IMG/VR virus record: IMGVR_UViG_3300043399_000676 | Length of the DNA: 43,157 bases | From: a virus | Taxonomy: Duplodnaviria > Heunggongvirae > Uroviricota > Caudoviricetes | Reading direction: 5' to 3' (one strand) | In this document: piece after piece, positions 1 through 43,157 of the stretch | Numbering within the stretch: the first letter of the stretch is position 1 | How the letters are laid out: the number at the start of each line of letters is the position of its first letter | Notes under the pieces: generated by a model | Told to the model about the DNA's origin: nothing | Seen by the model: the letters and a program-made list of their open reading frames with translations, nothing else | The model's database searches: none | Made by a program: the position numbers and the translations under genes

Positions 1-127
1 CACCTGCATCAGGTAGTGCACCTGCACCAAGTCCTGCACCTGCATCAGGTAGTGCACCTGCACCAAGTCCTGCACCTGCATCAGGTAGTGCACCTGCACC
101 AAGTCCTGCACCTGCATCAGGTAGTGC
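1..127 (+). repeat. Perfect 36-nt tandem repeat, about 3.5 copies visible, encoding a 12-aa Pro/Ala/Ser unit
   Basis: cacctgcatcaggtagtgcacctgcaccaagtcctg at 1-36, 37-72 and 73-108, with a partial copy at 109-127. No spacers. Confidence 0.95.
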
Positions 128-281
128 CCCCGCAGCAAGAACTCCGTATCAAAAAATAATGGACATGGTAAATGTGATGAATGAAACGGAATTGGAGCAA
201 TTACTAAAGGATATAGATAAAGTATTGCAAGGCAAGAAAAATTATTATGTAGAAAGCAAAATAAGAAGAAGAAATAGGTAA
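3..281 (+). CDS. Partial CDS (5' end outside window): Pro/Ala/Ser-repeat protein with a short helical, basic C-terminus
   Basis: Hand translation of frame 3 is open from base 3 to TAA at 279-281: (PASGSAPAPSPA)n then ARTPYQKIMDMVNVMNETELEQLLKDIDKVLQGKKNYYVESKIRRRNR. Not in the supplied track because it has no start codon in the window. Confidence 0.75.
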   Translation, partial: PASGSAPAPSPAPASGSAPAPSPAPASGSAPAPSPAPASGSAPAARTPYQKIMDMVNVMNETELEQLLKDIDKVLQGKKNYYVESKIRRRNR

Positions 282-308
282 AAGAATTCTCACTCGGGAT
301 GGGAAGAC

Positions 309-353
309 TGAGCATTTCGGTGCTCAATGAGGGTACTTCGGTACCCTCATTTT
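309..353 (+). terminator. Rho-independent terminator: two tandem UUCG hairpins
   Basis: tgagcat-TTCG-gtgctca (309-326, one G-U pair) followed by the perfect 11-bp stem aatgagggtac-TTCG-gtaccctcatt (326-351) with a short T-run. C(UUCG)G loops are typical of T4-like phage terminators. Confidence 0.75.
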
Positions 354-360
354 ATAAATA
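353..360 (+). promoter_or_regulatory. T4-type late promoter TATAAATA
   Basis: Exact match to the T4 gp55 late consensus, between the terminator and ATG 368. Confidence 0.7.
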
Positions 361-367
361 CTATACC

Positions 368-745
368 ATGAAAATAAATGAACTTTTAGGCCAAACATCG
401 ACACCTAGTGTAGCATATCATGTAACTACAGAAACTAATGCTAAAAGCATCCTAAGAACAGGATTAGAACCTAGGAATGATGCTCATCACAACTTTTATG
501 ATGATGGTCCTAGGATTTATCTCATAGTCGATACTAAGGATATATCTACCGTGGCAGGATGGTTATCCGCTAGGTTAGAAAATGAAAATTGTCTGCATGA
601 AGAAGATTGCAGTCTTACTTTGTTAAAAATTGATGTAACTGGTTTAGAACTAATACCTAGCTTGGGAACAACTTATACAACAAAACCAATCAGCCCGGAC
701 CGAATAACAGACTTGGGTTGGAGAGGACTAGGAAGATACTACTAA
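368..745 (+). CDS. ADP-ribosyltransferase-fold protein (Tpt1/KptA C-lobe-like NAD-binding domain)
   Basis: Motifs YHVT..NAKSILRTGLEP, RIYL, LLKIDV and KPISPDRI match the YHGT..SI..GL.P / VxL / L.ID / I.P..I pattern of ART-fold domains. Start moved from 299 to ATG 368 (MKINELL) because 299-367 overlaps the terminator and promoter. Confidence 0.6.
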   Translation: MKINELLGQTSTPSVAYHVTTETNAKSILRTGLEPRNDAHHNFYDDGPRIYLIVDTKDISTVAGWLSARLENENCLHEEDCSLTLLKIDVTGLELIPSLGTTYTTKPISPDRITDLGWRGLGRYY

Positions 746-772
746 AGTGCGTCTATTTTTGGTTACCAAAAT

Positions 773-780
773 GATAAATA
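773..780 (+). promoter_or_regulatory. Putative late promoter GATAAATA
   Basis: xATAAATA motif in the intergenic gap 22 nt before ATG 803; an aggga SD-like sequence follows. Confidence 0.55.
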
Positions 781-802
781 CAAATATATCAGGGAATCAA
801 AG

Positions 803-1489
803 ATGGCAGCAGATCCATTTAACTCAGCAGGCGGGTATACGATAGGAATACCTCCTATTATTTTTGTAGATTCAGGGGGAAACTTACAAGCCTCTACTGC
901 AAATATTAACGCCGTCGTTGCCAACTCTATAACCTCAAATGCATTTTATGGTACATTCTACGGTAACATAACAGGTAATGTTACTATAGATGCAGCTAAT
1001 ACTCAAGTTTTGTTTACTGTTAATACTGGACCAGGTAGTGACGGTGTCCCTACTGGCAGTGATAATTTTACTTTTGACAGCGTAACTAATCAGCTTACAC
1101 TCAAAGGTGATTTATTTGTTGATTCGGTTACACTAGGCACAGGAAACAATGAGTTTAGTACGTCGAGAGTCACCTTTGCGACTACTGTAAGTGATTCTAT
1201 TGATCAAGTCCTTCATATAACTCCCAGCAATGAGATTTGTTCAATTGACTATACAATCATTGCTACAGACACCGGGACAAATGCTAGGCAGACTAGTAAA
1301 CTATTTGCCACAGTATACGGGAACGAAGTTGGTTATTTTGAGTATGGAACTATTGACGTTCCATTATATGGGCCTGGGGTCGGAGATTTTAAAGTAGTAT
1401 ATGACTCTGGTAACGTGTTATTAACGGTTACTCCGGTAACGTCAAATTTGGTTAACTATAAAATAATGGTTACCTCTTATAAGGAATAA
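803..1489 (+). CDS. Virion structural / fibre adaptor protein
   Basis: 228 aa, Thr/Val/Asn/Gly beta-rich. N-terminal PFNSAGGYTIG motif. Ends in an ~90-aa domain alignable with the C-termini of 1496, 17264 and 40249. Confidence 0.7.
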   Translation: MAADPFNSAGGYTIGIPPIIFVDSGGNLQASTANINAVVANSITSNAFYGTFYGNITGNVTIDAANTQVLFTVNTGPGSDGVPTGSDNFTFDSVTNQLTLKGDLFVDSVTLGTGNNEFSTSRVTFATTVSDSIDQVLHITPSNEICSIDYTIIATDTGTNARQTSKLFATVYGNEVGYFEYGTIDVPLYGPGVGDFKVVYDSGNVLLTVTPVTSNLVNYKIMVTSYKE

Positions 1490-1495
1490 AAAATC

Positions 1496-3796
1496 ATGGC
1501 AATAAGAACTTTTAATTCTGTTGGCGGTTTTTCAGTAGGTGAAAATCCAGCCAACATTATTTTAGCGAACGGAGACATCACTACCGCTAATATCACGCTA
1601 ACTGGAAATATAGCGGCTAATAATGTCCTAACAGATCATATACGATATGCGAACGGTGAACCTTACCAAACTTCAGCAGGTGGTTCAAACACGCAAATAC
1701 AGTTTAATAATGATTCTTCATTTGCAGGAAGTGCAAATCTTACTTTTAATAAGGATACTAATACCTTAACGTTGACAAATGGTAACATTGTCGCTGGAGG
1801 TATTAAGACTGACAATTATTACTATGCGAACGGTGTTGCACTTGACATGCAACAACCCGCCGGCTCTAATACACAGATTCAGTTTAATAATGCAGGTGAC
1901 TTTGGTGCTTCTGCAAACTTAGTTTTCAACAGTACGACTAATACTCTTACGTTAACTAACGGCGCAGCAAATATAAGCAATGTCAACGTAAGTGGCAATT
2001 TAACTTCACCTAATATTATTAATGGTACTACTAATATCAGGTTGATAGAAAGTGGTAATATTGCACTTACAGTCGGTGGCACATCTAACGTCGTAGTTGT
2101 GACTACTACAGGTGCTAATGTCACAGGAACGCTAAATGTATCAGGTAATGCAAACGTAGGAAACTTAGGTGCAACTAATGTAGTTGCAACCTTGTTAACT
2201 GGTACATTAACTACTGCTGCACAACCAAATATTACAAGTGTTGGCACACTGTCCAGTCTAAGTGTAACTGGAAACATAGGTGCAGGTAACGTAAATGCAG
2301 GTAATTTATTAACTGCAAACTATTTAACCGGTACATTAACTACCGCTGCACAGCCAAACATCACAAGTGTTGGCACGCTATCATCTTTGTCAGTCACTGC
2401 TAATATTACGGCTGGTAATGTAAATGCAGGTAATCTATTAACTGCAAACTATGTCGCAGGCACATTAACTACGGCAGCGCAGCCAAACATCACAAGTGTC
2501 GGTACATTAACAAGCTTAAGCGTAACTGGTAACTTGTCAGCAGGTAATATTATAGGTCCATTGGCAAATGGTAATAGTAATGTAAATATACCTGCTGCAA
2601 ATGGTAACGTTAACGTAAGCGTTGCTGGTAATGCAAACGTACTAGTAGTTACTGGAGTAGGAGCAAACGTCTCAGGGACGTTAGGAGTAACAGGCAATGT
2701 GTCTGCCAATAACATGTCTACTTCTAATAACTTGCAAGTTGGCAAAGACTTGACAGTTACAGGTAACTTGACCGTTGGTGGATCTACGACTTATATTAAC
2801 GTAACGAACACAAGTATTGTTGATCCGTTGATCGATTTGGGCGGAAGCGCAAACGGTGGAAACGCAACTAGCTATGATGCAAAAGACAGAGGTCTAATAC
2901 TAAGAAATTACTATTCTAATGGTAGTGGCACCTTCAATCAAGGATTTATTTGGAAAACTGCAAATCTAGAATTCCAAGCAATATCCAATGTCACTAGTAT
3001 TACTGGTGAAGTAGTTGTTGGTGATTTAGGTAATATCCGTTTAAATACATTAATTGGTAACGTAGAAGCTTCGACGGTAACTACCCCAAAAGTACTGAAC
3101 GGTACAAGTAATGTCTCGTTAGTTAACAATGGAAATGTAACAGTAAGTGTAGGCGGAACTGCAAACGTTGCCGTGTTCTCAACGACTGGTGCAAATATTT
3201 CCGGTACATTAGGTGTAAGCGGAAACTTAACGGCAGGTAATGTCTCAACAACTGCTGTCTCAGCAACAGGTAATGTCTCTGGTGGTAACTTAACAACAGG
3301 CGGTGTTGTAACTGCAACAGGTAATGTCTCTGGTGGTAACTTAACAACAGGTGGAAGCGTCGTTGCAACAGGTAATGTCTCTGGTGGTAACTTAACAACA
3401 GGTGGAAGCGTCGTTGCAACAGGCAATGTTCAGGGCAACAACGCAATATTCACCAATGACGTTAAGATTGGTAATACTCACATTAATTGGGCAACTGCAA
3501 ACACTACCAGTACTACACCAGCTAATCAAACTATTGCAACAATAAGTGCAGCAGGAATAAGGGGAGTGGAGTTTTTTGTTAGAGGTGAAGAATCTTTAGG
3601 TGGTAAATACTATATTGCTACAGTTTCAGCAGTGCATAATGGCAGTTCAGTAGATTATGCCGTTTATGGAACTGTAGCATTGGGAGGTTCTACTGGAGCC
3701 CTAGCTGTTAACTATAGTGCAGGAAATATCACATTAGACGTAACTCCTGCATCAAGTAATAATACAGTTTGGGTCGTACAGTATAGAACAATTTAA
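1496..3796 (+). CDS. Tail/head fibre protein with Asn/Gly/Val/Thr beta-repeats
   Basis: 766 aa. TFNSVGGFSVG N-motif, two GSNTQIQFNN modules, 43-aa and 17-aa repeats, and the shared C-terminal domain. Confidence 0.8.
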   Translation: MAIRTFNSVGGFSVGENPANIILANGDITTANITLTGNIAANNVLTDHIRYANGEPYQTSAGGSNTQIQFNNDSSFAGSANLTFNKDTNTLTLTNGNIVAGGIKTDNYYYANGVALDMQQPAGSNTQIQFNNAGDFGASANLVFNSTTNTLTLTNGAANISNVNVSGNLTSPNIINGTTNIRLIESGNIALTVGGTSNVVVVTTTGANVTGTLNVSGNANVGNLGATNVVATLLTGTLTTAAQPNITSVGTLSSLSVTGNIGAGNVNAGNLLTANYLTGTLTTAAQPNITSVGTLSSLSVTANITAGNVNAGNLLTANYVAGTLTTAAQPNITSVGTLTSLSVTGNLSAGNIIGPLANGNSNVNIPAANGNVNVSVAGNANVLVVTGVGANVSGTLGVTGNVSANNMSTSNNLQVGKDLTVTGNLTVGGSTTYINVTNTSIVDPLIDLGGSANGGNATSYDAKDRGLILRNYYSNGSGTFNQGFIWKTANLEFQAISNVTSITGEVVVGDLGNIRLNTLIGNVEASTVTTPKVLNGTSNVSLVNNGNVTVSVGGTANVAVFSTTGANISGTLGVSGNLTAGNVSTTAVSATGNVSGGNLTTGGVVTATGNVSGGNLTTGGSVVATGNVSGGNLTTGGSVVATGNVQGNNAIFTNDVKIGNTHINWATANTTSTTPANQTIATISAAGIRGVEFFVRGEESLGGKYYIATVSAVHNGSSVDYAVYGTVALGGSTGALAVNYSAGNITLDVTPASSNNTVWVVQYRTI
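2201..2550 (+). repeat. 129-nt / 43-aa internal repeat (GTLTTAAQPNITSVGTLSSLSVT...), about 2.7 copies
   Basis: Units start at 2201, 2330 and 2459, with synonymous divergence between them. Confidence 0.9.
3269..3440 (+). repeat. 51-nt / 17-aa tandem repeat (GNVSGGNLTTGGxVxAT), 3 copies plus a partial
   Basis: Units start at 3269, 3320, 3371 and (partial) 3422; near-identical at DNA level. Confidence 0.9.
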
Positions 3797-3813
3797 TCTA
3801 GTATTTTTACCTG

Positions 3814-3821
3814 AGTAAATA
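3814..3821 (+). promoter_or_regulatory. Putative late promoter AGTAAATA
   Basis: TAAATA core 4 nt before the GTG start at 3826; no SD visible. Confidence 0.45.
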
Positions 3822-3825
3822 ATCA

Positions 3826-6800
3826 GTGTCTAATAAAAAGTTTAATGCAGTAGATGGAGTATCGGTTGGTCATGATCCAGTAATCGGTGTAATAGATAGC
3901 AACGGTAATTGGACAGGTAACGTAATCCCTGTAACTAAGGGGGGCACTGGTACTTCATCACTTCCGGCAAATGCAGTAATATTAGGAAATAATACCTCTT
4001 CGGTAGGATCTGTTTTGCCTGGTAACTCAGGCAATCTCTTGGTTTCCGATGGATCTACGTGGGTGAGTCAAAACGTAGGTAATCTTTCGGGGTTTAGTGG
4101 TGTATCTGGTCGAAGTGGATATTCTGGTATTAGCGGCTTTAGTGGAGCATCTGGTCGAAGTGGATATTCTGGTATTAGCGGCTTTAGTGGAGCATCTGGA
4201 TATTCCGGTGTCAGTGGATATTCCGGTGTCAGTGGATATTCCGGTGTCAGTGGATATTCCGGTGTCAGTGGATTTTCTGGTTACTCAGGTGCATCTGGTA
4301 CATCAGGTATAAGTGGTTATTCAGGCATCAATGGTGCATCAGGTGTAAGCGGATTCTCTGGCTATTCAGGCATCAGTGGTGCTAATGGTACATCAGGCGT
4401 AAGTGGTTACTCAGGTGCAAGTGGTACATCCGGTACATCAGGATGGAGTGGTTATTCAGGCGCAAGTGGTACATCAGGCGTAAGTGGTTATTCTGGTGCG
4501 AGTGGTTCCTCAGGAAGAAGTGGTTACTCTGGTGCGAGTGGTGTGTCAGGTTATTCTGGCGCATCTGGTACATCAGGTATTAGTGGTTACTCAGGTGTAA
4601 GTGGTTACAGTGGTTACTCAGGTAGATCAGGATATAGTGGTGTTAGCGGGTATTCAGGTGTAAGTGGATGGAGCGGGTATAGTGGTGTGATGTACACTAT
4701 TGTTCCTAGTGATACTGCACCTCTTAATCCTGTTGATGGTCAAATATGGTTTGATTCTACTACAGGCAAGTCTTACTTTTATTTCAATGATGGATCTAGC
4801 AGTCAATGGGTTTTGTTTGCAGATCCTACTGTTACTGATGGTCAAGATGGAGAAAGTGGATACAGCGGTATCTCAGGTGTTAGTGGATTAAGTGGGATTT
4901 CTGGTTACTCAGGGACAAGTGGTCGTTCTGGGTATTCTGGTGAAGTAGGACTATCTGGTACTAGTGGATATAGTGGTTCATCAGGAAGAAGTGGATATAG
5001 TGGTGTATCAGGATATAGTGGCACAATTGGTATCAGTGGATTCAGTGGTTATTCTGGTGCGAGCGGTGCCTCAGGTAGAAGTGGATATAGTGGTGTATCA
5101 GGTTACTCAGGTGCATCTGGTACATCAGGCATAAGTGGTTACTCAGGTGCGAGTGGTGTATCAGGTTACTCAGGTGCATCTGGTACATCAGGCATAAGTG
5201 GTTACTCAGGTGCATCAGGCATAAGTGGTTATTCTGGTGCGAGCGGTTCTTCAGGAAGAAGTGGATATAGCGGACAACCAGGAACATCCGGTATTAGCGG
5301 ATATTCCGGTATTTCGGGAGCCAGTGGCACATCAGGTATCAGTGGTTACTCGGGTGTTAGTGGTTTTAGCGGTGCCTCAGGTATAAGTGGTGTGTCAGGT
5401 TATTCTGGTGCATCTGGCACATCGGGCATAAGTGGGTACTCAGGCGTCAGTGGGTACTCAGGAGTAAGTGGCTACTCAGGTGCGTCTGGTACATCAGGTA
5501 TCAGTGGTTACTCGGGTGTTAGTGGTTTCAGTGGCGCATCTGGCACATCGGGCATAAGTGGGTACTCAGGAGTAAGTGGTTACTCGGGTGCGTCTGGTAC
5601 ATCAGGTATCAGTGGTTACTCGGGTGTTAGTGGTTTCAGTGGCGCATCTGGCACATCGGGCATAAGTGGGTACTCAGGAGTAAGTGGCGCATCTGGCACA
5701 TCGGGCATAAGTGGGTACTCAGGCGTCAGCGGCTTTAGCGGTGCCTCAGGTAGAAGTGGGTTCAGCGGTTACTCAGGCGCATCTGGCACATCAGGATGGA
5801 GTGGTTACTCAGGCGTCAGCGGCTTTAGCGGTGCCTCAGGATGGAGCGGATACAGCGGCGTCTCTGGAGAAATAGGGGAATCAGGTATCAGTGGCTACTC
5901 GGGTGTCAGTGGGTACAGTGGCACATCTGGTACATCAGGTGTCAGTGGGTACTCAGGAGTAAGTGGCACATCTGGTACATCAGGTATCAGTGGCTACTCG
6001 GGAGAAAGCGGTCAAAGTGGTTCATCCGGTTACTCAGGTAAGTCAGGATATTCAGGCATAAGTGGGTACAGTGGGTATAGTGGTAGATCAGGATATTCAG
6101 GCGTTAGTGGTGCAACTGGTACATCAGGGTGGAGTGGTTACTCAGGATGGAGTGGGTACAGTGGTGCATCTGGAGTATCCGGTTGGAGTGGAATCGACGG
6201 CGAATCAGGTATAAGTGGATACAGTGGTATATCCGGTTGGAGTGGATACAGTGGCGAATCTGGTACATCAGGCATCAGTGGGTATTCTGGCATCAGTGGA
6301 TATTCTGGATCAGTTGGACCTTCAGGATGGAGTGGTTACTCGGGTGTCAGTGGGGTATCAGGATTTAGTGGTGCTAGAGGCGCGATATCAATAACTACCT
6401 CAACAAGTCCCCCTCTTAATCCCATTGAAGGCGATATTTGGATTGATGAAGATACTGGTATTCAATACTTCTATTTCCAAGACGGTGACAGTTCTCAGTG
6501 GGTAGAGCTTGCGAACGCAGGTATATCTGGTTTTTCTGGATTGAGTGGTATAGGCGACAACTATGCCACCTCAAGTTCTACATCTCTTACTATAGGTACA
6601 GGAACAAAAACACTTACGGTAGAGACTGGATTAGCGTATACCCCTGGTCAGGCAGTAATCATTGCATTTGATGGTTCTAACTACATGTCAGGTACAGTTA
6701 GTACCTATAATGTTTCTACTGGGCAATTAGTTGCTAATATTACTGATACATTAGGTTTAGGTACGTATTCTACTTGGTCAGTTAATCTAACAGGAACTCC

Positions 6801-8922
6801 AGGACCAGATGGAGTAAGTGGTTATTCAGGGGTATCTGGATTTAGTGGTTTAAGTGGGAGATCAGGTTATTCTGGTATCTCAGGATACAGTGGTATCTCA
6901 GGGTCGGGTACTTCGGGATATAGCGGTGTATCTGGGTTTAGTGGAAGATCAGGATACAGTGGCGTCCAAGGGGCGAGTGGATATTCAGGTGTGTCAGGAC
7001 AAAACGGGACATCTGGGTTTAGTGGAAGATCAGGTTATAGTGGTGTATCCGGGTCACAAGGTATTTCAGGAAACAGCGGTTATTCAGGGGTAAGTGGAAT
7101 AAGCGGGTATTCAGGTGAACCTGGACAAATTGGTGAAAGTGGAATAAGCGGGTATTCAGGTGAACCGGGGGCGACTGGTGAATCGGGATTTAGTGGATAC
7201 AGTGGAATAAGCGGTAGGTCAGGTTATTCGGGTATCAGTGGATACAGTGGATTGTCAGGGTCAACCGGATCAAGTGGATTTAGTGGTATCAGTGGATACA
7301 GCGGAGTATCTGGCTATTCTGGAAGATCAGGATACTCAGGCGTTAGCGGTGCAACTGGCTCTTCTGGATTTAGTGGATTGTCAGGATCAATTGGTGTATC
7401 TGGTTACTCAGGCATAAGTGGTGCATCTGGATATTCAGGCATAAGTGGTTATTCAGGCGCATCTGGCACATCAGGATGGAGTGGTTACTCAGGTGCAAGT
7501 GGTGCATTCGGTACATCAGGATGGAGCGGATATTCAGGTATAAGTGGTTTTAGTGGTGCATCCGGCGTATCTGGCTGGAGTGGTTATTCAGGTGTCAGTG
7601 GATACAGTGGCACATCTGGTACATCAGGTATAAGTGGTTACTCAGGTATAAGTGGTTTTAGTGGCACATCTGGTACATCAGGTATAAGTGGTTATTCAGG
7701 TGTCAGTGGTTTTAGTGGTGCATCCGGCGTATCTGGCTGGAGTGGTTATTCAGGTGTCAGTGGTTTTAGTGGTGCATCCGGCGTATCTGGTTGGAGTGGT
7801 TATTCAGGTGTCAGTGGTTTTAGTGGTGCATCCGGCGTATCTGGTTGGAGTGGTTATTCAGGTATAAGTGGTTTTAGTGGTGCATCCGGCACATCAGGAT
7901 CATTAGGTATTAGTGGTTATAGCGGAATAAGCGGAGTTAATGGCGAATCAGGTGCATCAGGGTATAGTGGCGTATCCGGATCACAAGGACTTTCAGGGTT
8001 CAGTGGTTTTAGTGGACAAGGTCTATCTGGGTTCAGCGGATATTCAGGTCAGAGCGGTATAGGAAACAGCGGATATTCAGGTGTTTCAGGAGAAATTGGC
8101 GTTTCCGGCTACAGTGGCGCAAGTGGGTATTCGGGTGTTTCCGGCTACAGTGGCGCAAGTGGGTATTCGGGTGTTTCTGGTTATTCTGGGGCTGGATATA
8201 AAGCAACATCCAACACTTTAATGTCTGCTGGATTGGGAGCCAAGAGCTTTAACGTAAACGTAGTGGGTGCTTATTCGGTAGGAACTAGAGTACGAGTGGC
8301 CTCAGTCGCTCTCCCTGACGCTGAGTTCTTTGAAGGGGTGATTACGGAAATAAGTTCAACTACTATTTTCGTAGATTCGGATTATTTCAAGGGAGGCGCT
8401 ACTGTTTCATCTTGGACTGTTTCGGTAGCAGGTGAAATAGGACAAAGCGGGTATTCAGGTAGGTCAGGGTATAGTGGTATAAGTGGTTACTCAGGATCTA
8501 GTGGGTATAGTGGTTACTCAGGATCTAGTGGGTTTAGCGGGGTTAGTGGTTACTCAGGTACTACTCCTACTACAATGACAGTTGCAGTATCTGATGAGAC
8601 AACTGCGTTGACAACAGGTACAGCGAAAATTACATTCAGAGCACCGTTTGCAATGACTCTAACTCAGATTCCTAGAGCGTCACTATCTACTGCGTCAACA
8701 TCAGGGGCGGTTACAGTTGATATCAATGAAGCAGGAACAAGTATTCTTGGGGCAAATAAGCTATCAATTGATGCTAATGAAAAAACAAGCACTACTGCAA
8801 CTACCCCAACTACCCTTGCTGATACATCAATTGCCGATGACGCAGAAATAACAATCGATATTGATGGTGCAGGCACAGGTGCTGCTGGATTAAAAGTAAC
8901 TATGTACTACTTAAAGACTTGA
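3826..8922 (+). CDS. Giant Gly-X-Ser collagen-like fibre protein (1698 aa)
   Basis: GTG start. Four blocks of GYS/GFS/GIS/GVS/GAS/GTS/GWS/GRS triplets (roughly 400 by hand estimate). Blocks are separated by two SxTxPxNPxxGxIWxDxxTGxxYFYFxDGxSSQWV modules and two paralogous ATSxTxxxxGxGxK beta modules. Globular C-terminal domain (SDETTALTTG...GLKV). Confidence 0.85.
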   Translation: MSNKKFNAVDGVSVGHDPVIGVIDSNGNWTGNVIPVTKGGTGTSSLPANAVILGNNTSSVGSVLPGNSGNLLVSDGSTWVSQNVGNLSGFSGVSGRSGYSGISGFSGASGRSGYSGISGFSGASGYSGVSGYSGVSGYSGVSGYSGVSGFSGYSGASGTSGISGYSGINGASGVSGFSGYSGISGANGTSGVSGYSGASGTSGTSGWSGYSGASGTSGVSGYSGASGSSGRSGYSGASGVSGYSGASGTSGISGYSGVSGYSGYSGRSGYSGVSGYSGVSGWSGYSGVMYTIVPSDTAPLNPVDGQIWFDSTTGKSYFYFNDGSSSQWVLFADPTVTDGQDGESGYSGISGVSGLSGISGYSGTSGRSGYSGEVGLSGTSGYSGSSGRSGYSGVSGYSGTIGISGFSGYSGASGASGRSGYSGVSGYSGASGTSGISGYSGASGVSGYSGASGTSGISGYSGASGISGYSGASGSSGRSGYSGQPGTSGISGYSGISGASGTSGISGYSGVSGFSGASGISGVSGYSGASGTSGISGYSGVSGYSGVSGYSGASGTSGISGYSGVSGFSGASGTSGISGYSGVSGYSGASGTSGISGYSGVSGFSGASGTSGISGYSGVSGASGTSGISGYSGVSGFSGASGRSGFSGYSGASGTSGWSGYSGVSGFSGASGWSGYSGVSGEIGESGISGYSGVSGYSGTSGTSGVSGYSGVSGTSGTSGISGYSGESGQSGSSGYSGKSGYSGISGYSGYSGRSGYSGVSGATGTSGWSGYSGWSGYSGASGVSGWSGIDGESGISGYSGISGWSGYSGESGTSGISGYSGISGYSGSVGPSGWSGYSGVSGVSGFSGARGAISITTSTSPPLNPIEGDIWIDEDTGIQYFYFQDGDSSQWVELANAGISGFSGLSGIGDNYATSSSTSLTIGTGTKTLTVETGLAYTPGQAVIIAFDGSNYMSGTVSTYNVSTGQLVANITDTLGLGTYSTWSVNLTGTPGPDGVSGYSGVSGFSGLSGRSGYSGISGYSGISGSGTSGYSGVSGFSGRSGYSGVQGASGYSGVSGQNGTSGFSGRSGYSGVSGSQGISGNSGYSGVSGISGYSGEPGQIGESGISGYSGEPGATGESGFSGYSGISGRSGYSGISGYSGLSGSTGSSGFSGISGYSGVSGYSGRSGYSGVSGATGSSGFSGLSGSIGVSGYSGISGASGYSGISGYSGASGTSGWSGYSGASGAFGTSGWSGYSGISGFSGASGVSGWSGYSGVSGYSGTSGTSGISGYSGISGFSGTSGTSGISGYSGVSGFSGASGVSGWSGYSGVSGFSGASGVSGWSGYSGVSGFSGASGVSGWSGYSGISGFSGASGTSGSLGISGYSGISGVNGESGASGYSGVSGSQGLSGFSGFSGQGLSGFSGYSGQSGIGNSGYSGVSGEIGVSGYSGASGYSGVSGYSGASGYSGVSGYSGAGYKATSNTLMSAGLGAKSFNVNVVGAYSVGTRVRVASVALPDAEFFEGVITEISSTTIFVDSDYFKGGATVSSWTVSVAGEIGQSGYSGRSGYSGISGYSGSSGYSGYSGSSGFSGVSGYSGTTPTTMTVAVSDETTALTTGTAKITFRAPFAMTLTQIPRASLSTASTSGAVTVDINEAGTSILGANKLSIDANEKTSTTATTPTTLADTSIADDAEITIDIDGAGTGAAGLKVTMYYLKT
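4198..4269 (+). repeat. 18-nt perfect tandem repeat x4 (ggatattccggtgtcagt; GYSGVS)
   Basis: Identical units at 4198, 4216, 4234 and 4252. Confidence 0.9.
7687..7890 (+). repeat. 54-nt near-perfect tandem repeat x3 plus a partial (SGYSGVSGFSGASGVSGW)
   Basis: Units at 7687, 7741 and 7795 (one synonymous change) and a partial unit at 7849. Confidence 0.9.
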
Positions 8923-8923
8923 T

Positions 8924-10651
8924 ATGAGTATTTTTTTAATTAACCCATACATCTTATCTCCATTCGTTCCTCCTTCTTTCATTGAAAGAGAGTTCTTTGC
9001 ATCAGGATACAATGCTGCTAGAGTAACAACTTCGTCAACCACTTACTCAGCAGTTACAAGTGTAAGCACCACTGAAGTTTCTGGTAGTAACTACGCCGCG
9101 TTTTGGCAAGGAACTTTTGATAATAATGTCGCTAGTAGTGATGGTCGCGCCCAGTTATTTGAAACTAGTGCTAGGCAGTTGGCAAATATGGAACCGCAGG
9201 ACATTACAGATGCGTTCTCAGTTGGTGGTATTTACCCTTACGAAGGTGGAACTAACAAAACATTTCAAATACAGCATTCCTCGGAGTCAGGATCAACTAC
9301 TGGTATTGCAGGACGAGCATTAAACGTATTGAAACTGGATGCTAGTGACAAGTTTGCATATAACTCAGGTACTACTAATGCAACCGCAGATGCCGTTAGT
9401 GTAACTATAACTGAACCAGGAGATTATTTAGTAATAGGTTCGTGTATGGTCGGTGCTAACGACAACGTTGGTATCTTTGACGGGGTGAATACTTACGGCG
9501 CACTTGGTGTTTCTTTTAATCAAGACGGTTCTACATTTTCGCCGTTTTGGCATATGGTTAAACTCACACTGACTAATGAAACATTAAGTGTTCGTGTTAC
9601 TGTAGGACAAGTAAGGCAATCGAGCATTCTAGCACTCAAGTTAGATAAATTTGAAAATGCATATTACGCAGAACAAACAACTCAAGCATCGACTACCTCG
9701 ACTACACTAACGAATGCATTTAGTAACGTGTTCTCAGTTGCTAATCCTGCTAACTATCATTTGATTTTAGGTTGCGCTCAATTACAGAGTAATTCTACTT
9801 CTGCATCGGCTGGTGCAACGTTATCAAACATAACTAGAAACCTTGACTATTCTGTTCTTCATTTTAGAGAAGCTAATGCGACTACCGAGTGGTATCCTAC
9901 AGTAGTCGCAAGGATATCTAGCTTTGCAACCTCAACTCCAGAAATTGGATGGGAGTACTTAGCAGAAAGTGGAGCGACGGCTAGATTGAGAAATATGGCG
10001 ATAGCAATACTAGATTTGGGAATAGTAGCACCACCGATTTCATTCATAGGCTCTACGTCAGTAACAAACAGTACAACATTAACTCTACCTGATCAAACTG
10101 AAAAGGATGATTTAGTAATTGTAGCAAGTCATTCATCCACTACAACTGTTGCTGTCCCAACTGGATATACGAGTATTAATGCCGGAACGCAAAATAACGT
10201 CAGATATCAATGTTCATTTAAATATGTCGTTAATCCTGCTGATTCGATAACGGGGCTTACTGCTGGAACAAACGTTAAACATATTGCTATGGTATTTAGA
10301 GATATAATCCCCTCATATTCAGCTAGTAGTTTGCCTTCGAATATCGTGACAACTGGCGCAACCGGTGCACCCAACCCAGGTTTATTAGAAGTTCTGGCAT
10401 CTGGTAATAAAGTTTTTGTTTCTATTGGATTTCTTAATAACGATAACGTGTTAGTTGATGTTACTCCTCCGGATGGGTATACCACGGCAATAGCTCGGGA
10501 AGCAACTGGTACAATCATGGGGGCATATAAAAGATATTCTGGGCCTGAATTCTCTATAAACCTGCTCTCAGAAGATCCAGATGCATTCGGTATCGGTGCA
10601 GGAACAGATGCTTGGGTAGCTATGAACATAGCCCTAAACCAAATAATATAA
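8924..10651 (+). CDS. Multi-beta-sandwich virion protein, putative fibre tip or adhesin
   Basis: 575 aa, Ser/Thr/Ala-rich and beta-like. Short N-terminal FLINPYILSPF peptide. C-terminal ISFIGSTS..TLTLP....DDLVIV...PTGY domain resembles phage tail-tip jelly-roll domains. Starts 1 nt after the 3826 stop. Confidence 0.6.
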   Translation: MSIFLINPYILSPFVPPSFIEREFFASGYNAARVTTSSTTYSAVTSVSTTEVSGSNYAAFWQGTFDNNVASSDGRAQLFETSARQLANMEPQDITDAFSVGGIYPYEGGTNKTFQIQHSSESGSTTGIAGRALNVLKLDASDKFAYNSGTTNATADAVSVTITEPGDYLVIGSCMVGANDNVGIFDGVNTYGALGVSFNQDGSTFSPFWHMVKLTLTNETLSVRVTVGQVRQSSILALKLDKFENAYYAEQTTQASTTSTTLTNAFSNVFSVANPANYHLILGCAQLQSNSTSASAGATLSNITRNLDYSVLHFREANATTEWYPTVVARISSFATSTPEIGWEYLAESGATARLRNMAIAILDLGIVAPPISFIGSTSVTNSTTLTLPDQTEKDDLVIVASHSSTTTVAVPTGYTSINAGTQNNVRYQCSFKYVVNPADSITGLTAGTNVKHIAMVFRDIIPSYSASSLPSNIVTTGATGAPNPGLLEVLASGNKVFVSIGFLNNDNVLVDVTPPDGYTTAIAREATGTIMGAYKRYSGPEFSINLLSEDPDAFGIGAGTDAWVAMNIALNQII

Positions 10652-10661
10652 AAGGATTATT

Positions 10662-10958
10662 ATGATCACATTAGCAGATGCATTACTCTCATTGAGACCA
10701 GGAGCTGCATGGAGCTGCAAGGATGTATATGAAACTATAGTTTGGTTAGATAAAGTACAAACTATACCAACTAAAGAAGAAGTCGAGGCGGAAATTAATA
10801 GACTCCAGGTAGAATATGACAGAAATGAATATCAACGACTAAGAGAAAAAGAATACCCCTCTTGGGAGGACCAAATGGATATTCTCTATCATCAAGGTTA
10901 CGAAGGCTGGAGAGCTACCATTCAAGCAATCAAAGATAAGTATCCTAAACCTGAATAA
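10662..10958 (+). CDS. Small fibre-associated chaperone-like protein (XkdW/Tfa-like)
   Basis: DAL..LRPGA.W, PT.EE..AEI.RL and YQR.R..EYP...DQ.D.LYH.G...W...I.A.K.KYPK motifs resemble small proteins that follow fibre genes in aquatic phages. Confidence 0.6.
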   Translation: MITLADALLSLRPGAAWSCKDVYETIVWLDKVQTIPTKEEVEAEINRLQVEYDRNEYQRLREKEYPSWEDQMDILYHQGYEGWRATIQAIKDKYPKPE

Positions 10959-10961
10959 ATA
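10954..10961 (+). promoter_or_regulatory. Putative late promoter AATAAATA
   Basis: Overlaps the upstream TAA; lies 5 nt before ATG 10967; no SD visible. Confidence 0.55.
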
Positions 10962-10966
10962 CTGTT

Positions 10967-11902
10967 ATGTTAAACTTTCCGTCATCACCAACAGTTGGAC
11001 AAATATATACTGACCCTAATGCCGTGTCATGGGAATTTGATGGCGTGAAATGGGATGTAGTATCGAGTACTTCTTACAGGGCATTTAGTGGAGTAAAAGT
11101 AACTAGGACGACTTCATATGCGTTAACTGCTAATAGTACAGCAGTTAGCTTTGATGCAGAGATAATCGATACTGATACTTATTTTACTGTTTCGACACCA
11201 AACAAGGTTACTATAAATAGAACAGCATATTATAGAATTAACTTTTCTGTGTATACTGACAGTATAGGTGCTTCCTATACTATTAGTTTGAAAAAGAATG
11301 GTTCTACAACTCTTTCTTCTATAATTCTTTCTCCGAATCAATATTCAAACTATGACGAAATAGTAGAACTACAAACAGGAGACTACTTAGAAGTTTATGC
11401 TTCAGAAGATACCTCAGTAGGATCACTACTGAACACTACATTCTTAGAAGTTACTAGGTTAGGGCTATTAATGGGTACTAACGTAGGTGCGTCAGAAGCG
11501 TTTAGTGGAGTGAGAGGTATCTTATCCTCTGCGTTCAATACAACGTCTACTCCTACAGCAGTAACATGGAGTTCTACTGCTTTTAATCTTAACGCGGATT
11601 CTGCGGGTAATAATTATTGGTCAGTATCCGATCCTACTAAATTTATTGCTGGGACTACTGCTTATTTTAGAGTAAAGGGAGTAACACAGTTAGGCTCAAA
11701 TGACACGGTTACTGTAGCTTTGAAAAAGAATGCTACCACTACGTTATCTACTGTTACTGTAAATCCAAATGGATATGCACAAATTGATGAAATTTATTTA
11801 CTTAACGTAGGAGATTATTTGCAACTAGTGGTTAACGATATTAGCTCCACTGGTTCACTGACGACAGACACATATTTAGAAATGATAAGAATAGGAGTAT
11901 AA
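10967..11902 (+). CDS. Virion protein with N-terminal FPxSP anchor and two tandem C1q/TNF-like domains
   Basis: MLNFPSSPTVGQIYT..W.FDG.KW N-terminus. Two ~135-aa paralogous domains, each AFSGV...V(S/T)(F/W)...Y(Y/F)RI/V...LKKNxTT.LS...D.I..L..GDYL(E/Q), consistent with a C1q-like jelly roll. Confidence 0.65.
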   Translation: MLNFPSSPTVGQIYTDPNAVSWEFDGVKWDVVSSTSYRAFSGVKVTRTTSYALTANSTAVSFDAEIIDTDTYFTVSTPNKVTINRTAYYRINFSVYTDSIGASYTISLKKNGSTTLSSIILSPNQYSNYDEIVELQTGDYLEVYASEDTSVGSLLNTTFLEVTRLGLLMGTNVGASEAFSGVRGILSSAFNTTSTPTAVTWSSTAFNLNADSAGNNYWSVSDPTKFIAGTTAYFRVKGVTQLGSNDTVTVALKKNATTTLSTVTVNPNGYAQIDEIYLLNVGDYLQLVVNDISSTGSLTTDTYLEMIRIGV

Positions 11903-11903
11903 A

Positions 11904-12272
11904 ATGGGTTTCTTTACAGCCACACAAGCAACGACACAAACAGCGCAAACTGTACCTAATCTAACAGGCGGAACTAACGGACGAGTGGTTAGAATAAGCG
12001 CATCTAACACATGCGTCGATGCTTCTTACAACAATACTACTATTCAGTTGAATGCAGTATTAATTAAATCAGGCGATGTCTATTACTCGTCTGGGTTAGT
12101 CAGTGGATTTTCTGGGTTAACGCCTGGTGCTAGCTATTTCTTAGGGTCTGATGGCACTTTAGTCAGCAGTCCTCCTACGCCGTCGACTACAGTAAGAGTG
12201 TTGTATATTGGTTTTGCTATCAATACTACAACTCTGATGTTTAGACCAGGTATACCTATATCAGGAGTTTAA
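11904..12272 (+). CDS. Putative capsid decoration / head-fibre protein
   Basis: GRVVRISAS, SG.VSGFSGLTPGASYFLGSDGTL...P and IGFAINTTTL motifs resemble trimeric head-fibre or cement domains. Confidence 0.5.
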   Translation: MGFFTATQATTQTAQTVPNLTGGTNGRVVRISASNTCVDASYNNTTIQLNAVLIKSGDVYYSSGLVSGFSGLTPGASYFLGSDGTLVSSPPTPSTTVRVLYIGFAINTTTLMFRPGIPISGV

Positions 12273-12275
12273 TGA

Positions 12276-12917
12276 ATGGCTCAACTATATACTTGGGATA
12301 GACAAGGATTTGAGAATGCATATTGGACTTATTATTATAAAATAAGAGGGTGCGGTGCTAGTGCTCCTAGAAACTGTAGATGTCATGATACTCATGTGTC
12401 ATACAGTAAAAAGTTTTTTGATGAATTAGGTAGAGGGATGTTTGTTGAAAGAGCGACAAACATTGTTTCTCTATTGGGATTACAAAGAGGAGAGACTGTT
12501 CTAGTTGCCGGATGTGCATTGGGGTATTTAATGGAAGAGTTAAAAATACTAGGAATGATTCCCTATGGATTTGACAACTCTACATATATCAGAGGAATAA
12601 AAAACGCAGAAAAGGTTAAATTCGACATACCTTCTATAGATTTATTAAGTGACACCTTTGTGTATGATTTGAATAGGGAATTCAAAGTTGCCCAGTTTGA
12701 TTGTGTAATTACTGAGGACGTTTTGCCATCGTATGATGATTACACAACGATGTTGAATAATTGTGAGTTAGTACTAAAATCAAACTTGCCAAAAACTAGA
12801 ATAGTACATATAGTACATGAAAATGCAAATGCACCGTTCTCGTCAAAAACGATGTCACAATGGAGACAAATAAAACCTGAACATACTTGGCTAAACGAAA
12901 ACGGGATGAATATATGA
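12276..12917 (+). CDS. Class I SAM-dependent methyltransferase-like protein
   Basis: Motif I VLVAGCALG (usual Asp replaced by Val), motif II YGFDNS and FDCVITEDVL. N-terminal Cys/His cluster CGASAPRNCRCH. Confidence 0.6.
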   Translation: MAQLYTWDRQGFENAYWTYYYKIRGCGASAPRNCRCHDTHVSYSKKFFDELGRGMFVERATNIVSLLGLQRGETVLVAGCALGYLMEELKILGMIPYGFDNSTYIRGIKNAEKVKFDIPSIDLLSDTFVYDLNREFKVAQFDCVITEDVLPSYDDYTTMLNNCELVLKSNLPKTRIVHIVHENANAPFSSKTMSQWRQIKPEHTWLNENGMNI

Positions 12918-13084
12918 AATATGTTTGGTCTCCTCTATTTTTGATATTTGCATTAAGCGACTTTTTTTCTGAAAGTGTAGTATGCGGGTCATCATACGTT
13001 TTGACTAGCCAAATGTGGTTCATGTGGATAATGATGGCGTTAGTCCATAGTACTCCTTATATAGAAAAGTTAAGAAACAAATAA
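12914..13084 (+). CDS. Small hydrophobic (probably two-TM) protein
   Basis: 56 aa from ATG 12914 (ATGA overlap with the upstream stop). Two hydrophobic Trp/Phe/Met-rich segments and a basic C-terminus. Confidence 0.5.
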   Translation: MKYVWSPLFLIFALSDFFSESVVCGSSYVLTSQMWFMWIMMALVHSTPYIEKLRNK

Positions 13085-13085
13085 A

Positions 13086-16000
13086 ATGGCTCATACACCA
13101 CAAAATTTAACTAAGGAACTATCAATATCTACAGGGTATTTTGCTCATCCCTCTACTAAAATGATTAGTAGGTTTGGAGATTGGTACTTATATTTCCCTG
13201 CGAACGCTCAAAACTCTGCACTAAATGCAAAGTATATACCATATACTTGGGGGACTGCTGTTCCGTTAATAAACAGTCAAAGTGACTTGACTATGGAAGG
13301 TACTATGGCTTTATTGACTGAGCCATGGGATGGATCGAATGTAGTTTATCATGGTGGATGTATTGCTCATATAGGTTCTGGCGTCAACGACATTACTAAC
13401 ACACAAGAAGACGATGCGTGGTTCTTTGCACATTTAGGTACGCTAAGTACAGATCCTGATGACGATGGTTTTTATTGGGATAGAACCTATTTGGCGTCAG
13501 GTACTTCAACTTGGGACTATTATCAGTACCATTTACATGAGCCTTCTTTTTATCAGGTATACGAGAATGGAAGAACCGTACAAAGTGCAGATACTTCTAT
13601 TAACCTAACAGATAGGCAGTATGCATACTTAATTAATACAAGAGTTAAAGTAGGTGCTACCTTTTACCAAAGCGTTATGGCTAGAATTCATACACCGTCA
13701 ATTGGTGGTGCTCATAATTCACATAATGATGTAACATTACCTACTACCGCAAACAAGAATTATATGATGGGCGGAATAATGGCAGGGGTGGGTAACAGAT
13801 TCCATGCTTTCTATATAGCATCAAACGGAAGTGGGGACTGGAATGTTTATACTAGAACATATATTACCACTTCAGGGTCTTTCACTGCTGAGAACAACTT
13901 AGGTGTTTATAACTTAGCTGATCCTACAGTTGATCCTACTAACGGTCAATGTTATAACTATCCAGTAAGAGCGAGTGCAGGTACAGTTTTAACTGACAGG
14001 TTGTATTTTCCTGTAATAATGAACAATGCAACATCCGGGTACGATTTAGAAATTTGGAGTTTCTTAAGTCTTGATGCTCTGGGCACAGGCTCACTCATTC
14101 GACATACCTTACTTTCAGGGCAAGCAACTAGACCTGATTGTCACTTAGTTACTGTGGGCGATAAAATATATGCTGCGGCATCAAACATAACCGGTGGCGG
14201 GGTATCTTTACATGTGTTTGATGGTTCTACTTGGGAAGCAGGAACAACTAACATTCTAACTAATAGTGCTACTAATGAACTTAGAGTACATGGTATTGCA
14301 TATAATACTGAAGATGTGAAATTTTATTGTTTAGTCAGCGGTACTACCTCGTCTACTGGTACATATACTGGTCCAGGTCTTTACAGTTTTGATTTAGGAG
14401 CAGAATTTGCAGGGTACCCTCATCTTGATTATGATGCAACGAATAATGCATTTTTAGTAAGACCTGCACTATCTGCTGGTCATCTAATATACGATGTCAC
14501 AACTAGCTCAATTACAAGAAGTGCTGCGACTGAACCACAGGGTATCGGCAGCTCTGTAAACATTCTAGCATACAGCATATTAGACCCTAATTTCTTTAAT
14601 AAGTCCGAACTGCCGCTTGAAGCAGATGAATATATCTATCATGGTATAACTTTGGATGATAATAGAAAATTGCTTGCAGGTAGAATTAAAGATTTGTCTT
14701 ACGGCACAGGCGCAGGCGATTTACTAGTCAGCATCGTTGAACAAGATAATAAAACGATGCATCACTTTGCATGGGGTGGAGTACAAGATCCGACAGTGGT
14801 TTGTCCTATAGTTCCCAGTACAGGAGATGACTATATCACAGGTGTGTATCAATCGAAAGCAGACCCGACTAAGGTTTGGATGTGCGGGTACACGAAGAGT
14901 GAGATGATTCCTAAGAAAGATATCAAAATTCACGGTTTCTGTAGAAACACTTCAGATGACCCGAATCTTTTACAATGGAATGATTTGGTTACTGACTCAG
15001 GTGGCAATATTTACCTAATAGGCACAAACCAAGACGGGTACGGAATAGTTTCTAAGTTTTGTTTGAACTATATTTTAAGATGGCAGAAGTCATTGGGAAC
15101 TAATGATGCGGTTACTGGTAATGCTATAGCGGTTGATTCATCAGATTATCTATATACGATAGGGACAGATTCGGAAACTACTAATGCCATAGTCACAAAA
15201 CTTGATACTGATGGTAATGTAATTTGGGCAAAGACATACGGCGATGCAGGTTCTAATACAGGCACTGGTATTGCTATAATCAAAAAGAATTCAACCGATT
15301 ATGTAGTAATATCTGTAGTTACTGGGACTAGTACAACTTTTATGGTGTTAGACACCAATGGTGCAGTACAAGAACAAAACACTGTTTCTAGTTTAGTAGT
15401 AAATCGAGTAAGAGTACAGAAATCTACACAAGATGGCACTTTCTTGTTCGCAGGAACGAACGGGTCAACTAGTGGTAAGTTTGGGGCAGGTGTGCTCGGA
15501 CATGAAACACGAATGATTCAATGGACAAGTACTTTCGGCACAGCATCTAAAGACATTGTAAATATCGAAGGTGGTCCAAACTATACATACGCGGTTGTAG
15601 GAACTTCTAGTACTAGTGCTAGTATTCTTAAAGTAACTGTTACTGAAAGCGGCGGCGTTTATACTGTGACTAAAACTTGGGCAAGAACAATCGCCAATAG
15701 TGGATTTAATGCAGTCACTACTGATGCCAATAATAATATATTTGTCGTCGGTAAAAACACAGGCAACGGTACTGCGGTTATGGGTCTTCAGGAAGGACTG
15801 GTAGTTAGATACAATAACGCAGGTGCAGTACAATGGATAAACGTCTTTGGGCATGATATGAACGAGGACATTACTGGTGTTGTAATGGACATCACAGGTG
15901 ATAACATTATCGTTTCTGGATGGAGTGAAAGTCACAGTAATGCTAGAGATGCAATAGTTTTTCGCTGTGAAATAGGCGGGTATGGAACAGGTGTTTATCA

Positions 16001-17228
16001 CTTGAATGGAAATACAGGTGTTCCTTATTATTACACCAAAGCAGTTACACCTACTGAGGCAAGCGATGCATCCTCGATCACCAACTTAACAGCACCTGCT
16101 AATTCGACGGGCGCTCTTACAACTACTGACGTTTCTGGAACAATAGTGTGGCAGAACTCAGGTGCATTAGTAAGAATATTTGATGGATCTTATGGTGCTA
16201 ATGGTACATTTATGCTTTGGTGGGGTTACTTGGACTTAAAGAAAGTACAAGATTACCTGAATAGTCAAGAGTATAGAGATAATCAAATTGCAGGTAGAAC
16301 TGTAAATTATACTGACAGTATTTTTACCTTTTGGCAGATAGCTACTGTAGGCGACGGAACAGCAGATGATGGAAACGTGTTTGGGTACGACATTATCGAA
16401 GCAGCATCTGGTAAGGTTTACGTCGTAGGTCAAACATCAGGGGATCTAACAACTATTAACCAGGGTGCATCAGGCGTATATGAGTATATCTTAGTAGAAT
16501 TCGATCCCGCAACAGAAGCCCTTTATATACTACAAAAAGACTCAGTAAAAGACGTTGAAATGTATGCTCTGACTGAATTGGCTAATGGCAACATAGCATA
16601 TACTGGTAGAACTACTGATCCAGATATTGCTAATATTGCATATGGAGGATACGACATTATTTTGGGTATATTTGATCCCTCCGCAAGAATAGCAGACTAT
16701 TATGTATACGGTTCAGGTTTTGATGATAAAGGTGTAAATTTACATGATTTGGGTAACAATACACTAGCTATAACTTACTCAAGCTACGGAGCGTTAGGAG
16801 ATCAGGTTAACGCTGGTACTGAGGACGTCGGTGTAGTGCTGTTTAACTATAGCACGGATACATGGGGCAATGCTTACCAAACAGGATCTACAACTTCAGA
16901 TATTTTTGAACAAAATGGTAAGCCTAGTACGTTGTTAGATGGAAACAGAATAGCAGTAGTATTTTCTACAGGTGGATATTTTGACGAAACTGGAATATCT
17001 TACGGTTACTTAGACATTGCTTTAGCTATGTTAGATTTAACTACTGGTGAATGGTTTAAGACTCAGATAGGATCTGTTACTAGTGATATCGCTAGCAGCG
17101 TTAGTGTAAAAGGTGACAGACTACTAATATGTGGGCATATGCAAGAAACCTTTGGTAATGCAGGACAAGGTATATACGTTGAAGTGGACGTTACTAGAGG
17201 GTTTGGTGGGAAGAGTTCATCCCTATGA
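13086..17228 (+). CDS. Large multi-beta-propeller protein (1380 aa)
   Basis: Recurrent blade-like motifs: WQKSLGTNDAVTGNAIAVDSSDYLYTIG, WAKTYGDAGSNTGTGIAI and WINVFGHDMNEDITGVVMDITGDNIIVSG. All-beta composition; no signal peptide apparent. Confidence 0.7.
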   Translation: MAHTPQNLTKELSISTGYFAHPSTKMISRFGDWYLYFPANAQNSALNAKYIPYTWGTAVPLINSQSDLTMEGTMALLTEPWDGSNVVYHGGCIAHIGSGVNDITNTQEDDAWFFAHLGTLSTDPDDDGFYWDRTYLASGTSTWDYYQYHLHEPSFYQVYENGRTVQSADTSINLTDRQYAYLINTRVKVGATFYQSVMARIHTPSIGGAHNSHNDVTLPTTANKNYMMGGIMAGVGNRFHAFYIASNGSGDWNVYTRTYITTSGSFTAENNLGVYNLADPTVDPTNGQCYNYPVRASAGTVLTDRLYFPVIMNNATSGYDLEIWSFLSLDALGTGSLIRHTLLSGQATRPDCHLVTVGDKIYAAASNITGGGVSLHVFDGSTWEAGTTNILTNSATNELRVHGIAYNTEDVKFYCLVSGTTSSTGTYTGPGLYSFDLGAEFAGYPHLDYDATNNAFLVRPALSAGHLIYDVTTSSITRSAATEPQGIGSSVNILAYSILDPNFFNKSELPLEADEYIYHGITLDDNRKLLAGRIKDLSYGTGAGDLLVSIVEQDNKTMHHFAWGGVQDPTVVCPIVPSTGDDYITGVYQSKADPTKVWMCGYTKSEMIPKKDIKIHGFCRNTSDDPNLLQWNDLVTDSGGNIYLIGTNQDGYGIVSKFCLNYILRWQKSLGTNDAVTGNAIAVDSSDYLYTIGTDSETTNAIVTKLDTDGNVIWAKTYGDAGSNTGTGIAIIKKNSTDYVVISVVTGTSTTFMVLDTNGAVQEQNTVSSLVVNRVRVQKSTQDGTFLFAGTNGSTSGKFGAGVLGHETRMIQWTSTFGTASKDIVNIEGGPNYTYAVVGTSSTSASILKVTVTESGGVYTVTKTWARTIANSGFNAVTTDANNNIFVVGKNTGNGTAVMGLQEGLVVRYNNAGAVQWINVFGHDMNEDITGVVMDITGDNIIVSGWSESHSNARDAIVFRCEIGGYGTGVYHLNGNTGVPYYYTKAVTPTEASDASSITNLTAPANSTGALTTTDVSGTIVWQNSGALVRIFDGSYGANGTFMLWWGYLDLKKVQDYLNSQEYRDNQIAGRTVNYTDSIFTFWQIATVGDGTADDGNVFGYDIIEAASGKVYVVGQTSGDLTTINQGASGVYEYILVEFDPATEALYILQKDSVKDVEMYALTELANGNIAYTGRTTDPDIANIAYGGYDIILGIFDPSARIADYYVYGSGFDDKGVNLHDLGNNTLAITYSSYGALGDQVNAGTEDVGVVLFNYSTDTWGNAYQTGSTTSDIFEQNGKPSTLLDGNRIAVVFSTGGYFDETGISYGYLDIALAMLDLTTGEWFKTQIGSVTSDIASSVSVKGDRLLICGHMQETFGNAGQGIYVEVDVTRGFGGKSSSL

Positions 17229-17235
17229 ATAAATA
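17228..17235 (+). promoter_or_regulatory. Putative late promoter AATAAATA (second copy GATAAATA at 17257-17264)
   Basis: Two xATAAATA motifs in the 35-nt gap before ATG 17264. Confidence 0.5.
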
Positions 17236-17263
17236 TCTAATAAGTTAAAAGTATAGGATAAAT

Positions 17264-18541
17264 ATGCCGTTAGATTTTCCGTTATCACCATCAGTAGGAC
17301 AAATTTATACCTTTGGGGTTAGAACTTGGAAGTTCAACGGTAAAGGGTGGGAACTATTAGGAGCAAACAGTGGCTTCAGTGGTTATTCGGGAGCATTTGG
17401 AACAAGCGGATTTTCGGGTGTCAGTGGTGCAACTGGTACATCAGGATGGAGTGGTTACTCAGGCGCATCTGGCTTTAGCGGCATAAGCGGATTTTCGGGT
17501 AGATCAGGATATAGCGGCATAAGCGGTTACTCAGGCGCATCTGGTACATCAGGTATAAGTGGTTACTCAGGTATTTCTGGTGTTAATGGTGCATCTGGCT
17601 TCAGTGGCTTCTCTGGATATTCAGGCGTTAGTGGTGCAACAGGTGGCACAGGTGGTACAGGCGCATCTGGCTTTAGCGGTTTCAGTGGCTTCTCTGGATA
17701 TTCAGGCGTTAGTGGTGCAACAGGTGGCACAGGTGGTACAGGCGCATCTGGCTTTAGCGGTTTCAGTGGCTACTCGGGTATCTCTGGTGTTAATGGTGCA
17801 TCTGGCTTTAGTGGCTTCAGCGGTTACTCTGGTGTTAGCGGATACAGTGGTGTTTCAGGTTCAGGTACTTCGGGTTATTCGGGCGTTTCAGGTGCAAGTA
17901 CGTCTGGGTTCTCTGGAATAAGCGGATTTTCTGGGACTTCGGGTTTTTCTGGAATAAGCGGATTTTCTGGGACTTCGGGCTTCAGTGGTGTATCAGGCAT
18001 AGGTACCTCAGGGTATAGTGGAAAATCTGGATATTCTGGGATTAGCGGATATAGCGGAGCTCCTATAACAGTACTGGACGATACCACGACTTCAACTACG
18101 GTATATCCAGTTTGGAACCCCGCAACCAGTGGTTCTTTGACTCCCAAAGTAAGTTCTACTAAACTATCCTTCATTCCATCAACTGGAGTACTAACATTAG
18201 TTGCAGTTGATTATGGTGCTAATGTACAACAAGGATTCGGGACGTTTACGACTGCAAACACAAATCAAATTATTTTGGATGCAATCTCTAGTTCTACCTA
18301 CAGATCAGCAAAATATACTGTTCAGCTTTCAAGTGGAACAGCATACCAAGTGACGGAATTGAGTACTATACATGACGGAGCAAACGCATACATCGTTGAA
18401 TATGGGGAAAATAAAGCAAATACAGCATCTGCATTGGGATCATTTGACGCAAGTGTCAGTTCAGGTAATATGAACTTGTTGTTTACACCGATAAATTCTT
18501 CTACGACTGTTAAGTTTTTTAGAACGGCGATTGACATATAA
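17264..18541 (+). CDS. Gly-X-Ser collagen-like fibre / adaptor protein
   Basis: MPLDFPLSPSVGQIYT..W.FNG.GW anchor. About 78 GXS-type triplets including an 81-nt duplication with GGT triplets. C-terminal YRSAKY domain. Confidence 0.8.
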   Translation: MPLDFPLSPSVGQIYTFGVRTWKFNGKGWELLGANSGFSGYSGAFGTSGFSGVSGATGTSGWSGYSGASGFSGISGFSGRSGYSGISGYSGASGTSGISGYSGISGVNGASGFSGFSGYSGVSGATGGTGGTGASGFSGFSGFSGYSGVSGATGGTGGTGASGFSGFSGYSGISGVNGASGFSGFSGYSGVSGYSGVSGSGTSGYSGVSGASTSGFSGISGFSGTSGFSGISGFSGTSGFSGVSGIGTSGYSGKSGYSGISGYSGAPITVLDDTTTSTTVYPVWNPATSGSLTPKVSSTKLSFIPSTGVLTLVAVDYGANVQQGFGTFTTANTNQIILDAISSSTYRSAKYTVQLSSGTAYQVTELSTIHDGANAYIVEYGENKANTASALGSFDASVSSGNMNLLFTPINSSTTVKFFRTAIDI

Positions 18542-20748
18542 TGACAACTAATGCATTTTCAGCTAAAGATGGAATAAAGGTAGACAGCCAAGCCGTTATT
18601 GACGAAAACGGTAATTGGATAGGACCAGGGACGAATATTACAGGTCCACAGGGCGTACAAGGGGCGCAAGGACAACCGGGGATACAGGGTTCGCCGGGTT
18701 CACAAGGAGCGCAAGGCTTATCTGGTATTCAAGGACAACCAGGTGTCGCAGGAAGACAAGGAGCACAAGGCCCTCAGGGAGTTCAGGGTGTAATTGGAGC
18801 ACAAGGCCCTCAGGGAGTTCAGGGTGTAATTGGAGCACAAGGCCCTCAAGGCTCTCAAGGCCCTCAAGGAGCACAAGGTGCAGCAGGAATACAGGGACAA
18901 GCTGGAATACAGGGGGTCCAAGGATCAACTGGTGCACAAGGCCCTCAGGGAGCACAAGGTCAAATTGGACCAACTGGAGCACAAGGTTCTCAAGGACCGG
19001 CTGGCGTACAAGGACCGGCTGGCGTACAAGGAGCTCAGGGAGTACAAGGACCGGCTGGCGTACAAGGGACACAAGGGTCAGTTGGTGCAGTTGGTCAGCA
19101 GGGTTCACAAGGACCGGCTGGTTTTCAGGGAGTACAAGGACCATCTGGTGCACAAGGTGCACAGGGTTTAGTTGGGCCAGTCGGTGCACAAGGTGCACAA
19201 GGTGCAGTTGGCGTTCAAGGAGCGATTGGTGCAACTGGCGCGCAAGGACCACAAGGTGCACAAGGTGCAGACGGCGCGCAAGGACCACAAGGTGCACAAG
19301 GTTCGACTGGGATACAGGGCGCGCAAGGACCATCTGGTGCTCAAGGAGCACAAGGTCCTCAGGGAGTTGCAGGCGTGCAAGGACCATCTGGTGCTCAAGG
19401 TCCACAGGGAGCATCAAGTTCAGTGGCTGGCGCTCAAGGACCGGCAGGGATACAAGGTGCACAAGGAAATCCCGGAGCACAAGGCGTTCAGGGTTCAACA
19501 GGACCAACAGGAGCAACTGGTCAACCCGGCGTAGCTGGTGTCCAAGGAGCACCTGGGTTTCAAGGAGCACAGGGGTTAACTGGATTTCAAGGATTTCAAG
19601 GAAACCCTGGAGCACAAGGCCCTCAGGGAACACAAGGCGTTGCGGGAGTACAAGGTGCTGCTGGTAGACAAGGAGCACAAGGTCCTGCTGGGTTTCAGGG
19701 CGCGCAAGGTCCGCAAGGCGCGCAAGGAGCGCAAGGGCCAACTAGTGCAGTCAGCGGCGCACAAGGAGCGTCTGGTAGACAAGGAGCGCAAGGTCCGCAA
19801 GGAGCGCAGGGGGCAATTGGTCCACAAGGAGCACAAGGAGTTCAGGGTGCAGCTAGCGCAGTTAGTGGAGTACAAGGTTATCAAGGAAGACAAGGGGTTC
19901 AAGGACCAATTGGTCCACCTGGTGCTGCTGGACGACAAGGAGCACAAGGGTCAGCTGGTGCTCAGGGTGTACAAGGAGCGCAAGGCCCACAGGGAGCGCA
20001 AGGAATACAAGGACCACGCGGACCACAGGGAGCAATTGGAGTTCAGGGTTCTATAGGGGCACAAGGAGCTCAAGGAGCGCAAGGAAACTTTGGAGTAGGG
20101 GGCGCTCTTGGAGCACAAGGGGTTCAGGGGGCTGCAGGGCCTCCAGGGCCTGCAGGCATTCAAGGCACAGCAGGTGCACAAGGGGTTCAGGGGGCTGCAG
20201 GGCCTCCAGGGCCTGCAGGCATTCAAGGCGCAGCAGGTGCACAGGGTGCACAGGGTGCAGTTGGAACAGCAGGTGTAACAGGCGCACAAGGACCACAGGG
20301 TTATCAAGGACCTGCATCTACTACATCAACGCCCAATGTTGGTTCTTTAAATGTAGGGTCGGCAACAAATGCACCAACTGGGCATATTAGGGCCTCTGGC
20401 GACATCACTGCATATTATTCGGATAAGCGACTAAAAACTAATATTATTTCTCTTACTAATTGTTTAGAAAAAGTTCAATACTTATCGGGAGTTTATTACA
20501 CACAAAATAAACTGGCAGAAAAATATGGGTACAACGATTATTCAAGACAAATTGGATTGATATCACAACAGGTTGGGACTTTTGCTCCGGAGATAGTTAA
20601 AGAAGCTCCTATAAATAGTTCAGATGACACTGGAGAGAAATTCATGACGATTCAGTACGATAAGTTAATTCCAGTTTTAGTTCAAGCAATAAAAGAACAG
20701 CAGTTGATTATTGCATCAATGATTAAACAGATTGAGAAGGGCGAATAA
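18541..20748 (+). CDS. Collagen fibre protein 1 (Gly-X-Gln) with peptidase S74 intramolecular chaperone
   Basis: Collagen at aa 35-592 (179 triplets plus 3 interruptions). [10 protein letters not shown]74 motif at aa 627 and C-terminal coiled coil [16 protein letters not shown]. Confidence 0.9.
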
Positions 20749-20750
20749 GG

Positions 20751-22961
20751 TTGGCTAAGAATATATTTACCATAAAGAACGGACTTACAGTAGGTACTTC
20801 CGCTTCAATCAACTCGTCCGGAGAATGGATAGGTCCTACTACTAATATTATGGGACCTCAGGGGCCTGCTGGTGCACAAGGCCCTCAAGGTGCTCAAGGA
20901 GCATCTGGAATACAAGGATCTCTTGGCGTACAAGGGCCAGTTGGTGCTCAGGGAATACAAGGAACACAAGGGCCAGTTGGTGCTCAGGGAATACAAGGAG
21001 CACAAGGTTTGGCTGGTGCACAAGGAGCACCCGGTGCTCAAGGAGTACAGGGAGCTAATAATGTAGCTGGATCTCAAGGTGCAACTGGAATTCAAGGAAG
21101 TGTTGGGGCCCAAGGGAGACAGGGAAATCCAGGCATTCAAGGTACAACTGGAGCACAAGGAGTACAGGGAGCAGCAAGTTCAGTTGCAGGGGTCCAAGGC
21201 CCAGTTGGCGCACAAGGAGCATCTGGCGCACAAGGAGTTCAAGGTCCACAAGGACCAATTGGCGCACAAGGAGTCCAAGGACCGCAAGGACCAAATGGTA
21301 TTCAGGGTGCACAAGGGTCAATTGGTGCCCAAGGACCGCAAGGACCAATTGGTGCCCAAGGAGCCCAAGGAGCCCAAGGGGCAGCAAGTTCAGTTGCAGG
21401 GGCACAAGGCCCTACAGGAATTCAGGGATCTGTTGGTGCACAAGGAGTTCAAGGAGCACCTGGACCAATTGGACAGCCTGGTGAACAAGGTGTAGCAGGT
21501 GCTCAAGGACCGGCAGGGATACAAGGTGCGCAAGGTTTACTAGGAGTTGCAGGGGCACAAGGAGCAGTAGGGCCAATTGGGGCACAAGGAACACAAGGCG
21601 TTGCGGGAGTACAAGGTGCTGCTGGTAGACAAGGAGCACAAGGTCCTGCTGGGTTTCAGGGAAGACAAGGGCTAAATGGACCATCTGGGTTTCAAGGGAT
21701 ACAAGGAGCAGCAAGCTCAGTTACTGGACCACCGGGGTTTCAAGGAGTACAAGGAGCACAAGGCCCTCAGGGAGCACAAGGAGCACCTGGTCCACAAGGA
21801 GCGCAAGGTCCGCAAGGAGCAACGGGAGCAGTAGGATCGACTGGTCCAACTGGAGTGCAGGGTAGTGCTGGTGCTCAAGGAGTCCAAGGAGCAATTGGTC
21901 CACAAGGAGCACAAGGTCCGCAAGGTGTCGCAGGGGTGCAAGGTGCAATTGGAGCAACGGGTGCACAAGGTCCTGCGGGGTTTCAGGGAATTCAAGGATC
22001 AATTGGTCCTGACGGTCCTAATGGAATCGGTGGAGCAACAGGCTCACCTGGCGCACAGGGAAGTGTAGGTGCACAAGGAGCACAAGGACCTCAGGGAGCG
22101 CAAGGAGCGCAAGGAGCAATTGGTGCACAAGGACCTCAAGGAGTTCAAGGAGTAAACGGAAATCCTGGACCACAGGGATTTCCTGGAGCTACTACCGCAG
22201 GCTTCCAAGGAATTCAAGGATTACCTGGTGCTCAAGGCGTTCAAGGCGTTCAAGGGCGAGCAGGGCTTCAAGGAGTACAAGGACCTACTGGGGCACAGGG
22301 TTTTCAAGGTCGAGCAGGATTTCAAGGTCGAGCAGGCGTTACTGGCGCACCTGGATTTCAAGGAAGACAAGGAGTACAAGGACCGGCTGGTCCTTCGGGC
22401 GTTACTGGCGCACCTGGATTTCAAGGAAGACAAGGAGCACAAGGTCCTGCTGGCTTTCAAGGAAGGGCAGGTGTGCAAGGCACACAAGGACCTGCCGGTC
22501 CGCAGGGTCCCCAAGGAGTTACTCAATCGCTTGGTATTTCGGTGTCATCATTGGGAGTAAATACACCGGCAGGTCCTTCGGGAGACTTGAGAGCAACTAA
22601 TGACATCATTGCATATTATTCAGATATTAGACTGAAAGACAACTTAGAAACTATAAAAGACCCAGGTTCAAAACTGTATACGTTAAACGGTGTATTTTAT
22701 ACACAAAACAAATTCGCAGAAAAATTTGGATATAAAAACTATAGTCAACAAGTAGGATTGATTGCACAAGAAGTGCAGAAAGTAGTACCGGAGGTCGTTA
22801 AGCCTGCACCATTTGATGTAAGTGGGCATGATGGTAGTAAAACTGGTGAGCACTATCTCACTATCCAATATGAAAGATTAATACCTTTGATTGTTGAAAC
22901 TATTAAAGAACAACAACGCGAAATAGAACGTTTACAAGATTTACTTAACAGAGAAAGCTAA
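20751..22961 (+). CDS. Collagen fibre protein 2 (Gly-X-Gln) with peptidase S74 chaperone
   Basis: TTG start with aagg upstream. Collagen at aa 35-591 (175 triplets plus 5 interruptions). AYY-SDIRLK at aa 624. Confidence 0.9.
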
Positions 22962-25162
22962 TGGCAGCAAGTGTTTTTATAATTAAGAATGGTCTAGTAG
23001 TAGGAAACACCTCAGTTATAAATGCAGCTGGTGTTTGGGTAGGATCACCTTCAAATTATGCAGGAGCACAAGGTGCTGCTGGATTTCAAGGTGCACCTGG
23101 CGTACAGGGCGTACAAGGCTCCCCGGGCGTACAAGGCTCCCCGGGTGTACAAGGCGCACAAGGAGTAACAGGTGCCCCAGGAATACAGGGTTTCATTGGT
23201 ACTGCGGGTATTACAGGAGCACAAGGTTTAGTTGGAGTACAAGGCGCCTCAGGAGCACAAGGTGCCCAGGGTGCACCTGGGTTTCAAGGAGTTCAAGGTG
23301 CACCAGGAGCACAAGGTGTCCAAGGCCCTCAGGGAGCACAAGGTGCTCAAGGTCTTCAGGGGGCACCTGGTGCACAAGGAGCGCAAGGAGTTCAAGGCGC
23401 ACCAGGTGTTTTAGGAGCACAAGGACCTCAGGGCGCGCAAGGAGCAGCAAGTTCAGTTGCAGGAGCACAAGGCGCACAAGGCGCACCTGGATATCAAGGA
23501 GTGCAAGGATCGGCAGGTCCTAATGGGGTACAAGGAGCACAGGGAGCGGTTGGTCGGCAGGGAGTACAAGGTCCTGCTGGGTTTCAGGGTGCACAAGGTC
23601 CACAAGGCGCACAAGGCCAGCAAGGTGCAGTTGGAGCACAAGGAGCGCAAGGCGCTACTAGCGCAGTTGCTGGTTTTCAAGGAAGACAAGGAGCACACGG
23701 TCCTGCTGGTTTTCAAGGAAGACAAGGAGTACAAGGACCTACTGGGGCACAGGGTGCACAAGGAGCAGCAAGTTCAGTTGCAGGTGCACAAGGACCTACT
23801 GGGGCACAGGGTGCACAAGGTCCGCAAGGTTATCAAGGCCTAGCAGGTCCGCAAGGCGCGCAAGGCGCGCAAGGCGCTTCTGGGGCACAAGGTCCGCAAG
23901 GAGCATCTGGTAGACAAGGAGCGCAAGGCGCGCAAGGAGCGCAAGGAGCGCAAGGATCATTAGGAGCTACCGGCGTTCAAGGGGCAGCAAGTTCAGTTGC
24001 AGGTGCACAAGGAGAAACAGGCAGACAAGGAGTACAAGGACCTGCTGGTTTCCAAGGACCTACAGGACAACCCGGTGCTCAAGGAGTTCAAGGGGCAGCA
24101 AGTTCAGTTGCTGGTTTTCAAGGAGCAACAGGCAGACAAGGGTATCAGGGGTTGACCGGAGTTCAAGGAGCACCTGGTCCACAAGGTCCTCAAGGGGCAC
24201 AAGGAGTTATTGGTGCACTCGGAGCACAGGGAAGACAGGGCATACAAGGGCCACCTGGGCCACCTGGGCCACCTGGTATCCCAGGGCCACCTGGTGCGCC
24301 CGGAGTCCAAGGAGCACCCGGAGCACCCGGAGCACAAGGTGCTCAAGGTGTCCAAGGTGCAACAGGAGTAAACGGAGCACAAGGAGCACAGGGTGTACTA
24401 GGAGCACAAGGACCACAGGGTGCCGCTGGTGCGCCCGGAGTCCAAGGATTTCAAGGAATTCAAGGCGATATAGGTACAACAGGACAACCTGGTGTATTGG
24501 GAGCGCAAGGCCCACAGGGAGCGCAAGGCCCACAGGGAGCGCAAGGGATACAAGGAGCACAAGGCCCACAGGGAGCGCAGGGCGCAGCCGGCGCACAAGG
24601 CCCGCAAGGAATACAAGGAGCACAAGGCCCACAGGGAGCGCAGGGCGCAGCCGGCGCACAAGGCCCACAAGGAGTGCAAGGGACATCGGGTACGATAATA
24701 ACGCCTAGTGGGCCACCTGGCTTTCAAGGTGCACCTGGACCTGCTGTAACGCAAGTCTCTGCACTTGGGGTCAATACACCCGCAGGACCAACCGGGGTTA
24801 TTAGAGCAACTGGTGATGTCACTGCATTCTACTCAGATGCTAGATTAAAAACCATTATTGGTCCTATTGATAATCCTCTACAGCGGCTGCAAAAAATAGA
24901 AGGGGTATATTATCAGCCTAATGATCTAGCAAAGTCGTTTGGTTTTGATATCTCGATGAGAAATATAGGATTTATTGCACAACAAATTGAAGAAATATTA
25001 CCAGAGGCAGTTAGAATTGCACCGTTTGACGCAAATAAATTTGGTCATAGTAAGTCGGGTGCTAAATATTTGACCGTGATATACTCAAAGGTAGTTCCGT
25101 TGTTAATTCAAGCACTAAAAGAACAGAAAGGACAAATTGATTATATCCGATCAAAACTGTGA
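22961..25162 (+). CDS. Collagen fibre protein 3 (Gly-X-Gln, richest in Y-position Pro) with peptidase S74 chaperone
   Basis: TAATG overlap with the upstream gene. Collagen at aa 35-595 (173 triplets plus 6 interruptions), including [27 protein letters not shown] at aa 625. Confidence 0.9.
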
Positions 25163-25169
25163 GGATACA

Positions 25170-25745
25170 ATGAAAGGCGAATGGTGCTATTTCAAATCTT
25201 ATTTTGACAAGAATACATGCAATGAAATACTAGAAAAAGCAAAACTGATAGAAACGCAAGATGCAGTTTTGGGTTTAAACAATGACCCGCAGGTCAACTT
25301 TGAATACAGACGCAGCAAAGTTCGTTTTTTAAACAGCGATGATTGGAGATTTAAGGATCTGTTTACTGACCTGTGGAAAACTGCCATAATGGCAAATCGA
25401 GATTTCTTTAATTTTCATATAACCAAGTTGGATTTTGTCCAACTTGCTGAGTATGATGCTTCGTATCAAGGAGAGTACAAAGAACACCATGATGTTTTTT
25501 GGCTAAATAATGACCCTGATTACCATAGAAAGATGACAGCGGTCATTCAACTATCAGATCCGAACGATTACGAAGGCGGAGATTTAGTTGTGACTGAAAC
25601 AGTTACTCCGCCTGGGCCTACTGAGTTTAGGGATCAAGGTACAATTATATTTTTCCCTTCATTTCTGAGACACAAAGCAACTCCTGTTATCAGAGGTACT
25701 CGTTATAGTATCGCTGCTTGGTTCGAGGGTCCCAAATGGCGATGA
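25170..25745 (+). CDS. 2OG-Fe(II) oxygenase, prolyl-4-hydroxylase-like (PKHD type)
   Basis: HxD (EHHD), RKMTAVIQLSDP.DYEGGDL, distal His (LRHKATPV) and 2OG-binding Arg (TRYSIAAW). Start moved to ATG 25170, which has a gagga SD. Confidence 0.85.
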   Translation: MKGEWCYFKSYFDKNTCNEILEKAKLIETQDAVLGLNNDPQVNFEYRRSKVRFLNSDDWRFKDLFTDLWKTAIMANRDFFNFHITKLDFVQLAEYDASYQGEYKEHHDVFWLNNDPDYHRKMTAVIQLSDPNDYEGGDLVVTETVTPPGPTEFRDQGTIIFFPSFLRHKATPVIRGTRYSIAAWFEGPKWR

Positions 25746-26458
25746 AAATTGAAAGATTTGATGAGCCATTCACCTATTATCTTATTGATAACTATTTGGA
25801 TGAAGATACGGCTAGGAAACTAGAATCAGAGTTTATTCCATTTGATTCTAGCAAATGGTTTACCTATGACAATCCTGTTGAAAACAAGAAAGCATTGAAC
25901 AGTTGGTACGAGTTCCCTCCTACTACTTATCAGTACATGACTTATCTTAACTCAAATGAACATGTTGAATCACTAGAACGATTAACAGGAGAATCAAAGT
26001 TATATGCTGATCCTGGGCTACATGGTGCAGGGTGGCATATACAAGGCAATGGCGGACTGTTAAATGTTCACTTAGACTACTGCATTCATCCCAAGCTAAT
26101 GAAAAAGCGAAAGTATAACTTAATTGTTTATCTTTCTGATTGGAATAAAGAATGGGGAGGAAATCTAGAACTGTGGAGTCATGATAACTTGACTAATCAA
26201 CCAAAAGAAAAAGTTGTTACGGTTGAGTGTAAATTTAATCGTGCAGTTTTATTTGATGCCTCTATGAACTCATGGCATGGATTTTCTGAACCGATCAATT
26301 GTCCTCCTGACAAATTTAGAAAGAGCATTGCGATGTATTATTTGGTTGATTCAGAAGAAGGTGATAGTGACAGAAAACGCGCATTGTATTCACCTCGTAA
26401 AGAACAACAAAACAACAAAGAAGTTTTAGATTTCATTAAAAAACGTGTAATAGGTTGA
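25742..26458 (+). CDS. 2OG-Fe(II) oxygenase (2OG-FeII_Oxy_3 type)
   Basis: GAGWH....GG.LNVHLD, NLIVYLS.W..EWGGNLELW, FNRAVLF...SWHGF and RKSIAMYY. Start at 25742 gives an ATGA overlap. Confidence 0.85.
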   Translation: MKIERFDEPFTYYLIDNYLDEDTARKLESEFIPFDSSKWFTYDNPVENKKALNSWYEFPPTTYQYMTYLNSNEHVESLERLTGESKLYADPGLHGAGWHIQGNGGLLNVHLDYCIHPKLMKKRKYNLIVYLSDWNKEWGGNLELWSHDNLTNQPKEKVVTVECKFNRAVLFDASMNSWHGFSEPINCPPDKFRKSIAMYYLVDSEEGDSDRKRALYSPRKEQQNNKEVLDFIKKRVIG

Positions 26459-26461
26459 TTA

Positions 26462-27103
26462 ATGCACTATACTGCTGCGCTAAGTGCTAGTAGATTCTAT
26501 AGCACTTACTTTGAACACATTAAAAATCCAAACGCATATGTAGTCGAGATTGGGAGTCAAGACGTTAATGGGTCTCTTAGAGAATTATGCCCGTCTAAAA
26601 ATTATACAGGAGTTGATTATGTGCATGGTAAGAATGTGGATGTAGTACTGACCAATCCATATAAATTGCCCTTTGGCGACCAATCTACAGATATAGTCAT
26701 TTGCAGTTCTGTGTTTGAACACTCAGAAATGTTTTGGGTCACTTTCTTGGAGATCATGCGTATCCTTAAACCACATGGATTGTTTTATCTTAGCGCTCCA
26801 TCTAATGGAGACTTTCATAGATGGCCAGTTGATTGTTGGCGATTTTATCCTGATTCAGGAAAAGCGATGGTCACTTGGGCAAAGTATAACAACATAAATT
26901 CTGTTCTATTGGAATCCTACATAGGAAAACAAGACCAAGACATTTGGAATGACTTTGTAGCAGTTTTTCTTAAAAATGAATCATTCTTGAGTAAATACCC
27001 CAATCGAATATTGCATCAAATAAATGATTACACGAATGGTGTAATCAATGGAATGCCAGACTTTTTAAATTACGATCCTATCCCAGAAGACAGAAGACGA
27101 TGA
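26462..27103 (+). CDS. Class I SAM-dependent methyltransferase
   Basis: VVEIGSQDVNGSLR, YTGVD, DIVICSSVFEHSE and ILKPHG...SAP...HRWPVDCWRF. Confidence 0.85.
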   Translation: MHYTAALSASRFYSTYFEHIKNPNAYVVEIGSQDVNGSLRELCPSKNYTGVDYVHGKNVDVVLTNPYKLPFGDQSTDIVICSSVFEHSEMFWVTFLEIMRILKPHGLFYLSAPSNGDFHRWPVDCWRFYPDSGKAMVTWAKYNNINSVLLESYIGKQDQDIWNDFVAVFLKNESFLSKYPNRILHQINDYTNGVINGMPDFLNYDPIPEDRRR

Positions 27104-29514
27104 AAATTGCTATTTTTTATCATCTAGCCCAGCTTAACGATTGGGAGATGTTGTATCAAGAGCAGATGCAAGCGTTGATTGTAAGTGGTTTGTATGATCA
27201 ATGTGAGTTTATTCATGTGGGTATAAATGGTACTGAACCATTGCCACTCTCTTTGAGTAAGGTGAGATATAAGTACAATCCTGAATTGGTTCTTGAAGGG
27301 TATACCTTAACTGATCTATGGAATTTCTGTAGCGAACACCATGACTATAAGGTGTTGTATTTCCATTCAAAAGGTGTTTCTTGGAATAAAGACAATGCGG
27401 CTGAGACTAACGTTCCTAACTTATTGTTTAAAGTAAAACAATGGAGACTTAGTTTAGAATTTTTCACGATTCACAAGTGGAAACAAAATATTCAGCTATT
27501 AGATCAGTATGACTGCGTTGGATCAGAGTTTCAAACACAAACTATATTAGGTAGTCACGACTTTAAGGAGTTTCATTCTCCTCATTTTAAAGGAAACTTT
27601 TGGTGGGCTAACTCATCTTATATCAGAACACTTGATCCATTTTACCTTTTAGATGAAACAGGTGGCTGGACAAGATGGCGTTCTGAACATTGGATCGGTA
27701 CAGGGAATCCCAAAGTTTACAATTGGTATAATTTGGGAAGAGATAAGACACACTATATAGATGAATATAACGTAGAGAACTATTCTAAGGCAAATTTAAA
27801 AATGTCAAATAAACAAGCAAAGATCGTGATGATCACGATGTTTAAAAATGAATCCAAAGTAATGCGACGGATGCTAGAGTCCTGTTACAAGTACATTGAT
27901 TTTTGGGTAATCCAAAATAATGGATCAACTGACGGAACGGAAGTTATAGTAAAGGAGTTTTTCGCTGAAAAGGGTATTCCTGGTGTGCTTTATGATGTAG
28001 AGGAAGGATGGGTTAATTTTGGATGGAACAGAGATCATCTAATTAGGACATGTCAAACGATTGATCATGGATGTGATTGGATTCTCAAAATGGACTGTGA
28101 CGAAACACTTGAAGTAGATGATAACTTCGATTGGTCACCGTTGGACAACAAGAATACAGAGTCTTTTCATATTGCAGCAGTAGCAGGGACTGCAATCTAT
28201 TATCGAGCATGGATGTATAATGCTAACTTAAGATGGGGATTTAATCATGATCCTTGTCATGAAACTGTGTATAAGATAGAAGCGGATGGTTCAAAGAATG
28301 AGAGCTTTTCTAGATATGACTTGCCTCCAGGATTTAGGCAAATAGGATTCAATGAAGGACAAAGCTGGTCAGACCCAGCTAAGTTTATCAGTCATGCATT
28401 GATTCTTGAAGAAAAGATGATTAAAGAAGGTAACATGCTAACTGACCTGTATCACTTTTGGTACATAGGTAAAAGTTACTTTGATGCAATTCCTTCAAGT
28501 GCATTTCCCTTGAAAGAATCTCAACAACGTGAATATGCAAGAAGGACAATCTATTACTTTGAACAGTATGTAAACTATATTGAAAAGACCGGGCAATCAT
28601 ATGGCATCGATGAGATGAGTTATATGGCTATGTTGTTTTCAGCCGAATCTCATCTATTTTTACAGAACGATGAGGCAGCAATTGTTTGCTATAAACTATC
28701 GGAAAAATATGCGCCAAGACGAAACGATCACCTTTTTGGTTTAGCAAACATATACAAGAGACTAGGTCGTTATGAAGAGATGTTAGCAGTAACTTCAAGA
28801 ATGATGTCACCTGAAAGAAAAAATCCCTTTCCTGATTATAGCTCATTCATTGATACTGCATTATATTACGACAGTCCAACTGGAAGAGTTCAAGAACTTC
28901 ATAACTTTGCACTAAGCAAACAGGAGAAACCTATGGAAACAACAATTTTTACTTACAGCAACGTTCAACGACCTAGATTATTTGTAGTTGATAATTTTTA
29001 TGCAAACCCAGATGCAGTACGAGAGTTTGCACTTGCACAAGAATTTCAACAAGATTTGCGTTGGTACAAGGGACTTAGGACAACCACAGTATACAGGCCT
29101 CCTGGAATCAAAGAAGCATTTGAAAGGATTATAGGACAAAAAATAACGGTATTCGAAGAACATGGGTACAACGGGGTATTCCAACTGTGTAATGCACAAG
29201 ATCCTCAAGTTTACCACTACGATCAGCAAAGTTGGGCTGCTATGATATACTTGACTCCTAATGCACCGATTGAGAGTGGAACAAGACTACATCGCTCTAG
29301 GTTAAACGGAACAAGAGATTCCCGTGAGTCAAATGTAGACGATGCATTTAACGGGGATTTTTATGACGGTACGAAGTTTGATGTTGTCGATAGCGTAGCT
29401 AACGTATACAACAGATTAATTATTATGGATGCTAGGTGCATTCATTCAGCCGGTCCTTACTTTGGAAATAATGAGACAAACTCAAGGCTAACACATCTAT
29501 TTTTCTTTGACTAA
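27100..29514 (+). CDS. Three-domain fusion: GT-like domain + GT2/TPR glycosyltransferase + 2OG-Fe(II) oxygenase (DUF6445-like)
   Basis: aa 1-234: VLYFHSKG and HFKGNFWWA. aa 235-611: MITMFKNE..MRRMLESC, NNGSTDGT, W.NFG.NR, WILKMDCDE, then helical repeats. aa 612-804: FVVDNFY.NPDAVREFAL, HYD, WAAMIYLTP and IHSA..YFG...RLTHLFF. Confidence 0.75.
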   Translation: MKIAIFYHLAQLNDWEMLYQEQMQALIVSGLYDQCEFIHVGINGTEPLPLSLSKVRYKYNPELVLEGYTLTDLWNFCSEHHDYKVLYFHSKGVSWNKDNAAETNVPNLLFKVKQWRLSLEFFTIHKWKQNIQLLDQYDCVGSEFQTQTILGSHDFKEFHSPHFKGNFWWANSSYIRTLDPFYLLDETGGWTRWRSEHWIGTGNPKVYNWYNLGRDKTHYIDEYNVENYSKANLKMSNKQAKIVMITMFKNESKVMRRMLESCYKYIDFWVIQNNGSTDGTEVIVKEFFAEKGIPGVLYDVEEGWVNFGWNRDHLIRTCQTIDHGCDWILKMDCDETLEVDDNFDWSPLDNKNTESFHIAAVAGTAIYYRAWMYNANLRWGFNHDPCHETVYKIEADGSKNESFSRYDLPPGFRQIGFNEGQSWSDPAKFISHALILEEKMIKEGNMLTDLYHFWYIGKSYFDAIPSSAFPLKESQQREYARRTIYYFEQYVNYIEKTGQSYGIDEMSYMAMLFSAESHLFLQNDEAAIVCYKLSEKYAPRRNDHLFGLANIYKRLGRYEEMLAVTSRMMSPERKNPFPDYSSFIDTALYYDSPTGRVQELHNFALSKQEKPMETTIFTYSNVQRPRLFVVDNFYANPDAVREFALAQEFQQDLRWYKGLRTTTVYRPPGIKEAFERIIGQKITVFEEHGYNGVFQLCNAQDPQVYHYDQQSWAAMIYLTPNAPIESGTRLHRSRLNGTRDSRESNVDDAFNGDFYDGTKFDVVDSVANVYNRLIIMDARCIHSAGPYFGNNETNSRLTHLFFFD

Positions 29515-29515
29515 T

Positions 29516-30784
29516 ATGAATCAATACAAATTTAGTATTATCACACCGGAGCATAATCCTAATAACGCTCCTTTTTTGCTAGAGCTATATAAAAGTATAG
29601 CTAATCAAACCTATTCTAACTGGGAGTGGATTTTATATTTAAACAATGGTTGTTCACCCGATGATCTCCCTGAACTCATTCTTATGGATGACCGAGTTAT
29701 GATCTATCATTGCTTGGATGCAGCACATAACATTGGTGCAATAAAAAATGCAGCATTTAATTTAGGAACAGGTGATGTTTTGGTTGAAGCAGATCATGAT
29801 GATATCTTAACTCCTGATTGTTTAGAAGAGTTGAACATTGCGTTCCAAGATCAACAAGTTGGGTTTGTTTTTAGTGACAATGCAGTTCTTCACATGAAGG
29901 ATGAGTTCTCACCATTCTCTTCTACTTATGGATGGACTCATAGGATGTTTGAGTGGCAAGGAAAACAGTTATATGCAATGAATAGCTTTGAACCTTCTAG
30001 TCATTCAGTTGGGTATATTTGGTACGCACCTGATCATGTTAGATCATGGAGAACTTCTATTTACAAAGAGATCGGCGGCCATAACCCTGATCTTTCTGTA
30101 TGCGATGACCATGAATTGATGATTCGTACATATCTTACTACAAACATGAAGAGGATTCCCAAGGTTCTATACATCTACAGAATCACTGGGGATAATACTT
30201 GGTTAGCTAGAAATCAAGAGATACAAACCAAAACAGTAGAACTTTTTAATCAATATGCAATGAAGCTAGCTGAACGTGATGCAGAAAAAAGAAATCTTCT
30301 TAAGGTTGATATAGGCGGGGGGATAAACTCACTGCCAGGGTATATTACACTAGATCAGAGAGAAACAGCCCACGTTGTATGTGATTTAAATAACGGTATT
30401 CCTTTGCCCGATAACTCAGTGGGAGTTTTGAACGCAAGTCATATTATTGAACATCTCCGAGATCCTATTAAAACTATGCGTGAGATTCACAGAGTACTTG
30501 CACATGGAGGATGGGCATTTATAGAAGTTCCAAGCACAGACGGGAGAGGAGCGTTTCAAGATCCAACTCATGTTAGTTATTGGAATGAAAATAGCTTCCT
30601 GTATTATACTAACTCGTATTTTGCAAACTTTATTGAGAACAAAGATATTCGATTCCAAGAGTTTAGAAGAGAGACATGGTTTCCTAATGAATTCTTGCGT
30701 AACATGAACGTTTGTGTTACTACTGCTTGGTTGGTTGCCCACAAGCCAAATGGAAATACTTTGCCTCACGGTATGTATATATGA
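29516..30784 (+). CDS. GT2 glycosyltransferase fused to a SAM methyltransferase
   Basis: FSIITPEHN, NQTYSNWEWIL, EADHDD (DxD) and CDDHELMIR; C-terminal KVDIGGG and ASHIIEHL..LAHGGW. Probable start is ATG 29516. Confidence 0.85.
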   Translation: MNQYKFSIITPEHNPNNAPFLLELYKSIANQTYSNWEWILYLNNGCSPDDLPELILMDDRVMIYHCLDAAHNIGAIKNAAFNLGTGDVLVEADHDDILTPDCLEELNIAFQDQQVGFVFSDNAVLHMKDEFSPFSSTYGWTHRMFEWQGKQLYAMNSFEPSSHSVGYIWYAPDHVRSWRTSIYKEIGGHNPDLSVCDDHELMIRTYLTTNMKRIPKVLYIYRITGDNTWLARNQEIQTKTVELFNQYAMKLAERDAEKRNLLKVDIGGGINSLPGYITLDQRETAHVVCDLNNGIPLPDNSVGVLNASHIIEHLRDPIKTMREIHRVLAHGGWAFIEVPSTDGRGAFQDPTHVSYWNENSFLYYTNSYFANFIENKDIRFQEFRRETWFPNEFLRNMNVCVTTAWLVAHKPNGNTLPHGMYI

Positions 30785-30954
30785 CATCTTATATTCATCT
30801 AGTTAAGATCGATGACGTTGAAAAGGAACGTAGGGTAGAAATATGCAATAAGTGTGAGCACTTAAGCAAACTAAAAGTTTGTAAGAAATGTGGTTGCCCA
30901 ATTCAAACTAAAACTTGGTTAAAGAAAGCAAAATGCCCTATCGGTAAGTGGTAG
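30781..30954 (+). CDS. Small Cys-rich protein (DUF6171-like)
   Basis: CxxC-x8-CxxCGC-x6-K-x6-CPIGKW. Start at 30781 gives an ATGA overlap. Confidence 0.7.
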   Translation: MTSYIHLVKIDDVEKERRVEICNKCEHLSKLKVCKKCGCPIQTKTWLKKAKCPIGKW

Positions 30955-31005
30955 AAAAGTTAATCTGTCTAGTTTTGTTGATACATACAAATCAAAAGAT
31001 TAGAT

Positions 31006-34000
31006 ATGATTACAGGCCCAGTAAAATTTGATTTCATGGCAGGTGGAGTAAAACGCACTTCTATGGCGTTTTGGTGTGTCATGATGAAGCGAGAGTTGTT
31101 TGACGAGATTGGACTTTTAGATGAAATCTTTTCTCCTGGTATGGGAGAAGATGGTGATTTCTCTATACGAGCCGAAATGGCAGGTCATTCTTTAGTTCAA
31201 GTTCCTAATAATTTTAGTCATATGTTCGGGGAAGGCAAGTTAGACAACGAGGTCTATGCTTTCCCTATTTACCATAAAGGTTCGGGAACATTTGGATGGG
31301 GTGACTATGGTGGTATAATTGAACGAAACCAAAAAATTCTAGACGAGAGGTATGGGTTGAATCAAAAAACTTACGAAATAGATTCCAGGTATCAAACCAA
31401 TAAAGAAATTAGATACTTTGATGATTTGCAGAATGCTGACGAGTTTCAGAATGAAGTGTATGAATATGCAAGATTTCTTGCAGAACAGAACTCCTACAAA
31501 ACAGTATTAGATATAGGTTGTGGCTCTGGATTCAAATTGAGAAAATACTTCGACGCTTCGAAGTACGATTGTTATGGGCTAGATTTAGACAAAACTTGTT
31601 CGGTTTTGCGAGAGAAGTATAAAGATGTAAACTGGATATCATATGATATCGATAATGAAACTGGAGCCCCGAGTGAACTTCCACCGCAGGTTGATCTTGT
31701 GATATGTTCAGATGTAATAGAACACCTGCGAGATCCTGATAGGTTGATGTCTTTCTTAAAAGGGATTGATTATAAAATCTTATTGCTATCAACACCGGAC
31801 AGGGATATTATTTCATCTAGGAATGGTAAGTTGTTTGGACCACCGGATAACGCTCATCATATTCGTGAATGGAATAAAGATGAACTTAATAGATATCTAA
31901 GTAAGCATGTAAAGGTAACTGGGCAAGCAGTTATAAATGAAGCACAAGCAACTCAAATGGCGGTTTGTATTCCAGCAAAAACTCAAGTTTCCATAGTAAT
32001 TCCAACATACAATCATTGCGATGATCTACTGAAACCTTGCATTGAAAGTATCCAACAATACACAGACATGGTAAATGTTGAGTTAGTAATAGTTGCGAAT
32101 GGATGTTCTGATAATACACGAGAATATGTCCAAACTCTAGAAGGTAACGTGAAGTTAATATGGGTAGATGAAGCCATTGGCTACACAAAGGCGACTAACT
32201 TAGGAATTAAAGCAGCAACAGGGGAAACAATTGTTCTGATGAACAACGATGTTTTGCTGTTGTCACAATATAAGAATTTTTGGTTAGACGTATTGATGAA
32301 CGCACTTGTTCCTACTAATGTAGGGATTGTTGGTGTTTTGGAAAACTATGATATGTACGCCGACGCCAAATTTCCTATATTTTTCTGCGTTGCTATCAAG
32401 AGAGAAGTGTTTGATAAAATTGGATTACTAGATGAAGCATATTCTCCTGGATATGGAGAAGATATTGACTTTACTCTTAGAGCCAAGCAAGCAGGATTTG
32501 ATTACATTATCCCCGTCGCAACTAGATTCGTCGATGGACAGAATGTAACTGAATACCCTATTTGGCACAAGAACAATCAAACGTTCAAAGATGTTCCAGA
32601 ATATTTGAGTATCATCCAAAGGAACAATCGGTTGTTATATGAGAAATACAATCCCAGATTCAAGTCGGCTGATTTCAGTATTGTCATTCCTACTTATAAT
32701 CATTTGTATGACGCATTGAAACCATGCATTGAATCATTGTTTAACTACACTGATCTTTCAAATAAAGAAGTAATTGTAGTTGCAAATGGTTGCACTGACG
32801 ATACAAAGCCGTTTTTAGACTCGATATCTGATAAGGTTCGTGTAATTTGGTTTGATGACCCGATTGGGTACATCAATGCGGTAAACGCCGGTATTGCCGT
32901 TAGTGTTGGTAAACACATCATTTTGTTAGATAATGACTGTGTGCTTTTACCTCAATCAGTTGATGATTGGGTGAATATTCTTCATGCACCATTTGTAAAT
33001 AGTGACAAGGTCGCTGCATCAAGTCCATTTGCTCATGAATATGAAGACATGGGGTTTGTTTTGCATTCAGGATGCACAATGTATAGGGCGGATGTACTGC
33101 GTCAAATTGGTATGTTTGATACTACATATCATCCTGGATACTTTAGTGACTCAGATGTTGCAATGAAAATATGGAAAGCAGGATATGAATGTGTAGAAGT
33201 ACCAAAACGTAACGATGATAAGCCCTACAATAACAATCTATTCTTAATCAATTTTCCAGTGATGCATTTGGGAAATGTTCAGACAATGGATAAAGTTAAG
33301 GACAATGAAATCGTCAAAAAGAACAGAGAGATTTTATATTCAAGATATGGAAAGAAAAAACAAATGAAAAAATATAGCATAGTAATCCCTACTTATAATC
33401 ATTGCGATGACCTACTAAGACCTTGCCTTGAGAGTATTGAACGTTACTCAGATATGAGTCAGGTTGAGGTTATTGTAGTTGCAAATGGTTGTGTGGATAA
33501 TACTAAGGAGTATGTAGAGAGTTTAAACCCTGAAAACTTTAAGTTAATCTGGGTAGATGAAGCTATTGGCTATACAAAGGCAACTAACTTAGGCATTAAA
33601 GCAGCAACAGGTGAATATGTTGTGCTTTTGAACAATGATACTGAAATTCTACCTTCAGAAAAAAACGCATGGCTAAACATCTTGGAGGAACCCTTTAACA
33701 CAAAAAAGAAGGTAGGACTGACGGGCCCCTTGCAACTTTTTGATGATTATGCAGGTTCGCCAGTCCTTATCTTTTTCTGTGTAATGATTAAACGTACCCT
33801 ATTTGAAGAAATTGGGTATTTGGATGAAATCTTTACACCAGGTGGCGGTGAAGACATTGATTTTACTGTTCGCGCAAACCTTGCAGGATATGAAGCGATT
33901 CAGGTTACTCAGACCACTTATAACGGTGTAACTAATGTAGGTAACTTTCCGATTTGGCACAAAGACAATAAGACGTTCGGCGAAATCCCTGAATACACGA

Positions 34001-35223
34001 ACCATATCGTAAAGCGTAATGGTCATATTAATGCTAAACGATACAATAAGAATCTAAAATTGAACTTGGGTTCAGGTGGTGTACCCTATCCAGGATATTT
34101 GTCAGTTGATCTTTATGATAAACGAGCACATGTCCATATGGACATTACTAAGCTAGATTTTCATGATAACACCGCAGTTGAAATTCTTGCTTCGCATGTG
34201 TTCGAACATCTTAATCCTTATCATGCATTGGACATTCTTAAAGATTGGAACAGAGTTCTTAAGCCAGGTGGAAAGCTTATTATGGAGATGCCAGACATCG
34301 AAGCCTTGTGCGCTAGGTTCGCTGATGCAAACACAGGAGAACGATACGGCATTCTAAATGCAGTATATGGTAGCGTTAACACTACGGGTGAAGGTGGACC
34401 AGACAATATTACAGCACCGCATCTATTTGGTTGGTGGAGACAATCTCTGTTAGATCATTTACTTAATGCAGGATACGTCGATATCGAGTTCATGGAAGAG
34501 CAAATCCCTCACCCTGAAAGCAACTTGCGGGTCGAAGCAGTAAAGCCTATCCCTAACAGGAGTGAATTGTATGCACAAGACCCTCTTACTTACGATGAAA
34601 TCTTTGGTATCGACGGGTACAAGATTGCAAAGAGAGGACCACTATCACCTAGAGGAAAAACAGTAGTAGACATTGGTGCGAATATTGGATTGTTCGCTCT
34701 TAGATGTGTAGAATTAGGTGCAGCTAGAGTGATTTCTGTTGAACCTCAACCTGCTGTCTATCATCAAGGACTTCTACGTTACATAAAAGATTTTCCACAG
34801 GTCATTCCAATCAATCGAGCTTGTTTAGATGTTGATGGTAAACAAGTTTTGATTTCTGATCAAAATGTTGCATCTAGGATTGGATACGAGGGAGATCCGG
34901 TGGAAAGTATTTCTCTAAGAACTATCGTAACTCAATATAATGTTGAAAAGGATTCGCTTCTTAAAATTGATTGCGAAGGATCTGAGTATGATATTCTTTT
35001 GAATACTGATATTGATACTCTTAGGTTGTTCAAGGTAATTGATATGGAATTACATATGATCAACAACGTTAATCCTTTGTACAAAGGATTTGAAATTATC
35101 ATGAATCGAATGAATGAAGTTGGCTTTAAGATGGAAGAATTCACACAGCATTACTGGAACTTTACAGATGGCCGAGTCCATCCGATTGATGTTTGTGTCT
35201 TGAAATGGGTTAGAATGGATTAA
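31006..35223 (+). CDS. Multidomain glycosyltransferase/methyltransferase polyprotein (half GT2 - MTase - GT2 - GT2 - GT2 - MTase - FkbM-type MTase)
   Basis: SIVIPTYNH three times (about 31981, 32671, 33364), each with NND/DND and EDIDF/SDSDV motifs. SAM motifs VLDIGCGSG, LNLGSGG and VVDIGANIG...LLKIDCEGSE. Confidence 0.9.
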   Translation: MITGPVKFDFMAGGVKRTSMAFWCVMMKRELFDEIGLLDEIFSPGMGEDGDFSIRAEMAGHSLVQVPNNFSHMFGEGKLDNEVYAFPIYHKGSGTFGWGDYGGIIERNQKILDERYGLNQKTYEIDSRYQTNKEIRYFDDLQNADEFQNEVYEYARFLAEQNSYKTVLDIGCGSGFKLRKYFDASKYDCYGLDLDKTCSVLREKYKDVNWISYDIDNETGAPSELPPQVDLVICSDVIEHLRDPDRLMSFLKGIDYKILLLSTPDRDIISSRNGKLFGPPDNAHHIREWNKDELNRYLSKHVKVTGQAVINEAQATQMAVCIPAKTQVSIVIPTYNHCDDLLKPCIESIQQYTDMVNVELVIVANGCSDNTREYVQTLEGNVKLIWVDEAIGYTKATNLGIKAATGETIVLMNNDVLLLSQYKNFWLDVLMNALVPTNVGIVGVLENYDMYADAKFPIFFCVAIKREVFDKIGLLDEAYSPGYGEDIDFTLRAKQAGFDYIIPVATRFVDGQNVTEYPIWHKNNQTFKDVPEYLSIIQRNNRLLYEKYNPRFKSADFSIVIPTYNHLYDALKPCIESLFNYTDLSNKEVIVVANGCTDDTKPFLDSISDKVRVIWFDDPIGYINAVNAGIAVSVGKHIILLDNDCVLLPQSVDDWVNILHAPFVNSDKVAASSPFAHEYEDMGFVLHSGCTMYRADVLRQIGMFDTTYHPGYFSDSDVAMKIWKAGYECVEVPKRNDDKPYNNNLFLINFPVMHLGNVQTMDKVKDNEIVKKNREILYSRYGKKKQMKKYSIVIPTYNHCDDLLRPCLESIERYSDMSQVEVIVVANGCVDNTKEYVESLNPENFKLIWVDEAIGYTKATNLGIKAATGEYVVLLNNDTEILPSEKNAWLNILEEPFNTKKKVGLTGPLQLFDDYAGSPVLIFFCVMIKRTLFEEIGYLDEIFTPGGGEDIDFTVRANLAGYEAIQVTQTTYNGVTNVGNFPIWHKDNKTFGEIPEYTNHIVKRNGHINAKRYNKNLKLNLGSGGVPYPGYLSVDLYDKRAHVHMDITKLDFHDNTAVEILASHVFEHLNPYHALDILKDWNRVLKPGGKLIMEMPDIEALCARFADANTGERYGILNAVYGSVNTTGEGGPDNITAPHLFGWWRQSLLDHLLNAGYVDIEFMEEQIPHPESNLRVEAVKPIPNRSELYAQDPLTYDEIFGIDGYKIAKRGPLSPRGKTVVDIGANIGLFALRCVELGAARVISVEPQPAVYHQGLLRYIKDFPQVIPINRACLDVDGKQVLISDQNVASRIGYEGDPVESISLRTIVTQYNVEKDSLLKIDCEGSEYDILLNTDIDTLRLFKVIDMELHMINNVNPLYKGFEIIMNRMNEVGFKMEEFTQHYWNFTDGRVHPIDVCVLKWVRMD

Positions 35224-35224
35224 T

Positions 35225-36205
35225 ATGGGAAAGCAAATTCTTTGTTCTATTTCAACTAGAAATCGTTATGACACAACATTGCCTATGGCAATTGAGTCAG
35301 TCATAATGCAGACTAAGCGACCTGATAAGCTGGTTATTTTTGATGACAATGATAATCCTAAAGATATGCGAGAAGTGCAGCATTATAGGTATTTGTTTGA
35401 AATGATGCAACTTAAAGGGATGGATTGGGAATGGGTATATGCCTTGAAGAAAGGGCAACATCATAACCATCAAATGGCTAATAGAATGGGTTACGAATGG
35501 GTATGGAGACTTGATGATGATACGGTGGCAGAGCCTAACGTACTTGAGACTTTGTTTTCCTACACTGACCCTACGATCGGAGCGGTAGGAGGGGCAGTAC
35601 TTACTCCTCCTTTCGGTCCATTGGGTAAGGTTACAAGTAAGATAGAAGATATCTACTCTGAACCTAATATACAGTGGTATTATATTGACCAAGTCAAAGA
35701 AGTTGATCATTTACATTGTTCCTTTCTATACCGAGCAGGAGTGTATGATTATGATCTCAGTTTGTCTAGAGTAGCGCATCGAGAAGAGACACTATTTTCG
35801 TATGGGCTTGTGCAAAAGGGGTATAGAAATTTAGTCGTTCCTAATGCTGTAACATGGCACTTAAAAAATGCGACTGGCGGAATTAGAGACTCCAATGTTC
35901 GTGAATGGTTTGAACATGATGAAAACATTTTCAGGAATAAGATACTCTTAAGGGACAACACGATTGTTGTATTAGATTGCGGAATGGGAGATCATATCGT
36001 GTTTAAGCATGTGCTTCCTGATGTTAAAAACCCTATTGTTTTCAGTTGCTACCCTAATATTGTTCCTGGTAAGAGTATTGCGGAAGCGTATCAAATGTTT
36101 GGTGATTTGAGTCAGTTTAGTATCTACAGAAAAATGGATGAATGGAATTGGAAAGGCTCCCTTGAAGACGCCTTTAGAAAACTTTATGTGAGTGATAAAA
36201 AATGA
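35225..36205 (+). CDS. GT2 glycosyltransferase with a C-terminal GT9-like N-lobe fragment
   Basis: CSISTRNRY..LPMAIESVIMQT, IFDDN, WRLDDD and HREET; C-terminal IVVLDCGMGDHIVF resembles the GxGD start of GT9. Confidence 0.75.
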   Translation: MGKQILCSISTRNRYDTTLPMAIESVIMQTKRPDKLVIFDDNDNPKDMREVQHYRYLFEMMQLKGMDWEWVYALKKGQHHNHQMANRMGYEWVWRLDDDTVAEPNVLETLFSYTDPTIGAVGGAVLTPPFGPLGKVTSKIEDIYSEPNIQWYYIDQVKEVDHLHCSFLYRAGVYDYDLSLSRVAHREETLFSYGLVQKGYRNLVVPNAVTWHLKNATGGIRDSNVREWFEHDENIFRNKILLRDNTIVVLDCGMGDHIVFKHVLPDVKNPIVFSCYPNIVPGKSIAEAYQMFGDLSQFSIYRKMDEWNWKGSLEDAFRKLYVSDKK

Positions 36206-36651
36206 TATTGATTTCCCCTTATGCAAAACAAATGCGAAATGGAGAAAAACATCCAAAGAACTATCCGTACTGGGATAAGCTCATCCCTATGATAAAAGAG
36301 CCGATCATTCAGGTTGGCATCGAGGGAGAGTCTCCGATGGTAGAGGACTTTCGCCAAAACTTGTCATTGATTGAATTAGAAAATCTTGTCAATGAATGCA
36401 AGACTTGGATATCAGTTGATTCATTCTTTCAGCATTTTTGTTGGGATTTAGGTAAACCTGGCATTGTACTATTTGGACAATCTGATCCAAATATATTCGG
36501 TCATCCAGAAAATATTAACCTACTAAAAGATAGAAAGTTCTTGAGAAAAAACCAGTTTTGGCTTTGGGAACAGTGTGAAGCCAATGACGAGGCGTTTGTA
36601 GAACCTGAAGAAGTTTTAAGGACACTAAATGAACATTTTTCAGTCAACTGA
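36202..36651 (+). CDS. GT9-like (heptosyltransferase family) C-terminal lobe
   Basis: ISPYA....KNYPYW, IQVG..GE, LSL.EL..L, ISVDSFFQH and GKPGIVLFGQSDP..FG match the GT9 C-lobe pattern. Confidence 0.7.
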   Translation: MILISPYAKQMRNGEKHPKNYPYWDKLIPMIKEPIIQVGIEGESPMVEDFRQNLSLIELENLVNECKTWISVDSFFQHFCWDLGKPGIVLFGQSDPNIFGHPENINLLKDRKFLRKNQFWLWEQCEANDEAFVEPEEVLRTLNEHFSVN

Positions 36652-37072
36652 CGGTGATACTAGGTTAAAACTTTGGTTTGATTTTAGAGAGGAGATCAAA
36701 GGTTTAAATACGAGAGATAAATGCATTGCAGTTGATAACTGGTGGCAAGCTGCTCCGTTGATCAATCATCATTTACATCCAGCTGACATCGAGAATTGGC
36801 CTAATCCATGGGAACTGTTGACAGAAAACAGCTACTGCACGATTGCAAGAGGATTAGGGATGTGCTATACTTTAGCCTTTTCAGGTGTAAAAAATGTTAA
36901 TATGGTAGAGGCTAAGAACAGAGTTGGTGAAGAAGTGGTATTAGTTTTAGTGGACAACTCAAAGTATATACTTAACTATTGGCCTAACACAGTAATAAGT
37001 AATACACTCGATGAATTTGAAGTCACAAAAAAGATAAAGATTGAGAATATCTTAACCAAATATAATAACTAA
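36629..37072 (+). CDS. Hypothetical protein (possible degenerate transglutaminase-like fold)
   Basis: 147-aa ORF with normal composition. WPNPWELL....YC..A.....YTL loosely resembles the LapG/BTLCP signature. Confidence 0.55.
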   Translation: MNIFQSTDGDTRLKLWFDFREEIKGLNTRDKCIAVDNWWQAAPLINHHLHPADIENWPNPWELLTENSYCTIARGLGMCYTLAFSGVKNVNMVEAKNRVGEEVVLVLVDNSKYILNYWPNTVISNTLDEFEVTKKIKIENILTKYNN

Positions 37073-37083
37073 GGAGAAGTAAA

Positions 37084-37311
37084 ATGAACGCGGTAGTTTG
37101 GAGTAAACAACAATGCACTTTTTGCGAACAAGCAAAGGCATTGCTAAAACAAAAAGGAATTCCTTTTGAAGAAAGAAAAATAGGTGAGGGATGGTCTAAA
37201 GAGCAATTGATTGAAGCTGTCCCTTCTGCTAGGACAGTACCTCAAATATTCTTAAATGATGAGTATGTAGGTGGGTTTGATCAACTTAAAACAAAATTAG
37301 GGGCAATGTAA
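37084..37311 (+). CDS. Glutaredoxin
   Basis: WSK..CTFC..AK.LL, RTVPQIF and YVGGFDQL; aaggag SD. Confidence 0.95.
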   Translation: MNAVVWSKQQCTFCEQAKALLKQKGIPFEERKIGEGWSKEQLIEAVPSARTVPQIFLNDEYVGGFDQLKTKLGAM

Positions 37312-37619
37312 TGTTTTCAGAACTAAAAGTAGGCGAAGTTTACACATTTAAAACATCGGGAGGCGAAGAGATTGTTGCTAAACTTCATAGCGATGGCAAG
37401 GGTATGATTATTCAGGTAGTCAACCCTGTTAGTGTTGCACATGGAGGGCAAGGAATGGGGCTCATTCCATCGATGATTACCGCAGATCATGAGAAATCGG
37501 TACAACTAAATACTAATAACATTCTTATGGTATGCGAAGCGGATGAAAATGTAAAGAACAAATACATTGAATTGACTACTGGGTTAAAGCTTCCAGGTAA
37601 GAAGTTAATTTTAGGATAA
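37311..37619 (+). CDS. Hypothetical protein, possible Sm/LSm-like beta fold
   Basis: TAATG-coupled. VYTFK..GGEEIVAKL...V.NPV pattern resembles small Sm-like phage proteins. Confidence 0.5.
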   Translation: MFSELKVGEVYTFKTSGGEEIVAKLHSDGKGMIIQVVNPVSVAHGGQGMGLIPSMITADHEKSVQLNTNNILMVCEADENVKNKYIELTTGLKLPGKKLILG

Positions 37620-37622
37620 TTC

Positions 37623-39677
37623 ATGAGTCTGCAAGGTAAACACACTCCTCTTAGTATAAATTTTACATCTGGTCTTCTATCAGGCACAGGTGTGAATGTA
37701 AATGCCAATGTGCGTTATCTTGCAGGCGAAAGTCAAGTCTACTCAGAGTATACTCCAGGATCTTTGATAAATGATACCTGTTTAAATGATTTAGTTAATG
37801 CAACACAATTAGCATACTCTAAAATAGGCCCTGATTTAACGACAGGAGTATACGATAACCTAATCAGTATAGGACAAGGAACTATTCCTCTGTTAGGTAA
37901 CAGTAAACCTGCATCATATGAATTTAAGTACGAGGGACAAATTGCAAAGTTTGGGTTCGTCCGTATGATTGCGCTACAGGCATTCACTGAGATGGAGGTC
38001 AGTTCAGGATCGTTTTCTGATTTTTGCTCATCATTTACAAAGTGCTATTCTTATAAGAATAGAATTAACAAGATGATAGGTTCAATGTCAAATAGTCAAA
38101 GCTATTTGGACGGAATCTATAGTAATATGAATGACTTAGTGACGAGCGATATAACCGGTGTTAACCTAGCAACTACTTACTGGGGACAAGACCTAATCAG
38201 GTTAGGTAGAGCGATTGATCTTTCTGAGATAGATAGATTTGGAACTCCTTCAGTTTTACTTAAAACTCTCCAGCGTACCGGGGCAATCACTAATACACTT
38301 GGTACTGCATTGATTCTATGTGGTTTGACAACTAGTGAAATAGGTGAAATATTAGCCAATATTGCTCCGGTGACTGAAGAACAAGAGAAGAAAATTTATG
38401 TCGCTTTTCAAATCATCCAAGGGGTCGATCTTGCTGAAATTCTAACCGCGATGAATGTTCAAACTTCAGGATTACTGTTATTATCTGATTTACTAAATCC
38501 TGCTAAAATTTTCCCCAATAGTTACAATAGCTTGACTACGCCAAAATACAATTCCATTAGAATGGCTACTAATAGTAAAACTTACTATTTTATATACGAT
38601 TCAGGTGGGATAAACTTGCAACTGCAAGAGTTTGGTTTTAAAGAAAAATACAATAACGTCATACCAGATGAAATTGCTATTGCATGCGGGGCATTTAGCA
38701 ATGCAATGATGCAAATCAAAAACATCAAAAAGATGAATTTTGAAAAGTTTGCACAAGTAGTTGCCAATCTAGAAACTATGAAGGACTTGGAAGTCAATGG
38801 CACATCGACTCCTATTGATTCTTCGTTAATAAACTCAGCGAAGACAACCATTGCTGTAGGAAGTGGTACTGACGGGTCTTACACTATGGCTGACTTCTAT
38901 GGTGCAATGGCAGGAGTTTCTTATAAGCTAGCAGAACTGAAGGATGCAATTATCAAATTGCAAACTCCTGCATTGAAAGAAATTTATAGTAATATGGTTA
39001 GTTTGCTTAATGGAGCAGGACCATATACCTCAGCACTTCAAACATTGATAGATCAAGCCAATATTGAAATTGCTAACATTCAAAATACAAACAAGTCATA
39101 CACTACCGTTAGTGAAGACTTGTTCACAAATCAACCAGAATATACTGATTATTCAGTAACAGTGATAAATACTTTATGGGAAGATATCGGTGCAAAGTTA
39201 AGCACCGAGATCAAAGCAAGAGTGGCTGCATTGCCCGATGACCCGGCTGTAACTGGGCATGAGGATGTAATTGCTTTTGCAGAGGCAGTGGTAAATGTGT
39301 ATGCGTTGGATACTTCTTTACACGGTACTGCCAGTATAATAGAAAGAATCATGGATATGACAACACCGACTGGAAATTATGGTGTTGCTGCTATGAGGGA
39401 AACTAGAAATGCTGTAAGACTTGGATTGATAGGAGGAACGCTAGACAACAACATTGATTTTTCGCTGCCTGACCGAAGTTTACCCAATGCTTTAGACTTA
39501 AGTAAAGTTACCGGGGATTCAAACGTTTTGGGCAGTTTGGGTGGTTCACCAGAAACGTTGTTAATTCCTAAAAATCTTGATATATTCAATGTTTCTGCTA
39601 CTTTAATGCCGTCCGTATATAAACCAGACGACGCATCAACTGCGGTCTTCGACGGAAACTGTAACTGCTGGTCTTGA
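37623..39677 (+). CDS. Hypothetical protein (684 aa), possibly virion structural
   Basis: Long intact ORF, mostly helical and Ser/Thr/Asn-rich; no recognisable catalytic motif. Confidence 0.6.
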   Translation: MSLQGKHTPLSINFTSGLLSGTGVNVNANVRYLAGESQVYSEYTPGSLINDTCLNDLVNATQLAYSKIGPDLTTGVYDNLISIGQGTIPLLGNSKPASYEFKYEGQIAKFGFVRMIALQAFTEMEVSSGSFSDFCSSFTKCYSYKNRINKMIGSMSNSQSYLDGIYSNMNDLVTSDITGVNLATTYWGQDLIRLGRAIDLSEIDRFGTPSVLLKTLQRTGAITNTLGTALILCGLTTSEIGEILANIAPVTEEQEKKIYVAFQIIQGVDLAEILTAMNVQTSGLLLLSDLLNPAKIFPNSYNSLTTPKYNSIRMATNSKTYYFIYDSGGINLQLQEFGFKEKYNNVIPDEIAIACGAFSNAMMQIKNIKKMNFEKFAQVVANLETMKDLEVNGTSTPIDSSLINSAKTTIAVGSGTDGSYTMADFYGAMAGVSYKLAELKDAIIKLQTPALKEIYSNMVSLLNGAGPYTSALQTLIDQANIEIANIQNTNKSYTTVSEDLFTNQPEYTDYSVTVINTLWEDIGAKLSTEIKARVAALPDDPAVTGHEDVIAFAEAVVNVYALDTSLHGTASIIERIMDMTTPTGNYGVAAMRETRNAVRLGLIGGTLDNNIDFSLPDRSLPNALDLSKVTGDSNVLGSLGGSPETLLIPKNLDIFNVSATLMPSVYKPDDASTAVFDGNCNCWS

Positions 39678-39718
39678 TTTTAAACTAGTAGTCCGTCACA
39701 ACTAATAGGAGAAAATTT

Positions 39719-40252
39719 ATGGTGAATGTTAAATCATTCAAGCTATACCTTTTTCCTGTTTTGTTTGTGTTAGGAATGACTTTTACACATGACAATTCAG
39801 GGGTACGAGCAAATACCCGCTCATTGGATACCTACCTTGTAGTAGGTAAACCAGTAAACAAAAAAGAACTAGATTGCCTTGCAAAGAATATTTTCTTTGA
39901 AGCCAGAGGAGAAGTATACTCAGGTCAAGTAGCAGTAGCTAGAGTTGTAATGAATAGAATCCATCATGGGTTCGGCGATAATACCTGTCAAGTCGTATAT
40001 CAGACTGACAGAAAGGGAAACGGTACACTATGCCAGTTTAGTTGGGTTTGTGAAAAACCCAAACGGCTAGATAAAAACGATCCCGCCTACATCCGAGCAC
40101 AGGATATTGCTTATCGAGTATTAGCATTCAATGCTTATTCAGACAGGGTTGATAAAAATGTTCTATTTTTTCATAGCAAACATGTAAATCCTAGATGGAG
40201 GTACAAACGCTTCAAGCAAATAGGAAATCACATTTTCTATGCTAAGATTTAA
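39719..40252 (+). CDS. Cell wall hydrolase, SleB / Hydrolase_2 family
   Basis: CLAKNIFFEARGE..GQVAVARVVMNR, C.VVYQ, CQFSW and IGNHIFY; hydrophobic N-terminus; taggag SD. Confidence 0.92.
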   Translation: MVNVKSFKLYLFPVLFVLGMTFTHDNSGVRANTRSLDTYLVVGKPVNKKELDCLAKNIFFEARGEVYSGQVAVARVVMNRIHHGFGDNTCQVVYQTDRKGNGTLCQFSWVCEKPKRLDKNDPAYIRAQDIAYRVLAFNAYSDRVDKNVLFFHSKHVNPRWRYKRFKQIGNHIFYAKI

Positions 40253-42834
40253 GCAGTAATCAAAACTCTTTCCATTTTTATCGTAGCCGAGGTTGATGCA
40301 GTCATTACGACGATCAACCTCGCGCTACCTGAATTTACATCACCATCAAACGATGCAAGGGTAGATGTTGACGTTAGGATTGCAAATTCAGAGACTTTTG
40401 AAGTCGTTCCATCGTACAACATAATCACTTCCGATACTTGACTGTCAGAACCTTGTACTACCTGAATTAGATATTTTGCCGATCTGTAAGCAGTTGTGCT
40501 CCATGAGTCAAGTACAGAAGGGTTTACTGTGCTGATAGTAGCAGTTATTGCATTTTGTTCAGAAACTGCCGTTGTTGAAAATGCTAAGTTTAATGACGCG
40601 CCATTGTTAAGCTGAATGTCATTTGTAGAAGTATTTCCTACATTAGTGACTGATTGTAGTGAGGGAGTAGGAGGAGTTATTCCACTGAACCCACTATTTC
40701 CAGAATATCCGCTAACACCAGAATACCCACTAAAACCTGATACTCCGCTTGCACCGGAGTACCCGCTTTGACCGGTGAACATGGCACCCTGGAACTTAGT
40801 TACCCAATCACCTGCTTGAAGAGCCACGGTGCCTACACCGATTGTCCACATTTCAACGTAATCAGTTGAACCATTTAGATATACTAATGCGCTATGACTA
40901 GTGACCTGAGTAGATACGTTTGTGCCCGGTCCACTTGCTGAAAATACCGTTCCGTTTTTCTTAAAGAGAACTTGGGCATAAGTCACGGCTTGAGTAAAGT
41001 ATGATGTGCCCGTTACAAAATAATATCCTGCAATCAATGGCTGAAATCGACTGTTCGCAGTGCTAAACGCTGAGCTAGTGTCGTATTCAACTACGTCAAA
41101 TGTAATTTTTTCTTCTTGGGCTGACGTTAAATTTTGCTGTGTAGACTTATACACGCTGAAGCTAGGTCCAGCAACTGCAGGAACTGATACTCCACTGAAA
41201 CCTGAGAATCCACTGACACCAGATATTCCACTAAATCCAGAAGTTCCTTGTGGACCTTGAACTCCAGAGTATCCACTCGTTCCAGAGTATCCACTTGTTC
41301 CAGAAGACCCGCTTATTCCGCTATATCCTGATCTGCCGCTAAATCCACTTGTAGATGAATATCCACTGAATCCGCTAATACCTGAATATCCGCTCGTACC
41401 AAGTACACCTGAATATCCGCTCGTACCTGAGTAGCCAGATAGTCCTAACCCAGAATATCCACTGATTCCACTATAACCACTGATACCTGAGTATCCACTC
41501 CTACCGGAGAATCCACTGATACCTGAACCAGAAAATCCAGATGTTCCACTAGCACCCACTTCACCTGAGTACCCGGATGGTCCTTGTAACGATCCAATGT
41601 TAATCCAACTTGAACCATCCCATACCCATCCATCACCGGTATCTAATGTTATGTATAAATCACCGGCGTTGCCTACATAAGAAGTTGGATAACCTGGTAA
41701 ATTTGTGAATGTACTTACTGTACCTTTGATAGTGATCGAAGTACCATCTTTCCCGCTGATGCCCGAATATCCAGAGAATCCACTGAAGCCAGACGCACCA
41801 GACGCACCACTTGCACCTGAGTATCCACTGAATCCAGAATAGCCACTGAATCCAGAATAGCCACTGAATCCAGAGTAACCTGATCTTCCACTGTATCCGC
41901 TATATCCACTAAAGCCAGAGAACCCGCTAAACCCGCTGATGCCTGAGTATCCACTAAACCCACTAAACCCACTAAACCCACTGAAGCCAGAGAACCCGCT
42001 CTGTCCAGACGCACCACTAATACCCGAGTATCCACTAAACCCGCTGAAGCCACTAAAGCCGCTAATTCCTGAGTATCCACTTACACCTGAGTACCCGCTG
42101 AAGCCACTAATTCCTGAGTATCCACTGAATCCAGATGTGCTGTCTCCGGACATCCCACTATATCCAGATGTGCTTTGTCCTGATATACCACTATACCCTG
42201 ATGTGCTTTGTCCACTGATACCAGAAAATCCACTGATACCTCTAATTCCAGAATAACCAGAAGAACCACTTTGACCGCTGAACCCTGATGATCCGCTTGA
42301 TCCACTCGTACCAGAATATCCTGATCTTCCAGAAGCCCCTGAATACCCGCTGAACCCAGACCAACCGGACGTACTCTGACCTGATATGCCACTAAACCCT
42401 GAACCACCACTAAACCCAGACCAACCACTGAACCCCGATGAACCTGATATGCCAGATGTCCCGGAGAACCCGGAATCACCTGAAAATCCACTCAGTCCCC
42501 GATCGCCTGAAACCCCTGAATACCCGCTTTCTCCTGCAGTTCCTGACCATCCAGGTAACCCACTGAACCCTGAGATACCAGATGCCCCACTGAACCCTGA
42601 GATTCCCGAAAACTCGACGCTTCCGGGTATACCTTGTGCACCTGAGTAACCACTGAACCCTGAGTAACCGCGAAGTCCGCCGTACGCAAGTGAATTCCAA
42701 GCAGTAACACCGTCCCCTATTTTAAACATCCCGGTGTCTATCTCGACACCTATCTCTGCTAATGCAAGAGTGGGATTAGCTGAGGTCCATTCGCTTGCTG
42801 TACCTCTTCTTAATTGAAACTGAATATACGCCAC
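40249..42834 (-). CDS. Fibre protein: Mtd_N domain + Gly-X-Ser repeats + internal C1q-like domain + YRSAKY C-terminal domain
   Basis: GTG start. IQFQLRRGTASEWTSANPTLALAEIGVEIDTGMFKIGDGVTAWNSLAY matches Mtd_N. PSFSVYKS...ITFDVVEYDT..F...RFQP..AGYY...LNGSTDYVE matches C1q (about 40776-41170). Confidence 0.85.
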   Translation of the reverse strand: MAYIQFQLRRGTASEWTSANPTLALAEIGVEIDTGMFKIGDGVTAWNSLAYGGLRGYSGFSGYSGAQGIPGSVEFSGISGFSGASGISGFSGLPGWSGTAGESGYSGVSGDRGLSGFSGDSGFSGTSGISGSSGFSGWSGFSGGSGFSGISGQSTSGWSGFSGYSGASGRSGYSGTSGSSGSSGFSGQSGSSGYSGIRGISGFSGISGQSTSGYSGISGQSTSGYSGMSGDSTSGFSGYSGISGFSGYSGVSGYSGISGFSGFSGFSGYSGISGASGQSGFSGFSGFSGFSGFSGYSGISGFSGFSGFSGYSGYSGRSGYSGFSGYSGFSGYSGFSGYSGASGASGASGFSGFSGYSGISGKDGTSITIKGTVSTFTNLPGYPTSYVGNAGDLYITLDTGDGWVWDGSSWINIGSLQGPSGYSGEVGASGTSGFSGSGISGFSGRSGYSGISGYSGISGYSGLGLSGYSGTSGYSGVLGTSGYSGISGFSGYSSTSGFSGRSGYSGISGSSGTSGYSGTSGYSGVQGPQGTSGFSGISGVSGFSGFSGVSVPAVAGPSFSVYKSTQQNLTSAQEEKITFDVVEYDTSSAFSTANSRFQPLIAGYYFVTGTSYFTQAVTYAQVLFKKNGTVFSASGPGTNVSTQVTSHSALVYLNGSTDYVEMWTIGVGTVALQAGDWVTKFQGAMFTGQSGYSGASGVSGFSGYSGVSGYSGNSGFSGITPPTPSLQSVTNVGNTSTNDIQLNNGASLNLAFSTTAVSEQNAITATISTVNPSVLDSWSTTAYRSAKYLIQVVQGSDSQVSEVIMLYDGTTSKVSEFAILTSTSTLASFDGDVNSGSARLIVVMTASTSATIKMERVLITA

Positions 42835-43056
42835 TTAAGTAACCCCACCGCAATTAACGTTAAACCCGACAGAGAAGTCAGTGAAAGGTGTTCCGCCGTC
42901 GTAAACAACAGGTCCACCTAAGCCTGAGTACCCAGAATAACCCGAGTACCCAGAATAACCTGAAGCACCGTTGCCACTAGTCCCTGAAGACCCTACAGGT
43001 ACCCACTCAGTACCGTTCCATTCTAATGTTTGTCCATCTGAAGTATATTTCAACAT
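42835..43056 (-). CDS. Short Gly-X-Ser fibre-associated protein
   Basis: 73 aa: LEWNGTEWVP hairpin, (SGY)4 and YDGG.P.T motif. Its TAA abuts the GTG of the Mtd_N gene. Confidence 0.65.
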   Translation of the reverse strand: MLKYTSDGQTLEWNGTEWVPVGSSGTSGNGASGYSGYSGYSGYSGLGGPVVYDGGTPFTDFSVGFNVNCGGVT

Positions 43057-43064
43057 ATTGAATG

Positions 43065-43079
43065 TATTTATGATAAATA
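43065..43079. promoter_or_regulatory. Back-to-back late promoters (CATAAATA on minus, GATAAATA on plus)
   Basis: tattta-tga-taaata inverted arrangement in the 42-nt gap between divergent genes. Confidence 0.55.
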
Positions 43080-43098
43080 AAGAATAGGAGACATTGGA

Positions 43099-43157
43099 AT
43101 GTTAGAAACTATTTTTTGGCTTATTATCGGAGCTTTTGTTGGGTGGAATTTCCCTCA
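43099..43157 (+). CDS. Partial CDS: small membrane protein (MLETIFWLIIGAFVGWNFP...)
   Basis: taggag SD, ATG 43099, hydrophobic N-terminus; runs off the window. Confidence 0.7.
   Translation, partial: MLETIFWLIIGAFVGWNFP

Follow-up and report, generated by a model that had tools for sequence, protein, structure and literature searches.

A putative fibre-maturation region with collagen-like fibres and three enzyme modules in an uncultured T4-like phage

Glycosyltransferases (GTs) are found in the same genomic region of pelagimyophages and cyanomyophages, and remodelling of the host surface is the published reading of their role (PMC7029224). Secondary-metabolite roles have been proposed for the dioxygenase arrays of cyanophages (Iyer et al. 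2010, PMC2938197); the tandem arrays of Syn9 include the gp52 family (DUF6445), as does an 804-aa fusion protein of the present locus. No published description of collagen-fibre genes arranged with modifying-enzyme genes was found in the literature. Here we describe a 338-kb uncultured T4-like water phage, which carries a collagen trio and a block of modifying enzymes. The window, that is the whole stretch of DNA analysed, is 43,157 nt long. Surveys covered about 250 related phage loci, in sets that were seeded with genes from the window and are hence non-random samples. The evidence is genomic or comes from structural prediction throughout, and consists of gene content, folds, catalytic residues and co-occurrence.

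Fibre genes, enzyme genes and their packing

The window encodes the following collagen-like fibres.

18541..20748, + strand: collagen A, 735 aa; Gly-X-Gln, 182 triplets; C-terminal S74 self-cleaving chaperone domain, SDKRLK
20751..22961, + strand: collagen B, 736 aa; Gly-X-Gln, 180 triplets; S74 domain, SDIRLK
22961..25162, + strand: collagen C, 733 aa; Gly-X-Gln, 175 triplets; S74 domain, SDARLK
17264..18541, + strand: Gly-X-Ser fibre, 425 aa; Pfam Collagen 9e-27; "YRSAK" C-terminal domain
3826..8922, + strand: Gly-X-Ser fibre, 1698 aa; 405 triplets, Ser at Y in 91%
40249..42834, - strand: Gly-X-Ser fibre, 861 aa; Ser at Y in 89%

Collagens A, B and C match Pfam Collagen with E-values of 8e-84, 2.5e-82 and 9e-79, and Peptidase_S74 with 4e-8, 4e-10 and 2.5e-11. 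Gln occupies the Y position in 58-62% of their 175-182 triplets, and the triplets of collagen C include a 19-residue run. Pro is found at ~19% of X and ~8% of Y positions. Most prolines of the trio are at X, which is a counterpoint to the hydroxylation by oxyA proposed below; the classical site of collagen P4H is a different one. The fibre at 17264 (72 triplets, 82% of them with Ser at Y) immediately precedes the trio, and the same order of fibre and trio is seen in L001, L020, L023 and other relatives.

The following genes make up the enzyme block.

25170..25745, + strand: oxyA, 2OG-Fe(II) oxygenase, 191 aa; Pfam 2OG-FeII_Oxy_3 5e-15
25742..26458, + strand: oxyB, second 2OG-Fe(II) oxygenase, 238 aa; Pfam Oxy_3 3e-16, Oxy_4 3e-9
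26462..27103, + strand: class I SAM methyltransferase (MTase), 213 aa; Methyltransf_11 5e-11
27100..29514, + strand: fusion protein, 804 aa; N-terminal GT-A-like DUF8361 (1-230), GT2 (core 245-338), TPR (~500-565), DUF6445 (624-784)
29516..30784, + strand: GT2 and Methyltransf_11 fusion, 422 aa
30781..30954, + strand: DUF6171 Cys-rich zinc-ribbon protein, 57 aa; translationally coupled by an ATGA overlap
31006..35223, + strand: polyprotein, 1405 aa; truncated GT2 (17-68), MTase (154-300), three GT2 (from 329, 558 and 791), MTase_11 (~1043-1093), FkbM MTase (1222-1375, above its own cut-off)
35225..36205, + strand: GT2x, GT2 protein, 326 aa
36202..36651, + strand: GT9-like protein, 149 aa
36629..37072, + strand: protein with no assigned family, 147 aa; in many relatives, too, it comes next after the GT9-like gene

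The ORF map and Pfam matches bore out the first-pass annotation in that three S74-capped Gly-X-Gln collagens run into an enzyme block. From 17264 to 37072 all genes overlap or are separated by at most 7 nt, with the single exception of a 51-nt gap at 30955-31005. With the likely starts of oxyA (25170), oxyB (25742) and the GT2-MTase fusion (29516), the successive junctions are -1, +2, -1, +7, -4, +3, -4, +1, -4, the 51-nt gap, +1, -4 and -23 nt. The gap is preceded by the DUF6171 gene, which we add as a correction to the first-pass annotation. The domain counts given earlier were also upheld by Pfam and domain searches: three 2OG-oxygenase domains (oxyA, oxyB and DUF6445), six and a half GT2 (one complete domain each at 27100, 29516 and 35225, three in the polyprotein), one GT-A-like and five MTase domains (26462, the C-terminus of 29516 and three in the polyprotein).

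The enzymes are soluble, with no membrane-spanning segment in any of the block, and lie within a tightly packed run of structural genes, to which their genes are translationally coupled. There is no enrichment of sigma-70-like sites (37 vs 40 expected). Among the window proteins scanned there was no priming transferase, flippase, polymerase or transporter/ABC exporter and, as noted before, no nucleotide-sugar gene.

A prolyl-hydroxylase-type enzyme and Pro-containing collagens

The predicted fold of oxyA (pLDDT 89.8) is that of a protein prolyl hydroxylase. The top Foldseek match was PPHD 4iw3 (E 4e-13, TM 0.76), and PhyA 6t8m, PHD2, Cr-P4H and vCPH of PBCV-1 were also among the top matches. 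Protein prolyl hydroxylases account for almost all of the best 50 structural matches listed, and the few others are PKHD/PiuC-type or uncharacterised 2OG oxygenases. An alignment of 22 orthologues shows no variation at the residues of H106-x-D108...H168 and R178-x-S180.

The distribution of oxyA was consistent with this fold. Among 88 dereplicated S74-fibre units, oxyA lies just downstream (within 2.6 kb) of 29 of the 35 Pro-containing collagens, and of none of the five Pro-poor collagens and one of the 48 non-collagen fibres (Fisher 3e-16); it is missing downstream of six Pro-containing units. An independently seeded subset that lacks the GT cassette, with unrelated fibre architectures of 870-1834 aa, gave 7/10 vs 1/51 (p 2e-6). 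Tree-controlled tests were underpowered: in one, oxyA moved with collagens in two to three of eight independent pairs and against them in none (p about 0.25), and in another the S74 tree contained a single supported pair. In addition, the cultured cyanophages S-CAM9 and S-PRM1 carry an orthologue with 49% identity after their collagen/S74 tail fibre. Fold and strong co-occurrence over diverse fibre architectures thus back the earlier proposal that Pro-containing collagens are linked to a prolyl-hydroxylase-type enzyme.

Two further modules with different distributions

The second module comprises oxyB, the 804-aa fusion and the GT2-MTase fusion, the last two being constant partners in relatives. 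The best PDB sequence match of oxyB is OGFOD1 (2e-4). In the 804-aa fusion, GmaR is the sole significant match of the GT2 domain among solved structures (2e-5), the TPR region is supported by strong matches of the alignment profile, and H706/D708/H782/R796 of the DUF6445 2OG-oxygenase domain are conserved. The modelled structure of DUF6445 is closest to OGFOD1 (Z 14.5), PHD, PPHD and PhyA (Z 13-14.5); the antibiotic-tailoring enzymes SnoK, HygX and PolD (Z about 12) are merely 1-2 Z units lower. This near-equality, together with the proposal for the cyanophage arrays, would fit oxygenases, MTases and transferases that make or tailor a metabolite. That role is, however, very improbable: the scaffold-forming enzymes NRPS, PKS and ATP-grasp were not found among the window proteins scanned, the structural neighbours of oxyA among the matches listed are overwhelmingly protein hydroxylases, and the TPR fusion and tight linkage to fibre genes favour other roles.

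Synteny from the trio through oxyA, oxyB, GT2-TPR-DUF6445 and GT2-MTase to the neck gene gp13 is found in dozens of T4-like contigs. The usual place of the cassette is before gp13, whatever lies upstream: the collagen trio, unknown proteins or, in L003, an RCC1-repeat giant protein with a sulfotransferase. In 13 of 37 dereplicated relatives there is no collagen next to it. It is therefore conceivable, if quite unlikely, that oxyA acts on the collagens while the GT and MTase modules decorate other virion proteins (other fibres, neck/whisker, capsid decoration), and that adjacency to the trio reflects only a fixed cassette position. The third module, which tracks Gly-X-Ser fibres and not the trio, agrees with this. 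Yet the GT2-TPR protein is within 5 kb of 24 of the 35 Pro-containing S74 collagen units in the seeded sets, and the Gln-rich Y position of S74 collagens adjoining the cassette (median near 0.5 vs 0.09, an uncontrolled comparison) hints at a specific link.

The third module consists of the polyprotein, GT2x and the GT9-like protein, the latter two being paired in 31/31 relatives. Only half of the earlier "split GT9" was recovered: the match of the GT9-like protein to heptosyltransferases is confined to their C-terminal Rossmann half, the protein belongs to a conserved phage-only family of ~147 aa, and the supposed first half, the C-terminus of GT2x, has no Pfam match. The half-GT2 of the polyprotein, a weak match to the C-terminal half, is common to the closest relative (L094) and intact in L220. 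A Gly-X-Ser/Thr collagen lies within 1.5 kb upstream of the GT2x/GT9-like pair in 15 of 31 dereplicated loci (background 1/88) and anywhere in the locus in 20/31 (background 8/78). In L220, the intact polyprotein homologue directly follows a collagen in which 99% of the Y positions are Ser. The fibres at 17264 and 3826 are candidate substrates, the former of the GT2x/GT9-like module and the latter for Ser O-glycosylation.

The polyprotein module is also found apart from Gly-X-Gln collagens. In L094, L096 and L098 it adjoins nucleotide-sugar, sulfotransferase and carbamoyltransferase genes, as polysaccharide synthesis would predict, and DegT, epimerase/RmlD and APS kinase genes are also neighbours of its homologues. 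For the GT2 domains the highest scores, all under curated cut-offs, are to exopolysaccharide and O-antigen enzymes, and the GT9-like piece is similar to LPS heptosyltransferases. Together with the collagen-free cassettes and the published view of related phages, these features are those expected if the GT and MTase genes, perhaps the oxygenases too, alter the lipopolysaccharide O-chain or capsule of the host in infection, for example to block superinfection. Their position beside fibres would then be due to a shared hypervariable "host recognition cluster" of marine T4-like phages. We consider this unlikely because such remodelling leaves three prolyl-hydroxylase-like oxygenases, the TPR fusion, the GmaR-like GT2 and the matching of enzyme type to the neighbouring fibre repeat unexplained. 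Nor does it sit well with soluble enzymes embedded among structural genes, in a window among whose scanned proteins export and priming functions were not found.

Proposed fibre maturation and comparison with known systems

The first-pass annotation had proposed a single collagen-modification operon. The link between oxyA and collagens stood, whereas the unity of the operon did not; the locus is a composite of three modules with different distributions. Occurrence of the enzymes independently of collagens, regarded earlier as an argument against that proposal, was seen in part, for the cassette and for the polyprotein module. We favour, with a probability of about 0.55, the reading that this part of the structural module serves fibre maturation and that its three enzyme modules have the collagen-like fibres of the phage itself as their substrates.

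The course of events given next, with its individual reactions and their substrates, is inferred throughout. The modules would act in the host cytoplasm while the fibres are produced. OxyA would hydroxylate prolines of the Gly-X-Gln collagens. The second module may be a protein-directed cassette that hydroxylates and then glycosylates, in which TPR would hold the peptide and whose GT2 resembles the flagellin glycosyltransferase GmaR; it would target whichever fibre precedes the neck genes, here most likely the trio. The third module may build methylated O-glycans, the acceptors being most likely Ser residues of the three Gly-X-Ser fibres (17264, 3826 and 40249) rather than the trio. Collagens A-C would then trimerise via their S74 domains, which would cut themselves at the conserved SDxRLK site. 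Roles of the modified fibres as a shield, in mimicry or in buoyancy are speculation.

In comparison with known systems, oxyA has Dictyostelium PhyA and PBCV-1 vCPH among its structural matches listed. Since the collagen domains of the trio contain no Lys, Lys hydroxylation and glycosylation as in animal collagen or mimivirus L230 is excluded for the trio, and that analogy does not apply. All LH3/ColGalT1/L230-like fusions found (in S-CAM9, L136 and L147) are neighbours of collagens that have Lys at Y; in the cultured cyanophage S-CAM9, a GT25/LH3-like enzyme accompanies a collagen fibre that, unlike the trio described here, bears Lys. This pairing and that of Gly-X-Ser fibres with GT2x/GT9-like proteins reinforce the general idea of enzyme-substrate matching. 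The genomic data and structural models suggest that phages carry out the chemical finishing of their collagen fibres themselves, with enzymes matched to the chemistry of the repeat.

Collagen genes and their surroundings

The first-pass annotation described 18541-36651 as an operon for the modification of phage collagen fibres, in which three collagens are coupled to hydroxylases, glycosyltransferases (GTs) and methyltransferases. The observation was confirmed, and its domain census of the block, that is, the enzymes after the collagens, proved correct in Pfam and structure-based domain checks. However, the block consists of three modules, and the interpretation is partly supported. By the ORF map, the window carries one long plus-strand gene run in which genes overlap or are closely spaced. 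The genes concerned are as follows.

18541-20748, plus strand: collagen A, 735 aa, Pfam Collagen and Peptidase_S74
20751-22961, plus strand: collagen B, 736 aa, Pfam Collagen and Peptidase_S74
22961-25162, plus strand: collagen C, 733 aa, Pfam Collagen and Peptidase_S74
25170-25745, plus strand: oxyA, predicted 2OG-Fe(II) oxygenase
25742-26458, plus strand: oxyB, predicted 2OG-Fe(II) oxygenase
27100-29514, plus strand: 804-aa fusion, GT2-TPR-DUF6445
29516-30784, plus strand: GT2-MT (ORF 29507)
30781-30954, plus strand: DUF6171 zinc-ribbon protein, 57 aa, Cys-rich
31006-35223, plus strand: polyprotein, 1405 aa
35225-36205, plus strand: GT2x
36202-36651, plus strand: GT9-like protein
36629-37072, plus strand: u147, 147 aa

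From the collagens to 37072, the junctions computed with the most plausible starts (oxyA 25170, oxyB 25742, GT2-MT 29516) are -23 to +7 nt, the sole exception being the 51-nt gap at 30955-31005. No membrane-spanning segment was found in any block enzyme. The DUF6171 gene, missing from the first-pass map, is translationally coupled to GT2-MT and lies directly before the only sizeable gap of the block.

Collagens A, B and C (the trio) are paralogous proteins, each with 175-182 Gly-X-Y triplets. Gln occupies Y in 58-62% of the triplets, and Pro occupies X in 15-21% and Y in 5-12%, while Lys is absent from the repeat regions (0 in 537 triplets). By PF01391 (E = 8e-84, 2.5e-82 and 9e-79 for A, B and C, above the gathering threshold), the trio is predicted to consist of collagen triple-helix repeat proteins. 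The C-termini match Peptidase_S74 (PF13884; E = 4e-8 to 2.5e-11), and the self-cleavage motif SDxRLK is invariant among 35 aligned homologues, with S32, D33 and K37 unchanged. They are therefore probably intramolecular chaperones of the endosialidase/tail-fibre type that keep the Ser nucleophile and the Lys base. The three collagens form orthologous classes kept across phages (the window and the relatives' loci L001, L019, L023, L031, L037, L054, L064 and L076). Trio lengths agree inside one phage (median range 11 aa) and vary widely among phages (SD 130 aa), suggesting that the three make an A/B/C heterotrimer or act as a length ruler.

The window proteins sit on a 338,587-bp contig, and the synteny of the block with relatives is consistent with an uncultured T4-like phage of large size. 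In a megablast search of 50,697 phage records the enzyme block had no match, no isolate being close at the DNA level, and tblastn of a 1380-aa neighbour protein also gave none. Overall, the window shows no enrichment of the T4-type late promoter TATAAATA/ATAAATA. ATAAATA occurs at 17229-17235 and 17258-17264, just upstream of gene 17264, and no intergenic copy lies between 17264 and 37072; the pair at most hints at a single late transcription unit. Further copies at 774-780 and 10955-10961 are located just upstream of genes 803 and 10967. Among the upstream fibre genes, outside the annotated block, there is a class I methyltransferase-like gene (12276-12917; Methyltransf_23, 5e-5, below the Pfam cut-off). 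In seven relatives (L020, L026, L028-L031 and L034), the large terminase gene appears to be split by a 187-aa ORF into parts of 295 and 403 aa, as in the ORFs after terS of L020; an intron or an inserted homing endonuclease could be the cause.

Predicted hydroxylases beside proline and lysine collagens

The AlphaFold model of oxyA has a pLDDT of 89.8. Its best Foldseek matches are 4iw3, 6t8m, PHD2, 3gze and 5c5t (TM 0.66-0.76), and among the matches listed nearly all structural neighbours are protein prolyl hydroxylases, including P. putida PPHD, Dictyostelium PhyA, PHD2, Chlamydomonas P4H and PBCV-1 vCPH. In the alignment, H106, D108 and H168 of the HxD...H iron triad and R178 and S180 of the RxS 2-oxoglutarate site are invariant. 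By the fold of the model and the invariant active-site residues, oxyA probably belongs to the P4H/PHD/PKHD branch of protein prolyl hydroxylases. The Foldseek check proposed in the first-pass annotation thus returned a prolyl-hydroxylase fold for oxyA, hydroxylation itself being a prediction.

In the reverse direction, a survey that started from the S74 domain yielded 88 dereplicated S74-fibre units, and oxyA was counted when it lay at most 2.6 kb downstream.

Table. Units with oxyA downstream, by type of S74 fibre.
Pro-containing S74 collagens: 29/35
Pro-poor S74 collagens: 0/5
S74 fibres without collagen: 1/48

The association of oxyA with Pro-containing collagens gave a Fisher p of 3e-16 over the 88 units, kinship being uncontrolled. 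When only S74-seeded loci without the GT cassette were taken, oxyA was present in 7/10 versus 1/51 (p 2e-6), and the fibres in this subset have very diverse architectures. Tree-based independent-pairs sign tests were underpowered and fell short of significance, so the raw Fisher tests are not phylogenetically controlled and the association is strong but phylogenetically unproven. An oxyA orthologue, 49% identical, comes after a collagen/S74 tail fibre in the cultured cyanophages S-CAM9 and S-PRM1.

In S-CAM9 (NC_031922), the product of the gene after the oxyA orthologue (L092:12567-14408) is a fusion of 613 aa that joins a ColGalT1-like GT25 (1e-19), an LH3 GT (5e-33) and an L230-like lysyl hydroxylase (1e-8). 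The tail fibre encoded two genes upstream of this fusion has 1830 aa, with a Gly-Pro-Thr/Gly-Pro-Lys collagen segment, Lys at many Y positions and an S74 end. From its domains, the fusion appears to make up a full animal-type Hyl-Gal-Glc toolkit in a cultivable phage. S-PRM1 (L093) has the same arrangement of fusion and fibre. Elsewhere in the locus sets, the LH3/GT25 fusion is found only beside Lys-at-Y collagens (L136, 0.25; L147, 0.07). The GT25, PLOD-GT and LH domains of S-CAM9 have no phmmer match in the window, which lacks the PLOD/LH3-ColGalT1-L230 lysyl system. The lysine analogy to animals and mimivirus L230 drawn in the first-pass annotation therefore does not extend to the trio. Since the trio repeats contain no Lys, their chemistry, if real, must begin at Pro, Ser/Thr or Gln.

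Pre-neck cassette and Gly-X-Ser module

IMG/VR was searched with an alignment of the 804-aa protein, yielding 80 loci. The typical T4-like order is a 'YRSAK'-domain fibre, three S74 Gly-X-Gln collagens, oxyA, oxyB, GT2-TPR-DUF6445 and GT2-MT, followed by gp13, gp14, gp15 and terminase. In most relatives the block is located directly upstream of gp13-gp14-gp15, between baseplate/fibre and neck genes, whereas in the window it runs into u147, u684 and cell-wall hydrolase genes, and gp13 was not found anywhere in the 43,157 nt. Among 37 dereplicated loci with at least 700 nt of upstream sequence, collagens are directly upstream of the cassette in 24 and absent from there in 13. The first-pass annotation had regarded occurrence of the enzymes independently of collagens as evidence against its reading; because 13/37 loci lack adjacent collagens, such independence is seen in part, for the pre-neck cassette. 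In one locus without collagen (L003, 1-9300), the cassette comes after a giant protein (>3000 aa) bearing RCC1/WD40-like repeats, and a sulfotransferase, an FkbM methyltransferase and a second methyltransferase also lie ahead of it. The giant protein may be another fibre type with its own modification set.

The N-terminus of the 804-aa protein, DUF8361, is almost confined to viruses and resembles GT-A transferases (Atlas; TM 0.6-0.88). TPR families match the family profile strongly, and among solved structures the GT2-TPR profile finds a single significant GT2 match, over about 100 residues: GmaR (2e-5), a flagellin O-GlcNAc transferase composed of GT2 and TPR. The DUF6445 domain (PF20043; 31.1 bits versus a cut-off of 24; model pLDDT 84) belongs to the Syn9 gp52 family, and tblastn matches Syn9 gp52. 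Its model is nearest to OGFOD1 (best Z 14.5), PHDs, PPHD and PhyA (Z 13-14.5), small-molecule oxygenases scoring about 12, and H706, D708 and H782 of the HxD...H motif are conserved. Pfam, the modelled DSBH fold and this motif point to a Syn9 gp52-like 2OG oxygenase. The domain composition suggests that the fusion acts on proteins, first hydroxylating and then glycosylating them. Isolated phages contain only partial matches to the 804-aa protein.

S74 collagens beside the GT2-TPR-DUF6445 cassette or a standalone DUF6445 have a median Gln at Y of about 0.5, versus about 0.09 otherwise (Mann-Whitney p 5e-5 over the S74 collagen units of L001-L176; exploratory and not tree-controlled). This enrichment could reflect Gln-directed chemistry or mere shared ancestry.

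Against the PF00535 cut-off of 23.3 bits, ORFs 27100, 29507 and 35225 score 27.5, 41.2 and 26.2, and three polyprotein segments score 61.3, 76.5 and 71.6; all are thus predicted GT2 family members. Polyprotein residues 1219-1350 score 70.7 bits for FkbM methyltransferase (TIGR01444; cut-off 37.7). Polyprotein homologues are common (356 proteins). The order polyprotein, GT2 of about 300-329 aa and GT9-like gene is kept in L094, L096 and L098, where the module adjoins nucleotide-sugar, sulfotransferase, APS-kinase and carbamoyltransferase genes.

When the GT9-like protein served as the seed of a survey, 31 dereplicated loci were obtained, in all of which (31/31) it is paired with GT2x. In 15/31 loci the module has a Gly-X-Ser/Thr collagen ending at most 1.5 kb upstream, and in 20/31 such a collagen occurs anywhere in the locus, the backgrounds from the other two locus sets being 1/88 and 8/78. 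In L220, an intact four-GT2 polyprotein homologue immediately follows a collagen whose Y positions are 99% Ser. The window has three fibres of this kind.

3826-8922: Gly-X-Ser fibre, Ser-at-Y repeats
17264-18541: Gly-X-Ser fibre, Ser-at-Y repeats
40249-42834: Gly-X-Ser fibre, Ser-at-Y repeats

The GT2 at the polyprotein start is truncated also in the nearest relative, L094 (76% identity), and intact in L220; the truncation is inherited. A recent insertion scar, made up of the 51-nt gap and the truncated GT2, was considered and rejected because L094 has the same shortened start and the same GT2-MT-to-polyprotein junction. The 'split GT9-like enzyme' of the first-pass annotation is not a broken gene: the 149-aa protein belongs to a phage-only family that is normally about 147 aa, and for this reason a frameshifted pseudogene was also rejected. 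The supposed first half of GT9 has no Pfam match. The protein aligns only to profile positions 172-218 of 247, scores 20-21 bits with NCBIfam heptosyltransferase models (cut-offs 170-437), has no BAHT (TibC/AAH) model listed and no TibC/BAHT-specific signal, and reaches E = 0.15 against PDB. It is therefore unlikely to be a full two-Rossmann GT-B enzyme of the GT9 or BAHT type.

Downstream (36629-40252), the GT9-like gene is followed by the 147-aa protein and, further on, the 684-aa protein and a SleB-type cell-wall hydrolase with a hydrophobic N-terminus. This synteny is common to a large-phage lineage (L179, L180, L182, L185, L188-L190, L195 and L205; L185 is a 335-kb IMG/VR contig), in which a giant Gly-X-Ser fibre lies immediately before the GT module.

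Proposed fibre maturation and known systems

The most likely mechanism, to which we assign a probability of roughly 55%, is cytoplasmic maturation of the phage's own fibres by the block enzymes. In this pathway, oxyA would hydroxylate prolines of the Gly-X-Gln collagens, the pre-neck cassette would perform protein-directed hydroxylation and glycosylation, and the polyprotein/GT2x/GT9-like module would build methylated glycans, more probably for Gly-X-Ser fibres. The main rival is host-surface remodelling, in which host polysaccharide would be the target of the enzymes. Zaragoza-Solas et al. (2020; PMC7029224) named this region the 'host recognition cluster' of pelagimyophages and cyanomyophages and regarded its GTs as host O-chain modifiers; it is the same region of T4-like aquatic phages, in which tail fibres are mixed with GTs upstream of neck genes. 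However, three independent enzyme-repeat pairings exist, for Pro, Lys and Ser, which a host-polysaccharide target hardly explains; we consider this rival rather improbable. Iyer et al. (PMC2938197) noted cyanophage dioxygenase arrays and predicted that bacterial collagen-like proteins are hydroxylated and sulfated, and a Baltic virome paper (PMC9301287) called the role of the viral P4H (P4HA) auxiliary gene 'cryptic'. Unlike the cluster and Baltic papers (PMC7029224, PMC9301287), the present surveys specifically link the P4H-like gene to collagen fibres containing Pro, and the GT9-like module to Gly-X-Ser fibres. Our literature search found no paper connecting phage collagen fibres to these enzymes.

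Fibre maturation may be part of a wider pattern. We tentatively propose, as a possibility less probable than the maturation itself, that aquatic tailed phages own residue-matched collagen toolkits: P4H-type enzymes for Pro, LH3/ColGalT1-type fusions for Lys, the GT2x/GT9-like module for Gly-X-Ser and perhaps a set for Gln, as Gly-X-Gln repeats may go with the GT2-TPR-DUF6445/methyltransferase cassette. The Gln pairing, if true, would imply an undescribed Gln- or Hyp-directed modification. Hydroxylated, glycosylated collagen is regarded as an animal hallmark, with giant viruses and spore coats as the known outliers; with such toolkits, an ECM-like pathway of collagen hydroxylation and glycosylation would operate on phage fibres inside the bacterial cytoplasm, and the animal and giant-virus enzymes may then have had an old reservoir in phages. 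P4H-like genes are abundant in aquatic viromes, and the idea would account for their being among the most abundant unexplained 'auxiliary' genes there. It would also overturn the host-LPS-modifier reading of GTs in the marine T4-like host-recognition cluster. Phage host range and adsorption could hinge on post-translational chemistry unseen in the fibre sequence, and soluble enzymes of the bacterial cytoplasm would become available for producing modified recombinant collagens. Related cassettes are present in S-CAM9 and S-PRM1, both cultured cyanophages, which makes the idea directly testable.

PBCV-1 vCPH (5c5t), among the structural matches of oxyA, is likewise a soluble virus-encoded enzyme with the P4H fold, sequence identity being about 20%. 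PBCV-1 A064R is a multidomain GT-GT-methyltransferase for the capsid glycan, and such viral proteins build methylated virion-protein glycans without host secretory machinery. However, PBCV-1 is a eukaryotic giant virus whose glycan decorates the capsid protein and is unconnected with genes for triple-helix collagens, whereas the window enzymes are those of a tailed phage, and their genes are coupled to those of the collagen-like fibres. In mimivirus (L230/R699), hydroxylase/GT fusions encoded by the virus modify its collagen-like proteins, and the 804-aa protein likewise joins a predicted GT and 2OG oxygenase. In animals, LH3 (PLOD3) and ColGalT1 carry out collagen lysyl hydroxylation and Hyl glycosylation; true homologues of the LH3/ColGalT1/L230 system do exist in phages (S-CAM9), but without counterpart in the window.

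In the Skp1 pathway of Dictyostelium and Toxoplasma, the Hyp made by PhyA is elongated by cytoplasmic GTs, among them Gnt1 and PgtA. In the structure searches, PhyA (6t8m) ranked second for oxyA and among the best for DUF6445, and the pathway combines a soluble, cytoplasmic PHD-type prolyl hydroxylase with multidomain GTs, as proposed for the phage block. Skp1 is modified at one regulatory site, whereas the phage fibres offer a structural repeat; by analogy, Hyp-linked glycans on the fibres may be conjectured. TibC and AAH, which have the GT9 fold, heptosylate Ser of autotransporters, whereas the GT9-like protein of the window, though tracking Gly-X-Ser fibres, is a 149-aa half domain. The BclA exosporium collagens of Bacillus have O-glycosylated Gly-X-Thr repeats. 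In prokaryotic collagen-like repeats of this type Ser/Thr at Y bear the O-glycans, and the Gly-X-Ser fibres of the window are candidates for similar decoration. The phage case would be a variant of known viral and bacterial collagen modification.

Follow-up and report, generated by a model that had tools for sequence, protein, structure and literature searches.

Three adjacent collagen-like genes of an uncultured T4-like phage as candidate chains of one fiber

Introduction

Do three neighboring collagen-like genes of nearly equal length encode three separate fibers, or the three chains of a single one? The question is raised by a large uncultured T4-like phage, represented by a 43,157 nt stretch of DNA (here "the window"), in which three such genes, designated A, B, and C, stand side by side. 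Prokaryotic collagen-like proteins are reported to be homotrimers (PMC8968730); a mixed collagen triple helix is not described outside animals, and our literature search turned up no heterotrimeric collagen from phages or prokaryotes. An earlier sequence-only reading of the locus offered both possibilities, a heterotrimer or three homotrimers of equal length, and leaned toward the homotrimers. From the comparisons described below, A, B, and C are probably three chains of one collagen-like fiber, most simply a 1:1:1 heterotrimer, a reading to which we assign a probability of roughly 0.6.

Gene arrangement

The three genes (A, 18541..20748, 735 aa, ATG start; B, 20751..22961, 736 aa, TTG start; C, 22961..25162, 733 aa, ATG start; positions are those of the window, and all features are on its + strand) are preceded by a gene for a Gly-X-Ser-class collagen-like protein of 425 aa (17264..18541), whose stop codon shares 1 nt with the start codon of A. 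This protein has no S74 domain (see below) and stands outside the length-matched trio. The junctions between it and A, between A and B, and between B and C are −1, +2, and −1 nt, and to judge by this spacing translation of A, B, and C is tightly coupled. Immediately 3′ of C are two 2OG-Fe(II) oxygenase genes (25170..26458), the likely start of the first being an internal ATG (MKGEW…); these genes are kept beside the array in relatives. There, the array lies between fiber genes and the neck genes 13, 14, and 15: after the array and modification genes come gp14 (PF11649), gp15 (PF16724), gp17, and gp18. Within the window, no neck genes come directly after the array. In a collection of cultured phages, no near match was found for the DNA of the flanking region, and no protein match for a 1380-aa neighbor.

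Domain structure of the three chains

Each chain consists of a 34-residue N-terminal plug, a collagen tract, and a C-terminal Peptidase_S74 region. The plug (in A, residues 1–34, 18541..18642, read directly from the translation) has a motif common to all three chains and also found in a 766-aa and a 1698-aa protein. Direct reading of A, B, and C bears out the invariant positions listed for it earlier (F6, K9, G11, V14, I20, G24, W26, G28, N32), with Gly35 as the first helix glycine in all three. By sequence class, the plugs are N1 in A (..NITG), N3 in B (..NIMGPQ), and N2 in C (..SNYAG).

The collagen tracts occupy residues 35–592, 35–591, and 35–595, so that the spans of 558, 557, and 561 residues given previously, like the chain lengths, were correct. 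Matches to Pfam Collagen (PF01391) have E-values of 8e-84, 2.5e-82, and 9e-79 for A, B, and C, and no Pfam families other than this and Peptidase_S74 were found in them. In A (18643..20316) there are 182 triplets and three four-residue interruptions, SSVA, SAVS, and SAVS, at slots 87, 123, and 135; in B (20853..22523), 180 triplets and the interruptions NVA, SSVA, SSVA, SSVT, and TA at slots 24, 37, 60, 96, and 149; and in C (23063..24745), 179 triplets and six interruptions, at slots 44, 67, 79, 103, 115, and 181. "Slots" here are triplet positions, with the length of each short interruption rounded to whole triplets. By this count the three tracts are 185/185/185 slots long, despite having three, five, and six interruptions, respectively. 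The totals agree even though the repeat unit (6, 12, or 36 triplets) differs from chain to chain. The tracts have nearly no charge, and Gln is at 51% of Y positions.

The S74 domains (PF13884; residues 627–686, 624–684, and 625–685) score 33.8, 40.4, and 44.1 bits, all above the curated family cut-off of 22. Each begins with a candidate cleavage Ser followed by a Lys five residues on: SDKRLK at Ser627 of A (20419..20745, to the end of the chain; class C2), SDIRLK at Ser624 of B (22620..22958; class C1), and SDARLK at Ser625 of C (24833..25159; class C3). The pattern S-D-x-R-[LM]-K is found in every array member among those listed, and the version SD[IV]RLK in class C1 only. Peptidase_S74 domains are required for trimer folding and afterwards cut off; in endosialidase, cleavage follows the Ser of the S-D-x-R-L-K motif. 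Because the motif starts at Ser627, Ser624, and Ser625, mature A, B, and C would be about 627, 624, and 625 residues long if cut in the same way, in keeping with the near-equal mature chains predicted before. The nearest solved relatives of these intramolecular chaperone (ICA) domains are PDB entries 6F45 and 7DC3; each lists three chains with a single sequence, an observation that counts against a heterotrimer.

Triplet number in related arrays

The comparison covers 24 related IMG/VR arrays (the window and 23 further ones), all counted by the same slot rule; a metagenome scan yielded no further complete arrays. Slot number ranges from 61 to 203 among them, while the median difference within an array is one triplet, vs. 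42 for shuffled values. Seventy-three percent of within-array pairs differ by two slots or less, with an intraclass correlation of 0.985; shuffled arrays differ by 47.6 on average, with a minimum of 31 in 20,000 shuffles. The length match is thus far beyond chance. Four arrays are exceptions to it (L001, 76/61/63; L093, 182/175/181; L019, 166/161/156; L107, 128/128/92), some of which may reflect repeat collapse in metagenome assemblies.

Between gene classes, slot numbers are correlated with r = 0.996–0.997, and sister genomes show parallel changes (L004 to L102, −16/−16; L005 to L101, +116/+116; L096 to L016, −20/−22; L006 to L010, +14/+14), so chain lengths are coupled. Independent variation of paralog lengths in relatives had been named by the sequence-only reading as fatal to its proposal; the lengths were found to co-vary instead. 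That part of it stands; its argument for preferring homotrimers does not, for reasons given under in-register relations.

The principal competing explanation is that each gene yields its own homotrimeric fiber, with selection for equal length, either because the tips must reach one radius or because the fibers act as a ruler. The three N-terminal and three C-terminal classes could then serve to keep the fibers apart and to target them to three sites. In two arrays, L003 and L089, the chain lacking a large insert has three to four additional triplets, which fits equal physical length if the inserted knob measures ~3 nm. However, a flexible rod of 50–175 nm has no need of a match within one triplet (0.9 nm), and the quantity that is matched is the triplet slot rather than the residue: slots agree more tightly than residues divided by three (mean range 2.2 vs. 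4.0, Wilcoxon P = 0.0003). A ruler is also hard to reconcile with sister genomes having 86 vs. 202 slots. Between such sisters the absolute length differs freely but the chains of an array stay equal, a pattern better suited to chains that have to pair than to fibers that have to reach. Taking these points together with those below, we consider equal-length homotrimers possible but unlikely. For a comparison with tail length, five long related contigs were searched for the T4 gp29 tape measure (PHROG 1283), with no match.

In L003 the large inserts both follow 147 slots and precede 32; in L089 and L019 their alignment is inexact. Insert alignment between chains, exact only in the first of these three, was dropped as a line of evidence.

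Age of the triplication

The C-domains form three old clades, C1, C2, and C3, with one member of each per genome and no array holding two members of the same clade. Orthologs are closer to each other than paralogs are. Long stretches of similar DNA between genes A, B, and C were not found, with nothing shared above ~79% identity over 68 nt, and X/Y identity between paralogs is no higher in register than out of register, in-register similarity being zero or negative. Since the collagen regions lack in-register similarity, recent duplication and gene conversion are ruled out as the source of the match.

More broadly, equal length might have arisen neutrally, unselected, as a consequence of recent duplication, gene conversion, or whole-array transfer. 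Some exchange does take place. The style of interruption is specific to the genome (SSVA in the window, PT in L002, SSIA in L104), and the pairing of N with C classes changes from genome to genome while one of each class is still kept in every genome; exchange therefore occurs within and between arrays, and transfer of a block would carry three matched tracts together. It would leave the initial matching in the donor unexplained, however, and the three old clades, the dissimilar DNA, and the different repeat units with agreeing totals all speak against this explanation, which is disfavored and which we regard as very improbable.

A third alternative is unrestricted mixing, in which any three chains can form a trimer (AAA, AAB, ABC, etc.); the fibers would be varied, and equal triplet number would be needed for any mixture to fold. 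This would account for the length lock, and it agrees with the two-gene arrays L006 and L010. It does not explain why three C and three N classes have each been kept exactly once per genome over long divergence, nor the presence of class-specific motifs such as that of C1; these two features point to a defined composition. Free mixing thus seems to us distinctly improbable. There are also related loci with a single collagen-S74 gene, whose products must form homotrimers.

In-register relations between chains

If the chains share a helix, residues at the same height might be expected to bear some relation to each other. The tests at offset 0 described here (interruptions, Gln at Y, aromatics at X) were designed after the data had been seen. 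Across arrays, close pairs of interruptions in different chains are depleted, with 30 within three slots where 45 are expected (P = 0.001); in some arrays a chain with 9–27 periodic interruptions lies beside an uninterrupted one. For Gln at Y, covariance between chains falls below zero at offset 0 alone (z ~ −3.3, rank 1 of 61), and coincidence of aromatics at X is likewise lowest there. In the window, 22 levels are all Gln where 37.8 would be expected (P = 5e-5); by this measure, the register without any shift comes third among 6561 shifts. The Gln signal over 21 arrays has a Fisher's combined P of 4e-8, although it is missing or reversed in L016, L102, and L104. Gln is under-dispersed per level, at two of three chains, in the A-B-C combination, to which free mixing of chains would be poorly suited. 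Charge complementarity between chains gave no signal: opposite-charge pairs number 5 and 16, vs. 5.0 and 15.1 expected. The charge pairs by which known heterotrimers are stabilized are absent because the chains are almost uncharged.

The interruptions of A, B, and C are indeed not aligned, as noted earlier, and this had been taken to favor separate homotrimers. As an argument for homotrimers it fails, since interruptions in different chains avoid each other beyond chance. Equal-length homotrimers provide no reason for the anti-correlation of interruptions at offset 0, or for the corresponding patterns of Gln at Y and aromatics at X. Together with freely changing length, these in-register relations favor co-assembly over equal reach or a ruler.

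Several observations count against a heterotrimer. Most interruptions in animal heterotrimers are aligned, unlike those here; charge pairing is lacking; a single helix might not tolerate the heavily interrupted chains that some arrays combine with uninterrupted ones; and there are the lone-gene loci and the exceptions noted for length and for Gln.

Proposed assembly

Because triplet number is locked and the chains are complementary height by height, A, B, and C probably wind into one mixed triple helix. How they would come together, be selected, and be cut, and where the product would sit on the virion, is what we infer as follows. The diverged S74 domains C1, C2, and C3 would associate, pick out one copy each of A, B, and C, and fix their register. 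They would also nucleate the triple helix, which would zip up from its C-terminal end toward the N-terminus, and would finally cleave themselves off at the conserved Ser-Lys site; in all this they would resemble procollagen C-propeptides of animals. Assembly would yield a rod of ~160 nm (185 triplets × 0.86 nm), with a three-part N-terminal plug anchoring it to the virion at one end and a tip of ~30 residues per chain at the other. We give about even odds to the fuller proposition that this is a natural A-B-C heterotrimeric collagen outside animals, in which S74 domains serve as removable propeptides for chain selection and register, and the charge pairs of known heterotrimers give way to a complementarity without charge, based on Gln (about two at each cross-section) and accompanied by staggering of interruptions and aromatics.

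The likeliest place for it on the virion would be as a neck or whisker-type fiber, since in relatives the array sits beside the neck genes, where T4 has wac (fibritin), which we take to lie between the short-tail-fiber gene and neck gene 13. Fibritin and the trio are laid out alike, with a long trimeric shaft between a small anchor at the N-terminus and a folding nucleus at the C-terminus, but fibritin is a coiled coil with a foldon, encoded by one gene, whereas the trio has collagen, S74, and three genes. The N-terminal plug and the fibritin N-terminus resemble each other (IKNGEEILG vs. VKNGLTVG) over too short a stretch for a test, and Pfam gave no fibritin family match in A, B, or C. With its collagen shaft, its S74 C-terminus, and no such match, the trio is therefore an analog of fibritin and not a member of the family.

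Comparison with known systems

The K1F endosialidase, the T5 L-shaped fiber protein pb1, and S16 gp37 (PDB 6F45) have, like the trio, a C-terminal S74 domain with an S-D-x-R-L-K motif. The trio differs from these S74 phage fibers in having three old, diverged copies of the domain, one per chain, in one operon with triplet-locked collagen. Streptococcus Scl1/Scl2, Bacillus BclA, and collagen-like phage tail-fiber proteins resemble it in placing Gly-X-Y repeats beside a trimerizing non-collagen domain, and neither prokaryotic collagen-like proteins nor the trio have an obvious requirement for hydroxyproline of the animal type; what sets the trio apart from the prokaryotic collagens is that its different chains are locked in length and complementary in register.

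In animal heterotrimeric collagens and C1q, the collagen regions are of equal length, and a C-terminal non-collagen domain picks the chains and sets the register. In procollagen, this selecting domain is removed after assembly; in C1q, the three chains are encoded by the tandem genes C1QA, C1QC, and C1QB. The trio likewise has distinct chains from distinct genes, with equal collagen length (185/185/185), but its terminal domains are non-homologous to those of animals, and their removal would be autocatalytic, by S74. Its interruptions are staggered rather than aligned.

The nearest precedent for the genetic arrangement is the virophage DSLV2, in which three consecutive, same-orientation paralogous fiber genes give a 1:1:1 heterotrimer, as shown by co-purification and modeling (J Virol 2025, PMC12724248). 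The DSLV2 fiber proteins are akin to Synechococcus phage proteins (PMC12724248). They are ~200 aa long and resemble the gp37 tip, with a PF07484 collar domain that the Pfam search did not find in A, B, or C, and they have neither collagen nor S74.

Significance

If the heterotrimer reading is correct, it would offer a simple recombinant route to register-defined heterotrimeric collagen in bacteria, something lacking in biomaterials work. Two things emerge from the comparative data: a clear rule, by which the triplet slot is the conserved quantity, and a candidate for a pairing code that does without charge. Following the virophage fiber reported in 2025, the trio would be the second example of a fiber made from three tandem paralogs, and the phage would possess three short, separable, self-removing domains that choose the chains of a collagen and set their register.

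Chain Anatomy

The three neighbouring collagen-S74 chains of the window are A (18541-20748, + strand, 735 aa), B (20751-22961, + strand, 736 aa, with a TTG start), and C (22961-25162, + strand, 733 aa), with gene junctions of -1, +2, and -1 nt if an upstream 425-aa collagen-like gene is included. Each has an N-terminal domain of 34 residues; a Gly-X-Y tract from Gly35 (558 residues in A, 557 in B, 561 in C); a linker of ~30 residues; and a Peptidase_S74 intramolecular chaperone (Pfam, above cut-off), with the cleavage motif S-D-x-R-L-K at Ser627 (A), Ser624 (B), or Ser625 (C). The chain lengths, tract spans, helix start, and invariant N-domain residues listed in the sequence-only reading were all recovered. 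Interruptions of the tracts (18643-24745) are mostly a GAA-SSVA-G motif (or SAVS, SSVT); the SSVA types lie on a lattice of ~12 triplets (111-nt repeat unit), with phase 0 in B, 3 in A, and 7 in C. Glycosylation could take place at this Ser-rich motif.

Relatives include tracts with non-collagen inserts of 131–234 aa near the middle of only one or two chains (L089:2818-7884, L003:10413-13088, L019:5778-13070; L numbers denote related contigs and their arrays). In L003, exactly 147 slots (triplet positions, short interruptions counted in) precede both a 173-aa insert in chain 2 and a 12-aa break in chain 1. In L089 the inserts, in two chains, are of PA14/GLEYA lectin type, a hint of glycan binding by fibres of this family. 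Two metagenome contigs, L220 and L234, carry single giant collagen-S74 genes (~2,700–2,800 aa, 730–800 triplets, regular 9–15-residue breaks) whose C-domains are distantly related to those of the arrays.

Matched Tract Lengths

For counting, each interruption was rounded to the nearest whole number of triplets, so that 2, 3, or 4 residues make one slot and 1 residue none. By this rule A, B, and C have exactly 185 slots each, despite 3, 5, and 6 interruptions at differing places. Two IMG/VR scans supplied 23 more non-redundant arrays, on which the rule was used unchanged. Arrays vary between 61 and 203 slots, while the median difference within an array is 1 triplet: 73% of pairs are at most 2 apart and 30% are identical (e.g., 69/69/69, 99/99/99, 166/166/167, 202/202/203, 127/127/126). 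The intraclass correlation is 0.985, and shuffling raised the mean difference to 47.6, the lowest of 20,000 shuffles not falling below 31. The exceptions are L001 (76/61/63), L093 (182/175/181), L019 (166/161/156), and L107 (128/128/92), the last a variant of L104 (128/128/127); two of the four resemble loss of whole repeat units, for which assembly collapse could be the cause.

As the sequence-only reading of equal lengths had anticipated, paralogue lengths are coupled across relatives rather than independent: slot numbers correlate between gene classes (r = 0.996–0.997) and change in parallel between sister genomes (L004 to L102, -16/-16; L005 to L101, +116/+116; L096 to L016, -20/-22; L006 to L010, +14/+14, where one chain's gain took at least two separate indels). 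It is slots that are matched: the mean within-array range is 2.2 by slots vs 4.0 by residue counts (Wilcoxon P = 0.0003) and 5.4 by pure triplets, and in L091 a chain with 26 extra residues still has 186 slots vs 188 and 187. The repeat unit differs by chain (e.g., 11 triplets followed by PT, 11 triplets followed by SSVA or SSIA, or 19 residues in which every 6 triplets bring one extra), yet the totals agree. In the arrays L091:451-7186 and L093:3468-9987 (third gene), one chain has the 19-residue repeat in strict form ~25 times; its partners are uninterrupted.

Age of the Triplication

In a maximum-likelihood tree of linker plus S74 regions, three old C-domain clades are found (C1, C2, C3; SH-aLRT 97, 91, 97), and no array has two members of one. 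Chain B and its L001 orthologue are 74% identical. Recent duplication or conversion is ruled out by the age of these clades, by the parallel length change, by the lack of long similar DNA among the three genes, and by X and Y residues no more alike between chains in register than out of it; neutral causes of the length match are considered highly improbable.

N-terminal plugs also form three classes (N1, ..NITG; N2, ..S[SN]Y.G; N3, ..NI[KR]GPQ), paired with C classes either as N1-C1, N2-C2, N3-C3 or, as in the window, as N1-C2 (A), N3-C1 (B), N2-C3 (C). Pairing differs even in sister arrays (L005 vs L101, where gene order differs as well), and each complete array still holds one of each class. 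Both pairings, again with differing gene order, were seen on comparing L002, L003, and L091 with the window, L085, L095, L101, L104, and L114. This shows domain-level shuffling through the collagen tracts; with exchange so frequent and one of each class retained, mismatched products must be purged by selection. Within the common cleavage motif there is a class-specific asymmetry: C1 chains always have Ile or Val as the second residue past the cleavage Ser (SD[IV]RLK, e.g., window 22620-22637), and in C2 and C3 this residue is variable, often charged.

In-Register Relations Between Chains

Register tests on interruptions, Gln, and aromatic residues were designed post hoc, after data inspection. 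The sequence-only reading had preferred three equal-length homotrimers to a heterotrimer on the grounds that interruptions are not aligned. They do fall in different places in A, B, and C, but across arrays they avoid each other beyond chance: at distances of up to 2, 3, and 4 slots there are 22, 30, and 39 inter-chain pairs, where circular shifts predict 31.5, 45.1, and 58.6 (P = 0.017, 0.001, and 0.0002), and the coincidences come mostly from L014.

When arrays are pooled, Gln at Y covaries negatively between paralogous chains only at offset 0, i.e., the same slot number in both (covariance -0.007 to -0.012, vs ~+0.011 elsewhere; z -3.1 to -3.4, rank 1 of 61), and this complementarity persists with six slots trimmed per end. 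Aromatic residues at X also have their fewest coincidences at offset 0. In the window, slots with Gln at Y in 0, 1, 2, and 3 chains number 5, 55, 103, and 22, vs 12.8, 55.2, 79.2, and 37.8 expected; the all-Gln class is depleted (P = 5e-5), and no shift by up to 4 slots either way gives a lower value than the unshifted register, which is 3rd of 6561 shift pairs. Over 21 arrays z averages -0.95 and is negative in 15 (Fisher's combined P 4e-8); the signal is opposite in direction in L016, L102, and L104.

These relations bear on the possibility that each chain forms its own fibre of equal length, since separate fibres offer no reason for zero-offset relations; the better match of slots than of residue counts bears on it as well. 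Length itself is free (86 vs 202 slots in sister genomes) and equality holds to ~1 triplet (0.9 nm), which is more in keeping with chains having to pair than with a fixed reach. Several points nevertheless weigh against a mixed helix. The nearest solved relatives of the C-domain, 6F45 and the MYRF ICA domain 7DC3, are both entries of three chains with one sequence, and single-gene relatives exist. Interruptions are staggered, whereas those of animal heterotrimers are mostly aligned; in some arrays one chain is heavily interrupted and another perfect; and the chains are nearly uncharged, with no charge pairing found between them. On balance, the sequence comparisons point to a defined, co-assembled A-B-C trimer (probability roughly 0.6); equal-length homotrimers are a tentative second choice, and free mixing of the chains seems improbable.

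Collagen-like phage fibres and S74 chaperones are parts already known. The literature searched yielded no description of a heterotrimeric collagen from a phage or a prokaryote. Three tandem paralogous fibre proteins of a virophage form a 1:1:1 heterotrimer (2025, PMC12724248), without the collagen and S74 regions that A, B, and C both have.

Genomic Context and Proposed Assembly

The window is a fibre-gene block on a single strand, with further collagen-like proteins at 3826-8922 and 17264-18541. Another, of 861 aa and Gly-X-Ser class (40249-42834, - strand), adjoins a convergent 177-aa endolysin-like gene (39719-40252); GC skew flips at 39719-42834. The run directly 3' of C (25137-36205) encodes two 2OG-Fe(II) oxygenases, a methyltransferase, a GT2+DUF6445 protein, a methyltransferase-like gene, a 1405-aa multi-GT/MT enzyme, and a further GT2, and looks like a fibre-modification operon. 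Its first oxygenase and a glycosyltransferase are kept beside the array in related IMG/VR contigs, followed there by T4-type gp14, gp15, large terminase, and tail sheath; the window itself has more sugar-modifying genes where relatives have these genes. Among cultured phages, the closest matches are T4-like cyanophages and pelagiphages. Given the T4 order 12, wac, 13, 14, 15, the array appears to occupy the fibritin slot in relatives.

In the proposed assembly of the A-B-C trimer, three S74 domains would associate, pick one chain per class, and fix the register; the helix would zip toward the N-terminus, and the S74 domains would then self-cleave, leaving a ~160 nm rod that has an N-plug of three parts and a small tip. 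The plug motif (F..[KV].G..V......I...G.W.G) is found, too, at the N-terminus of the window's 766-aa (1496-3796) and 1698-aa (3826-8922) structural proteins, which suggests a general anchor; these two and A, B, and C may all sit on one socket type of the virion.

Follow-up and report, generated by a model that had tools for sequence, protein, structure and literature searches.

The question raised by this locus was what a single phage protein with several glycosyltransferase (GT) and methyltransferase (MTase) domains builds, and on which acceptor. The gene lies in a 43,157-nt stretch of DNA (the window) from a large uncultured freshwater phage, where positions 31006-35223 on the plus strand form one uninterrupted ORF of 1405 aa; an in-frame stop at 30979 means that the ORF cannot be extended upstream of 31006. 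Pfam, self-comparison and family profiles gave the order half-GT2, MTase 1, GT2-a, GT2-b, GT2-c, MTase 2 and FkbM (Table 1). The 3.5 GT2 and three methyltransferase domains of the original prediction were thus recovered in the order proposed, with boundaries that agreed within a few codons. GT2-c began at Met787. GT2-a and GT2-c were 56% identical (E 9e-92) and had the previously quoted peptides in common, confirming that they are close paralogues; identity was 34% between GT2-a and GT2-b and 39% between GT2-b and GT2-c, and the half-GT2 was 45% identical to both GT2-a and GT2-c. The AF2 model of aa 788-1405 (mean pLDDT 88) consisted of a GT-A fold and two Rossmann methyltransferase folds. There was no sign of cleavage, so that the protein is better described as a multidomain fusion than as the polyprotein first proposed. 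The sequence features support a multi-transferase glycan-building enzyme.

Table 1. Positions of the enzyme modules, neighboring genes and candidate acceptors in the window.
Feature	Position (nt)	Strand	Basis or remark
Candidate acceptor, Gly-X-Ser collagen-like fibre protein, 405 triplets, Ser at Y 91%	3826..8922	+	
Candidate acceptor, Gly-X-Ser collagen-like fibre protein, 72 triplets, Ser 82%	17264..18541	+	
Neighbor, divergent complete GT2 + Methyltransf_11 didomain protein, 425 aa	29507..30784	+	Pfam
Neighbor, 57-aa Cys-rich DUF6171 minigene between two GT/MTase genes	30781..30954	+	PF19668, 5e-9
Truncated GT2 module (half-GT2), type I, acceptor-side C-terminal half only, aa 1-123	31006..31374	+	GT profile positions 116-228
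MTase 1, class I SAM methyltransferase, aa 126-325, motif I aa 168-175	31381..31980	+	Pfam, AF2
GT2-a, type III, aa 326-555; D415, D486, D488, H521	31981..32670	+	Pfam, self-comparison, family profiles
GT2-b, type II, FSDSDV subtype, aa 556-786; D644, D715, D717, H754	32671..33363	+	Pfam, self-comparison, family profiles
GT2-c, type III, aa 787-1015; D878, D950, D952, H985	33364..34050	+	Pfam, family profiles, AF2
MTase 2, Methyltransf_11 type, aa 1016-1185; motifs 1020-1025, 1062-1069	34051..34560	+	Pfam, family profiles, AF2
FkbM-family methyltransferase, aa 1186-1405, motif 1222-1228, with stop codon	34561..35223	+	PF05050, TIGR01444
Partner 1, GT2-like glycosyltransferase, 326 aa, candidate initiating transferase	35225..36205	+	directly downstream
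Partner 2, 149-aa protein with GT9-like segment	36202..36651	+	PF01075, 26.2 bits (cut-off 22)
Candidate acceptor, Gly-X-Ser collagen-like fibre protein, 148 triplets, Ser 89%	40249..42834	-	

The fusion was not an assembly artefact. Logan contigs of two runs, both from one sample that is possibly the record's own source, spanned positions 29000-36500 with zero differences and a word depth of approximately 30x. A second contig, of 14.6 kb, also encoded the exact 1405-aa protein, and the domain order was identical in relatives from two other samples, a 76%-identical relative among them. In every domain, the half-GT2 included, synonymous sites were saturated (pS 0.69-0.84) and pN was 0.09-0.23.

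The PF00535 score of the protein was 190 bits, compared with a cut-off of 23.3, and was distributed over three stretches. In GT2-a, GT2-b and GT2-c, the nucleotide-binding half contained a DXD-type Asp and was followed by an acidic motif and a His; GT2-c was modelled as a GT-A fold with pLDDT > 90. D90, D161, D163, H196 and N215 were invariant in all 398 full GT domains of the best 120 homologues, and all five were present in the three domains. GT2-b had been considered diverged at its catalytic motif, and it did carry SDSDV where the motif of the GT2-a and GT2-c type is EDIDF. However, this motif was not degenerate; FSD[SP]DV marked a conserved subtype, found in approximately 99 of 406 GT domains, in which the two invariant Asp were kept. 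Type II domains always preceded another GT in the homologues. The N-terminal halves of types I and III were 58% alike, which equals the within-type level, whereas the C-terminal halves were only 39% alike. With a shared donor-binding half and a differing acceptor half, the two types probably take one and the same NDP-sugar and differ in the linkage that they form. The suggested resemblance to WbbL-like rhamnosyltransferases was not supported, since the three GT2s scored only 27-31 bits with TIGR01556 (cut-off 200.55), which is below the scores of several unrelated GT2 models. Fold matches were scattered over mannosyl-, fucosyl-, rhamnosyl- and GalNAc-transferases and polymerases, and so do not allow a donor sugar to be named.

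MTase 1 matched Methyltransf_23 (1e-20) and also Methyltransf_11 in Pfam; it was modelled with pLDDT > 85, and the nearest folds were Hen1 2'-O-methyltransferase domains. Class I SAM methyltransferase profiles scored 74.6 bits (PF13489) and 66.5 bits (PF08241, in two stretches). The glycine-rich motif I was located at aa 168-175 and 1020-1025, and Rossmann folds were modelled for MTase 1 and MTase 2. The FkbM domain scored 74.4 bits with TIGR01444 (cut-off 37.7) and 41.6 bits with PF05050 (cut-off 22.7; 1.8e-10), and its fold matched FkbM and the Haloferax sugar methyltransferase AglP. SAM motifs were found in all three methyltransferase domains. With catalytic or cofactor motifs kept in these and in the three full GT2s, the protein is not an assembly of mostly dead domains.

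The N-terminal module covered only GT profile positions 116-228 and was not a complete GT-A domain; it kept E48, D49, D51 and H90 and was without the nucleotide-binding half and the DXD motif. The missing half was not found in any frame of the window. The 425-aa neighbor was rejected as its source, being a complete but divergent GT2 with a Methyltransf_11 domain. The half-GT2 is under purifying selection, with a pN of 0.12 and a pS of 0.76 against the 76%-identical relative. Half-GT2 modules were monophyletic (the 'MITGPVKF' clade, support 99/96) and recurred in at least five architectures. Modelled alone, the module gave a low-confidence fold (pLDDT 30-50). It would be unable to transfer sugar and may have been retained as a non-catalytic acceptor-docking or structural module, the docking role being a conjecture.

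The 1405-aa enzyme belongs to a phage-only modular family. No close relative was found in the cellular genomes of 185,579 species or in 50,697 deposited phage genomes, cultured phages included. The best 120 metagenomic homologues had 39 architectures, and nearly all of these followed one grammar of module order, I - (MTase or insert) - II - III - MTase 2 - (FkbM). MTase 2 came after a type III GT in 118 of the examined homologue domains, and GT2-c was the first unit of this conserved GT-III/MTase 2/FkbM tail. The strict module order is compatible with the processivity and N-to-C action of the original prediction and is no proof of them.

The 326-aa GT and the GT9-like protein, whose genes overlap by 4 nt, were directly downstream of the family gene in 25 of 27 IMG/VR loci, and the GT9-like gene followed the 326-aa GT in 73 of 81 loci. 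The 326-aa GT was 63% identical in amino acids to P19250A_0025, and its Atlas clusters were 100% viral. In the cultured Methylophilaceae phage P19250A, the pair sits behind a 1201-aa Gly-X-Ser collagen protein and an MTase. In 15 of 28 dereplicated 326-aa GT clusters, a Gly-X-Ser collagen gene of the same orientation lay upstream of the 326-aa GT gene with nothing, or only slot genes, in between, a linkage that recurs in many unrelated phages. The slot between the collagen gene and the pair was empty or held an MTase, a GT-MTase, a GT-FkbM or a giant gene. Ser occupied the Y position in every cassette-near collagen ORF except one, which had Thr. The DUF6171 minigene was at the same position in loci L001 and L002.

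Linkage of the giant genes themselves to collagen genes was looser. The window has three Gly-X-Ser collagen genes, none directly adjoining the enzyme gene. In large T4-like contigs the giant gene usually did not adjoin a collagen gene, and only 6 of 28 loci, many of which were truncated, had a collagen ORF within 10 kb. Much of the adjacency evidence thus comes from smaller versions of the cassette.

We consider, with moderate confidence, that the enzyme extends an O-linked glycan carried by the fibres of the phage itself and O-methylates it. The gene context points to a virion-associated glycan, and collagen-like fibres are a likelier acceptor than the capsid. The 1405-aa protein would be a soluble cytoplasmic enzyme encoded in the variable 'decoration slot' of a glycosylation cassette that is linked to fibre genes. 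The core of this cassette would consist of the 326-aa GT2 and its 149-aa GT9-like partner; these two probably start the O-glycan on Y-position Ser of the Gly-X-Ser fibres. The three competent GT2s (type III, II, III) may then extend the glycan, and the three methyltransferase domains may O-methylate its sugars. Against this reading, the collagen adjacency could merely reflect shared placement in a late or tail-fibre module.

Lipid-linked intermediates of the host are also possible substrates of soluble GT2 enzymes, and enzymes of the WbdA/WbdD type, soluble or peripheral, make chains that are capped by methylation. The enzyme might instead lengthen a lipid-linked glycan of the host (O-antigen, capsule or S-layer glycan) and cap it with methyl groups, by way of host carrier lipid and exporters; such a change of the cell surface would serve, e.g., superinfection exclusion or prevent adsorption of progeny to lysed cells. 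The nearest named fold analogues of the phage enzyme, RfbC of Myxococcus, y4gI, AglI/AglE/AglP and PgaC, are indeed O-antigen, EPS or S-layer enzymes, WsaE-type enzymes are soluble or peripheral and make chains capped by methylation (PMC2943079), and phage GT clusters have been interpreted in this way in cyanophage work (PMC12801897). However, no transmembrane segment, flippase, ABC or other transporter, polymerase or initiating phosphoglycosyltransferase was found in the glycosylation island, the cassette adjoins Gly-X-Ser fibre genes tightly and type-specifically in unrelated phages, and the cellular genomes of 185,579 species contain no close relative, making this explanation unlikely.

A second alternative, which we regard as quite doubtful, is that other phage proteins are glycosylated (capsid, tail, or Gly-X-Gln collagens hydroxylated by 2OG oxygenases) and that the Gly-X-Ser link is positional only. 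Immediately upstream in the window, three Gly-X-Gln collagens, two 2OG-Fe(II) oxygenases and a DUF6445 protein form one co-directional block with the enzyme, and these collagens could be the true or additional acceptors; Mimivirus L230 both hydroxylates and glucosylates collagen lysines (PMC9614988). Many family loci, moreover, had large unannotated, structural-looking proteins upstream in place of collagens. However, none of the other 27 family loci had the oxygenases or Gly-X-Gln collagens in its flanks, whereas the 326-aa GT and GT9-like partners were constant and elsewhere sat behind Gly-X-Ser collagens. Lastly, fusion or duplication by assembly error, or a partly dead relic undergoing pseudogenisation, might be read from the truncated first module, which has no confident fold alone, and from the deviation of GT2-b at its ED-x-D motif, but is extremely improbable and largely refuted by the same architecture in independent contigs and in relatives from other samples, by purifying selection on each domain, by the invariant residues of the conserved GT2-b subtype and by the age and repeated reuse of the half-module clade.

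If the enzyme does decorate fibres, the family would show how phages provide their receptor-binding fibres with variable coats of methylated sugar, and soluble modular GT2 and MTase domains would be useful in glyco-engineering. GT clusters of aquatic phages, which are without an assigned target, gain a concrete candidate acceptor in Ser-rich collagen-like fibres. The family offers a graded natural series from a two-gene core to seven-module giants, and P19250A provides a cultured entry point with a minimal cassette. A speculative extension, possible though rather unlikely, is that the family is a natural combinatorial 'glycan-coding' system, in which each GT of type I, II or III is followed by its cognate methyltransferase and the N-to-C module order spells the sequence and methylation of the O-glycan on Gly-X-Ser fibres. 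Gain, loss and duplication of modules would then diversify the code for host range or anti-recognition, and in the truncated type I module a GT would have become a pseudo-enzyme with lectin-like acceptor docking.

Virion glycosylation by virus enzymes is already established in chloroviruses, mimiviruses and some mycobacteriophages. Mycobacteriophage virion glycosylation cassettes also include methyltransferases. Mycobacteriophage-encoded glycosyltransferases modify the phages' own structural proteins (Freeman et al. 2023, as cited in PMC12801897). The targets in these phages are capsid and tail-tube subunits, and the enzymes are encoded by separate small genes. PBCV-1 A064R is a GT-GT-MTase protein that assembles the terminal part of a virion glycan and O-methylates it, and a second MTase adds a further methyl (PMC9614988). 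A064R (with A061L) resembles the phage enzyme in being a virus-encoded soluble fusion of GT and SAM methyltransferase. However, it has three domains with GTs of different families and acts on an N-glycan of the capsid protein, whereas the phage enzyme has seven modules with paralogous GT2s throughout, a bacterial host and a likely collagen-like fibre acceptor. The parallel drawn in the original prediction is a fair functional and architectural analogy with no detectable sequence relationship; no A064R chain was among the PDB sequence matches at E <= 0.001, in a library presumed to hold A064R-D1, whose structure is solved (PMC9614988).

Tandem GT-A domains in one chain also occur in the chondroitin polymerase K4CP and the heparosan synthase PmHS2, both among the fold matches of the phage enzyme. 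The likeness is at the fold level only (14-16% identity); these enzymes alternate two different donors, make a long polymer and have no methyltransferases. WsaE of the Geobacillus stearothermophilus S-layer glycan is similar in architecture, combining an O-methyltransferase and two rhamnosyltransferase domains in one polypeptide; the two GT domains make different linkages of one sugar and methylation caps the chain (PMC2943079). However, that chain is lipid-linked and exported by an ABC transporter, whereas the phage island is without such machinery and its use of rhamnose is unsupported. By description, there is a likeness in gene context to SgtA-BclA3 and BclA, in which a GT gene lies by a collagen-like filament gene and an O-glycan is placed on the Y-position hydroxy amino acid. 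The SgtA gene of Clostridioides difficile adjoins bclA3, and GlcNAc is put on Thr/Ser of the collagen triplets (PMC7157674), while the BclA collagen repeats of Bacillus anthracis carry a rhamnose oligosaccharide with a methylated sugar cap (PMC10050317, PMC6222408). Those acceptors are bacterial spore filaments with Gly-Pro-Thr repeats and the enzymes are separate proteins, whereas in the phage a seven-module fusion would serve fibres with proline-poor Gly-X-Ser repeats.

The 1405-aa enzyme was encoded by a single unbroken ORF in the window. A longer N-terminus is excluded by what precedes the ORF, namely an in-frame TGA (30979) and a distinct 57-aa gene. Pfam detected three stretches of Glycos_transf_2, two Methyltransf_23/11 domains and one FkbM domain, and self-comparison combined with family profiles set the boundaries of the individual glycosyltransferase (GT) and methyltransferase (MTase) modules. 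The domain coordinates and peptides quoted in the original prediction were correct; the term "polyprotein" used there is a misnomer because the protein showed no hint of cleavage. GT2-a and GT2-c were 56% identical to each other, GT2-b was 34-39% identical to these two, and the half GT2 shared 45% identity with the corresponding parts of GT2-a and GT2-c. When compared with a 76%-identical relative, GT2-a retained 67% identity and GT2-c 88%, showing that GT2-a was the faster-evolving paralogue; the DNA of the two domains was still 85% identical over 105 nt (32146-32250 versus 33535-33639). The acceleration of GT2-a could reflect relaxed or diversifying selection after the duplication, possibly together with local gene conversion. 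The 57-aa product of the DUF6171 minigene, which lies between two GT/MTase genes, was Cys-rich with two CxxC pairs; its ATG overlapped the stop of the preceding gene, and the minigene is conserved in this place in the 76% relative, where it had not been called as a gene.

Modules of the 1405-aa protein and order of the genes in the surrounding block
Feature	Position	Nucleotides	Strand or direction	Basis
Half GT2	aa 1-123		+	family GT profile positions 116-228 only
MTase 1	aa 126-325		+	self-comparison, family profiles
GT2-a	aa 326-555	31981-32670	+	self-comparison, family profiles
GT2-b	aa 556-786		+	self-comparison, family profiles
GT2-c	aa 787-1015	33364-34050	+	self-comparison, family profiles
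MTase 2	aa 1016-1185		+	self-comparison, family profiles
FkbM (FkbM-family MTase)	aa 1186-1405		+	self-comparison, family profiles
Three Gly-X-Gln collagen chains	block position 1		co-directional	
Two 2OG-Fe(II) oxygenases	block position 2		co-directional	
MTase	block position 3		co-directional	
804-aa GT2/DUF6445 protein	block position 4		co-directional	
425-aa GT + MTase	block position 5		co-directional	
DUF6171 minigene	block position 6	30781-30954		
1405-aa gene	block position 7	31006-35223	+	
326-aa GT2	block position 8		co-directional	
149-aa GT9-like protein	block position 9	36202-36651		
147-aa unannotated ORF, glutaredoxin, 102-aa unannotated ORF, 684-aa unknown protein, cell-wall hydrolase	block end, in this order			

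A total of 406 GT domains (398 full) were extracted from the best 120 of 356 homologues and aligned. The DXD-type motif had its final Asp in all 398 full domains, and conservation was almost as high for the two Asp of a later acidic motif (397 and 393), a His (393) and an Asn (396). All of these residues were present in GT2-a, GT2-b and GT2-c. GT2-b had been described as diverged at its catalytic motif; its FSDSDV marks it as a member of a conserved subtype. SAM motifs were present in all three MTases, and the FkbM domain scored above the NCBIfam cut-off. The AF2 model of aa 788-1405 (mean pLDDT 88) comprised a GT-A domain and two Rossmann methyltransferases, and MTase 1 was modelled with pLDDT >85. 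The earlier assignment to rhamnosyltransferases was not supported, as scores with the rhamnosyltransferase model were 27-31 bits and its cut-off is 200. Fold matches of the GT domains included mannosyl-, fucosyl-, rhamnosyl- and GalNAc-transferases and bifunctional polymerases alike, so no donor sugar can be named.

The protein search recovered 356 metagenomic relatives of 850-2300 aa, with 39 architectures among the best 120. Their GT domains were of three types: type I (motif GEDGDF) was usually the first domain, type II (FSD[SP]DV) was always followed by another GT, and type III (GEDIDF) was usually the last GT and preceded MTase 2. The near-universal order was type I, an optional MTase 1 or ~180-aa insert (the latter with weak Methyltransf_24/CmcI-like matches), type II, an optional insert, type III (sometimes doubled), MTase 2 and an optional FkbM; the commonest architecture was I-II-III-MTase 2-FkbM, of about 1090 aa. 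The 1405-aa protein was arranged as half-I, MTase 1, III, II, III, MTase 2 and FkbM, which among the best 120 was common only to the 76% relative. The donor-side N-halves of types I and III were 58% identical, equal to the likeness within a type, whereas the acceptor-side C-halves were only 39% identical. The simplest reading of these values is that the two types may use one donor and differ in acceptor or linkage. No DNA match to 29000-37000 was found in 50,697 deposited phage genomes, and the 1405-aa protein had only weak single-domain matches and no close relative in cultured or deposited phages (n = 50,697). The 684-aa neighbour had no match among cultured phages. Across 185,579 prokaryotic genomes (one per species), only weak matches to single domains (≤37% identity) and no close family relative were obtained. 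Contigs bearing homologues were large (up to 211 kb) and carried T4-type genes, on which the label "T4-like" for the window partly rests.

The half domain started exactly at the G-I-T-G-P site of full type I domains, with Met replacing Gly. It retained every invariant residue of the C-half and lacked the nucleotide-binding half entirely, indicating that it is no transferase on its own. The possibility of a split gene, in which the preceding gene, the DUF6171 minigene or a different reading frame would supply the N-half of the first GT2, was rejected by searches and by the closed 5' end of the ORF. The complementary N-half was absent from the whole window, where the only N-halves recovered, either with an HMM of the family or by tblastn from type I N-halves, were those of GT2-a, -b and -c; the upstream 425-aa protein was a complete divergent GT + MTase didomain and hence not the source of the missing part. 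Seven "MITGPV(K/R)F" half modules formed one clade (99/96 support). The half module of this clade headed at least five different architectures and was also found in two other forms, a protein of 134 aa and one of 296 aa whose MTase-like tail was different. AF2 of aa 1-330 gave no usable model of the half domain (pLDDT 30-50). We conjecture that it is a retained non-catalytic module, perhaps one that holds the acceptor. The metagenomic homologue P0107 (861 aa) carried two tandem half-GT modules followed by a full GT, suggesting that the half domain is an evolutionary unit of its own.

The genes around the 1405-aa gene were co-directional and closely spaced. Only the 326-aa GT and GT9-like genes were constant neighbours across the 27 IMG/VR loci of the family (25 of 27). 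A matching pair (67% DNA and 63% protein identity) was found in the cultured freshwater siphophage Methylophilaceae phage P19250A (host IMCC19250), behind genes for a 1201-aa collagen protein and a 209-aa MTase. When the 326-aa GT was used in a scan, 81 loci were obtained, which a 90% identity threshold grouped into 28 clusters. Fifteen of these had a gene for a Gly-X-Ser collagen (a collagen-like fibre protein with Ser at the Y position) immediately upstream in the same orientation, often at a distance of 16 nt. Between the collagen and GT genes, the slot was empty or held an MTase of ~217 aa, a GT-MTase of ~430 aa or a GT-FkbM of ~475 aa, and elsewhere a GT together with a GT-MTase-FkbM or a giant from the 1405-aa family. 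Ser occupied Y in every collagen ORF near the cassette, at 56-99% of triplets in the 326-aa GT loci and 58-99% in the family loci. All four searchable records carrying a family gene encoded collagens of this kind, except that one had a Gly-Pro-Thr collagen instead. Given this survey and the three Gly-X-Ser collagens in the window (72 to 405 triplets), the 1405-aa enzyme is the most elaborate of the proteins that fill the variable decoration slot of a fibre-linked cassette.

Several further features of these loci were observed. The 1201-aa gene of P19250A (KX815270.1, 4664-8269) is annotated as a "tail length tape-measure protein", which is probably wrong judging from its sequence, a Gly-X-Ser collagen (Pfam Collagen, 5.6e-124); the "PE family protein" ahead of it had a weak, sub-threshold match to the glycine-rich domain Gly_rich_2 (E 0.005). 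The 149-aa GT9-like gene followed the 326-aa GT in 73 of 81 loci. The match of its product to the GT9 profile (247 positions) was confined to 172-218, which leaves the protein much too small to be a complete GT-B enzyme. A split GT9, in which the last ~90 aa of the 326-aa GT would serve as the N-domain for the 149-aa protein, had no Pfam support. Beside the cassette, one relative's locus (L001, 1-5700) encoded a sulfotransferase, a DegT-type aminotransferase and an NDP-sugar epimerase/dehydratase, and another (L130, 4606-7846) a sulfotransferase and an APS kinase, hinting at amino-, deoxy- or sulfated sugars.

The enzyme might instead remodel a host surface polysaccharide, and the folds of its domains do resemble those of O-antigen and S-layer glycan enzymes. 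However, no protein of the block had a membrane segment, and no flippase, transporter or initiating phosphoglycosyltransferase was encoded in it; remodelling would also leave the collagen linkage unexplained and is unlikely. We regard as quite improbable that the acceptors are other phage proteins, including the adjacent Gly-X-Gln collagens after hydroxylation. These three chains were equal in length, carried S74 chaperone domains and were followed by the two oxygenase genes and the MTase gene, the whole set occupying 18541-27103. It was missing from the regions flanking the family's other loci, which argues against this acceptor and makes the set look like a separate, lineage-specific add-on.

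An artefact or a decaying gene was essentially excluded, with misassembly ruled out by a second contig, Logan contigs and relatives in other samples. An identical protein with the same neighbours was encoded on the second contig (14.6 kb). For two runs of a freshwater metagenome, Logan contigs spanned 29000-36500 in one piece with zero differences; this support is weak since both runs came from one sample, possibly the window's own source. No RNA run was listed as containing the stretch. Stronger support came from contigs of two other samples, whose 76%-identical protein matched the 1405-aa protein module for module (seven in all) and was likewise preceded by the minigene. Synonymous sites were saturated between the two genes (pS 0.69-0.84), and non-synonymous divergence was 0.09-0.23 in every module (0.12 in the half domain), values indicative of purifying selection on every part of the protein.

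In the decoration scheme that we propose for the fibres, the core enzymes (326-aa GT and GT9-like protein) would begin an O-glycan on Ser, and the slot enzyme would lengthen and then methylate it, with three transfers and three MTases in the case of the 1405-aa protein. The outcome would be a phage-specific, methyl-capped sugar coat. Each element has a precedent in a known system. The gene for SgtA adjoins bclA3, and the enzyme adds sugar to Thr or Ser residues within collagen triplets (PMC7157674); the collagen repeats of BclA carry a rhamnose oligosaccharide with a methylated sugar at the end (PMC10050317, PMC6222408). A064R and A061L act on the chlorovirus capsid glycan and Mimivirus L230 acts on collagen (PMC9614988), and WsaE combines an MTase with two rhamnosyltransferase domains (PMC2943079). 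Multi-transferase enzymes for virion or surface glycans and phage virion glycosylation were already known; what is added here is a family restricted to phages, whose proteins reach seven or more modules, follow strict rules of module order and belong to a fibre-linked cassette; a truncated pseudo-GT is conserved among its modules.
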